A program made the translations under genes and the position numbers. Shown here one piece after another: positions 1 through 56,596 of a stretch of 56,596 nucleotides of DNA. This stretch comes from a virus (Duplodnaviria; Caudoviricetes), in IMG/VR virus record IMGVR_UViG_3300027977_001210, positions 1-56,596 of that record; one strand, given 5' to 3'. Below the pieces are notes generated by a model. It was not told the origin of the DNA. It was given only the letters and a program-made list of their open reading frames with translations, and made no database searches. How positions within the stretch are numbered: the first letter of the stretch is position 1; each line of letters opens with the position of its first letter.

Positions 1-1723
1 CCCCGTTGACTGCACTACCAGTGGCATTTAATATAATTGTGTTAGCAGGTTGATTTGTATTGCCAGCAGCTGCACCAATTGCTACTGAGTTCGCACCTTG
101 CGAGGTAACACCTACATTAACACCAACGGCCACAGCATTGGCGCCTTGATTTGTTACTCCGGCATTGCCACCGATCGCCACAGCACCACTACCTTGTGAA
201 GTTTGTCCAGCAATGACTCCAATAGCAACTGAATTGGCGCCCTGTGAAGTTTGTCCAGCTAACCTTCCTATAGCTACCGCTTGACTTTGTTGATCCGTTG
301 CTCCAGCATTCTCACCTAGTGCTATTGTAGTTTCTGCTGTTCTCAATGTTGTGGCTTCTATGTTACCATAGACAGTGAATGAGTTGCCATCTATGATCTG
401 TGTGGAATCATCAGCGAACACTGATCCTTTCAAAATGCCAGTGACATTACCAACCACGCTACCAGTAAATGTTCCCGAAACCACTGCTGCTGGAATGATA
501 CCGCTGACAGCATCTACCAACAGTGTGCTGTCATCTGCGAACACTGATCCTCGCAGATCAAACACAGGGTTCACAGTTATAGTAAGAGTATCTGTAGCTG
601 AATTTTTAGCTAATGTAATACCCTGTCCTGACACTATTCTAAACACACCTGCGGTACTGTCAGCTATCAGTCTATCTCCTGAATCACTGTTTACTTCGAT
701 CTGTTGAAAAGCTGGCTGTGCCGGAGCAGTATTGGTGATAGTTACGATACCAGTGGTTATATCAGTTGATACTGCCAAAGAGCCAGATCCCGCCTGCACA
801 TCTATAACACCAGTATTGGTTATTCTTAGATTATCACCGGTACCAGCAGTGATGTTGATACCGGCTCCTGTTGCTCTACCTACAGGCAATCCAGTGACAT
901 TTTGTAGACTGCGTACCCCAGCATTGGTTATTGTGACTACCCCACTAGCTGTGGCAGCAGTGATGCCTAAGCCAGCTGTTACACTCAGTATGCCTGTGTT
1001 TGAGATAGTGATTGAATCTGCACCTGAGCTTACCAGCATGCTAACACCACTGCCACTAATCAAGTTCAAGGTGTCACCGAATGTGGTGGCTTCTACACTA
1101 TTAGCATTATCGACCTGTATGCTTTTGAAAAAAGTTTTTTCTGGATCTATGATCAAACTAGAGCCAACACCAGTTAACGGATTTCCTCCTACTGTGGATC
1201 CAGCCGGTAGATTAACAGTTCCTGCTACTCCTTTGATCTGTGCCGCTCCGGCCCATACACCGTTAAACAGATCAGCATCAGTATATTCTCCAACAAACAC
1301 TCCTTTCCATCTATGAGTGATATCTCCAAGATCCCGTAGATTATCAATTGTGGGTTTTACACTGGTATCTAGACTGGTAAAATCTATCGGAGTTAAAGCA
1401 GATCCTCCACCAACGGTGGCCACTATGATATCAAAATTTTCATTGATCTGGGTAAAGGCATCATTAACATCACTCCATAACAAAGGAGGAGCTCCCGGTG
1501 ATATGTTGTTATTAAATGCAGTAGCAGTGATCAAACTGCTGCCATCTGAAACCACAGTCTGTGATAAATTCACAGTCCATGTGCTGCCCGATCCAGAAAC
1601 GATAAAAGTACCTTGTAATATTCCAGTACCATAGAGTGCGTTCCCTACTGTGATCGTGCCTGACACCACCGAAGTTACAGTAAGAGTAGTTCCTGTGATA
1701 GATCCTAAAAATGTTGCTGCCAT
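1..1723 (-). CDS. Virion structural/tail fibre protein, 3' end outside window (>574 aa; missing from ORF track)
   Basis: ATG at 1723 overlaps the TAA of the upstream gene (TAATG). Manual translation MAATFLGSITGTTLTVTSVVSG... stays open to the window edge. Gly/Thr/Val-rich, two GSVFADDST motifs, 16-aa repeats at the distal end. Confidence 0.85.
   Translation of the reverse strand, partial: MAATFLGSITGTTLTVTSVVSGTITVGNALYGTGILQGTFIVSGSGSTWTVNLSQTVVSDGSSLITATAFNNNISPGAPPLLWSDVNDAFTQINENFDIIVATVGGGSALTPIDFTSLDTSVKPTIDNLRDLGDITHRWKGVFVGEYTDADLFNGVWAGAAQIKGVAGTVNLPAGSTVGGNPLTGVGSSLIIDPEKTFFKSIQVDNANSVEATTFGDTLNLISGSGVSMLVSSGADSITISNTGILSVTAGLGITAATASGVVTITNAGVRSLQNVTGLPVGRATGAGINITAGTGDNLRITNTGVIDVQAGSGSLAVSTDITTGIVTITNTAPAQPAFQQIEVNSDSGDRLIADSTAGVFRIVSGQGITLAKNSATDTLTITVNPVFDLRGSVFADDSTLLVDAVSGIIPAAVVSGTFTGSVVGNVTGILKGSVFADDSTQIIDGNSFTVYGNIEATTLRTAETTIALGENAGATDQQSQAVAIGRLAGQTSQGANSVAIGVIAGQTSQGSGAVAIGGNAGVTNQGANAVAVGVNVGVTSQGANSVAIGAAAGNTNQPANTIILNATGSAVNG
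54..293 (-). repeat. Five 48-bp (16-aa) coding repeats, QGANSVAIGxxAGxTS type, adhesin beta-roll-like
   Basis: Translation QQSQAVAIGRLAGQTS/QGANSVAIGVIAGQTS/QGSGAVAIGGNAGVTN/QGANAVAVGVNVGVTS/QGANSVAIGAAAGNTN; tgtgaagtttgtccagc recurs 48 bp apart. Confidence 0.85.
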
Positions 1724-4700
1724 TATGTTCTCCCTACTGCTATTTCGACCAATCCAATATGATCTGAATCATAGTCTTTGATTGCTTTGCCTACCACGGT
1801 ACCTACTCGGATATCTCCGCTAGCAGCCACAGCCACTCCGGGAATACCTGAAGTTATCAATATGTCACCTTTGCGGATCTTGCCCACTACCTTGCAGGGC
1901 ACACGTCCTTGTAAGGCTATGAGATTTTTCAATCCCGGACAGGCTTCATACATGGTATAAGCCGCAGTGTTTGAAACTACCCCAGCTACTCTTGTATCGC
2001 CTTTTGTGTCTGTGGTGGTGACTTCTTTGTCACCACCAAACACTAACACTGTGCCCACTTCATAGTCTCGATCACCTTCATAGTTTTCTGCCAAGTCTGC
2101 TGCATATGTAGCCTGCATTCTTGATACCCCAGATAACGACCACTGTCCGATAATAGTGCCTGCTGATGTATTACCGCCTGCAGTGAGGGTGGTGGCCGCC
2201 ACGCTGCTGCAAGTGATCGGAGCTAGAGCGCCGCCGCTCTGAGTTTTAAACTCATGAAAATTGTTCCAGTATTGAGTTTTCTTGTCAGCAGATACACTGC
2301 TGTCATTAATAAACATAGCAGCATTAGACGTCCAGCCGTAGTAGCCTACGTATCCGATAAATCCTGCGCCAACACCTTTTACAGCTAATTTGGTATCTCC
2401 AACGGTGCCTGGACCAACATAAAGCTCCCGTATAGATACGTTCCTACCACCGAAATCACCATTTACGTCTCTAGCGATCAGTTCAGAAACTCCTACAGCA
2501 GTAGGTAACCCTGCACTGGAGTTTATAATACTGTAGTCAACGTCTGCTACATTGCTGACACCACTGATACGTTTCAAGAAACCTGCACTGCTATATTGTG
2601 ATTTCTTTATGCCTAATCCTTCATCTATAACAGTACTAAATGCCACGGCACTTGGAGTAGCAGAAACTATTGTTGAATTGCCCACTAGGGTATCTGGAGC
2701 CATTGCTGCCAACTTACTGATTTGGATAGCAGCAGTGGCACTTACATCTGCGTTGACTATGCTGCTAGCTAGATTCAATTTACTATAGGCAATAGCAGCA
2801 GTAGCACTTACATCTGCGTTGACTATACTGCTAGCTAGATTCAATTTACTGTAGCTAACAGCGGCAGCAGCATTTATATCTGCGTCAATGATCGAGCCAG
2901 CTACAATCTGCGCATTGACTGTATTCAATGTAGAATCAACACCAGTAGCAAGATCGAAAGTAATGTCTCCAGTGACTCTTGCGTTTAATATATCGTTGCC
3001 AACTCCCGTGAACAGTAAGACATCTGCCGCCTGAATATTATTCAGCGAAATGCCCTGTATGTTATCTAAAGTCAGACTTTGTAAGTTAACTGCATCACCA
3101 CCTGACACAGGATCGTCTAGATTAATAATTCTGTTGTTGCCTAGATTCATAGCAGCCTTCATGGCTAACACACCATTTAATGCCATGAACCCACCAATAT
3201 TGGCAGGAATAAGTGTTGACAGATCACCAATTCCGGAACCGTCTGCAAGTGTGCCCAGTCTACGTTGAACATGTAGTGCAACAGCATTTTCTGTTGGCAC
3301 TGTGTCAGTTCTCAGTGCAGCCATGCTGGATTCAATCGAGAATTCCGAAACAGTAACTCCTCGTTTGAACCCAATACCGTCTAGATTACTCAGAGCTATC
3401 TGCGCTGCAAAGGTCACGGTACCTGTGCCTTGATCCACCTTGAAGAATGGACCCACTTTGAAATTACCAAATTGATCAGTGGTTACATAAAATACTCTGC
3501 CTACGTCACGTTCTAGTACTTCAGTAGATTCATCAGCAGGGTTTACAGGACCTCCGAAAATCTCGTTAGGGTAATTGGTATCAGCATATGATCCTGTACC
3601 AATTTCCAGCAGGTCGTGCCCAGTAACACGAGTCAGTGCAATACGAATAGTAAGTGTACCCTGTGCTCCGTTAGATCTCGGAGGTACGGCAGATCGTATG
3701 GTGTACATACCTTCGTATGAAATGATACTGGCAACCAATGGTCTGTTTAAGGTTATTCTGCCATAGGGTTGATTGGTTACTGCTTCTGGTTCATACAAGG
3801 TAATTACATATTCCTCACCTAGATATATGAATCTGCTGTTGTTAACTCTGGATGTGTCGCTGGGACCTACTGCCACGACTGCAAAGTTGGAATCGCCCGC
3901 ACGTCCAGATACCAATCCTACTCGAGCATCCACAAATGATCCACCGGTAACTGTTTGTGCAGTTCCGCCTGGAATTTCACTTAGCTGAAAAGCAGTCGCA
4001 GTCAATCCCGGTGCAATAACATGATAATGAATATTTTTACTCAGTCCAGCTGGCAGATCTATTGCAGAAGTTGATGTAGTGAATTTAATCACATTACCAA
4101 CACTAAATCCGTGTGCTGCTGTAGTGTTGATCAATGCAGTTCCTGATGTGTTTATTGAAGAAACTTCAGTGCCAGTCGGCGCTGCGCCGATAAACTCACC
4201 GGGTTGACGTATTGATAAATCTACGTAATCATAATTTTCTCGAAGATCGGTCTTGGTTAATCCTACCATGGCATAACTATGAACGCCACTGCCAGCTGTG
4301 CCCGTGTTAATTACATTGCCGTTTTTAGTTAACGATATTGAAAATTGGGTATCAGTTAGACCAGTACTAACAACATAATAGGTCTCTGGGGTGATAAGAC
4401 CCAGAGGTAATGTGCCTGTGGTAGTAATTGTTATGGTGTAATTTTCTAACAGTTTGTGGGTCTTGATGCCTTTGATAGTTAATGCAGTACCATCAACTAG
4501 AGTAAACACACTGCCACCTAATGTGGCACTTACAGTAAATTGATTATATTCAGGAACACTTATAATAAAGTAAGTGGTACCGCTGATAAAGTTGTTGGCC
4601 GTTGAAGTTGGTATAAACTTATCACCAATTTTTAGTTTATGATTCTGTGATGTTGTACAAACGTTTGTGGCGATATCAGTAACAGTTGCCAAGACCTGCA

Positions 4701-7700
4701 ACACAGCTGGAGAGGCATTACTAATAACAACTTCATATGGACCATTGAGGTCTGTATATGCTATAAATTCCAAAACACGATAGACAGTGTTGGCAGTTTC
4801 ACGTAGTTTCAGACCAGTCGATGGTCTTACAGCTACATCTTCAAGACTACCAGTTAATATAATCTGAGCCTTAGATCTCAGAGTCATCACAGTGTTATCG
4901 GGAACTACAGCTTCAAGGCCACCAGTTTGTGTAGTTACACCTTCCCCAAGATTTAGTCTTACTACTCCGGATGGATAGGTCTCTGATGTAGTGACAGCGG
5001 TGATAGGATATCGAAATACAGTAGGAAGTCCAGCAATTACATGTATAATTTCTAATTCACTAGAGTTTAATGGTATGTAGTCGTAGCCATCTACATAGAT
5101 AAACAATCCGTTCGCGGTATTAGCGAATCCCGCACTAGGAAAAAAGCATCGAACTTTCTGTGCAAGATCTTCAAAAACATCCGTAGGAGTTGGAATTTCT
5201 AAAGGATCAGCACCTTCTGCTACCAAGGCATAGATACCGTGAGCACTAGAGCCTGCGACTGAGCGTATCTGTCCACCGTTGATAGAATAATATGATGTAT
5301 AACAGTAATAAGTGAATATAGACACAGCTTCGATCAAACCACCATTTGTGGTTACTATTCCATAGCCCATATCGTTGATCTGTGTGTAGTCGTTGCCCAG
5401 CATGGATCTATTACCAGGCATTAGCAATTCATAGGTTCTTTGATAGCTGATAGTACCAGATCCGGGTGCAGTCACATTAACCGCAGTGATTGAGCCAAAG
5501 GTGCCTGTGATCTTGAAAGTGTTGTTACTTAATCCATCTGCCAGCACATAGTATTCTATACCAGCTGAGATTCCTGTGGGCAAAGATACTGTGCTGGAAA
5601 ATTGTAGTATAGCACCAGCCTGTAATCTATGATCTACTCTCGTAACCACAGCAGGAGACGCTGTGCTAATGGTACAGGTCTGAGAACCAGCAGTAACCAA
5701 GAAAGGCGAGCCATCGTCGACCACAAAAGTGGCTGAGCTGCCTGTTGTTGAATATACATAGTCTCGAACATAGTTTACTCTGAACACTGTGTCGTTGACC
5801 AAGAAACTGGCGGGCAGTTGAGGTAATCGATCCAGTCCGGTAACATTTAGTCTAGTACCTGTGACAATATCTACACCAGTTGTAGTAGAGGCATGTTTGA
5901 ATTGAAGGTTGCCTACGAATCCATCTACAAACATACCACCGGCAAATGTTTGAGCATTTATGCTCTTTGAGAATGATGCGCATTCTTGAGCATATGGAGA
6001 TTTAGCTAGTATCTGTCCAGCAGGATCAAGGGTTAACATGAACCCGCCGTGACCCTGTGCTGTAATAGCCTGCCAGCGCACCGCATCATTGGCTAGGAAC
6101 ACATCTAGTTGATCATTTTCTTTGGGATAGTTTACGCTACCGCTACCATCCATGACATCTTTTAGTGCTGCAATCAATGCGCTAACCACTGTGATCGATC
6201 CTGGTTCTGGGGAATAGGCAAGATCGATTATCTGCAGATATGCTGTTTGACTGGGAACAACAGCAGCATTAGATAGAACATTACCTATCAAGAAGTCCAA
6301 TCTAGTAATTGCCGCAAGTGTCTGTGACAATTGTGCGCCAATTGCGATCAGTCCGCTGGCACTTTGATAGTATTTCAATCCCGCAGATATAGTTCGATTA
6401 TATTCACTGTATCTAAGATCAAAAGTCAAGGCATCAATTATCAATCCAAGATCACGTTTACACAGTAGAGAATTATAAACGAATGTGCTGGTAAATGGTG
6501 CTATATTAGCTGATATCTGAGTATCAATCCATGCTATAACTTCATTCTGTAAAAACTCTCTGTTAAGATCAATCAACTCCGCGGCTGCACGATATCCGCC
6601 TTTGTTATCAACCTTGGGATATACTGGCTGAGAACTGTTCTGTAGATAGTGATAGCCATAGAGATTACTAGCCACAGTCAACCCATCTATGGTTATGTCT
6701 CTACGGAATTTGTTAAAAGCCCATGGGCTGGAACTGGTGCCTACTCTAGGTCTGATGATACAGCGTCTAAACTCATCTCCGACTATGGAAGTATTCTGAG
6801 GAACTTTTAATGGATAGTTTTCTTCGTAGATTCCGCTTTCTAAATTAATGGTAATGTGTATACGTTTACTAACGTCACCAAAGGAAATATTTTCTCCTAA
6901 TTCAAAATTACCATATTTGATATCAACATCAAATATTTCGTTACCTGAACTATCTAGAGCTCCTGAATGAGCCAATATCTGGGCCAAGGCCCCTGATGTT
7001 TCTCCAAACAAATACAGTCCTTCACGAATGTCTCTACCACGCAACGCCTCAGCAGTGTTGGTTAACACATCTCCGGTCGAATCAGTTCGATATCCATCGG
7101 TTCGAATTAGAAATCTTGGAAGATTTACCAACAGAGAGGGTATCGAAGTAAATCCTGTGCCACCGTCAGTGATAGATATATTAGTAATCACTCCAGCAGT
7201 AACCACCGCGAATCCAAAGGCTCCCACGCCTCCACCACCTGTAGCCCTAACGCTAACCAACCCATAACCTGTACCACCAGAAGTTATTGCGACTGAACTT
7301 ACCTTGTAAGTGATATTAAATGACGCAAGAACTCCAATAGGACCTACACCAACAGGTGCCGCAGAAGTAGTAATAGTTGTGGCCACTGCAGTGGCACCGG
7401 GTAATGTAGCGTACCCACCTGCAGAAATGATTCTAAATGTAGATATACCTCCCGGTGTTGTAATTGTAGTCAACACTTCTATTGTAGCTATGCTAGTTCC
7501 AGCGCCGCCGACTAGGCTTAATATATCTCCTGGATAGTAATTGACTCCGATGCTGTTTAAGGTCAATGTGCTTACAGCCATTCTCAGGGTACCTGCAAAC
7601 CCACTACCAGAACTAGGAGCAGCATTATCCTTATCTATCAAGGTACACTTAGAAACACCGTTATTGTATGTTAGTACTTTTCTGTAAGGACCGATTTCTT

Positions 7701-8484
7701 CACGTGCTTCTAATACCAATTCTTCTGCACGTTTCAGTGCAGCTTCTAGGGTCCTATAGGCATAGGCGAGAGCACGTCCCTGCAGAGCCTTTGAGGTTCC
7801 TGGTCTGTCGTCACTGCCGCTCAACGCCACATATAAATTTGATACACTGCCAAATGCCGAAGAATCTACATATTGTTTAGTTGCTGCGATTAATCCACCA
7901 TATGTAACATCATCATCAGGTTCAGGACTACGCGACAGAACTAATGGTCCACTCATGGTGCCAAATGATCCGTCTACTAGACCTGTTTCGGGGTTGATGG
8001 CTGAGGTGCCTGCACGAGCTATCTTGGAATCTGTATAGGCTTTATTGACTAATTCATGTTTGAAGATCGGAGTTAACGGTGATATTGTTGTTCCAGCATC
8101 TATGATTCTATACTGATTGCCGCCTGATCGCAGAGACAGATTTCCACCAAGCTGTGGAGCAGTGTCGCCTACTATTGCTGAGAAATCCGAACTTAAAATA
8201 ATTTCATTTGGGTTAGAGGCAAAGTCTAGACTAATACCTATTCCTGGAGATAGTTTTTTAAAAGCAAGTCCAGTTTCAGTGCTGTTTACTACTACAAATT
8301 CATTTTCTTGTCCTACATAAGTAGAGGGTGTATCATCTAAACCAATAAAGGTAAGATTTTCACCTAGTCCAAGCGAACTGTAGAGTTCACGAAAGTTGTC
8401 GTTGACCTTGCGGAACGAATCTCTTATGCTATCACCAGTGCCATCATTGCCGATAGCACCAATATCAATTGTCTTTCTTGCCAT
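1723..8484 (-). CDS. Giant (2253 aa) baseplate/tail-associated structural protein
   Basis: N-terminal IGAIGNDGTGDSIRDSFRKVNDNF motif like T4 gp9/gp10-type baseplate proteins; beta-rich middle; C-terminal YAADLAENY...GRVPCKVVG...VVGKA resembling an intramolecular-chaperone/peptidase G2 domain. Confidence 0.8.
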   Translation of the reverse strand: MARKTIDIGAIGNDGTGDSIRDSFRKVNDNFRELYSSLGLGENLTFIGLDDTPSTYVGQENEFVVVNSTETGLAFKKLSPGIGISLDFASNPNEIILSSDFSAIVGDTAPQLGGNLSLRSGGNQYRIIDAGTTISPLTPIFKHELVNKAYTDSKIARAGTSAINPETGLVDGSFGTMSGPLVLSRSPEPDDDVTYGGLIAATKQYVDSSAFGSVSNLYVALSGSDDRPGTSKALQGRALAYAYRTLEAALKRAEELVLEAREEIGPYRKVLTYNNGVSKCTLIDKDNAAPSSGSGFAGTLRMAVSTLTLNSIGVNYYPGDILSLVGGAGTSIATIEVLTTITTPGGISTFRIISAGGYATLPGATAVATTITTSAAPVGVGPIGVLASFNITYKVSSVAITSGGTGYGLVSVRATGGGGVGAFGFAVVTAGVITNISITDGGTGFTSIPSLLVNLPRFLIRTDGYRTDSTGDVLTNTAEALRGRDIREGLYLFGETSGALAQILAHSGALDSSGNEIFDVDIKYGNFELGENISFGDVSKRIHITINLESGIYEENYPLKVPQNTSIVGDEFRRCIIRPRVGTSSSPWAFNKFRRDITIDGLTVASNLYGYHYLQNSSQPVYPKVDNKGGYRAAAELIDLNREFLQNEVIAWIDTQISANIAPFTSTFVYNSLLCKRDLGLIIDALTFDLRYSEYNRTISAGLKYYQSASGLIAIGAQLSQTLAAITRLDFLIGNVLSNAAVVPSQTAYLQIIDLAYSPEPGSITVVSALIAALKDVMDGSGSVNYPKENDQLDVFLANDAVRWQAITAQGHGGFMLTLDPAGQILAKSPYAQECASFSKSINAQTFAGGMFVDGFVGNLQFKHASTTTGVDIVTGTRLNVTGLDRLPQLPASFLVNDTVFRVNYVRDYVYSTTGSSATFVVDDGSPFLVTAGSQTCTISTASPAVVTRVDHRLQAGAILQFSSTVSLPTGISAGIEYYVLADGLSNNTFKITGTFGSITAVNVTAPGSGTISYQRTYELLMPGNRSMLGNDYTQINDMGYGIVTTNGGLIEAVSIFTYYCYTSYYSINGGQIRSVAGSSAHGIYALVAEGADPLEIPTPTDVFEDLAQKVRCFFPSAGFANTANGLFIYVDGYDYIPLNSSELEIIHVIAGLPTVFRYPITAVTTSETYPSGVVRLNLGEGVTTQTGGLEAVVPDNTVMTLRSKAQIILTGSLEDVAVRPSTGLKLRETANTVYRVLEFIAYTDLNGPYEVVISNASPAVLQVLATVTDIATNVCTTSQNHKLKIGDKFIPTSTANNFISGTTYFIISVPEYNQFTVSATLGGSVFTLVDGTALTIKGIKTHKLLENYTITITTTGTLPLGLITPETYYVVSTGLTDTQFSISLTKNGNVINTGTAGSGVHSYAMVGLTKTDLRENYDYVDLSIRQPGEFIGAAPTGTEVSSINTSGTALINTTAAHGFSVGNVIKFTTSTSAIDLPAGLSKNIHYHVIAPGLTATAFQLSEIPGGTAQTVTGGSFVDARVGLVSGRAGDSNFAVVAVGPSDTSRVNNSRFIYLGEEYVITLYEPEAVTNQPYGRITLNRPLVASIISYEGMYTIRSAVPPRSNGAQGTLTIRIALTRVTGHDLLEIGTGSYADTNYPNEIFGGPVNPADESTEVLERDVGRVFYVTTDQFGNFKVGPFFKVDQGTGTVTFAAQIALSNLDGIGFKRGVTVSEFSIESSMAALRTDTVPTENAVALHVQRRLGTLADGSGIGDLSTLIPANIGGFMALNGVLAMKAAMNLGNNRIINLDDPVSGGDAVNLQSLTLDNIQGISLNNIQAADVLLFTGVGNDILNARVTGDITFDLATGVDSTLNTVNAQIVAGSIIDADINAAAAVSYSKLNLASSIVNADVSATAAIAYSKLNLASSIVNADVSATAAIQISKLAAMAPDTLVGNSTIVSATPSAVAFSTVIDEGLGIKKSQYSSAGFLKRISGVSNVADVDYSIINSSAGLPTAVGVSELIARDVNGDFGGRNVSIRELYVGPGTVGDTKLAVKGVGAGFIGYVGYYGWTSNAAMFINDSSVSADKKTQYWNNFHEFKTQSGGALAPITCSSVAATTLTAGGNTSAGTIIGQWSLSGVSRMQATYAADLAENYEGDRDYEVGTVLVFGGDKEVTTTDTKGDTRVAGVVSNTAAYTMYEACPGLKNLIALQGRVPCKVVGKIRKGDILITSGIPGVAVAASGDIRVGTVVGKAIKDYDSDHIGLVEIAVGRT
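2726..2850 (-). repeat. Near-perfect 66-bp tandem duplication (YSKLNLASSIVNADVSATAAI x2)
   Basis: 2726-2784 and 2792-2850 are nearly identical at nucleotide level. Confidence 0.9.
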
Positions 8485-8515
8485 AGTTTTTCCTAGGATT
8501 AGCAGTTGCTGAGTG

Positions 8516-8551
8516 TATTTAGCCCAAAGTTTTATAAGCCTAATGTAAATA
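8516..8551. promoter_or_regulatory. Divergent pair of T4-late-like TAAATA motifs
   Basis: tattta at 8516-8521 faces the 2253-aa gene; taaata at 8546-8551 lies 4 nt before ATG 8556. Confidence 0.6.
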
Positions 8552-8555
8552 CACG

Positions 8556-8843
8556 ATGTTCATCAAAACAGAAATCCAACAGAATCATTATATTAGACTC
8601 AGTAAACTAGGACATCGGCATGAATACGTGAGAAACAAAATAGCAGTGATTTTGAGATGTGACAGCTGCGATAGAGAATTTGTTCGAGATCTCAAACACA
8701 TAGATAAGAAGCGTCTCAGCAACAATTATTTTCATTGTTGCAGCGAATGTGACGCTAAAAGATTTGCTCAGAGAATAGGAGTAGAGCAGAAAATGATCTG
8801 GGATATGCCCGCAAGCACTACCTTGCCCGTAGGCAAGTACTAA
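8556..8843 (+). CDS. Small putative Zn-binding protein
   Basis: CDSC and HCCSEC motifs; 95 aa. Confidence 0.65.
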   Translation: MFIKTEIQQNHYIRLSKLGHRHEYVRNKIAVILRCDSCDREFVRDLKHIDKKRLSNNYFHCCSECDAKRFAQRIGVEQKMIWDMPASTTLPVGKY

Positions 8844-8866
8844 ATATTAATCCAAGGAGAATTCAT

Positions 8867-9124
8867 ATGTTAGGATTATTGAAGAAAATGTTTGGGATCA
8901 AACCAGCAGAATCTGCTGCAGAAACTGTTGCAGAAGCACCTTATAAGGTAGAATCGTCGGTGGTTAGTTCGGCAGAAACTGTGCAAACACAGGTTCCTAA
9001 CGAAACTACTGCTACAAAGGCCAAGGTACAATCAGCAACACCTGCAAAGCCAAAAGCAGGCAAACCGGTTGTTGCAAAAGCCCCATCAGCTCCCAAAAAG
9101 CCTCGTGCTACTAAAATAAAATAA
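8867..9124 (+). CDS. Small Lys/Ala/Pro-rich hypothetical protein
   Basis: AAGGAG Shine-Dalgarno, TAAATA at 8841-8846, basic low-complexity tail. Confidence 0.7.
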   Translation: MLGLLKKMFGIKPAESAAETVAEAPYKVESSVVSSAETVQTQVPNETTATKAKVQSATPAKPKAGKPVVAKAPSAPKKPRATKIK

Positions 9125-9394
9125 TTAATCGAATCGTTTCAATTGTTCGAGATACTGGGTGTATTCGCCCAGTATCTTTTCTTTTTTCTTTTCGATAGAT
9201 TCAGAGGTTGGAAGTAATTCCAATTCTTCTAGTTTTTCTCTCTGAGTTTCAATTCTAAATATTAGTTGCTCTCGAGATAGCTTCTGGCTTGATTGTACAG
9301 TTCCATGCTGGCGAGATTTTTTCCCTTGCTCTCGCACATGATGTCGAACTGGTTTAGAAAAGTTATTGCCCATTCGTTTGTTTTTTGATTCCAA
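9125..9394 (-). CDS. Possible small coiled-coil protein (start uncertain)
   Basis: Fills the gap 9125-9261 with a plausible helical C-terminus, but overlaps the UV endonuclease gene by 133 bp. Confidence 0.35.
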   Translation of the reverse strand: MESKNKRMGNNFSKPVRHHVREQGKKSRQHGTVQSSQKLSREQLIFRIETQREKLEELELLPTSESIEKKKEKILGEYTQYLEQLKRFD

Positions 9395-10299
9395 TAAAAT
9401 CCACTGTGTGCTCTCAGTTTTTGTTTCTTGTAGCCCTGTGTTAAGAGGGTCGAAAGATCGGGACGGATGTGTCCGGGATGGTCAATAAGGCAGTCTTCCC
9501 GTGAAACACTATAATGTATAACAGGACGAACACCACGCCAGCTATCAATAATCCTTTTAACACGGTCGTCATTTGCTTCAATATATTCTCCTGAGTTAAT
9601 CCAATGATGGTGAATGTCTAGTACTAAGGCACAGTCTTTGGCTAGTTCTAAACTATGATCAATGCCCCAGGTCATTTCGTCGTTTTCAATAGTTAGACAG
9701 TTACGAGCTTCGGGAGTCATCCGTGCCAAAGCACTACGGATACCGCTGGGACCTTGTCGACCTCCAATATGTACATTAATTTTAAAATCTTGGAAAGTTT
9801 TGCCATAGCCCATCCAGCGAGCCATGTCCACATGATATTCAAATTCTTCTATTGATCGATTTACAATATCCGGATTAACGCTAGCCAACACAGTGAACTG
9901 ACCAGGATGAAAACTAAGCCGAACACGATTCTCACGGGCCAGTTGACCCACTCGGCAAAAATTTCTTTCGGCATAGTCCCTAACATCGGGCTGCCGCCAA
10001 AACCACTTCCAACTAGGCTCAGTGTATACAGGCAGTATATCACTTGAGAGTCGTACCATTCTAAGATCTTCATCCAGCGTTCCTACCCTTGCTACCAATT
10101 TGTAGCAGGCTTCTATATTTCGTTTCATCAAATCCCAAAGTCGCTGTTCTGCTTCTTGAGGATGTTCACGCAACCATCTAACTGTGGTAGCGCCTGTATT
10201 TAAGTCACGGTCTTTGGCATTAATCTTCATGCCATTGACTTCTTCAGGATCATTGATCCATTTGCAGGCAAAGCCTAGACGTCCGTGTGTAGTGTTCAT
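9262..10299 (-). CDS. uvsE: UV damage endonuclease (UvdE/UvsE family)
   Basis: RLGFAC, RLSSD, RLSFHPGQF, INVHIGG, LTIEND, LDIHHH, RAHS and DIMCESK motifs. Confidence 0.92.
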   Translation of the reverse strand: MNTTHGRLGFACKWINDPEEVNGMKINAKDRDLNTGATTVRWLREHPQEAEQRLWDLMKRNIEACYKLVARVGTLDEDLRMVRLSSDILPVYTEPSWKWFWRQPDVRDYAERNFCRVGQLARENRVRLSFHPGQFTVLASVNPDIVNRSIEEFEYHVDMARWMGYGKTFQDFKINVHIGGRQGPSGIRSALARMTPEARNCLTIENDEMTWGIDHSLELAKDCALVLDIHHHWINSGEYIEANDDRVKRIIDSWRGVRPVIHYSVSREDCLIDHPGHIRPDLSTLLTQGYKKQKLRAHSGFYWNQKTNEWAITFLNQFDIMCESKGKNLASMELYNQARSYLESN

Positions 10300-10305
10300 A
10301 CTACT

Positions 10306-10334
10306 AGTATAACATCATCACTGCCAGTTGTCAA
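10306..10334 (-). promoter_or_regulatory. sigma70 promoter of uvsE, probably leaderless transcript
   Basis: TTGACA-17 nt-TATACT with TG extension; ATG 6 nt downstream of the -10; no Shine-Dalgarno. Confidence 0.8.
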
Positions 10335-11118
10335 CTACAAACTTATCTTGGATTACACAGGGATTTGGATCACCGTGAAACACAGCTACTGAACATGCTG
10401 GATCCAAGATAACATCATGGCGCACTGTGGCAAATGTGCGTTTACCATTGTTCATGGTAAGTTCACCACGATTTCGTATTTCCCATTTATAACTCATGAT
10501 CCATTCTTTGGGCCAAAATTTGATAGAACTCTGACACAGTTTCCAAATCCAATCTTGATCTCCCTGCAGTCGCTGGGCGTCTCTGGGATTGAGTTGGAAC
10601 TGAGTCCATATATGACTCTGCGTGCCGTGGTCCCAAGCCATCACAGAGCTATTGAGATATCGCCAAGATGCGTAAAATTTTCTATTGAAATCATGTATGC
10701 CCATAAACTGCCCTGGCATGTAGACTGCGAGTTTGTCTATGTTGGCATGGATAACCACATCCAGATCAAAATATAACACCCGGCCTCTCAGTGGTAGATT
10801 GGGATCAAACATATGAACTTTGTGCCACCAACCTCTGGGATAATTGGCATTGGGTTGCACAATACTGCGAACACCTTCTATAGGATGTTGATCATCTGTA
10901 AGACACACCAGTTCATAAGGCACTGTGATATGCCTTGAGATCATGTTGCGTAATCTTTCTACATATTCACGGCCATACTTGTTGCCAAATCTCACACATA
11001 GAATAGTGATTTTGGTATTGGGATCGAGATTGGCAACTATAGCTGCATATTGATGTGCAGCTTTGGCAGCTTTGGCTTCTCGTTTGATTCTTTTACGTTC
11101 TTCTTTTGACAATTCCAT
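10318..11118 (-). CDS. Glycosyltransferase (GT-A fold, GT8-like)
   Basis: YFDLDVVI DxD motif, NSSVM, GDQDWI, FHGDPNP. Confidence 0.75.
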   Translation of the reverse strand: MELSKEERKRIKREAKAAKAAHQYAAIVANLDPNTKITILCVRFGNKYGREYVERLRNMISRHITVPYELVCLTDDQHPIEGVRSIVQPNANYPRGWWHKVHMFDPNLPLRGRVLYFDLDVVIHANIDKLAVYMPGQFMGIHDFNRKFYASWRYLNSSVMAWDHGTQSHIWTQFQLNPRDAQRLQGDQDWIWKLCQSSIKFWPKEWIMSYKWEIRNRGELTMNNGKRTFATVRHDVILDPACSVAVFHGDPNPCVIQDKFVVDNWQ

Positions 11119-11923
11119 CTATAGCAACCAAGTCTTCTAATAGCTGTTTCAACTGATTCAATGGAATCATATTGGGTCCATCTGACGGAGCTGTATCGGG
11201 ATCTTCGTGTGTTTCTACGAACACTGCTGCGATGCAACCTGTGGCTACAGCAGCTCTCGCCAGGTACGGGACCATGGTCCTATCTCCTCCTGATCGTTGG
11301 CCCAGCCCTCCAGGCTGCTGAACACTATGAGTGGCATCAAAGACCACTGGATAGCCGGTGCCAGCCATAATGGGTAAGCTACGCATATCCACAACAAGAT
11401 TATTATATCCATGAGTATATCCTCTTTCACACAACATGATACGTTCGTTGCCAGTTGATGCTATTTTCTCAGCCACATTTCGCATGTCCTGCGGAGCAAG
11501 AAACTGACCTTTTTTAACATTGATAGCACAACCGGTAGCACCTGCTGCTAATAATAGATCAGTTTGTCTACAGAGAAATGCAGGTATTTGTATGACATCT
11601 ATGCCTGCATCTGCTACTAGCTGTGCCTGATAAGTTTCGTGTATGTCAGTTAATATGGGAATACCAAATTCATGTTTGATGCTGTTGAGGATTTTCAGTC
11701 CCTCGTCAATCCCAATTCCACGCTGTGTACCTAGACTAGATCTATTGGCTTTGTCAAAACTGCTTTTATAGATCAAGTCAATATCTAGATCATCACAGAT
11801 TTCTTTGATGGCACCTGCAGTTTGCTCTGCGTGTGTTTGACTTTCGATCTGGCAAGGGCCAGCGATTAAGAATATTTTGTTTTCGTTGCTGGCAACGATT
11901 CGGTTAATGGCAAATGTATGCAT
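11093..11923 (-). CDS. kdsA: KDO 8-phosphate synthase (start more likely 11923 than 11938)
   Basis: LIAGPCQIES, YKSSFDKANRSS, QIPAFLCRQTDLL, KKGQF, DATHSVQQPG, ETHEDPDTAPSDG. Confidence 0.96.
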   Translation of the reverse strand: MHTFAINRIVASNENKIFLIAGPCQIESQTHAEQTAGAIKEICDDLDIDLIYKSSFDKANRSSLGTQRGIGIDEGLKILNSIKHEFGIPILTDIHETYQAQLVADAGIDVIQIPAFLCRQTDLLLAAGATGCAINVKKGQFLAPQDMRNVAEKIASTGNERIMLCERGYTHGYNNLVVDMRSLPIMAGTGYPVVFDATHSVQQPGGLGQRSGGDRTMVPYLARAAVATGCIAAVFVETHEDPDTAPSDGPNMIPLNQLKQLLEDLVAIDGIVKRRT

Positions 11924-11931
11924 AAAACTAT

Positions 11932-12090
11932 TTACCAATGTTTTATCACCCCAGCTATAATAAATGTATTGGTTATAAAATATCCCACCACTATTAGGGT
12001 GCGGATCAAGGCCACTCGATCAGCTTCCTGATCGGTAGCACCTGATTTTTCACCTAGGGCTTTGGCCCATAACCGCCAAAGTCGTTTCAT
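11932..12090 (-). CDS. 52-aa membrane protein (below ORF-track cutoff)
   Basis: MKRLWRLWAKALGEKSGATDQEADRVALIRTLIVVGYFITNTFIIAGVIKHW; ATG overlaps the queD stop; one hydrophobic segment. Confidence 0.75.
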   Translation of the reverse strand: MKRLWRLWAKALGEKSGATDQEADRVALIRTLIVVGYFITNTFIIAGVIKHW

Positions 12091-12614
12091 TAGCCTTCAT
12101 AAGTTGCCGAGTTACCAGCATGTTCGAATACTTCTACGGAACGAAGTCGAACACCTAGCCCAACTGGATACCGTGCTTCAAAAATATGCCCACCTGGATG
12201 TGTCCACCCACGTCCTTCCTGATAAGCTTCTAGTATTTCGTTCATTGTGCGATATGCTAGTTCAGCAAATTTTTCACAGCCCACAGCTTCTACAACACGT
12301 AGATCTACTATACCACCGTCGGCCTGTTTGCCCAGCTCAGCCATTTGCTTGAAAAGATTTAAATGGGGATCGTCTGATCCCACACATAGCGTATGGTCAA
12401 ACTGCCATTCACTCCATTCTTTAAATGCTTTGAGTCCGCCAAAGTCCATGACCCAGTTACGGTCATCTAAGGTTTCAGATTCAAAGATCAGTTTGATGCC
12501 AATGGAATAACCATGTAGCAGTGAACAATGACTATGAGTTGATCGCCATTGTCTAAAACAGCATGACAGACCTCTGTCGTTGCCGTAGGTTTTTGTTGAA
12601 AGATATTTCGCCAT
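12090..12614 (-). CDS. queD: 6-carboxytetrahydropterin synthase / PTPS family (T-fold)
   Basis: HCSLLHGY, WVMDFGGLK, FDH, CEKFAE, VEVFE; start 12614 has AGGAGG Shine-Dalgarno at 12621-12626. Confidence 0.85.
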   Translation of the reverse strand: MAKYLSTKTYGNDRGLSCCFRQWRSTHSHCSLLHGYSIGIKLIFESETLDDRNWVMDFGGLKAFKEWSEWQFDHTLCVGSDDPHLNLFKQMAELGKQADGGIVDLRVVEAVGCEKFAELAYRTMNEILEAYQEGRGWTHPGGHIFEARYPVGLGVRLRSVEVFEHAGNSATYEG

Positions 12615-12710
12615 CTCTTGCCTCCTGTGCATAAAGCGAGTAAGTTTGACGACATGCAGAGTTTATAAAGCGGGATGAATGACGTAAAAGTCCGCTGTGC
12701 CTGTGTGTAT
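12615..12710 (-). promoter_or_regulatory. Structured 5' leader of queD (candidate cis-regulatory RNA)
   Basis: About 95-nt non-coding leader with AGCGG/CCGCT stem, TTATAAACT tail and TGCATG/TATGCA stem next to the Shine-Dalgarno. Confidence 0.4.
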
Positions 12711-12715
12711 GATTT

Positions 12716-12744
12716 ATTATACTATCAACGTATTTATAAAGCAA
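12716..12744 (-). promoter_or_regulatory. Nested sigma70 and T4-late promoters upstream of queD
   Basis: TTGCTT-17 nt-TATAAT; the spacer contains a full TATAAATA (12731-12738). Confidence 0.65.
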
Positions 12745-13327
12745 CAAATTCCACATTATTTTTCTGCCATTCTGTAGGCATCTTCCAATCTCTGTGATTT
12801 CTTATTATGAATTTTTGATCGGGATAATACATGAACACATGATTGATTTGATAGATCCAATAACTATAATCTATGGCCTGCGACCCAGCCTGTGCATAAT
12901 TTTTTGTGCCTTTGTAGATATTATTCACAGCAGAGCTAATAGGATATAGATCAAAACCAATAAGTTCTATCTCTGTGAATTCTAACTGGGCCGCCAACAG
13001 CACAGCATATCCTCCACTGCCCCAATGATCGGGATCGTCCTTTTTGTGCTCTCCTTTATAGGGCAGGTCAGGCAAGACTTTTATGTTTTTGTGTTTACGT
13101 ATTTTTCTAAAGTAATGAAACCATGAAGGTCTCACATAGATCAACGTGTTTTTGGTCTGAAAATTTTCTACAGCTTCATCACCCATTCGCCTATCGCAGC
13201 AGACTAAATGATCAACAGTGATATCTCTGTGAATTGCGTTGCAGCCAATCACGGTGTCTGCGATTAATGAGCTTAGGACTATGGCTCTACGGCTTTCGCC
13301 GTTGCCGAGTACCACAGCCCGAGACAT
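12734..13327 (-). CDS. Putative sugar-transferase-like protein (MAF/DUF115/sialyltransferase-like)
   Basis: VLGNGES, GCNAI, DHLVCCD, SGGYAVLLA, LIGFD pattern. Confidence 0.5.
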   Translation of the reverse strand: MSRAVVLGNGESRRAIVLSSLIADTVIGCNAIHRDITVDHLVCCDRRMGDEAVENFQTKNTLIYVRPSWFHYFRKIRKHKNIKVLPDLPYKGEHKKDDPDHWGSGGYAVLLAAQLEFTEIELIGFDLYPISSAVNNIYKGTKNYAQAGSQAIDYSYWIYQINHVFMYYPDQKFIIRNHRDWKMPTEWQKNNVEFVAL

Positions 13328-14160
13328 TACTCAATTCTTCCGAATCCGTTCCAAAGACCAGGACTGCCTTCAACCACGCATACCCAACCTACAAATCTGC
13401 CAGCGGCTGGTTGGTTATTCCAGACAATATCTCCAACAGTATAATGACCAGAAGTTGGAAAATTATTATCGCTGAGATGTATTTTGTTATTAAATTTAAT
13501 TGAACCATTTACATGTAATGCAGCTCGTGGATCGGGATTGTTAACATTGATTCCTAATGTTCCTAGTATTGTTACTTTATTAACAGTGCTGCCTAGGGTA
13601 ATATTACCACCAGCTTCAATAGAAATCCTTGGAGTGTTATCAGTTACGATATCTAGATTATGACTGGCAAATGTACCAATAAATCCCTTTACACCATTCG
13701 TTGTGCCTAGGATTATTTCCACTCCGTCCTCAGCAATACTGAGAGCAGCATTGGGATTTTCGATACCAATACCTAACCTATTGGTATTACTATCATAAAC
13801 TATGTATTGGTCAATTCTCATACTGCCATCTACTATCAATCCTTTGAGGTGACCAACTTCACGTAAATTGCTTTTGGTAACAGTAGCACCCAGTTCTTTT
13901 TCGTCCAGCAGTTTTATATTATTAACTGATATGTGTTTGCCTTTGGCCAAATCAATGTTTTCAGATATAAAGAACCTATCCGGTTTGGAAGCAAATAAGA
14001 ATTGTTTATTATGTCCTTGACCTGACCAAAGGATTCCCTTGCCATCAATATCACCTTTTATGATGATAAATGGCACTTCAGCTACATTGACATCTTGGCC
14101 AGATTCTAACACTTCTTTAAATGAAGCTAAAAGGGTATCTATAGACTGTTGAGTAGGCAT
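13327..14160 (-). CDS. Virion fibre/spike-like protein
   Basis: LGIGIENPNAALSI and LGINVNNPDPRAALHV repeats; C-terminal GDIVWN...GWVC motif seen in tail spikes; TAAATA at 14216-14221. Confidence 0.6.
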   Translation of the reverse strand: MPTQQSIDTLLASFKEVLESGQDVNVAEVPFIIIKGDIDGKGILWSGQGHNKQFLFASKPDRFFISENIDLAKGKHISVNNIKLLDEKELGATVTKSNLREVGHLKGLIVDGSMRIDQYIVYDSNTNRLGIGIENPNAALSIAEDGVEIILGTTNGVKGFIGTFASHNLDIVTDNTPRISIEAGGNITLGSTVNKVTILGTLGINVNNPDPRAALHVNGSIKFNNKIHLSDNNFPTSGHYTVGDIVWNNQPAAGRFVGWVCVVEGSPGLWNGFGRIE

Positions 14161-14227
14161 TTACGGGTTTCCATTTTTTCACAATCAAAATACTACAAGA
14201 TTGCATATCGTATTGTATTTATCATTC

Positions 14228-14257
14228 AAAAAAAAAACAGGCCGAAGCCTGCTTTTT
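14228..14257 (-). terminator. Intrinsic terminator with UUCG tetraloop
   Basis: Minus strand CAGGC-TTCG-GCCTG followed by T10; T-run also on the plus side. Confidence 0.9.
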
Positions 14258-14274
14258 ACTGAGAATTTACTTTG

Positions 14275-15450
14275 TTATTGTACTCGTAACAACACAATAT
14301 CCTCGTTGAACCTGCCGTTGAGTTTGATATCTACGGCTTTGATATCGTCTAAGAACTTGCGTAGCTGCACTTTGCCTGCAGCCTTGAACTCTTTGAGCTG
14401 TTCTTCCGGCTTGCGCAGAGTTTTCTGCACACTTTTTATTGGATCAAATCCAATAACTGTGGTGCCTTTGACTCCAAGATCGTTGAATTCAGCAGCCACA
14501 TACTTGCCCAATTTACGTGACTTGACATTGTAGATCCACAGTTCCTTGACTCCGATGATATCTTGTGGGTTGATAGACACCAATTTAAGTTTTTCGTCCT
14601 GCTTGAGATACTTCATCTTGGCCACAACTTTGGCCTTGTCGGTGGGCTTCTTGGCACGAGGCTTTTTATTCACCTTGGCTTCTTGTGCCAGCATATCGCA
14701 GGCTGCAAGGATTTCGCTGTAGAACAGCGTGATCTTTTTTAGGTCGGCCTTGCTCAAATGACTGTAGCCCTCTTTCAACTGTTCGTCTTTGGTAGTGGCT
14801 GCTTCTACCAATTCGTCGTAGGTTCGACTGTATAGTGTTTTGATAATGCGAGCGTGAGCAGCCTTGGCCTGACGACCACGTAGTAGATTTAGAAGTTTAA
14901 ACGCTCTCGGATCAAAAGATTCTGGATCTGTTTGAAACGATTCAATGGCATCTTCAATTTCCTCAGTCATTCCGTATGCAACATCACGCAGTCGTTCTTG
15001 AATGCTAGGAGTATACACTGCGGATTTGATTTCTACTGCACCTTCTTCAAGTTCAACCTCGTCGTGTTTGCCCTCGTCAATGATCTTAGCAATACTCTTG
15101 CTTAACCATTCTGCAGTGTTACGGCCTTCATTGAAGTCTGCTCTCACTGCAGGCATGCCTCTAAGTAGATTGGCAGCAATGGCACCTACAGTTGCGCCGC
15201 AACGATTGTCTTTGGTATCTTTGAATGCTTTGATAACATCTTTTGGATAGCCTTGATCGCTCATCCAATTAATAACTTTGGGTTTGAGTTCTTTGGCGCT
15301 GGCTTCCAAACGATAATAACTCATGGCCATCCGGAAGTGTCGACTAAATTGATCAGCAGTAAACGTTTCGTGATCGTCCCATTTTGGACTTAGATCACGT
15401 CCTTTGTTTTGGCGAATAGCGATGCTGGCTTTTTTCAGTTTGGTTACCAT
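14275..15450 (-). CDS. Hypothetical phage protein (391 aa), early
   Basis: Long ORF, AGGAG Shine-Dalgarno, own promoter and terminator. Confidence 0.85.
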   Translation of the reverse strand: MVTKLKKASIAIRQNKGRDLSPKWDDHETFTADQFSRHFRMAMSYYRLEASAKELKPKVINWMSDQGYPKDVIKAFKDTKDNRCGATVGAIAANLLRGMPAVRADFNEGRNTAEWLSKSIAKIIDEGKHDEVELEEGAVEIKSAVYTPSIQERLRDVAYGMTEEIEDAIESFQTDPESFDPRAFKLLNLLRGRQAKAAHARIIKTLYSRTYDELVEAATTKDEQLKEGYSHLSKADLKKITLFYSEILAACDMLAQEAKVNKKPRAKKPTDKAKVVAKMKYLKQDEKLKLVSINPQDIIGVKELWIYNVKSRKLGKYVAAEFNDLGVKGTTVIGFDPIKSVQKTLRKPEEQLKEFKAAGKVQLRKFLDDIKAVDIKLNGRFNEDIVLLRVQ

Positions 15451-15481
15451 TTAGTCACTCCTGTTGTTAAACAATACATAT

Positions 15482-15510
15482 ATTATAGCACCAAACTGTG
15501 CATTTGTCAA
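15482..15510 (-). promoter_or_regulatory. Consensus sigma70 early promoter
   Basis: TTGACA-17 nt-TATAAT with TG extension. Confidence 0.9.
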
Positions 15511-15701
15511 CCATGTCCAAACCGCTTGATTTCATGCAGGTCGCCATTTTCATCTTCTTGGTACACAATGGCTTCTATAACGCCCAATCCAAGATTGGCT
15601 TCTGCTATTTCTAACGCTTCTTTCCTACTGCTGGTGGTTTCTACCAATTCTTCGTGACCAGCTTCATCCACTGCCCAAACTTCGTATAGTTCAAAGTTCA
15701 T
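15507..15701 (-). CDS. Small acidic hypothetical protein
   Basis: AGGAG upstream; co-oriented with neighbours. Confidence 0.7.
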   Translation of the reverse strand: MNFELYEVWAVDEAGHEELVETTSSRKEALEIAEANLGLGVIEAIVYQEDENGDLHEIKRFGHG

Positions 15702-15719
15702 GATACTAACACAATCTCC

Positions 15720-16271
15720 TTAAGTAAATTTTTCCCAATCTCCACCAGGCACTATGGCCCAGCCAAGCTGTTGGAGATCATTCCGGATCTCGTCGGTGAT
15801 GCAACCTTCTGGTACATATCCTTTAACATTATCAGGATCGCCGTTGCCCAATCCTTCGCCAATACCTGAGCAGTACCAATCTATATAGTCACCCTTAGCC
15901 TGCATGTCAGCTACAATACCGCCAGCACTTCTCCATGAGGCATGCCAGAAATCTCTGTCCGGGTCTTGTCTAAGAATAGGAACAACTTCTAATTTGATAA
16001 AGTCATTGTTGCATATGGCTGCATAGAGATTTTGAGCATAACCATCACTGGCCTTGGCCTTGTCACAGATCCATGCGGTACTGCGAAGATCATATTGCAT
16101 GTTGTTCTTTTGCCAAGCAGGATCTACAAGATTAGCTTCATCTTGCTGTTTCCAGGTTTTGTACATTTCAATATATTCTTCAAGAGGTTCTAACCCCTGC
16201 TCTTGTCGGCGCTTGATATATCCTTCCTTTTGAAAGGTGTGCCGTTCAGGACTGCTTGAAATTTTTGACAT
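15720..16271 (-). CDS. Hypothetical phage protein
   Basis: Operon-like packing; WRSAGGIVA...YIDWYCSG motif. Confidence 0.75.
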   Translation of the reverse strand: MSKISSSPERHTFQKEGYIKRRQEQGLEPLEEYIEMYKTWKQQDEANLVDPAWQKNNMQYDLRSTAWICDKAKASDGYAQNLYAAICNNDFIKLEVVPILRQDPDRDFWHASWRSAGGIVADMQAKGDYIDWYCSGIGEGLGNGDPDNVKGYVPEGCITDEIRNDLQQLGWAIVPGGDWEKFT

Positions 16272-16611
16272 CTTGTATTGCTTTCTTTAGTATTTCTGCA
16301 TAGTTCAAAGCCTGTTGTTCAGTCATAATGATATTGGCTTCATGCTCGACATAGCCTTTTGTAAGCAGAATCCAAATGGTCTGCCAACGATTTAGACTCC
16401 ACCATTTGGATTTTTGTGTGGTATAGGTAGTGACAGTCACACGATGGTCATCTGCTTCGACCCAAACATTGTGATCGTGATCGGCGTCGTGACATTCACA
16501 GACCACCTGATAGGTGATAGCATTTCCCCAACTGTGGCGTTTAAGTACGCCTTCTGCAGGAGTCTGTGGTTCAGGTCCCGTCGAAGGTTTTGACTTCATT
16601 TCTTCTTTCAT
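16246..16611 (-). CDS. Hypothetical protein
   Basis: Co-oriented overlapping ORF; CECHDADH possible metal site. Confidence 0.7.
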   Translation of the reverse strand: MKEEMKSKPSTGPEPQTPAEGVLKRHSWGNAITYQVVCECHDADHDHNVWVEADDHRVTVTTYTTQKSKWWSLNRWQTIWILLTKGYVEHEANIIMTEQQALNYAEILKKAIQDVKNFKQS

Positions 16612-16819
16612 ATATGCTTTTTACCATGCGTTGATAATCTTCTTCTGGTAACACAGTTCTATACATGCTGAGGGCCTGTGTGACCATGATACCGGCTATT
16701 TCTATATCTTTATAGTCTTCCAACATCACAGCAGTAAACTGTAGATACTTGGCATATAAATCTTCAATACAGTGTGGGTTGTTATCTGATATGCTCATAT
16801 CATGTCCAAAGGCTGTCAC
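16571..16819 (-). CDS. Hypothetical protein
   Basis: Co-oriented ORF filling the gap. Confidence 0.65.
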   Translation of the reverse strand: MTAFGHDMSISDNNPHCIEDLYAKYLQFTAVMLEDYKDIEIAGIMVTQALSMYRTVLPEEDYQRMVKSIYERRNEVKTFDGT

Positions 16820-17639
16820 GAGCTTTGATTAGTCGGATCATCATGGCTTCATCTTCTTTTTCGTAGTCTGCTTCGATTTTTTGTAACAGCTTGTGAGCCT
16901 TGTCGTTGGCCTTTTTAAGCACAGGATCTTTAGGAGAGTTAAAACTCAACTTACCACCACTGGCTTCTCGTTGTGCCTCACAGACCGCGGTCCACCCACT
17001 GGCTTCATATGGGTCAGGACGAGCACGATAGGTCACAGTCCACCATATATAAAGCTCTTTGATTTCTCGGGCACGAAGAGCCTGTCCAGTAGGTTTGCCA
17101 TACTCGGGATGATCAGGTTCGCACCAGTCAGTGTTAGTCAGAGTCATTGCCCAATCTAGATGGTCTAGTCCTGCTTGTGGGCAACGCCATACCCGCCAAC
17201 GCCACCAACCACTAGCCCAGAATGGGGGATTGTATTTGGCACGGTCTTCTTCGCTGCCCCAAGCAATGTGACTCCAAGCTGATTCTATCTCAACAAAATC
17301 AACCAACTCATTGAATAGGCAAGGCAGAAAGCGGTTCCCCACGTCCTGCCACCGGCCAGGCTTAATATCCCGGGCATGAGCGGTAAGGCTATGAGTGCGA
17401 CTAACCCAACGGTTGTTAATGTAGTACTTGATATCATGTAGTTTCCTTACAGGCCAGGTGACAAAATCTTGGATGTGTCCAAGTGCTTCTTCCGCTAGCC
17501 AATATCGGAAGTTGTGTTTCATTTGAGCAGCGGTATTCCATTCATCCCATTGTTCAGCAGTACCCGCACTCAATTTTTTGGTGCCGCGAAGCCAATCTGC
17601 AAAAGGTGTACATGACCAGTAGTTTGTATGATGTGCCAT
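16800..17639 (-). CDS. Trp-rich hypothetical phage protein, early
   Basis: 279-aa ORF directly behind a consensus promoter. Confidence 0.8.
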   Translation of the reverse strand: MAHHTNYWSCTPFADWLRGTKKLSAGTAEQWDEWNTAAQMKHNFRYWLAEEALGHIQDFVTWPVRKLHDIKYYINNRWVSRTHSLTAHARDIKPGRWQDVGNRFLPCLFNELVDFVEIESAWSHIAWGSEEDRAKYNPPFWASGWWRWRVWRCPQAGLDHLDWAMTLTNTDWCEPDHPEYGKPTGQALRAREIKELYIWWTVTYRARPDPYEASGWTAVCEAQREASGGKLSFNSPKDPVLKKANDKAHKLLQKIEADYEKEDEAMMIRLIKARDSLWT

Positions 17640-17669
17640 AATAGTGTATTTTCTCCGTTGAACAACTTA

Positions 17670-17698
17670 ATTATACTATCTTTCTAGAAACCTGTCAA
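17670..17698 (-). promoter_or_regulatory. Consensus sigma70 early promoter
   Basis: TTGACA-17 nt-TATAAT. Confidence 0.9.
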
Positions 17699-17715
17699 TA
17701 TCTATTCAAAATGAA

Positions 17716-18099
17716 TCAAATCTTTCTTTGATAGCCAGCCAAATTGAGCATGATAGAATACTGCTCGTAGGCTTTTTGAACAGCAGTGTTTGACTGCCGA
17801 TGCCAACTTTCTTCGCGTTCCTTTTCCATAAGCATGGCAAACATGTCAGCATCACTGTATCCATGATTATGACGGCCAAAAAATCTCTGTTCCATTTCTA
17901 CAAGAGCACGAAAGCGGCTTTCTGGTATTTGAACTGTGTAGACTTTTTCTGTTTCATATTCTACAAAATCTTTTCTCACTATATCTGCTCGTAATGGATC
18001 TGTAAAATACTTAGGAGGGTGGTATCTGGCCCTACGTTTTTGATCATCTACGATTTGTATTTCGTAGTTTTTGCAAAACTGATCAATTTTTTCTTTCAT
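17716..18099 (-). CDS. Hypothetical protein
   Basis: ATGA overlap with thyX. Confidence 0.75.
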   Translation of the reverse strand: MKEKIDQFCKNYEIQIVDDQKRRARYHPPKYFTDPLRADIVRKDFVEYETEKVYTVQIPESRFRALVEMEQRFFGRHNHGYSDADMFAMLMEKEREESWHRQSNTAVQKAYEQYSIMLNLAGYQRKI

Positions 18100-18761
18100 T
18101 GAACTAGACTTTCACTCATTGGGAATATGGCAGCAATGGCTCGAGCGCAGGCCAAGGCAATCAGTTGATGTTCTTTTTGTGTGCCATTGCCACTGCGAAG
18201 TTCGATAAAATGAATCCAGCTACGTAGTGTACCATTCATATACAACCGACTTTCGATAAGCCCTTCCGGCAGCACAGCTCGAGCCTGCTCCTTGGCTATG
18301 CCATTAGCGATAGCCCACTCGTATTCTCGCTGTGCGGCATAGATGACTCGTTGTTGAGCTCTGTACCATTCGTTTTGTAACATTGTATCATCCGTTGTGA
18401 TACTGTTCTGTCTATTCTTGGTGTCTTGAAGTCTGGCTTCTCTTGTAACGAACGCCAAATCTTTAGTTGGGTCAGCATAGCGTTGACTGAACTCTTGGAA
18501 TGAGAAACTTCTGTGTCGCAGGATTTGACGGGCAATGTCTCTGGTTGTGGTGATTTCAATACAGGCGGAGACCATTTCGAGTGGGCTCCAGTGTTGGTGT
18601 CGGACCAAGTACCGGATGAGTTTTTCTGATGTGTCTGTGTTGAGTTGATTGGAGGGATTGCTGACACGGGCGCAATACGCAATGAGTTCCTGCGCATCTG
18701 AGATGCCCATATCTCGAAATTCGTCTGCGGGTTGACTATATGATAAAAGTTTAACATTCAT
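18096..18761 (-). CDS. thyX: Flavin-dependent thymidylate synthase
   Basis: RHRSFSFQEFSQRY signature, HWSPLE, EQARAVLP, TQKEH. Confidence 0.96.
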   Translation of the reverse strand: MNVKLLSYSQPADEFRDMGISDAQELIAYCARVSNPSNQLNTDTSEKLIRYLVRHQHWSPLEMVSACIEITTTRDIARQILRHRSFSFQEFSQRYADPTKDLAFVTREARLQDTKNRQNSITTDDTMLQNEWYRAQQRVIYAAQREYEWAIANGIAKEQARAVLPEGLIESRLYMNGTLRSWIHFIELRSGNGTQKEHQLIALACARAIAAIFPMSESLVQ

Positions 18762-18767
18762 TTGTAT

Positions 18768-19304
18768 TTACTGCGTAGGCTCTTCAATTGGTTCATCAAA
18801 ACAAAGACTTTCCATGGTCTTGTAATGTTCGTAGGCTTTTTTAAGTGCTTCAAACTTTTCAAGTTTCTTTGGGTCAGGTACAAGTATGGCCAGCCGTTGT
18901 TCCACCTTCTTCATAAACTCTTTTAGACTTTGACCACCAACCGTAATATCAGTACCTGCTGCCATGTCGATACCGGTGGCACTGATATTAACTGTATTAG
19001 GAGTGATAGTGTTGTTAAGTGTATAACCTGTAGTCCATTGACTATTGTTGGTAATATTACCAATAGTAGTGATACCGCCAACAGTTGCACCAGACCCATT
19101 GTAGGTAAAGGTATTGCTACTACTTGGAAAAGTAATGGTATCTGAACTATACATATTACTAGTATCTATGGTGATGGTATCATTGCTGCCACTGTAACTG
19201 ACGTCACCGTAGTCGGGAGGAACGGCACCGTAACCGAAATCCAAGGTTACGGTATCGGTACTGGTAGTTGAGACAGTGTTAGACTTTGGCTTCTTTGCGG
19301 GCAT
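18768..19304 (-). CDS. Hypothetical protein with Thr/Ser-rich N-terminus
   Basis: Co-oriented ORF; helical C-terminus (RLAIL...LKKAYEHY). Confidence 0.7.
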   Translation of the reverse strand: MPAKKPKSNTVSTTSTDTVTLDFGYGAVPPDYGDVSYSGSNDTITIDTSNMYSSDTITFPSSSNTFTYNGSGATVGGITTIGNITNNSQWTTGYTLNNTITPNTVNISATGIDMAAGTDITVGGQSLKEFMKKVEQRLAILVPDPKKLEKFEALKKAYEHYKTMESLCFDEPIEEPTQ

Positions 19305-19470
19305 TTTTTTCTTCTGTGATTTCGTTGCGGCGAGTTTTAACCGCCTTACCTACTTCTTGAAGAGCTTTGCGAGCACGAGTACCTGCGGCGTTGTTACCAG
19401 CTGCGAATTTTGCATCTTCGGTTAAAAATTCTTCCATTGCTGATTTGAGTTGTTCTACTGTTGTTGACAT
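19279..19470 (-). CDS. Histone H1-like Hc1-family small basic protein
   Basis: KFAAGNNAAGTRARKAL motif; AAGGA Shine-Dalgarno. Confidence 0.7.
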   Translation of the reverse strand: MSTTVEQLKSAMEEFLTEDAKFAAGNNAAGTRARKALQEVGKAVKTRRNEITEEKNARKEAKV

Positions 19471-19512
19471 AATGTTTTCCTTAAGTTATGTTAATCTACT
19501 TATCGTAGTAAT

Positions 19513-19623
19513 TGGTGTGGTCGGTAGGTTTCGAACCTACAAAGGCTACGAACTACGTCAGCGCCCCGTCCCCATTCTGGACTATGGGTCCAGCGGGAGC
19601 TTTGCCAATTTGCTCACGACCAC
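19513..19623 (-). tRNA. Atypical 111-nt tRNA-like RNA (Leu-type body, remodelled anticodon arm)
   Basis: 7-bp acceptor GTGGTCG/CGACCAC + A + CCA; D arm AGC-AAATTGGCAAA-GCT; T arm GTAGG-TTCGAAA-CCTAC; long variable arm; expanded anticodon region. Confidence 0.85.
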
Positions 19624-19629
19624 AAGTAT

Positions 19630-19658
19630 AGTATATAACCTTATTTTTTTAAATGCAA
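19630..19658 (-). promoter_or_regulatory. sigma70 promoter of the tRNA-like gene
   Basis: TTGCAT-17 nt-TATACT; first base of the acceptor stem lies 7 nt after the -10. Confidence 0.75.
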
Positions 19659-19709
19659 GAGATATCTGTGTTAAATACTAGCATATTATGAACAAATTGG
19701 AAATTAAAT

Positions 19710-20081
19710 ATGCTTGAGCATCTACATTTATTGGTGCAAGGCACATCAACAAACTTGTTATCTGAATTTGATATCAAAAACTTTATTCTAGATTTAATTC
19801 AAAAGATTGATATGGATATACTAGGTGGCCCACACATCTATCGTTCGGATATCAAAGGAAACGAAGGTTATACTGCAATTACCGCTATAACAACAAGTCA
19901 CGTTGTTATCCACACATGGGATACTGGATTGATACAACTAGATGTTTACAGTTGCAAAAAATTTGATATTTTAGATATTGTGGAGCCGTTAAAGACACTT
20001 TCTATTACGGATATAAAAATCAAATTCCTCGATAGGTCAAACGGTTTTAGAAATATTGAAATTCCGGGGAACGACCAATGA
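19710..20081 (+). CDS. speD: S-adenosylmethionine decarboxylase-family proenzyme
   Basis: G.T...ITTSHVVIHTW...QLDVYSCK.F pyruvoyl-enzyme motif; TAAATA at 19672-19677. Confidence 0.8.
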   Translation: MLEHLHLLVQGTSTNLLSEFDIKNFILDLIQKIDMDILGGPHIYRSDIKGNEGYTAITAITTSHVVIHTWDTGLIQLDVYSCKKFDILDIVEPLKTLSITDIKIKFLDRSNGFRNIEIPGNDQ

Positions 20082-20608
20082 TTTGGATATTTGGAGACAG
20101 CTTTGCTTCAAGCGGTCAAGATTTGTCATGGACTAGTATTATTGGAGATACTCAAAATTTTGCATCTAACGGCAGCAGCGAATATCGTATTTTAAAAAAT
20201 TATCTTTTACAGAAATCAAATATCAAAGAAACTGATCTAGTATTATTTGTGCATACTTCCCAAAGTAGAATATTTTTAAAAGATGATCGAGAGCTGTCAA
20301 GCAGAATGTTGTCATCGCATGCAGCATGCGATATTATTTTTAACGATGTGTTTGAAAAAAAAGAAAAACAGTATATCGAGATTTTAGAATCAATATGGGA
20401 TGACGAATTCTTTAATGACATCTTTAATCTAATGGTTGACAAGCTACTCAGAGTTCCAAACAGCTATCATTTAACTTTTTTTGAATCACCACGCACTGAA
20501 CTGGTTAATTTAAATCACATATGGTTAAACAATCAAGGAGAAATTAATCATATGAATGCAACCGGTAATCAACTTGTGGCTGATTATGTTAAGCAGTTAA
20601 AGCGTTAA
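20078..20608 (+). CDS. SGNH/GDSL-like protein
   Basis: IFGDSF block I; C-terminal NHMNATGN. Confidence 0.6.
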   Translation: MIWIFGDSFASSGQDLSWTSIIGDTQNFASNGSSEYRILKNYLLQKSNIKETDLVLFVHTSQSRIFLKDDRELSSRMLSSHAACDIIFNDVFEKKEKQYIEILESIWDDEFFNDIFNLMVDKLLRVPNSYHLTFFESPRTELVNLNHIWLNNQGEINHMNATGNQLVADYVKQLKR

Positions 20609-21755
20609 GTAATCTAGTTTCAAATTCTCTAAAGTATTCTGCATCAGCAATTGCCGGAGCGCACCCACTTATACTGTATTTGACATCTGGGCCACCAGTC
20701 AATCCATGTTTAACATACGTGTCGGCGGTTATAGGTGTAGTAAGTTTATAAGAAAAGATCAAACCAATAACTACACAATCCCTAACCAATCCCATTGCTG
20801 TTAGTTTTGCACCTAGCATTGTTAGTTTATCTTCGATCTCAAGAATTTTTTTGCTGTCAAATATTTCCCACACTGCTAATGCAGCTCCAACACCCGCCAT
20901 ATTTGGTTGCCAGGTATGACCGTAGTCCCATTTGTCCTTAATTACATCTGATATGCGTTCAACAGCACAGGCACAGCTTAGTGGACTAAATCCGCCAGTT
21001 AATGCTTTACCTAATGCTACTATGTCCGGCTGCACTCCGTAACGTTCTTGACTAAATTTGTAACCCAGCTTTCCCATACCGCCCATTACATCATCAACAA
21101 TTAAGTTAACTCCATATTCTGTACAAATATTGCGAATGTCTTGCCACCATTTTAAACTCCAAGGACGTATACTTGCCGCCCACGGGATTGATTCCATAAT
21201 AATAGCACCAACAGTATTATCAGTTTCCAATACTTGTTTAACACGATTAAATGCTATTTCTTCGTGTGTTTCTCTATCTTCTATCTTCCACCATTCGGGA
21301 GCACCTAGTACCGTAACATTAGGCATGGTTTCCTCACCTCGAAATGCGCGACATAGATATGTTGCTCCGTGGTATCCCGGTGAAAACGATACTATAGTTG
21401 TTCGAGTTGGATCAACTTGACGCCAGTAATGACTATTCATAGCAACTGCACATTCAACCCCGTCGGTACCACTTATTGCATACCCAACTCCTGTAAAATT
21501 ACCTTCTTTGCAGAGCAACGCTACTAGTGTGTCGTTGGCTTGGCACACTTCGTTATGTTTGAAATTGAGATATGCTAATTGACGTTGTTGTTCGTACATG
21601 CGGTTTAAGATAATCTCATTATCATATCCGTAGATAAATGACATATTACCGCAGATGGTATCTAACAGTTTACCGTGATTGGTATGTATCCAATAACCTT
21701 CTGTTTTAAAAACCTCAGTAACCACTTCTTCAGTAGTTTTAAAATTTAACTCCAT
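20589..21755 (-). CDS. Class III PLP aminotransferase
   Basis: SGTDGVE, GYHG, IIMES, VDDVMGGMGKLG, PDIVALGKALTGG, GHT. Confidence 0.9.
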   Translation of the reverse strand: MELNFKTTEEVVTEVFKTEGYWIHTNHGKLLDTICGNMSFIYGYDNEIILNRMYEQQRQLAYLNFKHNEVCQANDTLVALLCKEGNFTGVGYAISGTDGVECAVAMNSHYWRQVDPTRTTIVSFSPGYHGATYLCRAFRGEETMPNVTVLGAPEWWKIEDRETHEEIAFNRVKQVLETDNTVGAIIMESIPWAASIRPWSLKWWQDIRNICTEYGVNLIVDDVMGGMGKLGYKFSQERYGVQPDIVALGKALTGGFSPLSCACAVERISDVIKDKWDYGHTWQPNMAGVGAALAVWEIFDSKKILEIEDKLTMLGAKLTAMGLVRDCVVIGLIFSYKLTTPITADTYVKHGLTGGPDVKYSISGCAPAIADAEYFREFETRLLNALTA

Positions 21756-22841
21756 TTAAAATCCTAATTTATTTAATACTCTGTCTTTAAATGAAAGTTC
21801 ATCACTTCGCCCCATAGTTGCAAAATAATCACGCATTTGTTTTTTGTAAACATTTTGAAACTCTTTTTGTATATATGGATTGTAGTTGTCTTCTTGAATG
21901 TGATTATAATCATATTGTATACGTTGAGCTAGTCTGCTTTCAACCCCGCCTAATCGCCTGTGCAAGGTAATACTGTTATCAAATAAACATAAATCATTAT
22001 CGTTTTGATACCAATGATCGTATGTGTACTCTGGTACAAACAACTCTTTTGCAATACGTTCAAACACACTGTCTGAATCCTTTTTGCTCATACCTTCGAT
22101 GGATGACATTGTATGTACACTAAAATGCAGTCCTTTGTGGCCGCCCGGGCTACGCATTACCATAGGAACTCTTGAGTCATCGACAGGACACATATTTTTA
22201 TAAATGATCATGTCTTGCTCTTTACGCAATCCTGGATTTATTTTCCCCGGTGCAAATCGATGTAGGACAACCATTTCGTCTAGCTCACTGCGGAAGCTCT
22301 CACTTTGTTTTTCATACCAATCCACAGTGGTCATAAAACCTGTTGAGCTACCAACCATTCCGGTTTCGCCCAACAACGATACACCCGGCGTGAATAATAA
22401 ATTACCAGACTCATTGCTGTGCCATAATAACTCGCCTTCAGCAAATAGACCAACTGGTTCGCCGTACTCATTTTTCTTGCCTGTAACTTTTAACAATGCC
22501 AGTGGTCGGCCTTGTTCATCTGTTTCTAATAAAGGACGCAAGAACTGCAACCACTTACTATCTTCCTCTCCTACTTGTGCATTTGAGTTAAGTGCTTCAA
22601 TTGGAGTAATATGATGTTTCTTTGTAAAATAGTAAGATGCAGTGTCTCTAGGAGTCCCCCATTTACCAATTTGTTCAATGTATCTTTTTTTAGTAAGATT
22701 AGTGTTTCGTATAATTGTAACTAGACTGTTTAGGTGTAGTTTGCCAATTTCCAACCATTCTTCGTCAGTGATGTGATCAAAGTCTACATTGTCTACAAAT
22801 GCTCCAAATCTTCCTAGTCCCGGTATTTTGCTAATTTTCAT
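21756..22841 (-). CDS. TauD/TfdA-family 2OG dioxygenase (start probably 22841)
   Basis: GAFVDNVD, WHSNE, HWYQNDNDLCLFDNSITLHRR, RLAQR. Confidence 0.8.
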   Translation of the reverse strand: MKISKIPGLGRFGAFVDNVDFDHITDEEWLEIGKLHLNSLVTIIRNTNLTKKRYIEQIGKWGTPRDTASYYFTKKHHITPIEALNSNAQVGEEDSKWLQFLRPLLETDEQGRPLALLKVTGKKNEYGEPVGLFAEGELLWHSNESGNLLFTPGVSLLGETGMVGSSTGFMTTVDWYEKQSESFRSELDEMVVLHRFAPGKINPGLRKEQDMIIYKNMCPVDDSRVPMVMRSPGGHKGLHFSVHTMSSIEGMSKKDSDSVFERIAKELFVPEYTYDHWYQNDNDLCLFDNSITLHRRLGGVESRLAQRIQYDYNHIQEDNYNPYIQKEFQNVYKKQMRDYFATMGRSDELSFKDRVLNKLGF

Positions 22842-22843
22842 AA

Positions 22844-23467
22844 TTATTCCTTTACTTTTAATAGCAGTCCGCAAATTAAACTATAACGTGTAACATTGGA
22901 CTTGTTGTAACCTTCGTGCCATGCTGTATGATCGTTGATATGTAATACACCGTTACCAAATGTGTTGTTTATCCTTAGTGGATCATCAAACTTGTTGCTA
23001 GTATAATATACCGTTGATTGATCTGGATCATCTTCCTCAACAAAATATATCATAGCGGTCGCAATCTGTAATCGTGTATCTATGTGTAACGGTATATGGA
23101 ATCCGGGTTGGTCTCTATTAAACATGCAACCCCAAAACGTATACTGGAGCATCTGTTCCTTACTCCACCCTTCCCATAAACTACTTATATAGTCACCTTG
23201 TGCTTCGTATACAAAGTTGACAAGTTGCTCTTTTACACTATTTGAATTTACAAACTCCATAATATCTTTCAACACCTGGCTTTTTGGATTTAAAAGGCCA
23301 GACCGTTGTGCATACGGATTCCCTGACAATCCCGCATCTTCCTTCCTATCAGCGTGTGCTTGCCAATCTTCTGAATCTAATGCGTTTATAATGGTAGCAT
23401 AGTCGTAATCTAGCGATACCGTTAGCTCATACAGTCCAGGACGTAGTAAATTAATAGTCAAGTTCAT
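22844..23467 (-). CDS. Fe(II)/2OG oxygenase
   Basis: HID...WHEG...RYS. Confidence 0.7.
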   Translation of the reverse strand: MNLTINLLRPGLYELTVSLDYDYATIINALDSEDWQAHADRKEDAGLSGNPYAQRSGLLNPKSQVLKDIMEFVNSNSVKEQLVNFVYEAQGDYISSLWEGWSKEQMLQYTFWGCMFNRDQPGFHIPLHIDTRLQIATAMIYFVEEDDPDQSTVYYTSNKFDDPLRINNTFGNGVLHINDHTAWHEGYNKSNVTRYSLICGLLLKVKE

Positions 23468-23964
23468 TTAAATACCGACATTTCAAATAATAATATATCT
23501 GGCTTTGCTAGTTCTATAGAGTTAACTACATAGTCACAGCAGTTATCCCAAGTGGTATGATCGTTGCCATCTCCAAACTTTATCAAGTACATCTTAGGAT
23601 TAAGAGCATTTTTAGATATTAATTCCCAGTGTTTGTTTTCAAGTAGAATCTTTTGTTTTTTATATTCGGCATCCTTGGCTTCAAACGCTGATAATGTAAC
23701 ACATGTGCTGACATTGATAATTTCTTTGTTGGTTCCAATCCAATGGTTCCATACTTGTTCTAATAATACGATTTGTAAAACTGGCAAATACAAACAATTT
23801 ACAAATATATCACAGGGCAGTATAGCATCCACTATAGAGTTGATATTGTTAAAATCATAACCTAACGAGCGTGAAATATCGATTACCGTATGGCCGCGTT
23901 TAGTATAAGCCTTTGCAATACTCTGCCCGACTGATGAAGTTCCGCCCGTTATTGCTATTTTCAT
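23464..23964 (-). CDS. Short SDR-like NAD(P)-binding protein
   Basis: KIAITGGTSSVG, DIFVN, IINVS, YxxxK. Confidence 0.7.
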   Translation of the reverse strand: MKIAITGGTSSVGQSIAKAYTKRGHTVIDISRSLGYDFNNINSIVDAILPCDIFVNCLYLPVLQIVLLEQVWNHWIGTNKEIINVSTCVTLSAFEAKDAEYKKQKILLENKHWELISKNALNPKMYLIKFGDGNDHTTWDNCCDYVVNSIELAKPDILLFEMSVFK

Positions 23965-25121
23965 AAATTTAATAGATCTAACTTTGACTTATCGGGATTG
24001 CGATTAAACAGATATCGTGCTGGAGGAGTATCAGGTAACGGAATGTTCTGATTCTTAAATACATCTCTACGAATAATCTGATGTAGGAAGTTTGTTATGC
24101 CGTCTGGCACAAAATTGCACCAAGGACCGCTACGTAATTCTTCCATGTCTATATTGGTTTCATCGCACCACGCTATTAATCTAACAACTTTATCATCTAT
24201 TTTTACCATTACATGATAGATATTATTGTCTGCTTGTATAATGCGTTCAAAAATCTTGCCATGATCGTTGCACCACTTCTCGACACGTTTATATAGATTG
24301 CTAACAAATGGTTGTTCTGAACTGGCGTTGCGGCCAATCTCTGCTCCGCACCTAATGCGAAAATTCTTTGGGGTCCAAGGGTTACTTGTAATCTCAGTTA
24401 AGATATAATCTAACTCGCTGAAGTCAACCATGGTATAACTTATGTAACCTATCCTGACATTTTCGCGATGCATATTTTCAATAGCACTTATTTGTTTACG
24501 TCTTACTGTTTCGTGGTCAATGTAACTTGGATGATTAAGACCTATGTTAACTCCGGTAAGTCCTGCGGCCACACACTGATGACCAAAATCGCTATCATTG
24601 AACCTTAGCCCGTTAGTCATTACACTTACATTCATTGAAGGGTGAATGTTTCGTATTGCTGTAACCAATTCTGGAAAGTCTTTACGCAAGGTACTTTCGG
24701 CGCCGGCAAGGATAATTCTATGTACTCCATTATCACCCACAGGCATGGCTCGTATTTGATTGAGCAATTCTTCTATAGAAGGGTCACGGGTATCATTCTC
24801 TGGTAAATGGTAACAATGCGGGCACTCTAAGTTACAACGGTCACTACCTTCAATAAGAACTCCGCCATTAAAATTAAACTCTGGATTATCCTGAGTATAA
24901 TACAGGTTAGCGTAAAACTCATAATCAGCTTCAATCATGTGATGGCTGACACCGTGTATAGGACACGCCTTGGCAATAAACACTTGATTGTCTTTGTGGT
25001 AACGCCACGCAGGAACATGCCTATGGCACTGATGGCAAAGACTCACAGTAGGATCTAACTGAATTCCAGTAATACCAGCAAGTATCCTATCTATGTTGGA
25101 AGAATTAAATCCTAGTAGCAT
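23961..25121 (-). CDS. Radical SAM protein with N-terminal CxxC...CxxH metal site
   Basis: CNLECPHC; SLCHQC...KACPIHG; MTNG. Confidence 0.88.
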   Translation of the reverse strand: MLLGFNSSNIDRILAGITGIQLDPTVSLCHQCHRHVPAWRYHKDNQVFIAKACPIHGVSHHMIEADYEFYANLYYTQDNPEFNFNGGVLIEGSDRCNLECPHCYHLPENDTRDPSIEELLNQIRAMPVGDNGVHRIILAGAESTLRKDFPELVTAIRNIHPSMNVSVMTNGLRFNDSDFGHQCVAAGLTGVNIGLNHPSYIDHETVRRKQISAIENMHRENVRIGYISYTMVDFSELDYILTEITSNPWTPKNFRIRCGAEIGRNASSEQPFVSNLYKRVEKWCNDHGKIFERIIQADNNIYHVMVKIDDKVVRLIAWCDETNIDMEELRSGPWCNFVPDGITNFLHQIIRRDVFKNQNIPLPDTPPARYLFNRNPDKSKLDLLNL

Positions 25122-27031
25122 TACAGTAACATTCCGGTATGCACGTTTGACACAATTGGTAAAATTGGTATCACTGGTTTTCTTAAAGGCCCGGCATCAA
25201 TTATTTCTGTATAAGGATTAGTAACATTTATAATGTCTGTCTTACGTAAAAATTTTTCATACATTTGATCCTGCATATGACTAACAGCATCTCGTCTGTT
25301 AACTGAGTACTCACAATCAGTAACAGTCCACCGATCAATATCAATAGATGAATGTATAGTAAACGGGTATTGTTTATTATTGTCTTTAATAAACGCATGT
25401 TGTAATTCAGCAATACATGGATCAACAGTAACAAAATGATGAGCTGCTTGTATACCTAAGTTAATATAATACTCTTTATTCTCAAGTATAATATTTCCGC
25501 CATAACTTTCGGATAGCGTTAGTGCAACTACATTGCCCCAGCGTTCTTCGTCGGGCACTTCGCCTCGATGCAAATAACTAATTAATATTTCTTCTACATT
25601 TTCTAATATTTTACCCGCAACTGGATCAGCCTTAATAACTTGATACATATGATCATAAAACTTTCTGTAATGTATGCCCTTAATATGGTAAAGGTATTTA
25701 GAAATAATTTGTGTGTATCCGCTATAATGAAACTGTGTCATCATCCAAGCATGTGAAAGACACTCAGCAAGGTCTTGCCTTGTAGCAGTATTAGTTTCAC
25801 ACACCATAGCAATGACTTCGTGACTGTTATCTTCGTCATCCCATTTACGTTCTTCCTTGGTTCGGAATAAATCTCCAGGATACATCACCTGTATACCGTA
25901 TTTGTCACGATACTCTTGAGTGTCCATTTCACTGTTAGGAATAACAGTAGCTAGATATGTTTTGATACTATCGTGTTGCCCTAATTCCAACAAACGCATG
26001 ATTCCATTAATGTAACTATCCTTAGTTTCTAATGGAAGTCCAAGAACAAGTTCTGTATAATTTTTAATATTATGTTTTCTACATAACGCATAGGCACGCT
26101 CTAAATCATTCATTCCCATAATGTTACGTTTAACTACTTCTAGTGTAGGAGGATGCAAACTTTGAATAGCAATTTCTAAACCGTAAGACCATTCACGTAT
26201 GTTTTTTTCGATTTCAAAACATGCTTCGTTTAAGTTCTTAGCATGGTTGAATGTAACACGACGAATCTTACTTCCCGGCTTTTGTATAGCTGCTCGAACT
26301 AGCTTAGATATCTCAATATCTCGATCTTTTAAAATTCCCGAGTTGGCGTCAATAACAAACATCCAATGAATATTATTTGTAGTTGCCCAATCAATTTCTG
26401 CACTAGCACGATCCATGCTAAACAATTTTAATTTGTTAAGATAGTCTGCACCCCAGCCGCAGAACGAACAGTGATAAGGACACCCGCGATTTGTTTCGAC
26501 CATCATGAACCAAGATACATCAGGATTGTCAGCGACAATTTTATCGAAGAATCCAGTTAAGTAAGGACTAGGATAATTTTCCAACGATTGCTGTCTAGCA
26601 TTTTTCCAGTATCTGGGTATCTTTTCTCCTGCTAAGTCCATCTTAAGTAACTTGGCCCAGGCTTCCTCGCCTTCCCCAAACATCAGCACATCGATAAATT
26701 CATGCTGTTGCCAAGTTTCCTCAATACTGGGCCCACCAAATACTATTAAACAATTTGGATACTTTTCTTTGATCTTTTTAGCAAGAGTTAGATTCCAGTT
26801 ATGATTCCACACGTAGGTACTAAAACCAATGATGTCAGGATCGATAATTTTTTCCATAACATCACGTTGTCTATCTCTACGCCAGATAACATCTTTCAAC
26901 TCGTAGTTGTTGTATACTTCTTCAAATTGATTAGCATAAGCCCAAATACAACCCACACTAAACGGCAAGTAGTGTTCGTTGTTAAGATAGCCCGAAGTGA
27001 TTTCGGCTTGTATCAAGTATACATTCTTCAT
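25121..27031 (-). CDS. B12-binding radical SAM protein
   Basis: PDIIGFSTYVWN, VFGGP, GEGE, ETNRGCPYHCSFC, LGLP. Confidence 0.9.
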   Translation of the reverse strand: MKNVYLIQAEITSGYLNNEHYLPFSVGCIWAYANQFEEVYNNYELKDVIWRRDRQRDVMEKIIDPDIIGFSTYVWNHNWNLTLAKKIKEKYPNCLIVFGGPSIEETWQQHEFIDVLMFGEGEEAWAKLLKMDLAGEKIPRYWKNARQQSLENYPSPYLTGFFDKIVADNPDVSWFMMVETNRGCPYHCSFCGWGADYLNKLKLFSMDRASAEIDWATTNNIHWMFVIDANSGILKDRDIEISKLVRAAIQKPGSKIRRVTFNHAKNLNEACFEIEKNIREWSYGLEIAIQSLHPPTLEVVKRNIMGMNDLERAYALCRKHNIKNYTELVLGLPLETKDSYINGIMRLLELGQHDSIKTYLATVIPNSEMDTQEYRDKYGIQVMYPGDLFRTKEERKWDDEDNSHEVIAMVCETNTATRQDLAECLSHAWMMTQFHYSGYTQIISKYLYHIKGIHYRKFYDHMYQVIKADPVAGKILENVEEILISYLHRGEVPDEERWGNVVALTLSESYGGNIILENKEYYINLGIQAAHHFVTVDPCIAELQHAFIKDNNKQYPFTIHSSIDIDRWTVTDCEYSVNRRDAVSHMQDQMYEKFLRKTDIINVTNPYTEIIDAGPLRKPVIPILPIVSNVHTGMLL

Positions 27032-27038
27032 TAGATAT

Positions 27039-28124
27039 TTATGAAGCTGTAATTATTGATCGTTTATTTCCCCGACGTTTGATGTCTAGTGTAAGACAAT
27101 GTACGCCTGCTTCCCAAAAGAGTCCGTGTCGCATTTTGCATACATGCGCTTTAATACCCATGGTTTCCATAAGTTCAAATACCCTTGGTTGATCGATAGA
27201 AAATATAATATTTTTAGGATCTACTACTAGATTATTACTTTCAAATGCAATTTCCTGGGAATAGCCCTTCCACTCAGACGTCCAACTTTCCAGCCATTCA
27301 ACGGTTAGTCTGCCTTTATTATCTCGCCATTCATTCATGAATTTTTGATAATCAAAAGCTGGCTTAGGAGTTAGTGTATCTAATTCGATTACATTTTTAT
27401 TTCGTAGAACTTCAGGAACCCAACGCTTGTTTAAACAGAATACGGTGTCGTCATCGTTCATGTAGAATCCGTGATCAATGTGTCCCCAGTTGTCTACTAC
27501 TGTGTTATCGTTATTAATGATATGGGCATCTGAGTTTCTACGCATCCATTCTAACCCTAGTTGACTGCCTGGACCGAGGTTATTTGTTATAAGTGCATCG
27601 CCGCACTTAAACATAGTAGCTGTATGCCATAACACACTATCTTTATACTGTTCATGATATATCTGTACGCCTTCTAAAAACCACTTTTTATTTTCGTTAA
27701 GATTTTGTAATATAGGTGGTGGCTGGCTAATCCAGTTATGACCTTCTTTAAACAATCTTGAAAATATCTCGTAGTAATTAACGCTGTCAAGATATCTATC
27801 AGGCATACTTGTATATGTTTGATATACTGTTTCACCATGCACTAGATATTGATCTCTGGGCACAATGGGGAAGGTTGCGTTGCGTATTAGAAAGTCGCCT
27901 TGATTAATGACCTGTTGAAATTCTGTTATCCTTGGTCTAAAAACCTTAACACCTAGACTTTCTAATGTTTTTGCTAAATTGTCTAAGTCTTCTTTTGTTT
28001 CAAAAAGTATTTCGTCAAACAATTCTCTTGCCCTGTTATCAAGGTTCCAGCTAGGATCACTTTGTTGAGGACAATCTCCAACAATAACTTCTTCTAGTGG
28101 ATCCCAATTTGTCCAAATGCTCAT
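27039..28124 (-). CDS. Amidinotransferase (glycine/inosamine-phosphate family)
   Basis: WDPLEEVIVG, PRD, HID, GVHCLTLD. Confidence 0.85.
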   Translation of the reverse strand: MSIWTNWDPLEEVIVGDCPQQSDPSWNLDNRARELFDEILFETKEDLDNLAKTLESLGVKVFRPRITEFQQVINQGDFLIRNATFPIVPRDQYLVHGETVYQTYTSMPDRYLDSVNYYEIFSRLFKEGHNWISQPPPILQNLNENKKWFLEGVQIYHEQYKDSVLWHTATMFKCGDALITNNLGPGSQLGLEWMRRNSDAHIINNDNTVVDNWGHIDHGFYMNDDDTVFCLNKRWVPEVLRNKNVIELDTLTPKPAFDYQKFMNEWRDNKGRLTVEWLESWTSEWKGYSQEIAFESNNLVVDPKNIIFSIDQPRVFELMETMGIKAHVCKMRHGLFWEAGVHCLTLDIKRRGNKRSIITAS

Positions 28125-28534
28125 GTGTTTAAAATCTCTTGTAAATATTCATCGTCCCATACACTATAGTAAGTTGTATTGGATAGTTTTTCCCTTGCCT
28201 TAATTAATTTTTCACGCCGTTGGCACAATATCAAATTATACTTGCCGTTGTTTGTCTGGACACCGTTTATTTCGGTGTAACGACTTTTTGGGTCAGGTAA
28301 GAATATCATACTAGTATACATGTTATTATATTCTTTTGCAAGCTCGATGATCTCATGTTCGGTATAGTTGTCTGGAAACTTATATATAACGAGTTCGAAA
28401 TCCCAGGGCGGGGGATTTACATCACTGCCATCTGTTTCTATAATTTCATATTCAGATCCTTTAGCGAAAGGACATACTGAAAATCCATTTAATGATTCGT
28501 GCTTAACACTGATACGTTCGATCCACTCTTTCAT
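28121..28534 (-). CDS. Hypothetical protein (CPFA motif, DUF1415-like)
   Basis: WI...CPFA motif; ATGA overlaps at both ends. Confidence 0.6.
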   Translation of the reverse strand: MKEWIERISVKHESLNGFSVCPFAKGSEYEIIETDGSDVNPPPWDFELVIYKFPDNYTEHEIIELAKEYNNMYTSMIFLPDPKSRYTEINGVQTNNGKYNLILCQRREKLIKAREKLSNTTYYSVWDDEYLQEILNT

Positions 28535-29034
28535 TTACTAGTACTCACTTGTAATACTAGACGAGAAGTAATGCCTACATTAATAGCACCGTGAGGATCA
28601 CGACTGTCGTCGTATTGATAAACATCTCCTGCCTTGTAGTCTGTTATCACAACATCATTGTAGACAAACCAGTGCCCGTTTTGATAGTCTTGTAATGGAA
28701 TCCAGTAGCGTTGGCTGTTTAATTCGTATGAAGTGTGTGGATCGGTATGAATCGGCATGCAGTTTCCTGGCAACATTTTAGTGATCCACCAGTGAAAGTT
28801 CTTACCTTCGCACCAAGGAGGGTTGATTTCAAATGATACATTGTTTTTATCAAACATATAAAAGTATTCAGTCTCGAGATTGTATCCTGCTTTTACTGCT
28901 TTGTCCCATTGTTCTTGCATTATAGGACTGTCGGGCTGTGGTCCTTCTTTGAATCTAGCCATACCCTTTGAAGTTAATAGTTCGTCAATCCACTCTTGTT
29001 TGATCCATTCTTTAAAATTACCTATATATTTCAT
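28531..29034 (-). CDS. Small 2OG/AspH-like oxygenase, 'YIGNF' family
   Basis: PGNCMPIHTD...RYW...YKAGD...HGAIN...RLVLQ. Confidence 0.75.
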   Translation of the reverse strand: MKYIGNFKEWIKQEWIDELLTSKGMARFKEGPQPDSPIMQEQWDKAVKAGYNLETEYFYMFDKNNVSFEINPPWCEGKNFHWWITKMLPGNCMPIHTDPHTSYELNSQRYWIPLQDYQNGHWFVYNDVVITDYKAGDVYQYDDSRDPHGAINVGITSRLVLQVSTSK

Positions 29035-29570
29035 TTCTTATAAGTCCTAATCTGTAGGTTTATGCGTACATTGTATCCAATGTTACAACCAGTATGCCAA
29101 GCAAACGCATCATCAAATGTATAGGCATCTCCTGCTTTATAATGCGAGATCGTTTCTTTTTCGTAGACAAACAAATGACCAGGTTCCCAATCAGTTAACA
29201 TAATCCAGTGAGTTGTACATCCTTTATCTGCAGGAGTTAAATCTCTATGCCACGGCATGTATTGGCCCGGATGCATTTTGACAACCAACCATTCGCAGTA
29301 GTCACCGTCTAGTAATAAATTTTTACCAAAATCATACGGACAGTTATTTCCGTCAAACCCTTCCATATTAACTTGAGTAGTTTTATAAGACCCTGTAGCG
29401 TACCATTGTAACTCGTCGGCATTTAACGTCCAACCGTCTTCAGTAATGTCATTTTCTTTAACACCTTCGGGTAATTTTAAATCTCTTGGTAGCAAGAATC
29501 CTTGATTATCTTTAATAAATTGTATTGCTTTGGGATCGATCCTATCTATTACATTTTCTCTAAATCTCAT
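29031..29570 (-). CDS. Small 2OG/AspH-like oxygenase, 'YIGNF' family
   Basis: PGQYMPWHRD...DWEPGH...YKAGD...HTGCN...RINLQ. Confidence 0.75.
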   Translation of the reverse strand: MRFRENVIDRIDPKAIQFIKDNQGFLLPRDLKLPEGVKENDITEDGWTLNADELQWYATGSYKTTQVNMEGFDGNNCPYDFGKNLLLDGDYCEWLVVKMHPGQYMPWHRDLTPADKGCTTHWIMLTDWEPGHLFVYEKETISHYKAGDAYTFDDAFAWHTGCNIGYNVRINLQIRTYKK

Positions 29571-30100
29571 TATTCGCTCTCCTGTCTTGGAAAAATAACA
29601 ATAGTAAAAACTAATCGGGTAACACCAGATATGTTGGCTGCACCGTGTAGCACATCTTCTACTGTAAAGTGAAATACATCTCCTGCTTCCCAGTCTTTAA
29701 AGTATTCTCCACCATGTATAACCATATGTCCTTCTACATAGTCTTGCATAGGCATCCACAATCTCTTTTCATTCTTAAATCTAATATCATCACTATGTAA
29801 GGGCATATACCAGCCAGGTTTATATTTTAGAATGCCCCAGCGAATATTTGGCTCGCCTAAGAAACTAAAATCTGGTTCAAAGGGACAGTTAGTAGAATCA
29901 AACCTTTCTACAAAAGTACTAGTAGGATCTATACCCCATTCTGTAAACCATTTTAATCTTTCGCCAACATCGTGTACTGCATGATCTAATTCCCCTGCAT
30001 CGTAATAATCTTTAGGCATACGCTGTCCTGTGTTGTTAAGGCACCAGTCAATCCACTCTTGTTTAACGAAGTTAGGATTTTTTCTGATCAGCTTCATCAT
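29570..30100 (-). CDS. Small 2OG/AspH-like oxygenase, 'YIGNF' family (start about 30100)
   Basis: PGWYMPLHSD...RLW...AGD...HGAAN...RLVF. Confidence 0.75.
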   Translation of the reverse strand: MMKLIRKNPNFVKQEWIDWCLNNTGQRMPKDYYDAGELDHAVHDVGERLKWFTEWGIDPTSTFVERFDSTNCPFEPDFSFLGEPNIRWGILKYKPGWYMPLHSDDIRFKNEKRLWMPMQDYVEGHMVIHGGEYFKDWEAGDVFHFTVEDVLHGAANISGVTRLVFTIVIFPRQESE

Positions 30101-30773
30101 TGCTTTTGATCTCCTTGTACAACCACTCTGCAATTATTTTGTTTGTCTCGGGACCTGGATGTTTTTCAACACGACCTTCATCTATTAATTTAAATGTAGT
30201 TACATTCCAATCGTCATCAATTTGTCCATCAAAGCCAAATTCTACCATGTTGTTTTTAGCGATAGCTTGTACGCTTACTCTTGCTTGACTAGAGTACCAG
30301 TCTAATGACTCCATTAATTGCGGCCACGGAGTGCTACAAAACTGTGGATGTGAAGCCCTGTGTGCTTGAACATCTATAGGGTCGGTTGTTGTTGGATCCC
30401 AGTGTAACCAACGACTACTGTCTAAGTAAGATACTAACCACTTCTTAGGTATATGCTTTCTAGCTAACATACTCATTGTTAGTAGAACGTGTTGGTTTGA
30501 TGCCGCAGCAAAACCTAAATTAATTACAGGCTCTCCCAACATTTCTTGTAAGTAGTGACTTATTGTTTCGTTTTCTAAAACACCTTCACCGAATATATTA
30601 GATGCTCCTAATAGCACATAACTATTCTCCCAATTGATCGTGTCAAACTCGGGACAACGATATCCGTAAGAATTAACTCGATAGTTGATAGGGTTTATTC
30701 TTGGATAAACATTTTCCATTTGGGGCGGTAAAAAGTTTTCTTCAAACCACCACCAACTTTTATAATTATTCAT
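30072..30773 (-). CDS. SGNH-like protein (paralog of 31470-32147)
   Basis: NSYGYRCPEF, LGASNIFGEG, INLG, HPG. Confidence 0.65.
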   Translation of the reverse strand: MNNYKSWWWFEENFLPPQMENVYPRINPINYRVNSYGYRCPEFDTINWENSYVLLGASNIFGEGVLENETISHYLQEMLGEPVINLGFAAASNQHVLLTMSMLARKHIPKKWLVSYLDSSRWLHWDPTTTDPIDVQAHRASHPQFCSTPWPQLMESLDWYSSQARVSVQAIAKNNMVEFGFDGQIDDDWNVTTFKLIDEGRVEKHPGPETNKIIAEWLYKEIKSNDEADQKKS

Positions 30774-30777
30774 GTCT

Positions 30778-31473
30778 TTACTCTTTTGTTAAGTTGTATA
30801 TGGTTAATCCACCGTTCTTGTAATTTAATAAATTACGCATATCAACAAAGTGATTGCTGATACTTGGGTAAATTACGTTTACAGTAAACTCCGGAAAATA
30901 ATTTAGAAATTCGTCATTGGTGAAACTAACTTCATATGGAACATCTTCCTGATCTGTTCTTAATAATTCTGATCGATACTTTACAGGTACTAGTTTCTTA
31001 ACGGTTTTACCGTAGCTGTTGTACACTCCTAGTATAAGTTTACCATTGGGTTTAATCATATTCTTAATTTTTTCTATGGCAATTTTATAATCTGGCATAT
31101 GATGTATTACACCGTTACAAACAATACAGTCATACTTTTGTTCTGAATAAAAATTAAAGAAATCTTCTTTGAAATAATTTACATTTTTTATTTTGTTTTT
31201 AACACCGAATCTTCGAGCGTAGTCTATGCTATCGCTGAAATCCACAGCATCAAATTTTATTTTAGAATTCTTGATTGCTAATAGATTAGTAATAAATCCT
31301 GTTCCACAGCCGACGTCTAATACTTGACTACATCCCTGTACTCCATCGTTATAAACAGATAAGAAATTATTGTGTATACTATCTCGATAAAAATTTAAAT
31401 CATCAAGACTATACAATCCTGGAAATTTAATTTCACTATAAAAATTTTGAACTTGACTTGCTGCACTTGTCAT
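30778..31473 (-). CDS. Class I SAM-dependent methyltransferase
   Basis: VLDVGCGTG, YDCIVCNGVIHH, KPNGKLIL. Confidence 0.9.
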   Translation of the reverse strand: MTSAASQVQNFYSEIKFPGLYSLDDLNFYRDSIHNNFLSVYNDGVQGCSQVLDVGCGTGFITNLLAIKNSKIKFDAVDFSDSIDYARRFGVKNKIKNVNYFKEDFFNFYSEQKYDCIVCNGVIHHMPDYKIAIEKIKNMIKPNGKLILGVYNSYGKTVKKLVPVKYRSELLRTDQEDVPYEVSFTNDEFLNYFPEFTVNVIYPSISNHFVDMRNLLNYKNGGLTIYNLTKE

Positions 31474-32147
31474 AGTCTTAGTTTCTTAATTTTATTGTAT
31501 AATATTTCAGCAGCCTTACGCTGTGTTTCGATACCAATGTGTTGATCGTCTACACATGTGTCCAAGTATGGCACAGGAGTAACTCCCCATTCTCTTAAAA
31601 TTGGAAAAGGATCTCCGCCGATTTCAACTAGCCTATTACCTGCTATTGCCTGTGCAGTTACTCGTGCTTGACTTGAATACCAATGCAAAGAATCTAGTAT
31701 TTGAGGATAGGGATTGCCACAATATTGTTCGTGGGGTCCTCGGTGAGCTTGTACATCTACAGGATTTTCAGACTTTGCGTCCCAATGTAGCCATCTGCCT
31801 TCATCGCTCCAACCAACCAACCATGCCTTGGGTATATGATGTTTTGCCAACATACTCATAGTTAAAACAATATGCTGATTCGAAGCGGCAGGCACTGATA
31901 AATTAATTACAGGCTCTCCCAACATTTCTTGTAGAAAGTGGCTCATCACTTCGTTGTCTTTTAAACCTTCTCCAAAGACATCCGATCCGCCTAGTAACAC
32001 ATAACTGTTTTTCCAGTCAATCGTATCAAACTCGGGACATCTGTAGTTGTGCGAATTCACACCATAGTTGGGATGATTTTTTCTAGGGTACGGATTATAA
32101 TCTTGCGGAGGCAAGAAGTTGTTATCAAACCATGGCCAACTTTTCAT
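31470..32147 (-). CDS. SGNH-like protein (paralog of 30072-30773)
   Basis: YRCPEFDTI.W.NSYVLLG.S, LQEMLGEPVINL, DDQH. Confidence 0.65.
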   Translation of the reverse strand: MKSWPWFDNNFLPPQDYNPYPRKNHPNYGVNSHNYRCPEFDTIDWKNSYVLLGGSDVFGEGLKDNEVMSHFLQEMLGEPVINLSVPAASNQHIVLTMSMLAKHHIPKAWLVGWSDEGRWLHWDAKSENPVDVQAHRGPHEQYCGNPYPQILDSLHWYSSQARVTAQAIAGNRLVEIGGDPFPILREWGVTPVPYLDTCVDDQHIGIETQRKAAEILYNKIKKLRL

Positions 32148-32818
32148 AACTTTATAATTCCAGTTATCTTTTTAATTTCTTCTAAATATTTGTCTTCAAA
32201 CGCAAATACTAGATGAACCCTGTCTTGCTTACCGTCATTAAATGCGGCATGCATTTTTCTAGTGTCGCACAGATAAGGAGTTCCTAAATCTTTAAAATAA
32301 AAATACTTGTCGTCAGATAACCATCGGTTTTTGTCATTAGTGATTATAGGTATATGCACTCTTAACAAAAAGTCTTGATCAGTGTGTGGGATGGTTGCTC
32401 CGGTAGACGGAAACACTGAAATTATTACATGGTGAGCATACGGAATAACTTCAAGTAGTTTTTCTACTATCCCAAATGCTAATAGAGTCTTACGTTCTTC
32501 TTTTAAATTTTTCTCGGCATAACTAAACTCATTAAGAACTTCAGGCCATGGAGGATTTGACTTGCTAGTTTCGTCTAGTATCTCTGTAGTAATTGCCCAT
32601 CCGTAGTTTGGTAAACTGTCAGCAACACGAGTTGCTGTGTATTCGTCTTTTTTTGCAAATTCTTTAACACTCCATCGATACTCGGGGTAATTGAGTGTTA
32701 GTGTCTGATAGTAATCTTGCAATTGAGTTACGTCGACAGAGAAGTTTAATTTTTCTACAGGGTTTTTCATATAGTATTTATCGGCCCCATATGCGTTAAA
32801 ATAGGGTTCTTGATGCAA
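32144..32818 (-). CDS. Aspartyl/asparaginyl beta-hydroxylase-like oxygenase (start may be 32770)
   Basis: PHTD...RVHIPIITN...HAAFN...RVHL. Confidence 0.8.
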   Translation of the reverse strand: MHQEPYFNAYGADKYYMKNPVEKLNFSVDVTQLQDYYQTLTLNYPEYRWSVKEFAKKDEYTATRVADSLPNYGWAITTEILDETSKSNPPWPEVLNEFSYAEKNLKEERKTLLAFGIVEKLLEVIPYAHHVIISVFPSTGATIPHTDQDFLLRVHIPIITNDKNRWLSDDKYFYFKDLGTPYLCDTRKMHAAFNDGKQDRVHLVFAFEDKYLEEIKKITGIIKL

Positions 32819-34649
32819 TCAAAATATTGCCGTAGTAGTATTGGTATGTACCGTTTAAGTCATACAGTAGATCGCCAATATCTTTAAAGTTGTTGTATTT
32901 TATTTTAGAAAACAGTGATCTGCTTACGGTATTCATCCTATCTTCAGAGTGTATTAGTTTACTGTCCTGTTTACACAGTTTTTTATCAGCACCAACAGAC
33001 AGCAACCATTCGTTAACTATTGGATCTAAGTCTTCAAAATTCTTAAAATATTCTAAAATTAAATAAGCCCAGACCAAAATAGTATAGTTAGTATTGTTGT
33101 TCCATTGAATGCTAAGTTGTGTAGTGTTAGTTTCATCTTTTACAAATGCTGTTAGGTGATCGTCTAAATGCTGTAAGCTCTTACTTTGCAGTAATAACTT
33201 AGGGTAGCATTCATTGTAGAATTGCTTTAAGAATTCACCAAATGGTATACCTAGATCTTTAATAGTCTTTCTGTAGACTCCGCTTTGCTCAAAGAAAAAG
33301 TAAATGGCATAAATTGTCATCATATCTTTATAGTCGTTTCGAGAGTATGTTTTACTTTCTACAACGATCTCTGCGGGAATAGACCATGCATCATCACTAT
33401 AAGATTTCTTTGCAGTTTGTAATCCAAACTTATTTCTATACATATCGTCGTACGACTCTGCTTCTGGTAATAAATGCCATTCATATGCTCTAACAAGGAC
33501 ACCCTCAGAGTACGGCTTGTTAAACTCAGTGTACCAAATTTCAGTGGTCATACCAGGTAGCCCTAGTATAAGTTCTACAACAGCTTCATAGTGATAAGTT
33601 TGTCGTAAGTAGTTTGCAAGTTCCCAGTGTTCGTTATCTCTTAAATCTGTGCGTTTAATGTTGTCTAGTATTTGTGTGTTAAATGATTGCTGGCTAATTT
33701 TATAAACATACGATAAATTATTCTCAGCCTCAATTGTAAAAATACTTCGCAGGTATTCAAAATGTCTGTTAGTTTTTGCAAATCCACCGTATTGTATATT
33801 TGGAAATTCTTTACCAACATATGTTTTCTTCTTATCTGCAATGTATTGAATGATTTCTACATCGCGGTCGCCGTTAATGCCAAAGTTTGCATCGCATATA
33901 TAGATACTGGATACTGCCTGTGCCATTAATACATCCAAGTCTGTTCTAACACACTCGATGTCTTTCTTGATAACTTTAGTGCCAACACCACCTCCCCAGT
34001 CACAGAATGTACATTGATAAGGACACCCTCTTGTAGTTTCTAATTTACAATGAAGTGTAGCAGTTGAGTGAGCTTTGAATTTTTCTACATATTCTTTGAC
34101 AAACTCTGCTTGTTCTTTAAACGCACTGAAGTCCCATTTAAAGTCTAATTGATATGTTGCCTTAGGGCTCTGTAATTGTAGTGTACGTTTCTTATTAGGA
34201 TATACAATCTTTTCAACCTTGTTCCAGTCTATGCCAGACTCGGATAAGTTGTTAAGCATATCTGTAATAACAACCTCACCGTAGACTTCACTAGGTACAC
34301 TGGCATCAATAAATGTGTGTTTTTGAAACCAATCCTTACTATGTTTAAAATATTGGTGAGGGCCACCTGTTATAACAATACAGTTGGGCCATGTTTCTTT
34401 GACCCATTGGCATATACGCAAACTTTTTTCAAAGTTCCACACATATAAACTTACACCAAAGATATCGGGAGGATTGTTTGATATTTCTATTTTAGCCAAG
34501 TCTTCATCTAAGAACTCAGCAATGGGTAACACCCAATTATATTTCTCAGGATGCTGTCCGTACTTCTCGTAATATGTTTTTGCACTTGCCCATAATACTG
34601 GAATAAATGTGTCGCTGTCACTGAACGACAGTATATGTATATTTTTCAT
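32796..34649 (-). CDS. B12-binding radical SAM protein
   Basis: PDIFGVSLYVWN, TGGP, ETTRGCPYQCTFCDWG, DANFG, LGLPG. Confidence 0.9.
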   Translation of the reverse strand: MKNIHILSFSDSDTFIPVLWASAKTYYEKYGQHPEKYNWVLPIAEFLDEDLAKIEISNNPPDIFGVSLYVWNFEKSLRICQWVKETWPNCIVITGGPHQYFKHSKDWFQKHTFIDASVPSEVYGEVVITDMLNNLSESGIDWNKVEKIVYPNKKRTLQLQSPKATYQLDFKWDFSAFKEQAEFVKEYVEKFKAHSTATLHCKLETTRGCPYQCTFCDWGGGVGTKVIKKDIECVRTDLDVLMAQAVSSIYICDANFGINGDRDVEIIQYIADKKKTYVGKEFPNIQYGGFAKTNRHFEYLRSIFTIEAENNLSYVYKISQQSFNTQILDNIKRTDLRDNEHWELANYLRQTYHYEAVVELILGLPGMTTEIWYTEFNKPYSEGVLVRAYEWHLLPEAESYDDMYRNKFGLQTAKKSYSDDAWSIPAEIVVESKTYSRNDYKDMMTIYAIYFFFEQSGVYRKTIKDLGIPFGEFLKQFYNECYPKLLLQSKSLQHLDDHLTAFVKDETNTTQLSIQWNNNTNYTILVWAYLILEYFKNFEDLDPIVNEWLLSVGADKKLCKQDSKLIHSEDRMNTVSRSLFSKIKYNNFKDIGDLLYDLNGTYQYYYGNILIASRTLF

Positions 34650-35149
34650 TCCTCATATTCTCTAACCTGTAAGATTATTCTAGGAGTTAGACTAATGTTT
34701 ACAGCACAGTGAACAATAGAGGCATCATATTCAAATACGTCACCTTTTTTGTAATTAGTCACAGTGTTGTCTCGATACATGAACACATGACCTACATTCC
34801 AGTCTTGAAAAGGCATCCAATAACTTTTTGCATTTTTTCTAGTTGCCATAGAAAGATCTCCGTGGATTGGAATAAATTGTCCAGGCATCATCTTAACAAT
34901 CCACCAATCCCAACTTTGAGGACTCCATGGGGCTTCTATGTTGAACGAACAATGTTCTTTATAAAATGCAGAAAAGAAATGATCGTTTCTGCTATATCCA
35001 GAGTTGAACCATTTTTTTTCGTCCTCATTAAGAATCACAGAAGGATCATTTGATAAATCTTTAGGAAGACTCCACCCAGAATTATTTAATATTTCTTGAA
35101 TCCACGAATCTTGTATCCAAGATGAAAAATTGCCTATATAGTTCATCAA
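34646..35149 (-). CDS. Small 2OG/AspH-like oxygenase, 'YIGNF' family
   Basis: NYIGNF; PGQFIPIHGD...HCAVN...RIILQ. Confidence 0.75.
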   Translation of the reverse strand: MMNYIGNFSSWIQDSWIQEILNNSGWSLPKDLSNDPSVILNEDEKKWFNSGYSRNDHFFSAFYKEHCSFNIEAPWSPQSWDWWIVKMMPGQFIPIHGDLSMATRKNAKSYWMPFQDWNVGHVFMYRDNTVTNYKKGDVFEYDASIVHCAVNISLTPRIILQVREYEE

Positions 35150-35733
35150 CCAATACCTCGATTAGGTCTCCAGGTAGTAATTTGTAGTGCTACTCTAGTT
35201 TGCATACCGGCGTTAGCAGCACCATGCAGTATGAACGGGTCAGTAAACTTATAAACATCTCCGGCTTTATATTTGATAATTGCGTCCTCTTCAGTCATCA
35301 AAACTTGTCCTGGTTCCCAGTCAGTCCATGCCATCCAATATTTGTATGTAGGGCACCCGACTGAATACGAATCTCTGTGCATAGGTGTAAATTTACCCGG
35401 TTGTAATTTAGTAATCCACCAAGCAAACGGCCCGTCGAATTCTAAGAATGGCGGACGATTTTCTGGTTTCATTATATTAAAAGATAGATCCGGAACATCA
35501 AACATTTCAAAGAAAAAGTTTCCGTCATAGTCATACGCTTCGTTCATTTGCTGCCAATCTTTTTGTTCTTCATCAAAACTAACTTTGTCAAACTTGCCCC
35601 GCAAAGATTTTTGCACCATTTCTTCATGCACTCTATAATCTTGTGGTATCATAGGTCCAATATTTGTTAGAACTTCTTCAAGCCATTCGGGCTTGATCCA
35701 TTCTGCATAATTACCCATATATGTTAAACTCAT
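35146..35733 (-). CDS. Small 2OG/AspH-like oxygenase, 'YIGNF' family
   Basis: YMGNY; PGKFTPMHRD...HGAAN...RVALQ. Confidence 0.75.
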   Translation of the reverse strand: MSLTYMGNYAEWIKPEWLEEVLTNIGPMIPQDYRVHEEMVQKSLRGKFDKVSFDEEQKDWQQMNEAYDYDGNFFFEMFDVPDLSFNIMKPENRPPFLEFDGPFAWWITKLQPGKFTPMHRDSYSVGCPTYKYWMAWTDWEPGQVLMTEEDAIIKYKAGDVYKFTDPFILHGAANAGMQTRVALQITTWRPNRGIG

Positions 35734-36194
35734 ATTTTACCCTTTAAAATATTGTGAATTCTATTATAATTTTCTATTCTGTCAGTTATATCTTCTAATT
35801 CAGGATTAATACGATTTGATAAGTTTTTAAAATCGTAGTTGTCTGCTACAATGTTAAGATAATTAGTATTCCACAACCAACCTGCTGAATCAAGAGCACC
35901 TTCTAGTGTTAGACAATAGGCATTTATATCTTTCATTGGCATTTTAATAAATGCTGCAAATCGTCTTAACATAATATCATTCACCGGCGCTAATTTTTCA
36001 AGTTCTTTAAATCCGTTAGTTTTATATTCAAACTGATCAATAAATCCAGCTAGGCGTTGTTCCGACGACACCCTATACTTAGGAACAACATTATTAACAG
36101 CATCAAATAATACATCTACATCCCCGTCGTATAAACTAAGGCTGTTTGATAACTTGTCCTTTGTAAAATCAAATTCAAAATCAAACTTAAACAC
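35730..36194 (-). CDS. Degenerate GH19 (chitinase/endolysin-like) protein
   Basis: RLAGFIDQ...SAGWLWN...LN..AD...RIN frame retained; catalytic HE(S/T) and central region missing. Confidence 0.6.
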   Translation of the reverse strand: MFKFDFEFDFTKDKLSNSLSLYDGDVDVLFDAVNNVVPKYRVSSEQRLAGFIDQFEYKTNGFKELEKLAPVNDIMLRRFAAFIKMPMKDINAYCLTLEGALDSAGWLWNTNYLNIVADNYDFKNLSNRINPELEDITDRIENYNRIHNILKGKI

Positions 36195-36966
36195 TTGTCA
36201 ACTCCTTGAACAGATAGTTGGCATATTGTTCGTGTGTTTGTAATGTAGGGTGTCCCCATAGTAAACTGTCACTGCCTTTAAAGTCATCTATTGTCTTGCT
36301 TCCTAAAAACAACTGGTTTTGCAATACTTTAAGTGTATCATTAAACATGTTGTTATATTCTTTCAGTTTGTATTCACTTGCTCGCATAGCAGGAACGACA
36401 CATAGGTTATACGCAGTTTTAAAATACCCAATGGACATTAGCACCATTAGGTCGTCCCATATAATTCTATCATCAGTAAACCATTTTAACATGGCTTTGT
36501 CTGTGTTGCAATCTATCACCGTAGATGCATTACCATTCTTTCCTACGCCAATCAGTCCCAGCATCGATGCTATTTGAAATGATGCAGGCTTGTCGTTAAA
36601 GAACACATTACGGTCGGGTTTGGTTTGACTAAAAATAACTAAATCTGTTTGAGTTAATTGTTCTTTATAATTAAGAAACTGCCATAACATCTTTTGCATT
36701 GAGTTTCCGCTTTCTGCAAAGTTAACACACTCTGCATTCATTAACATTGCCAGCTTTGCCGGCCAAGCAAGCGCATATTGTCTTTCGATTACACTAGTAT
36801 ATTGTTCCTGATAGATAACATTGTTTTCAATGGCGTTAAAGAAGTCTCTTGGGTCTGTATTGTTGCGAGTAGCAAGTAACTCAACAGCCAGTTCGTCATA
36901 TAGTAATTCTTCACCGGTCGCATAACTACATCCAAACACAACAATTCTTTTAATGCTGTTCATCAA
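36187..36966 (-). CDS. SGNH-like protein
   Basis: VFGCSY, NFAESGNS, GHPT. Confidence 0.6.
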   Translation of the reverse strand: MMNSIKRIVVFGCSYATGEELLYDELAVELLATRNNTDPRDFFNAIENNVIYQEQYTSVIERQYALAWPAKLAMLMNAECVNFAESGNSMQKMLWQFLNYKEQLTQTDLVIFSQTKPDRNVFFNDKPASFQIASMLGLIGVGKNGNASTVIDCNTDKAMLKWFTDDRIIWDDLMVLMSIGYFKTAYNLCVVPAMRASEYKLKEYNNMFNDTLKVLQNQLFLGSKTIDDFKGSDSLLWGHPTLQTHEQYANYLFKELTSV

Positions 36967-37504
36967 AAATAGTTACCTGGAAGGTTATACGAGTAGTAAG
37001 ACCAATGTTGGCCGCGCCATGAGTTCCAAAAGGATCTGTAAACTTGTAAGCATCTGCAGCCTTATAGGGAGCAATCATCTGATCTCCGTAAATTAAAACA
37101 TGACCATCTTGCCAATCTAGCCAACTCATCCAATAACGCTCGCAGTTGTTTTCCCACTTAGTTGCCTTGTCGCTGTGTACCGGCAATAGATTACCTGGAT
37201 GATATTTAAAAAGATTCCAATAGTATCCTTGTCCTTCCTTTAAATTTACAAATGGTGGCAATGGTATTTCAAAAGGAAAATTATCCTGATCGAATACATA
37301 ATATAACAATGAATTGTGTTTGTAGCCAGCTGCTTCGTATTTCTGTTGAAACTCACAGAACTCTGCACGTTCTCCTCGTTCAATCGCTCCCATCAGATCG
37401 TTTTGTTCAAATTCGTATTTAGGTTGGGGATTGCCGTCATTGGCCAAGACGTACTCTACCCATTCTGGTTTTAACCAATCTTTAAAATTTCCTATATATT
37501 TCAT
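36950..37504 (-). CDS. Small 2OG/AspH-like oxygenase, 'YIGNF' family
   Basis: MKYIGNFKDW; PGNLLPVHSD...RYW...HGAAN...RITFQ. Confidence 0.75.
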   Translation of the reverse strand: MKYIGNFKDWLKPEWVEYVLANDGNPQPKYEFEQNDLMGAIERGERAEFCEFQQKYEAAGYKHNSLLYYVFDQDNFPFEIPLPPFVNLKEGQGYYWNLFKYHPGNLLPVHSDKATKWENNCERYWMSWLDWQDGHVLIYGDQMIAPYKAADAYKFTDPFGTHGAANIGLTTRITFQVTIFDEQH

Positions 37505-37522
37505 CTCTGGTTTTCTCTATGT

Positions 37523-37544
37523 TAAATAACTGACTACATATTTA
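37523..37544. promoter_or_regulatory. Opposed TAAATA motifs in divergent intergenic region
   Basis: taaata 37523-37528 (+) and tattta 37539-37544 (-). Confidence 0.55.
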
Positions 37545-37560
37545 TTTTAATACCTACCCA

Positions 37561-38535
37561 ATGCAATTATTTCAAGATATTCCTTTCACTGATATAGTAA
37601 GATTTGGACAACGAACAATGTTGTCCAGACCTCTATTTTCAACGAGTTGGATACTTGGTAGATTTTGTAACTATAATTGTAGTTACTGTTGGCCATACGC
37701 TCGATCAGATAAAGTGGATCATCAAACATTAGAAGTTTATAAAAACACTGTCGATGAAATAAAACGTCAAGCTCGTGAAAATAATTTTACAGAATTTCAT
37801 TGGAGCTTCAGCGGTGGAGAGCCTACTGCTTATAAACAGTTAAATGATCTTGTTAAACATTTAGACGAATTAGAATCTAAGTATCAAAGCATACACATGA
37901 CCACTAATTTGAGTCCTGGTAGCAAGTGGTGGAACACTTGGTGTAAGAACACTGAGATGTTACAACGTAGAAGTATCACAGCCAGCTTTCATGATGAATT
38001 TGCCAAAGAGCAAGAGTTTGGTGACAAGTGTTTACAGTTACAGTATGAGCTAGTACATGTCACTATTAATCAAGTAATGGTACCTGAAAAATTTTATGAG
38101 CTGTACGAGCGTATGGAACGATTCCACAAACGTGGAATCAATGTAACACTTAAACCCCAAAGCGATCCTACAGCTAGTTCGATTGTTGGTGGATACACTG
38201 AAGATATGATTAACAAAATGCAAACGGGATTTCCACAACGTGCCAATGGCGAAGAACTATACCAAATAGCGTTATACGAGGCAGATGGTACCGAACATCT
38301 GTTTGATCAAGCAGAACGCTTTAACGCTTTTGGATTTAACAAATTTAAAGATTGGACTTGCAATGCAGGATACCAAAGTGTTATAATAAGAGGTAATGAG
38401 ATTAAAAGAAGTTATAGCTGTCACGATGTGCCGCTAGGCACCTTGGATAAGTTTGAATTATTTACAGCGCCTATAAGATGTGTTACTTCGAGTTGTGTTA
38501 GTTCGGCAGATAGCAAAATACCCAAATGCAAATAG
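37561..38535 (+). CDS. Radical SAM protein with C-terminal twitch-like Cys cluster (type A)
   Basis: CNYNCSYC, SGGEP, FKDWTCNAG...C...C...C. Confidence 0.9.
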   Translation: MQLFQDIPFTDIVRFGQRTMLSRPLFSTSWILGRFCNYNCSYCWPYARSDKVDHQTLEVYKNTVDEIKRQARENNFTEFHWSFSGGEPTAYKQLNDLVKHLDELESKYQSIHMTTNLSPGSKWWNTWCKNTEMLQRRSITASFHDEFAKEQEFGDKCLQLQYELVHVTINQVMVPEKFYELYERMERFHKRGINVTLKPQSDPTASSIVGGYTEDMINKMQTGFPQRANGEELYQIALYEADGTEHLFDQAERFNAFGFNKFKDWTCNAGYQSVIIRGNEIKRSYSCHDVPLGTLDKFELFTAPIRCVTSSCVSSADSKIPKCK

Positions 38536-39125
38536 ACACTGAACATCTGCATCACTGGATGCAGGCCATTCGGCAAAGTCCAGATCCTATACGGACTATG
38601 GATGCCTTTTGGAGTGGCCAACTTAAAAGCAAGGAATGGTTGATTACAAATCTACGCAAGAATATTAATAAGTTTGTCAGTATAGACATTCACGGAGGGT
38701 GGGTTGGAGTATTAGCTAGTATGCTATTTCAAACTGATATGCCTATCAAGAATATTCGTAGCGTCGATGTCGATCCTAGTTGCGAGTTTATTGCGACTAA
38801 CATGAATAAAATAGAAGAAATGGTTGGAAGGTTTCGTGCTGTCACAGCAGACATGTGTGAAATACGCAGTGATGCAGATGTCATTATCAATACTAGTTGT
38901 GAACATATCACCCAGGATCAATATGATCTATGGTTAAGCGGAATGCCTCACAACAGTATGTTGGTATTACAAAGCAACGATTATGATATTCCCGAACATG
39001 TTCGCACAGCAAGAACGTTAGACGAATTTAAAAAACAATGTGGTTTAGATCATGTATTGTTTGCCGGCGAACTAGAACTGCCTTTATACAAAAGGTTTAT
39101 GATTATTGGATCAGTCAATGGATAA
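38526..39125 (+). CDS. SAM-dependent methyltransferase-like protein
   Basis: IHGGWVG, SVDVD, INTSCEH Rossmann-type pattern. Confidence 0.6.
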   Translation: MQIDTEHLHHWMQAIRQSPDPIRTMDAFWSGQLKSKEWLITNLRKNINKFVSIDIHGGWVGVLASMLFQTDMPIKNIRSVDVDPSCEFIATNMNKIEEMVGRFRAVTADMCEIRSDADVIINTSCEHITQDQYDLWLSGMPHNSMLVLQSNDYDIPEHVRTARTLDEFKKQCGLDHVLFAGELELPLYKRFMIIGSVNG

Positions 39126-40413
39126 CATTTCTAAATATAAAACATTTTGCATAGTGCCATTTAACATGATGTATAGTCTTAACAACGGCGATTACCGGGC
39201 TTGTTGTTTTACTGAACCAGGTGTCCCTAGCGACGACAATGTTACTGAGCCAGTCAATGCGTTTAAAACTCCAATCGAAAAAGTTTGGAATAACAAATAT
39301 TACAAACAGTTAAGGTATGATCTATCCACAGGCACAAAAAATAAAACCTGTGCAACCTGTTGGAAAAAAGAAGAAAACAACGAGTTTTCCCATAGACAAA
39401 AATATAACAGCGATGCAGGAATAACTGATGCACAGATCGAAACTCTATCTGCTGTTGCAATTTCAAACAACGGACATTATTCTATCTTACCTAAAGTGAT
39501 TCAAATAAAAACAGGGAATCTTTGTAATTTAAAATGTATAATGTGCAACCAAGCGTCAAGCAGTTTGATAGAGGAAGAAGTCATACAATGGAAAGAACAG
39601 AAAATTCAGTTGCCCCAATACATTGAGTTTATAGATCAATATGAAGAAAAGTGGAGGGGATCTATTACTGACCAAGACGCAGAACACCTTTATCTTAATT
39701 ATGAAAAAGCAATAATAGATTGTGATGAACTACAGTTAGTCGGTGGTGAACCATTAGTAAGCCCTGTTACACACTATATTATCAATCAGCTAATCAGTAA
39801 AAACATAGCTCAAGATAAGCGTCTCTATTTTATTACTAATTTAACGTCGTTGAATAAAAAATTAATTGAGAAATTAGAAAAATTTAAATTCACTACAATA
39901 TCAGTGAGTTGGGATCATGTTGATAAGAAAAAATTTAATTTTATTCGATACCCTGCCAACTATCAGCATTTTAGAAAAAATTTCGATAAGCTCAGTAATT
40001 CTTTTAACATACATTTAAAACTAAGTCCCACATTTAGTATATTCAATATATTTGATATAGAACAAATATTCGACACCTTTAAAGAAATTTCATATACACA
40101 AAAAGATTTTACCATAAATCCTAACTGGGTGGAACAACCTAAACATTTTTGTATACGATATTTAGAACCCGAACAGAAACATCAAATAGCAGACTACATA
40201 GAAGCGTATATTGAAAAAAATAAAAATGAAAAAATGTTTTTAGAAAATCCTCCTTTCTTTGAAATGTTTAAGTCGATTAGAAACATGTTGTTTAAAGAAG
40301 TTTTTGATTTTGAAGAAGTTACGAAAGAAAGAACTCGTGTGCTTAAATTATATGACGACACACGAAACACTGATTATAAATCTCTTTTTCCTTACATCAA
40401 GGATTACAAGTGA
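39106..40413 (+). CDS. Radical SAM protein with N-terminal twitch/SPASM-like domain (type B; start probably 39118)
   Basis: FCIVPF...CC...CATC; CNLKCIMC; GGEP. Confidence 0.9.
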   Translation: MDQSMDNISKYKTFCIVPFNMMYSLNNGDYRACCFTEPGVPSDDNVTEPVNAFKTPIEKVWNNKYYKQLRYDLSTGTKNKTCATCWKKEENNEFSHRQKYNSDAGITDAQIETLSAVAISNNGHYSILPKVIQIKTGNLCNLKCIMCNQASSSLIEEEVIQWKEQKIQLPQYIEFIDQYEEKWRGSITDQDAEHLYLNYEKAIIDCDELQLVGGEPLVSPVTHYIINQLISKNIAQDKRLYFITNLTSLNKKLIEKLEKFKFTTISVSWDHVDKKKFNFIRYPANYQHFRKNFDKLSNSFNIHLKLSPTFSIFNIFDIEQIFDTFKEISYTQKDFTINPNWVEQPKHFCIRYLEPEQKHQIADYIEAYIEKNKNEKMFLENPPFFEMFKSIRNMLFKEVFDFEEVTKERTRVLKLYDDTRNTDYKSLFPYIKDYK

Positions 40414-41495
40414 TGTTTACATTTGATCAGTTGACCCAGATTCATTTAGAAATATCTAATAATTGTCAAGCCAGTTGCCCCATGTGCTCGCGTAACATTA
40501 ATGGCGGAGGCATTAACCCTTTAATCGTTAATCGTGATTGGACTTTAGAACAGTTTAAAATAATCATGAATCCAGAGGTGTTAACACAAATCGATGGATT
40601 TTATCTGTGCGGAACATTCGGCGATCCTATGATGAATAATGACCTGCTTGATATGTGTAGGTATGCCAAAGAGATTAAAACAGATATTCGAATCCATATG
40701 CATACTAATGGGGGTGCTCGTAAAGCAGAGTGGTGGGCTGAATTAGCAAAAGTGCTGCCAGCAGGTCACATGGTAACATTTGGGTTAGACGGTCTTGCCG
40801 ACACAAATCATTTATACCGAGTTGGCACTAATTTTGATACTATTATTCGTAACGCTAAATCATTTATTGCAGCAGGCGGTCAAGCAGAGTGGGCGTTTAT
40901 TAAATTTAAACACAATGAACATCAAGTAGAAGAAGCACAACAACTAGCTAAAGATCTTGGATTTGTGAGATTCAATTTAAAGGCGAGTTCGAGATTTATA
41001 ATAGAACCACGTGTAAAAGTAGTTAATCGCCAAGGAGAGATCACGCATTATATCGAGCCATCCACTGATACTACCATGAAGTTTATCGATAAAAAAGCTA
41101 TTGATAATTATAAACAGATTGTTAAAGATGCTGTGATAGAATGTCAGGTGTTAAAAACCAAAGAAGTTTACATAGATGCATATGGAGATCTATATGCTTG
41201 TTGTTGGTTAGCTAATACTCCATACACTCATATTTCAGAAGATGCATCTTTTGAAGTAAGAAAAAAAATTAAAGAGCAACACGAAAACATGGTGGCGCAG
41301 TTAGGCGAAGTAAACATATTAAAACGTAGCATAAAAGACATTATTGACAGTCCTGAATATCAAAATATCTGGACCGACATGTGGTCAGGAAAAAATAAAA
41401 ATATCATATGTGCAAGAAGTTGTGGTAAACATCCGGAAACAGAAATAAGCAAGTGTTCAGATCAATTTTTAGAGACTATCAGTTTAGATGAATAA
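40410..41495 (+). CDS. Radical SAM protein with C-terminal SPASM-like domain (type C)
   Basis: CQASCPMC, GDP, HTNG, C...YACC...CARSC. Confidence 0.9.
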   Translation: MMFTFDQLTQIHLEISNNCQASCPMCSRNINGGGINPLIVNRDWTLEQFKIIMNPEVLTQIDGFYLCGTFGDPMMNNDLLDMCRYAKEIKTDIRIHMHTNGGARKAEWWAELAKVLPAGHMVTFGLDGLADTNHLYRVGTNFDTIIRNAKSFIAAGGQAEWAFIKFKHNEHQVEEAQQLAKDLGFVRFNLKASSRFIIEPRVKVVNRQGEITHYIEPSTDTTMKFIDKKAIDNYKQIVKDAVIECQVLKTKEVYIDAYGDLYACCWLANTPYTHISEDASFEVRKKIKEQHENMVAQLGEVNILKRSIKDIIDSPEYQNIWTDMWSGKNKNIICARSCGKHPETEISKCSDQFLETISLDE

Positions 41496-42786
41496 GTTTT
41501 GTCCTTTGCCCTGGATACATTTAGCAACTAGACCCAACGGCGATGTTAGGGTATGTTGCACAGCCAATGCATCTGGTGCCGGCGTTGTAGATTCTAAAGA
41601 ATCTGGGCTTGTCACACAAGATGGGCATATCATGAATCTACGAGATTATTCTATAGAAGAAATATGGAATTCCTCTCAGATGAAGGCAACTCGTTTACAA
41701 ATGATGAACGACGAGACTCCTGCGAGTTGCACTAAATGTTTTGAAGAAGAATCTAAAGGTATTACCAGTAAGAGACAGTGGGAAACTGTAGTCTGGAAGG
41801 AACGGTTGGATATCAACGCCATTGTTGCTACTACTGAACAGGACGGATCCTTGCCAGTTAGTATTCCATATTTTGATTTACGATTAGGGAATTTATGTCA
41901 ACTTAAATGTATTATGTGTAGTCCTCACGATAGCAGTTCTTGGATTAAAGAATGGAAGTTACAATATCCTAAATATAAAACTCTAGAGTTGATAAAAGAT
42001 CAAATATGGGACGACAGAAATAGAGATTATACTTGGTATCAAAACAACAAATTTCTCAATGAAATGAAGCAACAAGCAACGTTCATTAAAGAATTATATT
42101 TTGCAGGCGGCGAACCGTTGTTGATCCCAGAGCACTATAAAATATTAGAATTCATGGTTGAAACAGGTAATGCAAAAAATTGTGTACTACGATACAACAG
42201 CAATGGATTAGAATTGCCTGAAAGACTTTTTGAATTATGGTCACACTTTAAGCAAGTCAAATTCAATTTCAGTATAGATGCATTAGAAGAACGTAACGAT
42301 TATATTCGTTATCCTAGTAAATGGGCCAACGTAGTTTCAAATCTAGAACGATTGGACGATACTCCCGATAATATTGTTGTTAATATTGCCTGTGCCGTAC
42401 AACTAATGAATGTGTTGACTATTCCAGACTTGGTGAATTGGAAAACTAGTATGAATTTTAAAAAGATAAACTTGCCACCATACGGCGCCGGTTTAATCGG
42501 AACACATCTAGTGTATTTGCCAAGCTATTTAAATGTAAGAGTATTACCTAAACATCTAAAGGATCAAGTGAAAACTCGCATTGATCGTTTCTGTGACAGC
42601 AATATGACCAGCATCGAATTTATGAATAATCCTTATGGTTTAACAAGATGGAAGGGATTGATAAATTATATGGAATCTGAGGATTGGTCTAATAAGATTC
42701 CAACCTTGGTTGATTATCTAACCACCACCGACAGTGTTCGTGGCACATGCTATACTGATGTATTCCCAGAACTACAAAATTTATGA
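41488..42786 (+). CDS. Radical SAM protein (type B)
   Basis: FCPLPW...CC...CTKC; CQLKCIMC; AGGEP. Confidence 0.9.
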   Translation: MNKFCPLPWIHLATRPNGDVRVCCTANASGAGVVDSKESGLVTQDGHIMNLRDYSIEEIWNSSQMKATRLQMMNDETPASCTKCFEEESKGITSKRQWETVVWKERLDINAIVATTEQDGSLPVSIPYFDLRLGNLCQLKCIMCSPHDSSSWIKEWKLQYPKYKTLELIKDQIWDDRNRDYTWYQNNKFLNEMKQQATFIKELYFAGGEPLLIPEHYKILEFMVETGNAKNCVLRYNSNGLELPERLFELWSHFKQVKFNFSIDALEERNDYIRYPSKWANVVSNLERLDDTPDNIVVNIACAVQLMNVLTIPDLVNWKTSMNFKKINLPPYGAGLIGTHLVYLPSYLNVRVLPKHLKDQVKTRIDRFCDSNMTSIEFMNNPYGLTRWKGLINYMESEDWSNKIPTLVDYLTTTDSVRGTCYTDVFPELQNL

Positions 42787-43709
42787 TTCCGATTAAGATT
42801 ATATCAACTCAAGACGAGAATCTATTACAGATTCGATTCTTTCCTACCGACATATGTAATTTTAATTGTTCTTATTGCTGGCCAGGCACACACGAGGGGA
42901 AATTTAGATACCCTAGAGATCTAGACTCCATACTAGAAAATTTTAGAAATGTGTTTGATCAATACAAACAGGCAGGAAAAACAAAATTCCATTTAACTAT
43001 ATCCGGTGGTGGAGAACCCACATTATGGCCGAAATTAGAAAACTTCTGTAAACAATTAAAAGAAACGCACGATGTTTTTATCACACTGGTCTCTAACGGG
43101 TCTAGAACGTTGGAATGGTGGAAAAACAATTATCTGTATTTTGACGACGTCACATTAAGTTTTCATAATGAATATGCTGACCTCGAACATCACTGTGCTG
43201 TAGCTGATTTTCTATATGAGAAAGAACTCAAAGTCACAACGCTTGTTTTAATGGATTTTAAAAATTGGGATAGGTGCGTTGATGCCGTGAATGTTATGTT
43301 GACCAGTAAGTATCCTTGGATAATACAAACTAAAGAAATTGTTGATGCTCCGGGTTGTGGAGTTGATTGCTATAACTCAGAACAGATAGCCTACCTAGAA
43401 AGCAGTATAAAACGTATTCCGTCCAGTGATAGATTGTTGAAACACATTGATGATTTTAAATTACATCAGAGCGTTATATTATTTGACGACAATACAGCTA
43501 AGGTTGCAAAACCCCATACAATCATACTTAACAATTGGAATAAGTTTAAAGGATGGAATTGTATGCTAGGAGTTGAATCTATAGTGATAAATTGGGACGG
43601 TACTGTTAAAGGATCGTGTGGAGTTGACCTTAATGGGATGAATCCTGTGATATGCCCGAAGAATGATTGTTCATGTCAGCCCGACACCCACATCTCTAAA
43701 TTTTGTTAA
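42783..43709 (+). CDS. Radical SAM protein (type A)
   Basis: CNFNCSYC; GGEP; FKGWNCMLGVESIVINWDG. Confidence 0.9.
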   Translation: MIPIKIISTQDENLLQIRFFPTDICNFNCSYCWPGTHEGKFRYPRDLDSILENFRNVFDQYKQAGKTKFHLTISGGGEPTLWPKLENFCKQLKETHDVFITLVSNGSRTLEWWKNNYLYFDDVTLSFHNEYADLEHHCAVADFLYEKELKVTTLVLMDFKNWDRCVDAVNVMLTSKYPWIIQTKEIVDAPGCGVDCYNSEQIAYLESSIKRIPSSDRLLKHIDDFKLHQSVILFDDNTAKVAKPHTIILNNWNKFKGWNCMLGVESIVINWDGTVKGSCGVDLNGMNPVICPKNDCSCQPDTHISKFC

Positions 43710-44591
43710 AGGAATATCCGCGGCACAGGTACAGTTATCTCTTGTACAGACTATCGGACCTTTCGGCATTAAAAATGTTCCGTTATAGATATTTCCTAAA
43801 CTACCACCGACACGACAAGTAGCACGATGTACTTCGCCGTCCCAGTTAATCATTAGACTCTCAATACCAGCATTGCACGACCACCCCTTAAATTGATTCA
43901 TGTGTGTTTTAATTACATCATTGGCATGAATAATTTGAGAATCGTCTATTCTACAGTTAGGTTTAACAGTAGCATCACGTGCAATGATCCATTCTAAGTC
44001 TTTACCATCATAGCGCATGTCGTCGAACACATTATGATCTCCCTCAGTCCATCGGATTCGACGAATGGCATATTTGATTCCAATCTCATCGAACTTTTTA
44101 ACAACAACTTTTACATTATGTATATACTTGTGGTGGGCCATAACATTAACAAAGAAGTCTTGTTCTGTGCTGTCATAGTATTTTAAAATAGTATCAAATA
44201 TCCTAGTCCAGTCTTGTTCAAAATGTAAACTAAACACAAGATGATTGAAATACATTTCGTTATCTAAATACCAACGATATCCTCGAGTACCGTTGGTAGT
44301 TAAATTAATCCAAAATATATCTTTACGTTTAAAGTAATCAAGCAGATCTTGTATATCGGGATGAACACAAGGTTCGCCACCCGTTAAACTTATACGCAAT
44401 GGTTTTCCTAGTTCACAAAGTTTGTCCACGGTTGATTCTAATATATTAATATCTGTGTGAGGACTATAGTTGTCGTGGATCACTGCTGGACAATAACTAC
44501 AATCGTAGTTGCATCTCTTTCCTAGATTCCATTCAACCTTGAGTTGATCTTGATGAGGCCAAGCAGAAGTTATCTTATACATAAGGCACAA
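43671..44591 (-). CDS. Radical SAM protein (type A; start probably 44582)
   Basis: CNYDCSYC; TGGEP; FKGWSCNAGIESLMINWDG. Confidence 0.9.
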   Translation of the reverse strand: MCLMYKITSAWPHQDQLKVEWNLGKRCNYDCSYCPAVIHDNYSPHTDINILESTVDKLCELGKPLRISLTGGEPCVHPDIQDLLDYFKRKDIFWINLTTNGTRGYRWYLDNEMYFNHLVFSLHFEQDWTRIFDTILKYYDSTEQDFFVNVMAHHKYIHNVKVVVKKFDEIGIKYAIRRIRWTEGDHNVFDDMRYDGKDLEWIIARDATVKPNCRIDDSQIIHANDVIKTHMNQFKGWSCNAGIESLMINWDGEVHRATCRVGGSLGNIYNGTFLMPKGPIVCTRDNCTCAADIPLTKFRDVGVGLT

Positions 44592-45888
44592 ACTCTGGAG
44601 TTATTTTTTCAAAACATTGATTACGAGTAGCATCTAGTTTGTGATTAAATTCTATGCACTCTTGCCATTTATCACTTTGATCATTAGAATTAAGATAGTT
44701 TATGACTCCGGTAATTTGACCTCTGGTCAAATCAAGCAACATGGGATGTTTTTCCACTAATTTAAAATTAGCTAATTTATCTTGTACATTTAGTAAACGT
44801 GTAATTGCAACATTTTTTAAAGGGCCTGGCAATACCTGTGCTGATAAAACATTAGGATAGTTAACCATGTTGGTGTAAAACACAATGCCAAGATCGTTTA
44901 AGAACAATTCTATCATTTTGTCAAGTATAAGAACATTGCTAACTTGCACAGCAACAGCACCTACAATTCTGCTCACATTGGGGATGGTTTGTATCTGGTT
45001 AATATTATTAACAAGTTCTGACCAACTGGCGTTTCCCCGGACGTACTCGTAGCTATCACCTATGCCATCAATACTTACATTGACTGCTACTGATTTAAAC
45101 TTAGGCCAATATTCCCATATGGTGCGATTGCTCTTGCCTAACATAGTCAAGTTAGTGGCATACTTAATTTCAATTTGATCTCCATAAGGAGCAAGCATAT
45201 CTAAAATTTTATAATGTGTTGGATCCATTAACGGTTCACCACCAGCAAACTCCACACGTCTGAAGTACGGCAGTAGTTTTTCAAAGCTAGTCCACCAATT
45301 GTCGGTATCTACGAAACTGTCAAGAAACGGCTTGTTCTTGAGATTTAAGTCTATGACCTTTTGTACTAGGAAGTTATCTTCTTTTTTATAATGTTCTTCT
45401 ACTTCTTGCCAATCATTCCATGACGTACTATCCATAGGATTACACATTCGGCATTTGAGATTACATAAGTTATTCATCTTAATTTCTATAGTAGGAATCT
45501 CAAAAGGCATTGTATAGTCTTTACGCAGTGTTGATACAGCATTGGGATACAAATTAATACGTGCCTCTGGAATCACACCTGCAATATGTCGCTGCCGCAG
45601 ACTTTCTACACCTTGATCTTCTAGATTAAAGCAAGGAGCACATTCTGCAGGACGTTCATTGTTTAATACCTGTTTACGTATCTGTTGCATGACATTGTTA
45701 TTCCAAATCTCTTCTAATGTTTGATCTTGAATAAATCCAACAGGATGGCTTCGACAGCAGACTTTAACAGCACCGTCTTCTCTAGTTGCTAGTCCGGTGA
45801 ACGGATGCATACAAAATGTTTTACTTTGATTGTTCAATTGCCCACTCTCTTTCTTTGCACCAAAAACATTTGCCGCATGTTGGAACAT
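44575..45888 (-). CDS. Radical SAM protein (type B; start probably TTG 45837)
   Basis: FCMHPF...CC...CAPC; CNLKCRMC; AGGEP. Confidence 0.9.
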   Translation of the reverse strand: MFQHAANVFGAKKESGQLNNQSKTFCMHPFTGLATREDGAVKVCCRSHPVGFIQDQTLEEIWNNNVMQQIRKQVLNNERPAECAPCFNLEDQGVESLRQRHIAGVIPEARINLYPNAVSTLRKDYTMPFEIPTIEIKMNNLCNLKCRMCNPMDSTSWNDWQEVEEHYKKEDNFLVQKVIDLNLKNKPFLDSFVDTDNWWTSFEKLLPYFRRVEFAGGEPLMDPTHYKILDMLAPYGDQIEIKYATNLTMLGKSNRTIWEYWPKFKSVAVNVSIDGIGDSYEYVRGNASWSELVNNINQIQTIPNVSRIVGAVAVQVSNVLILDKMIELFLNDLGIVFYTNMVNYPNVLSAQVLPGPLKNVAITRLLNVQDKLANFKLVEKHPMLLDLTRGQITGVINYLNSNDQSDKWQECIEFNHKLDATRNQCFEKITPEFVPYV

Positions 45889-46561
45889 GCTGTCCAGGTT
45901 TATATGTTGTATAATCTATCCCGTCAAACTCGCCTTCACAACTGCGAGTTATTTCAAACAACTCTTGTATATTTAAACGCTGATATTGTTTAACTATCCA
46001 TTTCTTTTCTACGAATCTAAAAGGGTGACTCACTAAAACACCCATGTGTGTCATTAGTTCTAAATGTTTGTTTTTGTCTGTAGGTTCGAGATCTCTTTCA
46101 ACCATGCCCGTAAATGCATCAGTTCTTGGATTCCTAGTTACTGCATTGTAATATGCTTTTACTTCATGTGTGTGGCAGACAAATTCTGCGTAGGCACGCT
46201 GTTGTGCGTTATCCCCACTGACTTTTTTTCCGTATTCATCTGTTATACTAGGCCCCATATTTCCGTATTCAACATCTGGTGCTATAAAATTTGTGTGTCT
46301 AACCAGTTTAAGATTAGGAAATTTCATAGTCAACCAATCGAATACTCTCATACTATCATGACTTTGCCATGGTCGAGTTTTCCACATTCTAGTATGACTA
46401 ATTATGTGAACTGCCATTTTGGAATGTGCATGACTGCAAAGCAAATATGCCAGCAAGGCACTGTCTGCTCCACCGCTTAGACCAATAGCAATGCTGTTCC
46501 ACGTTTTATCAAACGGTAAGATAACCCCATCGATGTTGTGTAAATTATAACTCATAGCCAA
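45821..46561 (-). CDS. QueC-like PP-loop ATPase
   Basis: LSGGADS PP-loop; TRSC...CGKCFWCKER Zn motif. Confidence 0.75.
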   Translation of the reverse strand: MAMSYNLHNIDGVILPFDKTWNSIAIGLSGGADSALLAYLLCSHAHSKMAVHIISHTRMWKTRPWQSHDSMRVFDWLTMKFPNLKLVRHTNFIAPDVEYGNMGPSITDEYGKKVSGDNAQQRAYAEFVCHTHEVKAYYNAVTRNPRTDAFTGMVERDLEPTDKNKHLELMTHMGVLVSHPFRFVEKKWIVKQYQRLNIQELFEITRSCEGEFDGIDYTTYKPGQHVPTCGKCFWCKEREWAIEQSK

Positions 46562-47760
46562 TCTCTAGAATGCCATGTTGGTTTTTGTAATGTATTAATC
46601 TCTACAGAAGTTATATCATTATACAAGGACATGTTTGCAAATCCAGTGCAGGCCCGCAATGAAAAATTTATCACTGCGTTTGAAAATTTATTCTTGATAT
46701 TTTTAATCATTTCATTTTCTTTATATAATCGATGATCTAAACTATAGAAAAAACTAGTTCCTTCGTAGGCATATATATTGGACAAATTTATCAAAGTTGG
46801 CAAGGTTAAATTTAAATTATCAAAATAGTATTCGTCAGTTAGCAGGTCTATTTTAATAAAATCGTAAGTGACGTTGTCAAGCAAAGGAGCATGCGATCTC
46901 CAGTAGTCTAATGCTTGTTGATTGTAGTCGTACATTATTACTTTAACTGGTTTAGTTTTGCTTATTACATTAACCCACCAATCACCGCTAGCCGGCACAA
47001 CACACTGTTCAAATTCTCCTTGATCAAAATTCATCTTTTCTGTATTGGCTGTATGAATGAATTCGTTGGAACAAAAATGAAATCTTTTATATGCCCACTG
47101 AATGTGATTTAAAAATTCTCTTTGATTTTCTGGATAGTAATGTTTTTTATTTTCTCGAACAGTATCATCAAAAATAATCACAGGTAATTGATTGTCAAAC
47201 GATTCTTTTAATAAGTTCCAACCGTGACATTTATGATTATAAGTTACAAGATTTGTCCCACCATTAACCCATATAGGAGTATAATGGTCATGTATATTTT
47301 CTTTACTACGATGAGGAGCATATTGTTGATGGCCGGCTCCTAATTCTTGTTTGCCTACTACTGGATAATTTAATTTTTTAAATATATTTAAATTTACAAA
47401 ATAACATTGGTGGTGGAGTTCATAATATGCATCTCCTCTATCTAAGATATGCCCTGCTAAAAATGTATCAGTTTTTGATAGCTCTTCTACAGCATTATAA
47501 AATGCCTGTCCGTTTATAAATTCTGTTCCGGTTGAAAATACCACGGCTGATTTATACCCGTAATCTACAGCTGCTCGTAATAATATATCCTCATCCTGAC
47601 CTTGGATAATGTCGTAGCCCTTAGAAAATGTATTTGATATTGTAAAATCGGAAATATTTTTGACAAGTTCACTAGCCCATGAACTAGGATAGGTATGTGT
47701 GTTGTCTACAAAACAGAAAACAATTGGGTTTTTAAATTGTTGAAATTTTACCACGTTCAT
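46552..47760 (-). CDS. Hypothetical protein (402 aa)
   Basis: Long co-oriented ORF; no motif recognised with confidence. Confidence 0.75.
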   Translation of the reverse strand: MNVVKFQQFKNPIVFCFVDNTHTYPSSWASELVKNISDFTISNTFSKGYDIIQGQDEDILLRAAVDYGYKSAVVFSTGTEFINGQAFYNAVEELSKTDTFLAGHILDRGDAYYELHHQCYFVNLNIFKKLNYPVVGKQELGAGHQQYAPHRSKENIHDHYTPIWVNGGTNLVTYNHKCHGWNLLKESFDNQLPVIIFDDTVRENKKHYYPENQREFLNHIQWAYKRFHFCSNEFIHTANTEKMNFDQGEFEQCVVPASGDWWVNVISKTKPVKVIMYDYNQQALDYWRSHAPLLDNVTYDFIKIDLLTDEYYFDNLNLTLPTLINLSNIYAYEGTSFFYSLDHRLYKENEMIKNIKNKFSNAVINFSLRACTGFANMSLYNDITSVEINTLQKPTWHSRDWL

Positions 47761-48394
47761 ATTGTTTATTATAACTTCTTACTACTAATTCTGCAAACTC
47801 TTTCTTTTTATTGCCGATGACACAATGAGCAATCATATGCATGCGAGGACTTGGACTATTATTAACAACTGAATGTGTACTGGTTATATTAACTATGAAT
47901 GCCTTGCCTTCGGAGAACGGAACTGTGCCATGCCCGTCTAATGTCATGTAACAGTTGTCAGGATGTACGATAGCAACATTGATTGGAATCATATGATCCA
48001 TCATGTCAAAATCAGTGTTTCTAACACCGTTTGGAGAATCATTGTGAGGAGCAATGTGGCCGCCAGATGCCAGTTCCATAAATCTCAATCGAGCAAATCT
48101 CTCAGTTGGTATAGATTTCCAAAAGTTAGTAATCGTAGGAGTTAGCATTGATAGTTCTGTCCAGTTATAGGATTCTAATGGTACATTTAAATCAGTTCCA
48201 GTATGCTCAACGCTTTGGCCGTGGATACAACAGCTCCGCCAGCCGTTATGCCCGCCGCCCTCTCTGTGGGGAACTAAAAAAGATTCTGCTAGTTTAGCTT
48301 CTTGTTTCCACTTTGATAAATCGAATGTTAGATCCAATTCTATCCAACCGATAGGCTTTCTAAGTATCTCAGTTGCTTGGTCTATGATATCCAT
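47732..48394 (-). CDS. AspH-like oxygenase
   Basis: RLRFMEL..GGHIAPHND...HSVVN...RMH. Confidence 0.8.
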   Translation of the reverse strand: MDIIDQATEILRKPIGWIELDLTFDLSKWKQEAKLAESFLVPHREGGGHNGWRSCCIHGQSVEHTGTDLNVPLESYNWTELSMLTPTITNFWKSIPTERFARLRFMELASGGHIAPHNDSPNGVRNTDFDMMDHMIPINVAIVHPDNCYMTLDGHGTVPFSEGKAFIVNITSTHSVVNNSPSPRMHMIAHCVIGNKKKEFAELVVRSYNKQYERGKISTI

Positions 48395-48435
48395 GAAATA
48401 TTTATATGCACGGTTTATAGGGTAAATATTTCATG
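48392..48435. repeat. 13-bp inverted repeat TAAATATTTCATG covering both divergent promoters and start codons
   Basis: catgaaatattta 48392-48404 and taaatatttcatg 48423-48435. Confidence 0.85.
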
Positions 48436-49098
48436 CTATCCAAGACAAATTACACAGTTGATACATCGTTATTTCGAGAGGCTTGTGACCAGTTACCAAG
48501 TCAAGATATGAAGACCACTATAAACTGCCCAACCGGAAACTTCTTTTATGATACATGGGAATTGAAAGAAGAATTCAAAGGCACCGTTTGGGAAACTTTA
48601 TATAATTCACTGCCTATAACTAAAGGAGAAGCAAGAATCATTATTTTAGATCCAGCCCATTGTTATCAAACTCATGCAGATATCGATGATCGATACCATC
48701 TTAACATACTAGGTGAAGCATGCTATCTTATGGACTTAGTCAAAGAGCAAATGTGTCTTTTAGAACAAGACGGTGTTTGGTATGATATGGATGCAGGACT
48801 ACTGCACACTGCTGCTAATTTTGGCAGACGTACTAGAGTACAATTAGTAGTTAGACATTTACTAAAAAAGAATGAACTACTAGATCCGGTAGAGATAACA
48901 TTGTCTTCAACTGTAGCTAACACCGACGATACTAGGTTTATATTTGATAATACGTTGAGCTCGTGGCTTAACAAAGCAAATAAGTTAGGCTATATAAGCA
49001 ATTTTTCATATTCTCCAATGGTAGTAAATTTTAATATAGAAAAAAATAAACTAGATATGTTTAAAAGTATTTTGCCAGTCGAATTTAAACTAATATGA
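48433..49098 (+). CDS. AspH-like oxygenase
   Basis: HADIDDRYHL...HTAAN...RVQLV. Confidence 0.75.
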   Translation: MLSKTNYTVDTSLFREACDQLPSQDMKTTINCPTGNFFYDTWELKEEFKGTVWETLYNSLPITKGEARIIILDPAHCYQTHADIDDRYHLNILGEACYLMDLVKEQMCLLEQDGVWYDMDAGLLHTAANFGRRTRVQLVVRHLLKKNELLDPVEITLSSTVANTDDTRFIFDNTLSSWLNKANKLGYISNFSYSPMVVNFNIEKNKLDMFKSILPVEFKLI

Positions 49099-49640
49099 AA
49101 ATTCATATATCTACACTCGGTAAAGAACTGTGTGAAAGTTTAATTAACGAACTTAGTACTCATACGGTTGACCCCAGCCACGGGCACATGGAACTGTCTA
49201 AAAACAATCCATACTATAACGAATATCTTAATCAGACCGAGATGTTAAAATCTGCAGGATATGATGAGCACACAGTCGAATATCGCCACTACCAATCGGG
49301 AGTTCACTTTCATAAAAATTACGAACGTGTTATTAGTGCGGTAGTTAATGCTAAACCGCTAATGTGCTGGGTCAGTGAAATCCGTCCAGGCAAATGCACA
49401 CCGTGGCATTGGGATATTAATCCTTGGGAAAAAGAACACGAACAACTAGGCACGCTTGTGAGATATTTTTGTTTTCTAAGTAGACCATCAGCAGGACATG
49501 TATTTGTCACTGCCGACGATGCATACTACATGGAACAGCAAGGTAGCATATATCAATACGCTGATTTACATGCTTGGCATGCAGGTTCTAATGTAGGATT
49601 AGCACCTAAGTTTTTATTAACTTTTACTGGCTATAAGTAA
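49095..49640 (+). CDS. Small 2OG/AspH-like oxygenase (divergent 'YIGNF'-family member)
   Basis: PGKCTPWHWD...GH...WHAGSNVG. Confidence 0.72.
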   Translation: MKIHISTLGKELCESLINELSTHTVDPSHGHMELSKNNPYYNEYLNQTEMLKSAGYDEHTVEYRHYQSGVHFHKNYERVISAVVNAKPLMCWVSEIRPGKCTPWHWDINPWEKEHEQLGTLVRYFCFLSRPSAGHVFVTADDAYYMEQQGSIYQYADLHAWHAGSNVGLAPKFLLTFTGYK

Positions 49641-50432
49641 TTTAAATTCTTCTGTAAACTTACCATCGATACGCAATCCGTAGCTTTGTTCCATAGTAGC
49701 ATTACCACCGTGCCAGTCTTGATCATTCCACCACGCAGCACGACTATTGATGTATGTGTGATTGCGCTTTTCAGGATCCCACAAATAAAACGGTTTCTTT
49801 GTATTAGGTCGGATGTGTATAAACTCGTTTACGTTATCGGTGTAGTCTTCCTGTAATCCTTTTTCGCCATCTAGATCTCTATGCTCAAAAGGAATACCTC
49901 CCGCTTCACAATGGAAGAATATTACTCGTCCGATATTTTCAAATATTCCTGTAGTAATTAAGTTTTCTACCCATGCAACTGTTCCTGGAAAGTGTGCGGC
50001 TTCGGGCGTGAGTTTTCTAGTAGCACTTCGATCATCCCACGAACCCTGTTCCCATAGAAAATAATAAATGTAAGGATCGTATGCTCCCATAGCCATTTTA
50101 ATATATCGAGTAAATCTATTGCGTACCGTGAAATCTTGAAAGTCTCTATACAAATCAATGCCGCCTTGTTTAATAGGATCGTTATCGGGTAAAGCTAAAA
50201 ATTCTTCTATTGCTTTGTAGATAGGTTTCCAATTTGGAATGTAACTCATGTCTTCTATTTTAAAAGCGGGCTTCATCCATGTGCCTTCTTTAGCAAATTC
50301 TCGTGCATCTGCAAAGCCTCGAAGTATTTCAGGCTGTAGTTGATCGAACTGATCCATATCAATATACGGAGACATATCGATGTATGGCTGATTGTTAATT
50401 CCTTTAATCATAAATTGCTTTTGCCTTCTCAA
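49617..50432 (-). CDS. Fe(II)/2OG oxygenase-like protein (start probably 50411)
   Basis: EHRD...WHGG...LRID. Confidence 0.6.
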   Translation of the reverse strand: MRRQKQFMIKGINNQPYIDMSPYIDMDQFDQLQPEILRGFADAREFAKEGTWMKPAFKIEDMSYIPNWKPIYKAIEEFLALPDNDPIKQGGIDLYRDFQDFTVRNRFTRYIKMAMGAYDPYIYYFLWEQGSWDDRSATRKLTPEAAHFPGTVAWVENLITTGIFENIGRVIFFHCEAGGIPFEHRDLDGEKGLQEDYTDNVNEFIHIRPNTKKPFYLWDPEKRNHTYINSRAAWWNDQDWHGGNATMEQSYGLRIDGKFTEEFKLLIASKS

Positions 50433-51093
50433 TAAAGTCTACTGGGTAGTTACTTCTAAAACTTTCAAAACACAGTATCTGCAATGTCTTTAATGATTCT
50501 GGTTTATCCCAACTTAGTTCCATTGCTTCTATTTGTTTACGCATGATATCTTGTCTAGTACTGTATATATGACTGGCATGATCTGCAATACTAATAGGCC
50601 CTTCATTTTCTCTATATGTAAAAAAGTAGTTTATACTCTTTAGTTTGCCATCAACTACAAAATAGCTGCTAGGATGCATACTGTATTTGTACCATCCTAA
50701 GTCTTTATATGTTTGTATAATATTAAGCATTTGCTCTTGCCAGTCCGGTATAACTTTATCATAGTTTGCAACATCACATTCTGCTCGATTCCAAAAGTCT
50801 ACACCATCCACTTCTAGGTAAAGTTTTCTAGCAGCCAAATCAATATTGATAATTTTGGGAACTAGGTCTGGGTATTTGTTACGCATTTGTGTAAGGTAGT
50901 TTACTTCGCGTAGCCACTTTTCTTCCATCTTGCTAGGATCTACTACTTCGTTCTGTCCTTTATGATATTCAGTATCATTATAATACCATTGTACAAATGT
51001 TTTTTTGTCCTCTGACATTAGACTTGTATAGATTAAATTATTCCGTTGTTCGCCTTGACCTGGAACTTGATTATAATAATAATTAAATTTCAT
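50404..51093 (-). CDS. Protein-kinase-like/phosphotransferase fold protein
   Basis: REVNYL...VPKII...LYLE...HPSSYFVVDGKLKSINY follows the PK-like subdomain order with degenerate catalytic residues. Confidence 0.45.
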   Translation of the reverse strand: MKFNYYYNQVPGQGEQRNNLIYTSLMSEDKKTFVQWYYNDTEYHKGQNEVVDPSKMEEKWLREVNYLTQMRNKYPDLVPKIINIDLAARKLYLEVDGVDFWNRAECDVANYDKVIPDWQEQMLNIIQTYKDLGWYKYSMHPSSYFVVDGKLKSINYFFTYRENEGPISIADHASHIYSTRQDIMRKQIEAMELSWDKPESLKTLQILCFESFRSNYPVDFIEKAKAIYD

Positions 51094-51728
51094 ATTCTAA
51101 TAACCTTGTCTGCAAATTTTTCTATGCTACGTTTTAGCAATGCTTCGTGCTTTTCTTTATTCATTATGCCAACTGTGCTTAACAATATTTTAGTTCTATT
51201 AGTAGGATCAGCAGCGTGTTCTACATCGGTGTTGTTAAATGCGAAACATCGATATTTAGGATCTATTTGTGGCCAAATCTTTTCACCTTTATGCACAAAG
51301 TGAAAAGTATTGTATGCAGGATCAGTTGCATAAATGATATAACGTCTAGGTTCAGTCATATCATATTCAGCATCATTATGCGGAGGAATTGTTCCTATTT
51401 GCATAATGAAACCGCTAGTGCCAATTTGATCAAAGGGCAACTCACGCACACACTTCGCTAATCCAGGAAACGCTTCTTCAAATCCTGGATGAAATACTAA
51501 TCCAGCATCGTCTATAGGCTTGCGTTCTTTAGACCAGTCTAGCCATGCATCGTATGTGTGCCAATTGCCGGGATCCTTGCGTAAGGCAACATAACACCAT
51601 TCATGTCTACCCTCTTCGTATTCCCAGTAGTCTGTGTCAGTAATCTTGTTAGCATGAAACCAATCAATAACTGTTTGCTCATCAGGCATATCAAATTCAA
51701 TGTCTACGGGTGTATAAATTACAGTCAT
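51090..51728 (-). CDS. AspH-like/2OG oxygenase
   Basis: PPHND...FNN...EHAA. Confidence 0.65.
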   Translation of the reverse strand: MTVIYTPVDIEFDMPDEQTVIDWFHANKITDTDYWEYEEGRHEWCYVALRKDPGNWHTYDAWLDWSKERKPIDDAGLVFHPGFEEAFPGLAKCVRELPFDQIGTSGFIMQIGTIPPHNDAEYDMTEPRRYIIYATDPAYNTFHFVHKGEKIWPQIDPKYRCFAFNNTDVEHAADPTNRTKILLSTVGIMNKEKHEALLKRSIEKFADKVIRI

Positions 51729-52357
51729 TCAATCTCGCCTGTGAGTTCCAACAATTTTGGTAAGTCATCTCTCTTGAAACGAAATACTAATCCTATACGA
51801 TCTGTATTGCTATAGTTTTCAGTTTCGTGTTCTATTATAGTATCAACCAAATATACTGTTCCGTCTGCAATCATTCCAACCTCTTTGCGATTGCCGGCAT
51901 GATCCCAAAACTTAAAAATAGCACCGGGTGTATCGTAAATTGGAATATGTGCTGTATACTCGTCTCCTTGATCGACATGCCTTGACACTTTACCTGTAGG
52001 GGGTTGGACAACCAAACTCCAACGATATGCATAAGGGATAAGATTTTGTAATTTAGTAACTAGACCAAATGCCAATTCTGTGTTACGATATTCGCATCTT
52101 TCGTGTGTGCTGATATTATATGGAGGACACGGGATCGTTAAATCTACTAGGTTACTTTGTATTGCCCACCCATAGGGCAATATGCATCCGGGGCCGTTAC
52201 TGATAATTCTGTTATACCATTCGTCGGTGATCTCATGTCCGTATCTATCCCACTTCCAACACAGATGATCGTAATCAGTCGACAGTGTTCGATAATACTC
52301 TTTTAAGCTGTCTAATTTTATAGTAAAATTAAGTTTTGTAACTGCGGTGTCTAACAT
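51725..52357 (-). CDS. AspH-like oxygenase (related to 32144-32818)
   Basis: KLNF...YY.TL, YGWAI, LAFG, HVD...HIPI...HETEN...RIGL. Confidence 0.78.
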   Translation of the reverse strand: MLDTAVTKLNFTIKLDSLKEYYRTLSTDYDHLCWKWDRYGHEITDEWYNRIISNGPGCILPYGWAIQSNLVDLTIPCPPYNISTHERCEYRNTELAFGLVTKLQNLIPYAYRWSLVVQPPTGKVSRHVDQGDEYTAHIPIYDTPGAIFKFWDHAGNRKEVGMIADGTVYLVDTIIEHETENYSNTDRIGLVFRFKRDDLPKLLELTGEIE

Positions 52358-52375
52358 TATTTTTCTTCTCTTGAC

Positions 52376-52389
52376 TATTTAAGTAAATA
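52376..52389. promoter_or_regulatory. Back-to-back TAAATA motifs
   Basis: tattta-ag-taaata in a 39-bp divergent gap. Confidence 0.6.
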
Positions 52390-52396
52390 TGATTCT

Positions 52397-53011
52397 ATGC
52401 AAAATAGATATGATTTAACCAATACACACATAGAAATTTATTATAACTCAACTCCTGAGTTTGAGCATGTTCGCGATATTTGTTTACAAGAAGATAATTG
52501 GTTACGTTATAACTACACCAAAGAAAATCTAGTAGTAGAGCAACATACAGGCTACGGAGTGGTCTATCAGAAGTCTACAGGCAAACCCATGGTTATGGGA
52601 GGTGTGTTCAATGACAGCCGTTATCCAAAAAATGTAGCCAAACAGATCAATCGTTTATACACGTTTCCAGAGTTTCGTATGAAGCACACTGACATGACAG
52701 ATGGCTTTAGGGTGACCTGTAGTTTAATTGATGCATTAGAAGCAGTTAACGACTATGATATATATTTGATTACCATGCAGAATAGACCACGTGGTGGAAA
52801 GCGTTGGTGGGACACTTGGGTCAAGCATATGGATATTGCGTCTAATAGCAAGTGGACCTTGGGGCAAGGATATGCACAAACATGTCCGTGGTCTGTGCAA
52901 AAATGTTGGCAGAACTTTGTATACTACGAAACGGTTCCTGGAAAATTTACAGAATGGGATCCTAAAATTATTAATCACGAGGAGTGGACAATATTGCCAG
53001 AAGGAACATGA
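52397..53011 (+). CDS. Hypothetical protein (possible GNAT-like fold)
   Basis: RLYTFPEFR resembles GNAT motif A; weak. Confidence 0.55.
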   Translation: MQNRYDLTNTHIEIYYNSTPEFEHVRDICLQEDNWLRYNYTKENLVVEQHTGYGVVYQKSTGKPMVMGGVFNDSRYPKNVAKQINRLYTFPEFRMKHTDMTDGFRVTCSLIDALEAVNDYDIYLITMQNRPRGGKRWWDTWVKHMDIASNSKWTLGQGYAQTCPWSVQKCWQNFVYYETVPGKFTEWDPKIINHEEWTILPEGT

Positions 53012-53778
53012 ACTATAATCTTAAAGTAAGACTATTACAGTTATTCAATTTCATTGCTAGTATTGTTGCTGTCAGTTATGTATTTTACACTAATGAATTT
53101 TACTGGCTGTGGATCGCATTGGCATCTTGGTTTGTGATTGGACATGTTAGTTCTATTATAACATTGCATAGAATGTTAACACACAAAAGTTTTAAAACCT
53201 GGCCGTGGTTAGAAAATATACTTGTTTGGTTAACTGTATATTCAACTATCGGTCCCACTATTGCTTGGGTAGGACTACATAGAATGCACCATGTTAACTC
53301 AGACAAAGCTGGCGATCCCCACTCGCCGAATGTAGACGGCAAGTTTAATTATTGGGCCGCATTCAAAGTCTGGGTTGGGTATGACTGGCATGTGGAATCT
53401 ATCTCGTTAAAATATGTAAAAGATCTTATTCGTAGCCCGTTACATAAGTTTATCTTTAATCATTATTTTAAAATTATTATCATAACTGGTTTGGTGTTAA
53501 TAGCAATTAACCCTTTACTGTTTTTATTTGTATATGCGTTACCTGCTACACTAACGGTTCAAGTCATTGGACTGGTCAACGTGTTAGGACACAATCATGG
53601 ATATAGAAATTTTGAAACCACAGATCGTAGCACCAATAGTTGGATTGCCGCAATCATTGCACTAGGTGAAGGGTGGCATAACAATCATCACGCAAATCCA
53701 GGCAGATGGTATGCAGGAGAAAAATGGTGGGAATTAGATCCGATGGGCTGGATTATCAAATTAATTAAAGTGAAGTGA
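53008..53778 (+). CDS. Delta-9-type membrane fatty acid desaturase
   Basis: His boxes HRMLTH, HRMHH, GEGWHNNHH; DPHSP; transmembrane segments; AAGGA Shine-Dalgarno before 53008. Confidence 0.93.
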   Translation: MNYNLKVRLLQLFNFIASIVAVSYVFYTNEFYWLWIALASWFVIGHVSSIITLHRMLTHKSFKTWPWLENILVWLTVYSTIGPTIAWVGLHRMHHVNSDKAGDPHSPNVDGKFNYWAAFKVWVGYDWHVESISLKYVKDLIRSPLHKFIFNHYFKIIIITGLVLIAINPLLFLFVYALPATLTVQVIGLVNVLGHNHGYRNFETTDRSTNSWIAAIIALGEGWHNNHHANPGRWYAGEKWWELDPMGWIIKLIKVK

Positions 53779-54383
53779 TGGGTACGTTTTATATCAGTCG
53801 TCCTAGGCTAGCATACATACATGTTCCTCGGACAGGTATGGCAATGAAGAAAATTATTAGTGATTGGATCAAACCAAATTTCGATGTTATTGATACAGAT
53901 TTATGGATGATTGATCACCCTCATTTAGGTATAGTAAAGGATCACTATCCTGATGCAAAGACCATGAGCGTTGTTCGTAACCCGTGGCAACGTGTATACA
54001 GTTTGTATCGTAAAGTAAGCACAGAGGGCTATTGGTTAGATTGGAACAATCAAACTTTGTTAGATCTAAAACCTATTAATGAATGGGTCAAAGATTATTG
54101 TAATCCAGAAATTGAATTTAATTTCCCCAGATGGTTTACACGATTTACTAATCAAATTGACTTTGTTCATATAAATGACGAGTGGGTTGATTATGTATGC
54201 CGAGCAGAATCACTTGAAAACGATTTTAAAAAAGTAAAGGAATATCTAAATTGCAATATTCCTTTGCCCTGTATCAGCGGATATGATCATTGGGAATTTA
54301 AAAAATATTTTAATGATCAAAGTATTCAACTCATAAAAAAAGTCCACGAACGTGATGTGGACTTTTTCAAATATTCTATTTGA
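53775..54383 (+). CDS. Sulfotransferase family 2 protein
   Basis: YIHVPRTG 5'-PSB-like and VRNPWQRVYSLY 3'-PB-like motifs. Confidence 0.75.
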   Translation: MMGTFYISRPRLAYIHVPRTGMAMKKIISDWIKPNFDVIDTDLWMIDHPHLGIVKDHYPDAKTMSVVRNPWQRVYSLYRKVSTEGYWLDWNNQTLLDLKPINEWVKDYCNPEIEFNFPRWFTRFTNQIDFVHINDEWVDYVCRAESLENDFKKVKEYLNCNIPLPCISGYDHWEFKKYFNDQSIQLIKKVHERDVDFFKYSI

Positions 54384-56036
54384 TTAGAACAAATCTTGCC
54401 AACCGGCACCGTTATAAGCCTGTAGCTTGTTTGTACTGGTCAGGTAAGTAATCATGCCTGCCTGTGGTGAAGCAATCGCCGCAGTTCTAGCAGTTGCATC
54501 GGCAAACGGAGTTGCTCTAAAACATGGTGATTCTACAACTTTGTCATGTCGAATCAACAAGGCCTGATCCGGTTGATTGGTGCCATCGCTGGTAGCAAAA
54601 GTAATGTTGGTTTTGATATATGGGTCGCCGGTAGTATCAGTTCCTGCTACCACAGATGCTAGGATAATTGCACCGTTTACGTATGCAGTTCCATTATGTC
54701 CATTAAACGAGAATGCACCTAACGTTCCTTCCGAAACAATCTTGGCAGGAACTGAATAAGTTCCACTTTGTCCATTGAATGATATTGGGGATCCGCCATC
54801 TAGCAGGCCGTCTGTTCTTGAAAATATACCGATACTTTCATCCTCGTCACTTATGATACGCAAAGATGCTGGAGTAGTAGTAGTTCCAAGAATTAAGACA
54901 TTACCTTGGCCTGCAAATTCAGCAATATCGGAAACAAACCCGGTTGCAATAACTCGATTGCTTACAGAGTCAATCATTAACGATGAGTTATCAGAAAACA
55001 CCGATCCAGTAATATCGCCCTCTACATTTGCGAATACGGTATTGGCACTGAAGTCGCCAATGCTGTTACGAGCGACAATTGCATCTGGAATATTGTTGCT
55101 GGAAGCTGTGGTTGCAGAGTTAGAAACTTTGCCAGCTGTGCTAATTGTAGACAACTTTGTGTCTGCAATGCTGCCCGCCAGCATGGTATTAGTAACTGTG
55201 CTGGTGTCTGTAGTGTAAACCCCGTTTGTTACACTTCCTGCACTGCCAGTCACATTGCCAGTTACATTGCCAGTGACATTTCCAACTAATGAAGATCCAG
55301 CAGAGCCAGTTACAACACCAGTCACATTGCCAGTGACATTTCCTGTGACGTTTCCTGTGACGTTCCCAGTCAGATTGCCTATGAATCCACCCTGTGCAGT
55401 TACAACTTCTGTGGTGGTATTCACAATAACTGTGCTGTCGTTAGCTACAATATTAACATTTAAATCGCCGCCGGGCATTCCGATCGCTGATCCGCCAATG
55501 GTAGATCCTGCTGGTAGATTTACTGCTGTACCGGTAGCTGTGATTGTGGCAGCACCTAATTTTATACTTGATCCGCTGAGATATAAATCTCTAAATCTAT
55601 ATGTAGCACTGCCTAGATCGTAGGCCACATCTGCATCTGGAACGATATTTCCTTTGACTGTGCCATCCAAGAATATTCTGCCATCTACAGCATCAACTAA
55701 TGCGGTTGAATCGTCTGCAACCAGTGTTCCTTTGAATGAACTGGCACTAATCGTTCCGTTATAATTGGATAGATCAACGGTAGCATTGATTATGTTACTG
55801 GCATCATTATATACAAAGTTAATACCGGAATGAGAGCCTCCGGTGAACATAGGTGCAACTGCATCTTGCGCATTTTCATCAGTATACCCGGTTACAGCAA
55901 TGCCTCCCAAAGTAGTGCCATCGCCTACGTAAATTCTATTGGTTGGGGACGTAACAAAAAGCAGCTCGCCTACTGCTAATGGCTGTGTCATAGAGGTTCT
56001 TTGTAATTCAGTCCCTCTTCGAATCTGTAATGGCAT
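54384..56036 (-). CDS. Tail fibre-like structural protein
   Basis: LQIRRG...GEL...YVGDG N-terminal fibre module, YDLGS..RFRDLYLS, GNVT repeats; AGGAG Shine-Dalgarno and TAAATA at 56068-56073. Confidence 0.85.
   Translation of the reverse strand: MPLQIRRGTELQRTSMTQPLAVGELLFVTSPTNRIYVGDGTTLGGIAVTGYTDENAQDAVAPMFTGGSHSGINFVYNDASNIINATVDLSNYNGTISASSFKGTLVADDSTALVDAVDGRIFLDGTVKGNIVPDADVAYDLGSATYRFRDLYLSGSSIKLGAATITATGTAVNLPAGSTIGGSAIGMPGGDLNVNIVANDSTVIVNTTTEVVTAQGGFIGNLTGNVTGNVTGNVTGNVTGVVTGSAGSSLVGNVTGNVTGNVTGSAGSVTNGVYTTDTSTVTNTMLAGSIADTKLSTISTAGKVSNSATTASSNNIPDAIVARNSIGDFSANTVFANVEGDITGSVFSDNSSLMIDSVSNRVIATGFVSDIAEFAGQGNVLILGTTTTPASLRIISDEDESIGIFSRTDGLLDGGSPISFNGQSGTYSVPAKIVSEGTLGAFSFNGHNGTAYVNGAIILASVVAGTDTTGDPYIKTNITFATSDGTNQPDQALLIRHDKVVESPCFRATPFADATARTAAIASPQAGMITYLTSTNKLQAYNGAGWQDLF
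55243..55380 (-). repeat. 12-bp coding repeats (GNVT)n in two runs
   Basis: GNLTGNVTGNVTGNVTGNVTG and GNVTGNVTGNVTG. Confidence 0.85.
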
Positions 56037-56099
56037 ATCTCAACTCCTGGAATTGTTCCTACTAGTATATTTATGTCACGGAGTCGAGAACGTATAGTC

Positions 56100-56128
56100 A
56101 AAAAAATAGCACCCTAAGGTGCTATTTT
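56100..56128 (-). terminator. Intrinsic terminator, potentially bidirectional
   Basis: AAAATAGCACC-4 nt loop-GGTGCTATTTT. Confidence 0.85.
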
Positions 56129-56176
56129 ACCCTTTTTGTAAGCGCCTTAGGGCTGGCGCTAAAATAGGACTATGTC

Positions 56177-56596
56177 CTAATCCACTGTAGGCCCATTGCC
56201 GTTACGAAATCCTACTTCACCACCTTCTGCTTCAATGTTACGAATAACATCTTCGAACAAGATAGGGGCAAAATCCGGTGTTTGTTCCACGCATACGCAG
56301 TGGTAACGCACATCAGGTTCATCGCTGTATAAAACAGCACCTGTTCTAGCATCCACTCCACGGGCTTTACGCACACGATTTGAATGTAAATGGCCGTGTA
56401 TGTTAACACCAAATCGACCCAAGCTGGCTTCGTGTACAGGAATATGGCTCAATATCATACCGTTCATCACATGATATGCACGTAATTCACGGAAGTGTTC
56501 ACGATAGTCCGTGTCCTTAAAGATATCGTGATTTCCACGGATCAACACCTTGTCACCATTTAAACGATGCAAAATACTCAACGCCTTGCGGTTCAT
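56177..56596 (-). CDS. Calcineurin-like metallophosphoesterase, 5' part outside window
   Basis: LIRGNHD, LSHIP, NIHGHLH. Confidence 0.85.
   Translation of the reverse strand: MNRKALSILHRLNGDKVLIRGNHDIFKDTDYREHFRELRAYHVMNGMILSHIPVHEASLGRFGVNIHGHLHSNRVRKARGVDARTGAVLYSDEPDVRYHCVCVEQTPDFAPILFEDVIRNIEAEGGEVGFRNGNGPTVD

What the first reader, a model, noticed from the sequence alone, without database searches (positions are those of the whole stretch)
19513..19623. tRNA-Leu-like RNA whose anticodon arm is replaced by a probable pseudoknot hiding a CAT triplet
Seen: intact acceptor, D and T arms, encoded CCA, A discriminator, A15/U48-type positions and a long variable arm. The anticodon region instead reads CCCG-CTGGAC-CCATA-GTCCAG-AATGGGGA-CGGG. 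The inner hairpin can be drawn as a 5-bp stem with 7-nt loop CCCATAG (CAT central, no U33), and CCCAT is exactly complementary to the ATGGG just downstream (H-type pseudoknot). It has its own sigma70 promoter whose predicted start coincides with the mature 5' end. Known: bacterial LeuRS relies on A73 and tertiary shape rather than the anticodon. Inference: a chargeable but non-decoding tRNA mimic, such as a decoy for anticodon nucleases, an aminoacyl donor for the adjacent enzyme island, or a ribosome/RelA modulator.
Basis: partly seen in the sequence, partly recalled or inferred. Interest (0 to 1): 0.85.

Follow-up and report, generated by a model that had tools for sequence, protein, structure and literature searches.

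The report
Phage leucine-tRNA look-alike lacking an anticodon
Giant lake-water phages carry a well-conserved small RNA that matches a leucine tRNA in every part except the arm that reads codons, so it most likely acts as a tRNA look-alike and not as a decoder.

Summary
The feature is real. It lies on the minus strand at 19513-19623 and is 111 nt long. It is not a decaying pseudogene. The family is absent from 185,579 cellular species genomes and matches no Rfam family above threshold.

All members keep these tRNA parts:
- a 7-bp acceptor stem, A73 and an encoded CCA;
- a leucine-type D loop;
- a T arm;
- a long variable arm.

The anticodon arm is replaced by an 8-11 bp irregular hairpin with an unconserved cap: GNRA in 33 of 54 distinct sequences, YYATA in this window's subtype. 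Covariation supports the acceptor, T, variable and replacement arms.

It does not covary, and it clashes with two helices that do.

A conserved sigma70-type promoter places the transcription start at G1. A histone-like Hc1 gene follows about 43 nt downstream. Related 94-282 kb records hold one copy each, well away from a cluster of 27-34 normal tRNAs.

Best reading: a non-decoding tRNA-Leu mimic, probably chargeable by LeuRS. Its downstream role is unknown.

The parts
19513..19623 (-). tRNA-Leu-like RNA, 111 nt including the encoded CCA
   Evidence: Sequence read. Model R1 scores it 96.9 bits, E 2.8e-21. It is the only copy in the window.
19653..19658 (-). -35 element TTGCAT
   Evidence: TTGnnn is conserved at this spacing in relatives.
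19630..19635 (-). -10 element TATACT, at -12..-7 relative to G1
   Evidence: The spacer is 17 nt, and the predicted start coincides with RNA position 1.
19617..19623 (-). acceptor stem, 5' strand GTGGTCG
   Evidence: Pairs with 19517-19523. In relatives the 1:72 pair is GC 53, GU 1, AU 1 and the 5:68 pair is UA 54, UG 1.
19598..19614 (-). D arm AGC-AAATTGGCAAA-GCT with A14, A15, G18, G19 and A20a
   Evidence: The loop is identical to that of a related phage's tRNA-Leu(CAA). These positions are invariant in 55 of 55 sequences.
19571..19597 (-). replacement for the anticodon arm: CCC(G)/(U)GGG base, AA bulge, 6-bp helix CTGGAC/GTCCAG and CCATA loop
   Evidence: The helix covaries across relatives (helices 3 and 4).
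19566..19570 (-). 5-nt linker GACGG
   Evidence: The linker is 5 nt by the way delimited the arm, and it ends in GG in most members.
19544..19565 (-). long variable arm: base GGC:GCC, internal loop, GAC:GTT and GTA triloop
   Evidence: helices 5 and 6 covary. L033 has a fully paired 9-bp version.
19524..19540 (-). T arm GTAGG-TTCGAAA-CCTAC
   Evidence: One compensatory U:A to C:G change is seen in 2 sequences.
19513..19523 (-). acceptor stem 3' strand CGACCAC, discriminator A73 and encoded CCA
   Evidence: A73 and CC are present in 55 of 55 sequences and the final A in 54 of 55.
19496..19508 (-). small hairpin CTAC-GATAA-GTAG in the spacer, containing the conserved ATAAGTA
   Evidence: Conserved, with changes in its stem, across the 58 distinct downstream sequences. 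No terminator-like site was found.
19279..19470 (-). 63-aa histone H1-like (Hc1) gene, 42 nt downstream on the same strand
   Evidence: Pfam PF07432, E 9e-15. It lies downstream of the RNA in 108 of 119 loci.

Best explanation
This is one member of a large, phage-only family of roughly 103-110-nt RNAs (CCA included) derived from a type-II leucine tRNA.

What selection keeps and what it changes:
- The 'top half' is kept: acceptor stem, A73-CCA, the U8/A14/A15/G18G19/A20a D loop, U48 and the T loop.
- A long variable arm is kept.
- The anticodon arm has been exchanged for a generic, roughly twice-as-long hairpin. Only its pairing is conserved, not its loop.

How it is made (inferred): it is transcribed from its own sigma70-type promoter starting at G1, so it would need no RNase P cut. 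No terminator separates it from the Hc1-like gene, so it must be released by 3' processing.

How it acts (inferred):
- It cannot decode on the ribosome.
- It acts through the tRNA-Leu features it retains, as a non-decoding mimic that host LeuRS can probably charge and that other tRNA-handling proteins can bind.
- Whether the leucylated or the uncharged form is the active one, and what its target is, remain open.

Shown: family membership, structure, covariation, the promoter, synteny and the absence of an anticodon loop.
Inferred: transcript ends, charging and mode of action.
For: Size and distribution of the family:
- There are 54 distinct sequences, 55 with L184.
- In a sample chosen through the neighbouring Hc1 protein and not through the RNA, 79 newly fetched loci gave: 68 with the exact acceptor, 5 with a changed acceptor, 1 cut by a contig end and 5 without the RNA. 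The 5 changed acceptors are U5:A68 to U.G once, G1:C72 to G.U twice and the compensatory A1:U72 twice.
- It is virus-only: 0 matches in genome contigs for the full pattern. The 3' half gave 1 match, with no ARAGORN tRNA call there.

Structure:
- 99.5% of cells form standard pairs, against 91.3 +/- 0.4 in shuffles.
- 12 pairs change on both sides, against 6.2 in shuffles; 0 of 500 shuffles reach the observed values.
- Slid controls give 24-50% paired.
- The replacement arm folds as a single hairpin in 54 of 54 distinct sequences, and its cap is GNRA in 33.

Leucine character:
- U8, A14, A15, G18G19, A20a, U48, the T loop, A73 and CC are present in 55 of 55 sequences.
- These are the E. coli leucine identity elements, and variants without the anticodon and variable arms stay active (PMC9976931, section 12, passages read; PMC2377443, abstract).
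- The four best canonical matches to model R1 are all tRNA-Leu, three from related phages and one from T4 (45.8, 37.6, 36.9 and 33.9 bits). tRNA-Tyr comes next.
- The D loop equals that of phage tRNA-Leu(CAA) or (UAG).

Genomic setting:
- One copy per record in G000-G004. In G001, G002 and G003 a cluster of 27, 34 and 29 canonical tRNAs lies about 28-36 kb away.
- Acceptor stems of the canonical tRNA-Leu and tRNA-Tyr genes differ among G001-G003. The tRNA-like acceptor does not.
- The promoter is conserved.

Weak evidence: contigs from four RNA libraries lie on the RNA and the Hc1 gene. One 94-nt contig spans exactly 19513-19606 with no differences, and no joint is reported inside the RNA.
Against: - No charging, end-mapping or binding data exist.
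- The D stem is weak in most members (U12.C23; only 2 Watson-Crick pairs). This could hinder LeuRS.
- The acceptor and T loop were fixed by the search pattern for 50 of the 55 sequences, so their invariance rests on the protein-anchored sample alone.
- Alignment A2 was fitted to the model's structure, which favours that structure.
- 5 of 79 relatives lack the RNA and keep the promoter and the Hc1 gene, so it is dispensable in some lineages.
- No terminator separates it from the Hc1 gene, which also fits a cis role.
- No phage-encoded partner was found: no L/F-transferase, CCA-adding enzyme or class Ia synthetase in five records that are all incomplete.
- The RNA-library contigs may contain DNA.
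Confidence: 0.55

Rival explanations
1. It is a cis-acting module of the Hc1-like transcript. The tRNA-shaped 5' element would serve as a processing signal or 5' stabiliser for the downstream mRNA, with no role of its own in trans.
For: - The Hc1-like gene is on the same strand and about 41-46 nt downstream in most of the 108 of 119 loci that have it.
- No terminator-like site lies between them.
- A conserved hairpin sits in the spacer.
- In the 4 loci L187 and L198-L200, which lack the RNA, a similar -10 sequence stands directly before Hc1.
- An RNA-library contig spans both features (X19 record 28). This does not prove a single transcript.
Against: - A stabiliser or cleavage signal would not need an invariant A73-CCA, A14/A15/G18G19/A20a, U48 and T loop in 55 of 55 sequences.
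- Nor would it need a covarying long variable arm.
- With transcription starting at G1 there is no 5' leader for RNase P to remove.
Confidence: 0.15
2. It is a decoy or sponge for host immunity that attacks tRNAs outside the anticodon, such as enzymes that cut or modify the CCA tail or the acceptor stem, or that recognise long-variable-arm tRNAs. An abundant early RNA would then protect the phage's own tRNA set.
For: - These phages invest in 27-34 tRNA genes.
- The RNA keeps exactly the parts such enzymes would see: the acceptor stem with CCA, the elbow and the variable arm.
- The promoter is sigma70-type and host-like, so the RNA could be made early.
- Defences that cut tRNA tails are in print (PMC12851939; only the title and the start of the abstract were seen in a search listing).
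Against: - No defence system or host is known for these phages.
- A general decoy would not need the leucine-specific D-loop set.
- A single gene copy would have to out-titrate the whole tRNA pool.
- A decoy for anticodon nucleases specifically is unlikely, because the loop is not conserved.
Confidence: 0.15
3. It is a decoding tRNA after all. Either the inner hairpin of this subtype is read as a 5-bp stem with the 7-nt loop CCCAUAG (anticodon CAU), or an insert is spliced out.
For: - Type-A members can be drawn with loops CCCAUAG, CUCAUAG (with U33) or CCUAUAG.
- Other phage tRNA-Leu-like genes do carry intron-like inserts beside an intact anticodon loop.
Against: - Positions 32 and 38 are C and G and would pair, which leaves a 5-nt loop.
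- The arm has 10 pairs plus a bulge, where a tRNA has 5 pairs.
- 33 of 54 distinct relatives have GNRA tetraloops.
- ARAGORN in default mode of 54. In intron mode it of 54, with 7 different anticodons.
- RNA-library contigs show the unspliced sequence and no joint.
Confidence: 0.03
4. It is a decaying tRNA-Leu pseudogene or a leftover phage attachment site.
For: - Standard detectors do not call it.
- The D stem is weakened in most members.
Against: - It is conserved in hundreds of contigs with compensatory changes.
- It has its own conserved promoter.
- There is a single copy at a fixed place.
- No cellular tRNA shares its 3' half.
Confidence: 0.01

Closest known systems
Bacterial and phage type-II tRNA-Leu
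   Same: - 7/5 acceptor/T architecture, A73-CCA and a long variable arm.
- U8, A14, A15, G18G19, A20a, U48 and the T loop.
- The D loop is identical to phage tRNA-Leu(CAA) in this window's subtype and to tRNA-Leu(UAG) in most others.
- The best canonical hits of model R1 are tRNA-Leu.
   Different: - No 5-bp anticodon stem or 7-nt loop. An 8-11 bp irregular hairpin with a variable cap stands in its place.
- The variable arm has about 9-10 layers, which I recall to be longer than in ordinary tRNA-Leu.
- The D stem is weakened in most members.
- It lies alone with its own promoter, far from the tRNA cluster.
- It falls below the Rfam tRNA threshold: 23 and 26.5 bits against 29, and nothing for this window.
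Phage T4 species 1 RNA (rnaC), a stable RNA of unknown function
   Same: - It is phage-encoded and about 139 nt long.
- It has a canonical T arm (CCGGG-UUCGAAU-CCCGG) and an acceptor-like terminal stem.
- Two internal hairpins occupy the places of the anticodon and variable arms.
- Its function is still called unknown (PMC9697503, passage read).
   Different: - No D arm, mismatches in the terminal stem and no encoded CCA.
- It lies inside the T4 tRNA cluster.
- Model R1 does not hit it at E<=1, so homology is not shown.
- It is reported as a late RNA (PMC9697503).
tRNA-like domain of tmRNA
   Same: A chargeable acceptor/T-arm module with no anticodon, from which a long irregular helix emerges.
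   Different: - G3:C70 here, not the alanine G3:U70 pair.
- No tag reading frame or pseudoknots in 111 nt.
- ARAGORN's tmRNA mode and Rfam find nothing.
- The G3:U70 rule is recalled, not taken from a call.
Bacterial Y RNA-like YrlA (RF02553)
   Same: A non-coding RNA that mimics the tRNA elbow (PMC4201824; only the title and the start of the abstract were seen).
   Different: - No Rfam YrlA match was found in the window or in the family members tested.
- As I recall it, in YrlA the RNA's ends lie in a Ro-binding stem. Here the ends are a normal acceptor stem with CCA.
Other phage tRNA-Leu-like genes with 19-47 extra nucleotides in the anticodon region (seen here, apparently undescribed)
   Same: - A leucine-type D loop.
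- 7/7 acceptor pairs in 31 of the 43 clusters, and A73 in 35.
- Not called by default ARAGORN.
   Different: - Several keep an intact CTTAA or CTTAG loop split by an inserted hairpin, so they may be intron-bearing decoders.
- The focal family has no such loop.
- The sequences are unrelated to the focal family.

Membership tests
canonical decoding tRNA | 7-bp acceptor stem, 5-bp T stem with a T-psi-C type loop, and G18G19 in the D loop | tested here: met
canonical decoding tRNA | 5-bp anticodon stem with a 7-nt loop (U33, anticodon, purine 37) | tested here: not met
   The arm has 8-11 pairs. Its caps are GNRA (33 of 54), YYATA and others. ARAGORN of 54 in default mode, and the intron-mode calls are inconsistent.
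canonical decoding tRNA | scores above the Rfam RF00005 gathering score (29 bits) or is called by ARAGORN | tested here: not met
   Window: no match even at E<=10. Relatives score 23 bits and 26.5 bits.
substrate of bacterial LeuRS (tRNA-Leu identity set) | discriminator A73 with a CCA end | tested here: met
   A73 in 55 of 55 and CCA in 54 of 55 sequences. The identity set is taken from PMC9976931, section 12.
substrate of bacterial LeuRS (tRNA-Leu identity set) | hinge elements U8:A14, A15:U48, G18G19 with U55C56, and A20a | tested here: met
   All are invariant in 55 of 55 sequences.
substrate of bacterial LeuRS (tRNA-Leu identity set) | is actually leucylated | not testable with these tools
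   This needs in vitro charging or acid-gel analysis.
tmRNA | tag reading frame, pseudoknots and alanine identity | tested here: not met
   The RNA is 111 nt and has G3:C70. ARAGORN -m finds nothing and Rfam finds nothing.
intron-bearing tRNA | removing one contiguous insert gives the same canonical anticodon arm in all relatives | tested here: not met
   No joint was seen in RNA-library contigs.
T4 rnaC-like stable RNA | sequence and structure homology to rnaC | tested here: not met
   Model R1 does not hit T4 rnaC or rnaD at E<=1. Only the overall layout is alike.
any Rfam 15 family | match at or above the gathering score | tested here: not met
   for the window, and for five members of subtypes A-D.

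The most novel reading that the evidence does not exclude
The RNA is a dedicated off-ribosome leucine carrier or tRNA-Leu impostor. Host LeuRS would charge it, but no ribosome can use it. The phage would then either feed a tRNA-dependent transferase or jam or divert a host system that senses or attacks tRNA-Leu-type molecules. If so, it would be a new class of viral aminoacyl-RNA effector. The many other insert-bearing phage tRNA-Leu genes would be related cases.
Probability: 0.25. Interest if true: 0.9.

Novelty: new variant of a known kind. Interest (0 to 1): 0.7.

Why it matters
Phage tRNAs are currently read as codon-usage helpers or as replacements for tRNAs that host defences destroy. 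A widespread RNA that keeps every leucine-tRNA feature except the ability to decode points to a use of tRNA shape or charging outside translation. It is under selection and appears in lake RNA libraries.

It also offers a second example beside T4's species 1 RNA, whose function a 2022 paper still calls unknown (PMC9697503). With hundreds of natural variants, this one is much richer for comparison.

The family is missing from Rfam and invisible to tRNA finders. It is therefore left unannotated in viral metagenomes, and a covariance model would fix that.

Tried and rejected
Searches and checks that gave nothing or were set aside:
- blastn of the RNA region against 50,697 phage records found no match. 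Of the 4.1-kb neighbourhood, only thyX matched.
- RNAalifold on the plain MAFFT alignment A1 was uninformative, because the variable arms are misaligned. It proposed a GYYC:GGGC helix that conflicts with the variable-arm base. I used a hand-given structure, a covariance model and a re-alignment instead.
- A pattern for a variant followed by a T run, suggested by loose ends in the read laying, found nothing.
- TATAAGTA is not enriched in the window: 2 matches against 3.6 expected. I dropped the idea that the spacer motif is a general late promoter.
- PHROGs and Pfam on the neighbours gave no tRNA-related enzyme.
- Family searches in five related records found no L/F-transferase, CCA-adding enzyme or class Ia synthetase. 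All five records are incomplete, so this is not proof of absence.
- The single genome-contig hit for the 3' half (L121) got no ARAGORN tRNA call.
- The 127-nt sequence of L038 was dropped from all family counts as unrelated.
- L184 did not fit my parsing pattern. It was added by hand.

Read laying:
- The four RNA runs left 19720-20076 without cover, and cover between 18955 and 19260 was thin. I draw nothing from that.
- Depth is per contig and cannot rank genes.

Literature:
- Four searches looked for a described equivalent and found none.
- This covers only the held open-access library, and supplements were not seen.
- I saw these papers only as search listings: PMC4201824, PMC5389517 and PMC12851939.
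- I read passages of PMC7824862 and PMC5852040. They were not relevant.
Full report
**What is there**

The finding lies on the minus strand. The reverse complement of window 19513-19623 is a 111-nt sequence with these parts:
- a perfect 7-bp acceptor stem (GTGGTCG/CGACCAC);
- U8;
- a D arm, AGC-AAATTGGCAAA-GCT;
- a 27-nt stretch, CCCGCTGGACCCATAGTCCAGAATGGG;
- a 5-nt linker, GACGG;
- a 22-nt variable arm;
- TTT;
- a T arm, GTAGG-TTCGAAA-CCTAC;
- A73 and an encoded CCA.

ARAGORN finds no tRNA or tmRNA in the whole window. Rfam 15 gives nothing at gathering scores, and nothing for this region even at E<=10. Only a relaxed ARAGORN run forces a 'tRNA-Pro with a 15-nt intron'. The combined acceptor/G18G19/T-loop pattern occurs once in the window and in none of 100 shuffles.

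**It is a family**

These gave 50 distinct sequences of 103-110 nt, CCA included. I dropped one unrelated 127-nt hit, L038.

That pattern fixes the acceptor, so I drew a second sample through the neighbouring protein. In all, 427 contigs encode a relative of the 63-aa downstream protein, and the best 80 were kept. The 79 newly fetched loci divide as follows:
- 68 carry the exact acceptor;
- 1 has U5:A68 changed to U.G;
- 2 have G1:C72 changed to G.U;
- 2 have the compensatory A1:U72;
- 1 is cut off by the contig end;
- 5 lack the RNA, and in four of these (L187, L198-L200) a similar -10 sequence stands directly before the protein gene.

No cellular genome holds the family. The full pattern has 0 matches in 185,579 species genomes. 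The 3' half alone has one match, and ARAGORN calls no tRNA there. blastn against 50,697 isolate-phage records found nothing.

The window itself is an IMG/VR record that CheckV rates 16% complete. Related records reach 282 kb at 80% completeness, so these are jumbo phages. DNA runs that hold half or more of the sampled words of the stretch are labelled lake-water metagenomes.

**Structure**

I gave alignment A1 a hand-drawn structure and built covariance model R1 from it. I then re-aligned 55 distinct members to the model and counted pairs.
- 99.5% of 1411 cells form standard pairs, against 91.3 +/- 0.4 in shuffles.
- 12 of 26 pairs change on both sides, against 6.2 in shuffles.
- 90 cells are doubly changed, against 15.7 in shuffles.
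- 0 of 500 shuffles reach any of the observed values.
- Structures slid by 1-3 columns give only 24-50% paired.

Every arm except the two-pair D stem has at least one pair that changes on both sides: acceptor 1, base of the replacement arm 1, its apical helix 4 of 4, variable-arm base 3 of 3, variable-arm tip 2 of 3, and T stem 1.

Two caveats apply. The alignment was fitted to the model, which favours the structure. The pattern fixed the acceptor and T loop for 50 of the 55 rows.

Folded on its own, the stretch that replaces the anticodon arm forms a single hairpin of 6-11 pairs (median 9) in 54 of 54 distinct sequences. Its caps are:
- GNRA in 33;
- CCATA or CTATA in 9;
- TCATA in 2;
- assorted others in the remaining 10.

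The variable arm has a 3-bp base (GGC:GCC, also GAC:GTC and others). Above that come a 3x3 or 3x4 internal loop, a 3-4 bp tip and an NTA triloop. In L033 the whole arm is Watson-Crick paired over 9 bp.

The D stem is strong in this window's subtype (AGC/GCT). In most members it is only A10:U25 and G11:C24, with a U12.C23 mismatch.

In this one sequence CCCAU:AUGGG is energetically attractive. The single-sequence MFE (-42.2 kcal/mol) uses it as a nested helix together with CC.CUG/CGG.GG. The family consensus fold evaluates to -34.9 kcal/mol. The family does not support it, for three reasons:
- Among the nine type-A variants the A:U pair is lost without compensation in five (AAT becomes AAA, TTA or AGA; sequences, counted by eye).
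- The GNRA-capped subtypes cannot form it.
- It competes with two helices that covary. One is the 5' CCC with the same GGG; its end pair reads CG 47, GU 5, GC 3. The other is the variable-arm base.

So the sequence observation is right and the proposed fold is not conserved. A conformational alternative peculiar to this subtype cannot be excluded.

**Not a decoder, not spliced**

Default ARAGORN of 54 members. With introns of up to 80 nt allowed it of 54, and it gives seven different anticodon readings across His, Pro, Tyr, Ala, Leu and Arg. No single excision restores a common anticodon arm.

Contigs assembled from four metatranscriptome runs lie on the RNA and on the downstream gene:
- One 94-nt contig covers exactly 19513-19606 without a difference. 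It ends at the CCA end.
- One 243-nt contig spans 19373-19614.
- No joint is reported inside the RNA.

These are contigs from RNA libraries and may contain DNA. I count them as a weak hint of expression of the unspliced form.

**Leucine character**

Positions U8, A14, A15, G18, G19, A20a, U48, the TTCGAA T loop, A73 and C74C75 are invariant in 55 of 55 distinct sequences. A76 is present in 54 of 55.

According to the identity review (PMC9976931, section 12, passages read):
- E. coli leucine identity rests on A73, the A15-U48 pair, G18G19, A20a and the D/T-loop contacts.
- Neither the anticodon nor the long variable arm is needed.
- Variants that lack both arms remain active.
- The anticodon arm is needed for editing.

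Related genomes carry clusters of 27, 29 and 34 canonical tRNAs by ARAGORN. Scored with model R1:
- the best canonical matches are tRNA-Leu at 45.8, 37.6 and 36.9 bits;
- T4 tRNA-Leu follows at 33.9 bits;
- tRNA-Tyr comes next.

This window's D loop, AAATTGGCAAA, is identical to that of a related phage's tRNA-Leu(CAA). The majority D loop, GGAATTGGYAGAC, matches tRNA-Leu(UAG).

The acceptor stems of the canonical tRNA-Leu and tRNA-Tyr genes differ among G001-G003. The tRNA-like acceptor is the same in G000-G003 and carries one wobble change in G004. This suggests recognition of its sequence and not only of its pairing.

**Setting**

Each of five records holds exactly one copy. Only 2 of 119 loci have any canonical tRNA within the fetched flanks. 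In G001, G002 and G003 the tRNA cluster lies about 36, 28 and 28 kb away.

Upstream, 62 distinct sequences share TTGnnn, a 17-nt spacer and TATAAT or TATACT at -12..-7 relative to G1. In the window these are TTGCAT at 19653-19658 and TATACT at 19630-19635. The generic scanner chose an overlapping hexamer instead.

Downstream, a small hairpin containing a conserved ATAAGTA is followed by a ribosome-binding site and a 63-68 aa histone H1-like gene (Pfam Hc1, E 9e-15). That gene is present in 108 of 119 loci. A protein of about 173 aa follows in 96 loci, and thyX in 82. No terminator-like site lies in 19200-19900.

The genes upstream of the promoter differ between relatives. They include a SpeD-like gene, an aminotransferase, a TauD-like dioxygenase and, in relatives, radical-SAM and methyltransferase genes. 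A functional tie to that 'enzyme island' is therefore not supported.

**Interpretation**

- Shown: a phage-only, structurally constrained derivative of tRNA-Leu that has lost the decoding arm. It has its own promoter and a fixed genomic place.
- Inferred: transcription starts at G1 and the RNA is released by 3' processing. It is charged by host LeuRS, because every known determinant is kept. Its replacement arm is about twice as long as an anticodon arm and lacks a conserved loop, so it acts away from the ribosomal decoding site.
- Not known: its target.

I rank the downstream roles as follows:
1. An off-ribosome leucyl carrier, or an impostor for LeuRS or other tRNA-binding proteins.
2. A sponge for defences that attack tRNA tails, acceptor stems or long-arm tRNAs.
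3. A cis module of the Hc1 transcript.

No phage-encoded L/F-transferase, CCA-adding enzyme or class Ia synthetase was found in five incomplete records.

**Comparison with known RNAs**

The nearest functional analogue is T4 species 1 RNA (rnaC). It has a T arm, an acceptor-like stem and two internal hairpins. Its function is still described as unknown (PMC9697503). It lacks a D arm and an encoded CCA, and model R1 does not match it.

tmRNA and YrlA fail their defining tests (see the membership table). No Rfam family reaches its threshold on the window or on five members of subtypes A-D.

Four literature searches found no description of this family. They cover only the held open-access library, and supplements were not seen.

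I therefore class it as a new variant of a known kind, tRNA-like non-coding RNAs, and not as categorically new.

**A wider pattern seen in passing**

Default ARAGORN does not of the 118 hits. The 78 that I could delimit fall into 43 sequence clusters. Of these clusters, 31 have 7/7 acceptor pairs and 35 have A73. They carry 19-47 extra nucleotides in the anticodon region by ARAGORN's intron calls, where it makes one.

Several keep an intact CTTAA or CTTAG loop interrupted by a hairpin, which looks intron-like. The focal family is thus the most widespread and most diverged case I saw of a broader tendency of phage tRNA-Leu genes to carry enlarged anticodon arms. I did not find this tendency described either.

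Noticed in passing
L205-L321 (viral contigs): At least 43 sequence clusters of other phage tRNA-Leu-like genes carry 19-47 extra nucleotides in the anticodon region. They have a leucine-type D loop; 31 clusters have 7/7 acceptor pairs and 35 have A73. Default ARAGORN does not call them. Several, such as L217, L252, L306, L249/L305/L316 and L211/L244, keep a CTTAA or CTTAG anticodon loop split by an inserted hairpin, like short introns. The largest cluster has 22 loci (L205 type).
   Followed up: partly
window 19496-19508 (-), and the spacers of L002-L120: A small hairpin containing a conserved ATAAGTA lies between the RNA's CCA end and the Hc1-like start codon, and its stem changes between relatives. 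It is not a terminator, and TATAAGTA is not enriched in the window. It may be a processing or regulatory site.
   Followed up: partly
L143, L187, L198, L199, L200: Five relatives keep the Hc1-like gene but lack the tRNA-like RNA. In four of them (L187, L198-L200) a similar -10 sequence stands directly before the gene. In L143 a different coding sequence lies upstream. The RNA is therefore an accessory insert or a deletion in some lineages.
   Followed up: partly
G001:C1:265950-272250, G002:C1:61390-75260, G003:C1:49316-56767 (L201-L203): Related jumbo-phage records carry clusters of 27-34 canonical tRNA genes with encoded CCA. By ARAGORN's labels they name 19 or 20 of the amino acids. They include an odd 78-nt tRNA-Leu(UAA) with a short variable region and 92-nt 'tRNA-Ile(UAU)' calls.
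   Followed up: partly
window 19513-19544, read laying tables 7 and 8: Several contigs from RNA libraries match only the 32-nt T-arm/acceptor end and then continue with different sequence. One continuation could form a variable arm with a flipped base, GCC...GGC. Further, more divergent family members may exist. Only 30-nt consensus pieces were visible.
   Followed up: no
L038 (IMG/VR contig of 110,716 nt), positions 8-128: A 127-nt sequence has the same acceptor strands but a type-I-like D arm and about 50 extra nucleotides before the T arm. It is another insert-bearing tRNA-like gene, unrelated to the focal family.
   Followed up: no
window 19710-25121: On the far side of the promoter lies a run of metabolic-type genes: SpeD-like AdoMet decarboxylase, class-III aminotransferase, TauD-like dioxygenase and a CxxxCxxC-motif ORF (radical-SAM-like by my reading). 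The set differs between related contigs, so it appears to be a variable accessory island.
   Followed up: partly
window 1723-8484 (-): A 2253-aa open reading frame. It was not analysed.
   Followed up: no
L204 (phage T4, 70908-71171): T4 rnaC and rnaD have no Rfam match at E<=0.1. rnaC folds as a four-way junction with a canonical T arm.
   Followed up: partly

What the first reader, a model, noticed from the sequence alone, without database searches (positions are those of the whole stretch)
19710..54383. 35-kb, 43-gene phage tailoring-enzyme island with no scaffold synthase
Seen: 43 contiguous genes, about 39 enzyme-like, including 10 radical SAM, 15 HxD...H-type oxygenases, 4 SGNH-like, 2 methyltransferases, decarboxylase, aminotransferase, amidinotransferase, PP-loop ATPase, kinase-like, desaturase and sulfotransferase. 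It is bounded by a tRNA-like gene and a tail-fibre gene. It has no NRPS/PKS, transporter or regulator, and no intergenic room for a precursor peptide. Known: large aquatic phages carry variable islands with 2OG oxygenases and radical SAM genes, but their substrates are largely unknown. Inference: a dedicated viral hyper-modification system acting on an existing macromolecule (virion proteins or their glycans, host envelope lipids/LPS, or nucleic acid), diversified by paralog expansion.
Basis: partly seen in the sequence, partly recalled or inferred. Interest (0 to 1): 0.9.

Follow-up and report, generated by a model that had tools for sequence, protein, structure and literature searches.

The report
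Phage sugar-tailoring enzyme island
A fragment of a very large freshwater T4-like phage carries 43 back-to-back enzyme genes, built around a radical-SAM gene module shared by many uncultured phages, that most likely makes or decorates an unusual sugar or surface glycan; its product is unknown.

Summary
Positions 19710-54383 carry 43 tightly packed ORFs (99.6% coding): 10 radical SAM enzymes with intact CX3CX2C motifs, about 15 Fe(II)/2-oxoglutarate-oxygenase-like proteins, an amidinotransferase, an aminotransferase, an AdoMet-decarboxylase-like protein, a PP-loop ATPase, two methyltransferases, a desaturase and a sulfotransferase-like protein.

The island is composite.
- Core g24-g38 (37561-51093) recurs in all 79 fetched viral loci and is under strong purifying selection (dN/dS 0.04-0.15).
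- In five mapped relatives the core starts right after ThyX and a conserved tRNA-like element. Block g01-g23 is therefore an added cassette array.
- Related T4-like jumbo contigs hold 8-22 radical SAM genes.

The best reading (confidence 0.45) is tailoring of a nucleotide-sugar or glycan.
- g33 has a GT-A fold.
- Bacterial homologues of the twitch-domain radical SAM proteins and of g25 lie in glycosyltransferase-rich polysaccharide loci.
- The flank carries a glycosyltransferase and a KDO8P/DAHP-synthase-family gene.

The final acceptor (virion, host envelope or a free metabolite) is unresolved. RiPP and 7-deazaguanine DNA readings found little support. Radical SAM cassettes in such phage regions are already in print, so this is a new variant of a known kind.

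The parts
19512..19624 (-). tRNA-like element: 7-bp acceptor stem with ACCA tail, canonical T arm, and about 35 extra nt in the middle. It marks the site where block g01-g23 sits.
   Evidence: Sequence and fold. Not called by ARAGORN or Rfam. Conserved just upstream of g24 homologues in relatives. Compensatory changes in the acceptor stem.
19710..20081 (+). g01, AdoMet-decarboxylase-like (pyruvoyl-type) decarboxylase
   Evidence: PF02675 E 1.1e-11, 45.5 bits, over cut-off. TIGR03330 below cut-off.
20078..20608 (+). g02, SGNH-like by motif only (GDS at residue 6)
   Evidence: No Pfam or PHROG match. Motif. Weak similarity to g22.
20589..21755 (-). g03, class-III (omega) aminotransferase
   Evidence: PF00202 E 2.8e-44. 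Best NCBIfam hits are BioA-like, below cut-off.
21756..22874 (-). g04, TauD-family Fe(II)/2OG oxygenase
   Evidence: PF02668 E 2.3e-13, over cut-off.
22844..23467 (-). g05, 2OG-Fe(II)-oxygenase-like (weak)
   Evidence: PF13640 E 0.0039, below cut-off. H128xD130..H184.
23464..23964 (-). g06, short Rossmann protein with an SDR-like N-terminus
   Evidence: Weak PHROG hits to reductase/epimerase N-termini. Sequence.
23961..25121 (-). g07, radical SAM enzyme with N-terminal zinc ribbon
   Evidence: PF04055 1.7e-14 and PF23545 9.6e-14. CX3CX2C. Recurs next to g09 in other loci.
25121..27031 (-). g08, B12-binding radical SAM enzyme (C-methyltransferase-like)
   Evidence: PF02310 and PF04055. KedN5-family 4.7e-49, below cut-off. 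CX3CX2C.
27039..28124 (-). g09, amidinotransferase
   Evidence: Profile vs PDB: HsvA 4.4e-34, StrB1 6.4e-30, AGAT 2.8e-24, SxtG 2.1e-23. Invariant H342-C343. Homologue of the CP220 'possible glycine amidinotransferase'.
28121..28534 (-). g10, unknown protein; a g10 homologue lies upstream of g09 in 12 of 14 loci
   Evidence: phrog_10325. Synteny. No PDB relative.
28531..30133 (-). g11, g12, g13: three small (167-187 aa) Fe(II)/2OG oxygenases of paralogue family 'cupA'
   Evidence: blastp and HMM. H96, D98 and H148 invariant in 40 sequences. g11 model pLDDT 91. All 50 listed VIA matches are Fe/2OG oxygenases, Z 9.5-13.8.
30072..30773 (-). g14, SGNH-like by motif; paralogue of g16
   Evidence: 60% identical to g16. 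Weak DUF6473 hit. Motif.
30778..31473 (-). g15, class I SAM-dependent methyltransferase
   Evidence: PF13847 3.8e-19 and others.
31470..32147 (-). g16, paralogue of g14
32144..32818 (-). g17, Asp/Asn-beta-hydroxylase-family oxygenase
   Evidence: PF05118 4.2e-8, over cut-off. Paralogue of g40.
32796..34649 (-). g18, B12-binding radical SAM enzyme; paralogue of g08
34646..35733 (-). g19, g20: cupA Fe(II)/2OG oxygenases
   Evidence: PF05118 below cut-off..
35730..36194 (-). g21, unknown; the C-terminal part resembles a domain found in endolysin PHROGs
   Evidence: phrog_181 7e-12 over residues 78-150.
36187..36966 (-). g22, SGNH-like by motif
36950..37504 (-). g23, cupA Fe(II)/2OG oxygenase; last gene of the variable block
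37561..38535 (+). g24, short radical SAM enzyme; first gene of the conserved core
   Evidence: PF04055 5.3e-13. Found in 76 of 79 loci. Follows the ThyX block in relatives.
38526..39125 (+). g25, class I methyltransferase-like core protein
   Evidence: No Pfam, PHROG or NCBIfam match. Found in 73 of 79 loci. At least 6005 database clusters. Rhizobial homologues of 36-43% identity; where the listed record annotates the match, it is annotated class I SAM-dependent methyltransferase, and in the one region examined it lies next to glycosyltransferases.
39106..40413 (+). g26, N-terminal-twitch radical SAM enzyme
   Evidence: NF033640 259 bits, over cut-off 170.
40410..41495 (+). g27, radical SAM enzyme with C-terminal SPASM domain
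   Evidence: dN/dS 0.039.
41488..42786 (+). g28, N-terminal-twitch radical SAM enzyme
   Evidence: NF033640 407.6 bits. 201 relatives in IMG/VR. dN/dS 0.043.
42783..43709 (+). g29, short radical SAM enzyme
   Evidence: dN/dS 0.055.
43671..44591 (-). g30, short radical SAM enzyme
44575..45888 (-). g31, N-terminal-twitch radical SAM enzyme
   Evidence: NF033640 329 bits. Plasmid homologues lie in glycan loci.
45821..46561 (-). g32, PP-loop ATPase with QueC-like Cys cluster
   Evidence: Invariant SGGxDS and C208, C229, C232, C235. Weak QueC and PP-loop hits. At least 2583 clusters.
46552..47760 (-). g33, two-domain protein with an N-terminal GT-A (nucleotide-diphospho-sugar transferase) fold
   Evidence: AF2 pLDDT 86.4. 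Foldseek and VIA matches to GT-A glycosyl- and nucleotidyl-transferases, Z 8-10.8. No sequence family.
47732..48394 (-). g34, Asp/Asn-beta-hydroxylase-family oxygenase
   Evidence: PF05118 1.8e-10, over cut-off.
48433..49098 (+). g35, AspH-like oxygenase (lead)
   Evidence: ESM Atlas neighbours, partly PF05118. H81xD83..H142. dN/dS 0.15.
49095..49640 (+). g36, cupA Fe(II)/2OG oxygenase
   Evidence: dN/dS 0.079.
49617..50432 (-). g37, AspH-like oxygenase (lead)
   Evidence: Invariant H184, D186, H241 in 9 sequences. Atlas neighbours. dN/dS 0.054.
50404..51093 (-). g38, unknown conserved protein
   Evidence: No family. Found in 20 of 79 loci.
51090..52357 (-). g39 (HxD..H motif only) and g40 (Asp_Arg_Hydrox, below cut-off; paralogue of g17)
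52397..53011 (+). g41, unknown
   Evidence: No family.
52984..53778 (+). g42, membrane fatty-acid-desaturase-family di-iron enzyme; the only island protein with three TM-like segments (g06 has one borderline segment)
   Evidence: PF00487 1.8e-21. DesA family below cut-off. Three hydrophobic segments.
53775..54383 (+). g43, sulfotransferase-like (weak)
   Evidence: PF13469 0.0031, below cut-off. PHROG galactose-3-O-sulfotransferase 2.8e-5.
10318..11938 (-). Flank: glycosyltransferase-like gene (10318-11118) and DAHP/KDO8P-synthase-family gene (11093-11938). They are syntenic with the core in relative L038.
   Evidence: phrog_1962 5.9e-27. PF00793 6.6e-71. Synteny.
54384..56036 (-). Flank: fibre-like protein with Mtd_N domain
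   Evidence: PF18454 7.7e-6, 26.2 bits against cut-off 26.3.

Best explanation
The region is the hypervariable, tail-fibre-associated auxiliary region of an uncultured freshwater T4-like jumbo phage (about 350 kb by CheckV's estimate).

At its heart is a conserved, purifying-selected module, g24-g38:
- seven radical SAM enzymes (three with an N-terminal twitch domain, one with a C-terminal SPASM domain, three short);
- a class I methyltransferase-like protein;
- a PP-loop ATPase;
- a GT-A-fold transferase;
- several Fe(II)/2OG oxygenases.

My best reading is that this module, together with swappable cassettes, builds and tailors an unusual sugar or nucleotide-sugar-borne substituent. The cassettes carry an amidinotransferase with g10, an aminotransferase, a decarboxylase, B12-dependent radical SAM methylases, more oxygenases, SGNH-like proteins, a desaturase and a sulfotransferase-like protein. 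The chemistry would include amination or amidination, C-methylation, hydroxylation, and possibly acylation and sulfation. The product would end up on a glycoconjugate.

Shown: the gene families, their intact catalytic motifs, the core/cassette architecture, the selection, the viral context, and the glycan context of bacterial homologues.

Inferred: the substrate class. The acceptor (virion fibres or capsid, host LPS or capsule, or none) is not resolved.
For: Architecture and spread:
- The core is present in all 79 kept loci, from 201 confirmed relatives.
- In 5 mapped relatives the core follows ThyX, the F18768 homologue and the tRNA-like element directly.
- Block A recurs in L086, lacking g13-g18.

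Functionality:
- dN/dS is 0.04-0.15 for the six genes with unsaturated dS.
- All 10 radical SAM proteins keep CX3CX2C.
- The HxD..H triad is invariant in 40 cupA sequences.
- The amidinotransferase His-Cys is invariant.
- The PP-loop SGGxDS motif is invariant.

Glycan link:
- g33 has a GT-A fold.
- The flank has a glycosyltransferase-like gene and a DAHP/KDO8P-synthase-family gene, syntenic in L038.
- g43 resembles galactose-3-O-sulfotransferase.
- Of 4 plasmid contexts of twitch-rSAM homologues examined, 3 are glycosyltransferase-rich loci. These are Methylomagnum (GT39, GT2, two GT4, a further glycosyltransferase, AsnB, an ABC transporter, a methyltransferase, PhyH), Brachyspira pBHWA1 (six genes annotated radical SAM plus one SPASM-domain gene, with rfbF, rfbC, an epimerase/dehydratase and glycosyltransferases), and Paracoccus (GT25, a glycosyltransferase, a nucleotide-sugar dehydrogenase).
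- g25 homologues occur in 84 rhizobial replicons. In the one region examined the homologue lies next to three glycosyltransferases, an ABC transporter, a polysaccharide lyase and an FkbM methyltransferase.
- Campylobacter phage CP220 has an analogous block of five radical SAM genes, a homologous amidinotransferase and two nucleotide-diphospho-sugar transferases, with a PAP2 gene about 1 kb further on, near baseplate genes.
- Structural neighbours of the small oxygenases include sugar-tailoring enzymes (AviO1, EvdMO1, EvdO2, HygX, KanJ, PolD).

Literature: pelagimyophage host-recognition clusters hold LPS/glycosyltransferase genes and radical SAM cassettes (PMC7029224, passages).
Against: - No nucleotide-sugar synthase, dehydratase or DegT-type aminotransferase was detected in the island.
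- The GT-A fold is shared with nucleotidyltransferases. The Z scores of 8-11 are only moderately above the tool's stated background.
- The bacterial homologies are distant (22-27% identity for the radical SAM proteins). The Brachyspira match runs across two annotated genes.
- The fourth context examined (Azospirillum, N-terminal 81 residues only) had no glycosyltransferase.
- The top structural neighbours of the small oxygenases are protein prolyl hydroxylases and PiuC, so protein substrates fit equally well.
- The solved relatives of the amidinotransferase act on free amines; only one of them (StrB1) acts on a cyclitol.
- 17 of 43 proteins have no Pfam match.
- No expression or product data exist.
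Confidence: 0.45

Rival explanations
1. The island makes a free, nitrogen-rich small molecule. Candidates are a tailored guanidino-polyamine or an aminocyclitol/aminoglycoside-like compound. It would be used in the infected cell or released, and would not be attached to a glycan.
For: - The amidinotransferase's closest solved relatives are small-molecule amidinotransferases: HsvA (shown to act on spermidine), StrB1, AGAT and SxtG.
- An AdoMet-decarboxylase-like gene and an omega-aminotransferase recur with it.
- B12 radical SAM methylases, twitch radical SAM enzymes, 2OG oxygenases (KanJ and HygX among the structural neighbours) and an amidinotransferase are the enzyme classes of aminoglycoside tailoring. 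That link is recalled knowledge; the hits are.
- Authors of cyanophage S-SCSM2R noted an amidinotransferase and a radical SAM gene as 'antibiotic synthesis genes' (PMC12801897, passages).
Against: - No exporter, resistance gene or cyclitol/scaffold synthase was found.
- The amidinotransferase cassette is absent from many loci that keep the core.
- The GT-A protein and the glycan contexts of homologues point to attachment.
Confidence: 0.2
2. The oxygenases and radical SAM enzymes post-translationally modify proteins directly. Targets would be tail fibres, other virion proteins or host proteins, with each paralogue aimed at a different site.
For: - The island lies among fibre genes.
- The best structural neighbours of the small oxygenases are PiuC and protein or free-proline hydroxylases (Z 11.4-13.8), including the chlorovirus collagen prolyl hydroxylase. 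AspH also appears.
- Pfam places seven members in or near the Asp/Asn-beta-hydroxylase family.
- SPASM/twitch radical SAM enzymes include protein and peptide maturases (NCBIfam hit lists).
Against: - No precursor or substrate gene travels with the core, and fibre genes are not co-conserved with it.
- No collagen-like or EGF-type hydroxylation motif was found in the flanking structural proteins.
- No leader-recognition domain was reported by Pfam.
- The small-molecule enzymes (amidinotransferase, decarboxylase, aminotransferase, PP-loop ATPase, GT-A) are left unexplained.
Confidence: 0.15
3. The island hypermodifies phage DNA or RNA, for example through 7-deazaguanine or polyamine-type base modification.
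For: - ThyX and a QueD-like PTPS gene lie in the flank.
- g32 is QueC-like, and JGI names some homologues QueC.
- The short radical SAM proteins give weak QueE hits.
- The CP220 record carries an annotated QueD-like gene about 5.8 kb upstream of its radical SAM block.
Against: - No TGT/DpdA was found in 0 of 5 records, including a 74%-complete relative.
- FolE was in 1 of 5 records, PTPS in 1 of 5 and QueC in 2 of 5. The deazaguanine set therefore does not travel with the core.
- No base-modifying family appeared in Pfam scans of the island. The DNA-glycosyltransferase, kinase and TET/JBP-type families I looked for are named from recall.
Confidence: 0.07
4. The island remodels host envelope lipids (lipid A or membrane acyl chains) rather than sugars.
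For: - A membrane desaturase is present.
- Pfam PF05118 also contains the lipid A hydroxylase LpxO (recalled).
- g07 and the B12 radical SAM proteins give weak hits to lipid-modifying families (Tes, ladderane, HpnR).
- Four SGNH-like proteins are present.
Against: - Only g42 has three membrane-like segments; g06 has one borderline segment and the other island proteins none, and the oxygenases look soluble.
- The desaturase is in the least conserved tail of the island, found in 3 of 79 loci.
- The lipid-family hits are far below cut-off.
Confidence: 0.08

Closest known systems
Host recognition cluster / hyperplastic region of T4-like pelagimyophages and cyanomyophages (PMC7029224; passages read)
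   Same: A large non-syntenic island among tail-fibre genes of aquatic T4-like phages. It holds glycosyltransferase/LPS-type genes, Asp/Asn beta-hydroxylases and gain or loss of radical SAM cassettes.
   Different: - This phage is freshwater and of jumbo size; relatives have 8-22 radical SAM genes per contig.
- A defined conserved core module could be delimited here.
- The defining position between VrlC and gp14 could not be checked in this fragment.
Radical SAM + amidinotransferase modules of Campylobacter phages CP220/CPt10 (PMC2853527, passages; record annotation)
   Same: - T4-like phage with 11-12 radical SAM genes.
- A cluster of five radical SAM genes with a homologous amidinotransferase (23% identity over 96% of g09).
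- Nucleotide-diphospho-sugar transferase-fold genes, near baseplate genes.
- Function unknown.
   Different: - The radical SAM proteins are only remotely similar (22-36% identity over partial lengths, E about 1e-14 to 8e-4 against the four-locus database).
- The CP220 stretch examined has no annotated oxygenase or PP-loop gene, and no methyltransferase-like core gene.
T4-like marine environmental viral genome with 12 radical SAM genes (PMC5332604; passages read)
   Same: An uncultured T4-like phage with an unusual number of radical SAM genes.
   Different: That paper discusses them as clients of phage Fe-S cluster assembly. It describes no module, synteny or product. Its supplementary tables could not be seen.
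Brachyspira hyodysenteriae plasmid pBHWA1 glycan locus (annotation)
   Same: Six genes annotated radical SAM plus one SPASM-domain gene lie side by side with nucleotide-sugar genes (rfbF, rfbC, an epimerase/dehydratase) and glycosyltransferases. One stretch is weakly homologous to g31.
   Different: - It is bacterial.
- Homology is weak (23.5% identity, E 2e-5) and spans two annotated genes.
- No 2OG oxygenase array.
Aminoglycoside/aminocyclitol tailoring enzymes (StrB1, KanJ and HygX seen as hits; BtrN and GenK recalled)
   Same: The same enzyme classes occur: amidinotransferase, aminotransferase, twitch-domain radical SAM, B12 radical SAM C-methylase, 2OG oxygenase and glycosyltransferase fold.
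   Different: No cyclitol synthase, resistance gene or exporter. No member reaches an equivalog cut-off.
Proteusin-type RiPP hypermodification (polytheonamide pathway; recalled)
   Same: It combines B12 radical SAM C-methylases, other radical SAM enzymes, a 2OG hydroxylase and a methyltransferase to hypermodify one substrate.
   Different: No precursor gene and no room for one. No leader-recognition domain or protease was detected. The small-molecule enzymes present here are foreign to RiPP clusters.

Membership tests
Radical SAM superfamily | CX3CX2C cluster-binding motif and the PF04055 core | tested here: met
   10 of 10 have the motif. 8 of 10 are over the PF04055 cut-off; g08 and g18 are below it but have the B12-binding domain.
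NF033640 twitch domain-containing radical SAM protein | Score over the curated cut-off (170 bits) across the full model, with the N-terminal twitch/SPASM-like domain before the radical SAM core | tested here: met
   g26 259 bits, g28 407.6 bits, g31 329 bits, full-length matches. The SPASM Pfam hit is at the N-terminus. g27 scores 42.8 bits and is not a member.
Fe(II)/2-oxoglutarate oxygenases | Double-stranded beta-helix fold with an HxD/E...H iron triad and a basic residue about 10 residues after the distal His | tested here: met
   For the cupA family: H96, D98 and H148 are invariant in 40 sequences. R or K follows about 10 residues after the distal His in the 7 paralogues. The fold gives 50 of 50 listed VIA matches to this superfamily. 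For g35, g37 and g39 only the motif or language-model leads exist.
Asp/Asn beta-hydroxylase family (PF05118) | Score over the Pfam gathering cut-off | tested here: inconclusive
   g17 and g34 are over it. g19, g20 and g40 are below it. The other cupA members give no hit.
Amidinotransferases (AGAT/StrB1/HsvA) | Pentein fold sequence similarity over the full length, and the catalytic His-Cys near the C-terminus | tested here: met
   Profile E-values 4.4e-34 to 1.3e-22 to 7 PDB sequences. H342-C343 aligns with the HC of HsvA. Substrate not testable.
PP-loop ATP pyrophosphatases / QueC | SGGxDS motif; for QueC itself, a score over the family cut-off | tested here: inconclusive
   The SGGxDS motif and a four-Cys cluster are invariant in 10 sequences, so the superfamily feature is met. 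PF06508 scores 23.1 bits overall, but with no stretch passing on its own. TIGR00364 scores 17.4 against a cut-off of 150, so QueC equivalence is not met.
GT-A glycosyltransferases | GT-A Rossmann-like fold with a DxD metal/nucleotide-sugar site; sequence family membership | tested here: inconclusive
   The fold matches at Z 8-10.8, shared with nucleotidyltransferases. No CAZy or Pfam family hit. Acidic invariant residues are present, but a DxD was not mapped on the model.
RiPP biosynthetic cluster | A precursor peptide gene and a leader-recognition element in the maturases | tested here: not met
   No gap exceeds 56 bp. No precursor-like conserved small gene lies in the core maps. Pfam reported no such domain. 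A precursor elsewhere in the unsequenced 84% of the genome cannot be excluded.
Phage 7-deazaguanine DNA modification system | DpdA/TGT-family transglycosylase together with FolE, QueD, QueE and QueC | tested here: not met
   TGT in 0 of 5 records, FolE in 1 of 5, PTPS in 1 of 5, QueC in 2 of 5. All records are fragments (16-74% complete).
Host recognition cluster of T4-like aquatic myophages | Variable island with tail-fibre genes, lying between VrlC and neck gene gp14 of a T4-like genome | tested here: inconclusive
   Fibre-like genes lie on both sides, and relatives are T4-like by Gp23 (3 of 5 records). VrlC and gp14 were not sought, and the window is a 16% fragment.

The most novel reading that the evidence does not exclude
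The conserved g24-g38 module is a previously uncharacterised, virus-borne biosynthetic pathway that uses seven or more radical SAM enzymes to make a new class of hyper-tailored sugar. The sugar would be C-methylated, hydroxylated, and aminated or amidinated, and would be displayed on virions or on the infected cell surface. The swappable oxygenase and methylase cassettes would diversify this sugar in an arms race over adsorption or defence in abundant freshwater jumbo phages.
Probability: 0.3. Interest if true: 0.85.

Novelty: new variant of a known kind. Interest (0 to 1): 0.66.

Why it matters
Radical SAM genes have been noted in T4-like phages since 2010 (CP220) and in marine viral genomes, but no product or substrate has been assigned in the papers I read.

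This work delimits a conserved module that is very common in metagenomes:
- at least 6005 90%-identity clusters for g25;
- at least 2583 for g32;
- 776 for g33.

No informative names are attached: where a source gives one it is 'hypothetical protein', apart from one evidently misassigned name among the g25 hits and an automatic QueC name for part of g32. The work also shows that the module is under purifying selection, and gives a testable substrate class.

If the glycan reading is right:
- these phages encode some of the most elaborate sugar-tailoring machinery known in viruses;
- this bears on host recognition, superinfection exclusion and defence evasion in lakes;
- they would be a large untapped source of radical SAM and 2OG-oxygenase chemistry.

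Tried and rejected
Searches that found nothing or nothing useful:
- Megablast of both halves of the window against cultured phages gave no match.
- tblastn of g28 and g24 against phages gave only 4 and 2 records at 22-26% identity.
- The genome-contig scan with g28 found a single 5.5-kb MAG contig, whose own genome holds two such genes on short contigs. It is probably phage DNA in a bin.
- PDB sequence and profile searches gave nothing significant for g28, g33, g24, the g25 profile, the g33 profile, the g37 profile and the g10 profile.
- hhalign of the g25 profile against g15 found no relation. g25's methyltransferase label rests on annotated rhizobial homologues.
- g26 and g32 against plasmids gave no match.

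Results needing care:
- Foldseek on the g11 model ranked generic small cupins. The wide VIA search ranked 2OG oxygenases. I rely on the latter together with the invariant triad.
- Azospirillum plasmid hits cover only residues 4-84 of g28. I looked at 1 of 3; it had no glycosyltransferase. I do not count it as a homologue context.
- The T4 late-promoter motif TATAAATA occurs twice against 6.85 expected, so I drew no inference.
- There are no collagen-like or EGF-hydroxylation motifs in the flanking proteins.
- No RNA holder was listed among sequencing runs.
- None of the contig pieces listed bridges the left junction (19542-19662); 149 pieces were not shown. Single-contig 'skips' there have sides under 30 nt and were not interpreted.
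- The g31 row of the dN/dS script gave an implausible pN and was dropped. Genes with saturated pS give no ratio.

Claims left open:
- 'Kinase-like' in the finding could not be assigned to any gene.
- The RiPP and 7-deazaguanine readings were considered and given low weight for the reasons listed under the rival explanations.

- Supplementary tables of PMC5332604 and PMC7029224 were not available. They may list the radical SAM genes of those genomes.
- The statement that this module has no description in print rests, which cover open-access papers and bioRxiv only.

Full report
WHAT IS THERE

The window is an IMG/VR virus record of 56,596 bases that CheckV rates 16% complete. Positions 19710-54383 hold 43 ORFs with no gap above 56 bp, and 99.6% of bases are coding. 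GC falls from 0.41-0.45 in the flanks to about 0.35-0.38 inside.

Family searches and paralogue analysis give the following.

- Ten radical SAM proteins, all with CX3CX2C:
  - g07, with a zinc ribbon;
  - g08 and g18, with B12-binding domains, KedN5-like but below cut-off;
  - g24, g29 and g30, short forms;
  - g26, g28 and g31, members of NCBIfam NF033640 with an N-terminal twitch domain, well over cut-off;
  - g27, with a C-terminal SPASM domain.
- About 15 oxygenase-like proteins of unequal support:
  - g04, g17 and g34 are over Pfam cut-offs;
  - g05, g19, g20 and g40 are below them;
  - g11, g12, g13, g23 and g36 are paralogues of g19/g20;
  - g35 and g37 rest on language-model neighbours plus the motif;
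  - g39 rests on the motif alone.
- Evidence for the seven-member small-oxygenase family ('cupA'):
  - a 40-sequence alignment keeps H96, D98 and H148 invariant;
  - the g11 model (pLDDT 91) matches Fe(II)/2OG oxygenases in all 50 listed rows of a wide structural search, Z 9.5-13.8.
- g09 is an amidinotransferase. Its profile gives E 4e-34 to HsvA and 6e-30 to StrB1, also hits AGAT and SxtG, and H342-C343 is invariant.
- g32 is a PP-loop ATPase with an invariant SGGxDS motif and a QueC-like cysteine cluster.
- g33 has no sequence family, but folds confidently (pLDDT 86) into a GT-A domain plus a second Rossmann-like domain.
- g25 has no family in Pfam, PHROGs or NCBIfam. Its 36-43% identical rhizobial homologues are annotated class I SAM-dependent methyltransferase wherever the listed record annotates the match.
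- Also supported: g01 (AdoMet-decarboxylase-like), g03 (class-III aminotransferase), g15 (methyltransferase) and g42 (membrane desaturase).
- g43 (sulfotransferase-like) is weak.
- Four SGNH-like genes rest on motifs only.
- The 'kinase-like' gene of the finding could not be identified.
- Seventeen of the 43 proteins have no Pfam match at E<=0.01.

IT IS VIRAL AND NOT A CHIMERA

- Flanks encode a 2253-aa fibre protein, fibre-like proteins, ThyX, a UvdE endonuclease, a glycosyltransferase-like protein, a DAHP/KDO8P-synthase-family protein and a QueD-like PTPS.
- The stretch occurs in lake-water metagenomes.
- Contigs of three runs not flagged as possible sources bridge the g23|g24 junction at 99% or more identity. 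Four runs cover 28-30 of 30 bins of 18001-38000.
- No listed contig bridges the left junction.
- Long relatives are T4-like: Gp23 is found in 3 of 5 records. They are 32-74% complete at 117-260 kb, which implies genomes of about 350 kb.
- These relatives hold 8, 10, 10, 21 and 22 radical SAM matches. The two records with 10 look like the same phage.
- The records searched for PF05118 each have 3-5 detectable genes, most of them close to the radical SAM genes.

THE ISLAND IS COMPOSITE

A scan of IMG/VR with g28 confirmed 201 relatives; 79 loci were kept.

- Homologues of g24, g25 and g27-g31 occur in 73-79 of the 79 loci. Paralogues cross-match, and many loci are only 4-6 kb long.
- In longer loci the set g24-g25-g27-g28-g29-g30-g31-g32-(g33-g34)-g35-g36-g37-(g38) recurs, with rearrangements.
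- In five mapped relatives (L011, L026, L038, L047, L055) the core begins directly after homologues of ThyX and the following ORF.
- A conserved tRNA-like element lies between that ORF and g24.
- In this window the 17.8-kb block g01-g23 lies between that element and g24.
- The same block occurs in L086 at 64-95% amino-acid identity, but without g13-g18.
- The sub-cassette of g10, amidinotransferase, a distantly g03-like aminotransferase (25-29% identity) and g07 (often with g01) recurs next to core genes in most of the 14 loci fetched with g09 (8 show all four, 6 of them also g01).
- The tail g39-g43 is found in only 2-3 loci.
- Six core genes with unsaturated synonymous divergence have dN/dS of 0.04-0.15.
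- Paralogues are 26-41% identical to each other, so they are old, not a recent burst.

WHAT IT MOST LIKELY DOES

No substrate gene travels with the core, so the substrate is a metabolite or a macromolecule encoded elsewhere. Four lines point to sugar or glycan chemistry.

1. The core contains a GT-A-fold protein. CP220's analogous module has two nucleotide-diphospho-sugar-transferase-fold genes beside five radical SAM genes and a homologue of g09, with a PAP2 phosphatase gene about 1 kb further on.

2. I examined four annotated bacterial contexts of twitch-radical-SAM homologues. Three are glycosyltransferase-rich loci:
   - Methylomagnum;
   - Brachyspira pBHWA1, where six genes annotated radical SAM plus one SPASM-domain gene sit among rfbF, rfbC, an epimerase/dehydratase and glycosyltransferases;
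   - Paracoccus.
   The fourth, Azospirillum, matches only the N-terminal 81 residues and has no glycosyltransferase.

3. g25 homologues occur in 84 rhizobial replicons. In the one region examined the homologue lies beside three glycosyltransferases, an ABC transporter, a polysaccharide lyase and an FkbM methyltransferase.

4. The flank carries a glycosyltransferase-like gene and a DAHP/KDO8P-synthase-family gene, syntenic in L038. g43 resembles a galactose sulfotransferase.

The cassette enzymes fit amination or amidination, C-methylation and hydroxylation of such a unit. Sugar-tailoring 2OG oxygenases are among the structural neighbours.

I put this reading at 0.45. The homologies are distant, no nucleotide-sugar synthase was seen, and the oxygenases resemble protein prolyl hydroxylases at least as much.

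RIVALS

- A free guanidino-amine or aminoglycoside-like metabolite (0.2). The amidinotransferase relatives favour it. The lack of an exporter or resistance gene, and the GT-A protein, weaken it.
- Direct protein modification (0.15). It fits the oxygenase fold neighbours and the position among fibres, but leaves the small-molecule enzymes unexplained. It finds no co-conserved substrate.
- Nucleic-acid hypermodification (0.07). ThyX, the QueD-like gene and the QueC-like g32 suggest it. However, TGT/DpdA is absent from 5 of 5 records, and FolE, QueD and QueC do not travel with the core.
- Lipid remodelling (0.08). It rests mainly on the poorly conserved desaturase.
- A RiPP pathway is unlikely. 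There is no room for a precursor and no conserved candidate, and Pfam reported no leader-recognition domain.

COMPARISON WITH WHAT IS KNOWN

- The setting matches the hyperplastic region or 'host recognition cluster' of aquatic T4-like phages. LPS-type genes, Asp/Asn hydroxylases and radical SAM cassettes have been noted there (PMC7029224, passages).
- Many radical SAM genes in T4-like phages were reported for CP220/CPt10, with an amidinotransferase in each cluster (PMC2853527, passages). They were also reported for a marine viral genome with 12 (PMC5332604, passages).
- An amidinotransferase and a radical SAM gene in a cyanophage were called antibiotic genes (PMC12801897, passages).
- None of these papers assigns a product.
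- My searches of open-access papers and bioRxiv found no description of this core module or of NF033640 function.
- I therefore rate it a new variant of a known kind. What is new is the delimited, very abundant core module, the core/cassette architecture, and the glycan lead. The abundance is at least 6005, at least 2583 and 776 database clusters for g25, g32 and g33.

VERDICT

Interest is 0.66: the gene density and radical SAM load are striking and the module is widespread and testable, but the phenomenon has precedents and the product remains inferred.

Noticed in passing
window 19512-19624 (minus strand); also L047:1625-1752, L026:7225-7367, L055:3973-4109, L014:524-660, L022:2550-2645: A conserved tRNA-like RNA of about 96-113 nt. 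It has a 7-bp acceptor stem, an ACCA end and a perfect T arm, with a variable and over-long middle. ARAGORN calls it in only 1 of the 11 sources scanned that match the element (as a 96-nt tRNA-Gly in L022). Rfam gives no tRNA hit even at E<=10. Three acceptor-stem pairs show compensatory changes. It sits just upstream of the radical SAM core in relatives and marks the insertion point of block g01-g23 here.
   Followed up: partly
window 12090-12632 (minus strand): A QueD-like 6-pyruvoyl-tetrahydropterin synthase gene lies in the flank. No FolE, TGT/DpdA or clear QueC/QueE partners are in the window. The rest of a 7-deazaguanine pathway, if any, would lie in the unsequenced part of the genome.
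   Followed up: partly
G004 (record of L059) about 57-116 kb; G006 (record of L049) about 48-105 kb: Two related T4-like contigs carry 21 and 22 radical SAM matches within about 60 kb. That is roughly twice the number in this window and above the 11-12 reported for CP220/CPt10.
   Followed up: partly
window 1723-8484 (minus strand): A 2253-aa protein with an N-terminus like the T4 baseplate-wedge/fibre connector and several fibre-like segments. It is probably the main long fibre or a baseplate-attached giant protein.
   Followed up: no
window 9262-10299 (minus strand): A UvdE-type UV damage endonuclease gene (PF03851, E 8.6e-39) lies among the fibre and glycan genes.
   Followed up: no
L105 (Brachyspira pBHWA1) 11269-13305: The tblastn match of g31 runs in one frame across the end of one annotated radical SAM gene and the start of the next, which is annotated SPASM-domain. 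N-terminal-twitch radical SAM proteins may therefore have arisen by joining the C-terminal auxiliary-cluster domain of one gene to the core of the next.
   Followed up: no
window 28121-28534 (g10) and homologues: A 137-aa protein with an invariant C21-P22 (consensus VCPFA) has a homologue upstream of the amidinotransferase gene in 12 of 14 loci (directly adjacent in 8). It has no detectable relative in PDB sequences and may be a partner or carrier protein.
   Followed up: partly
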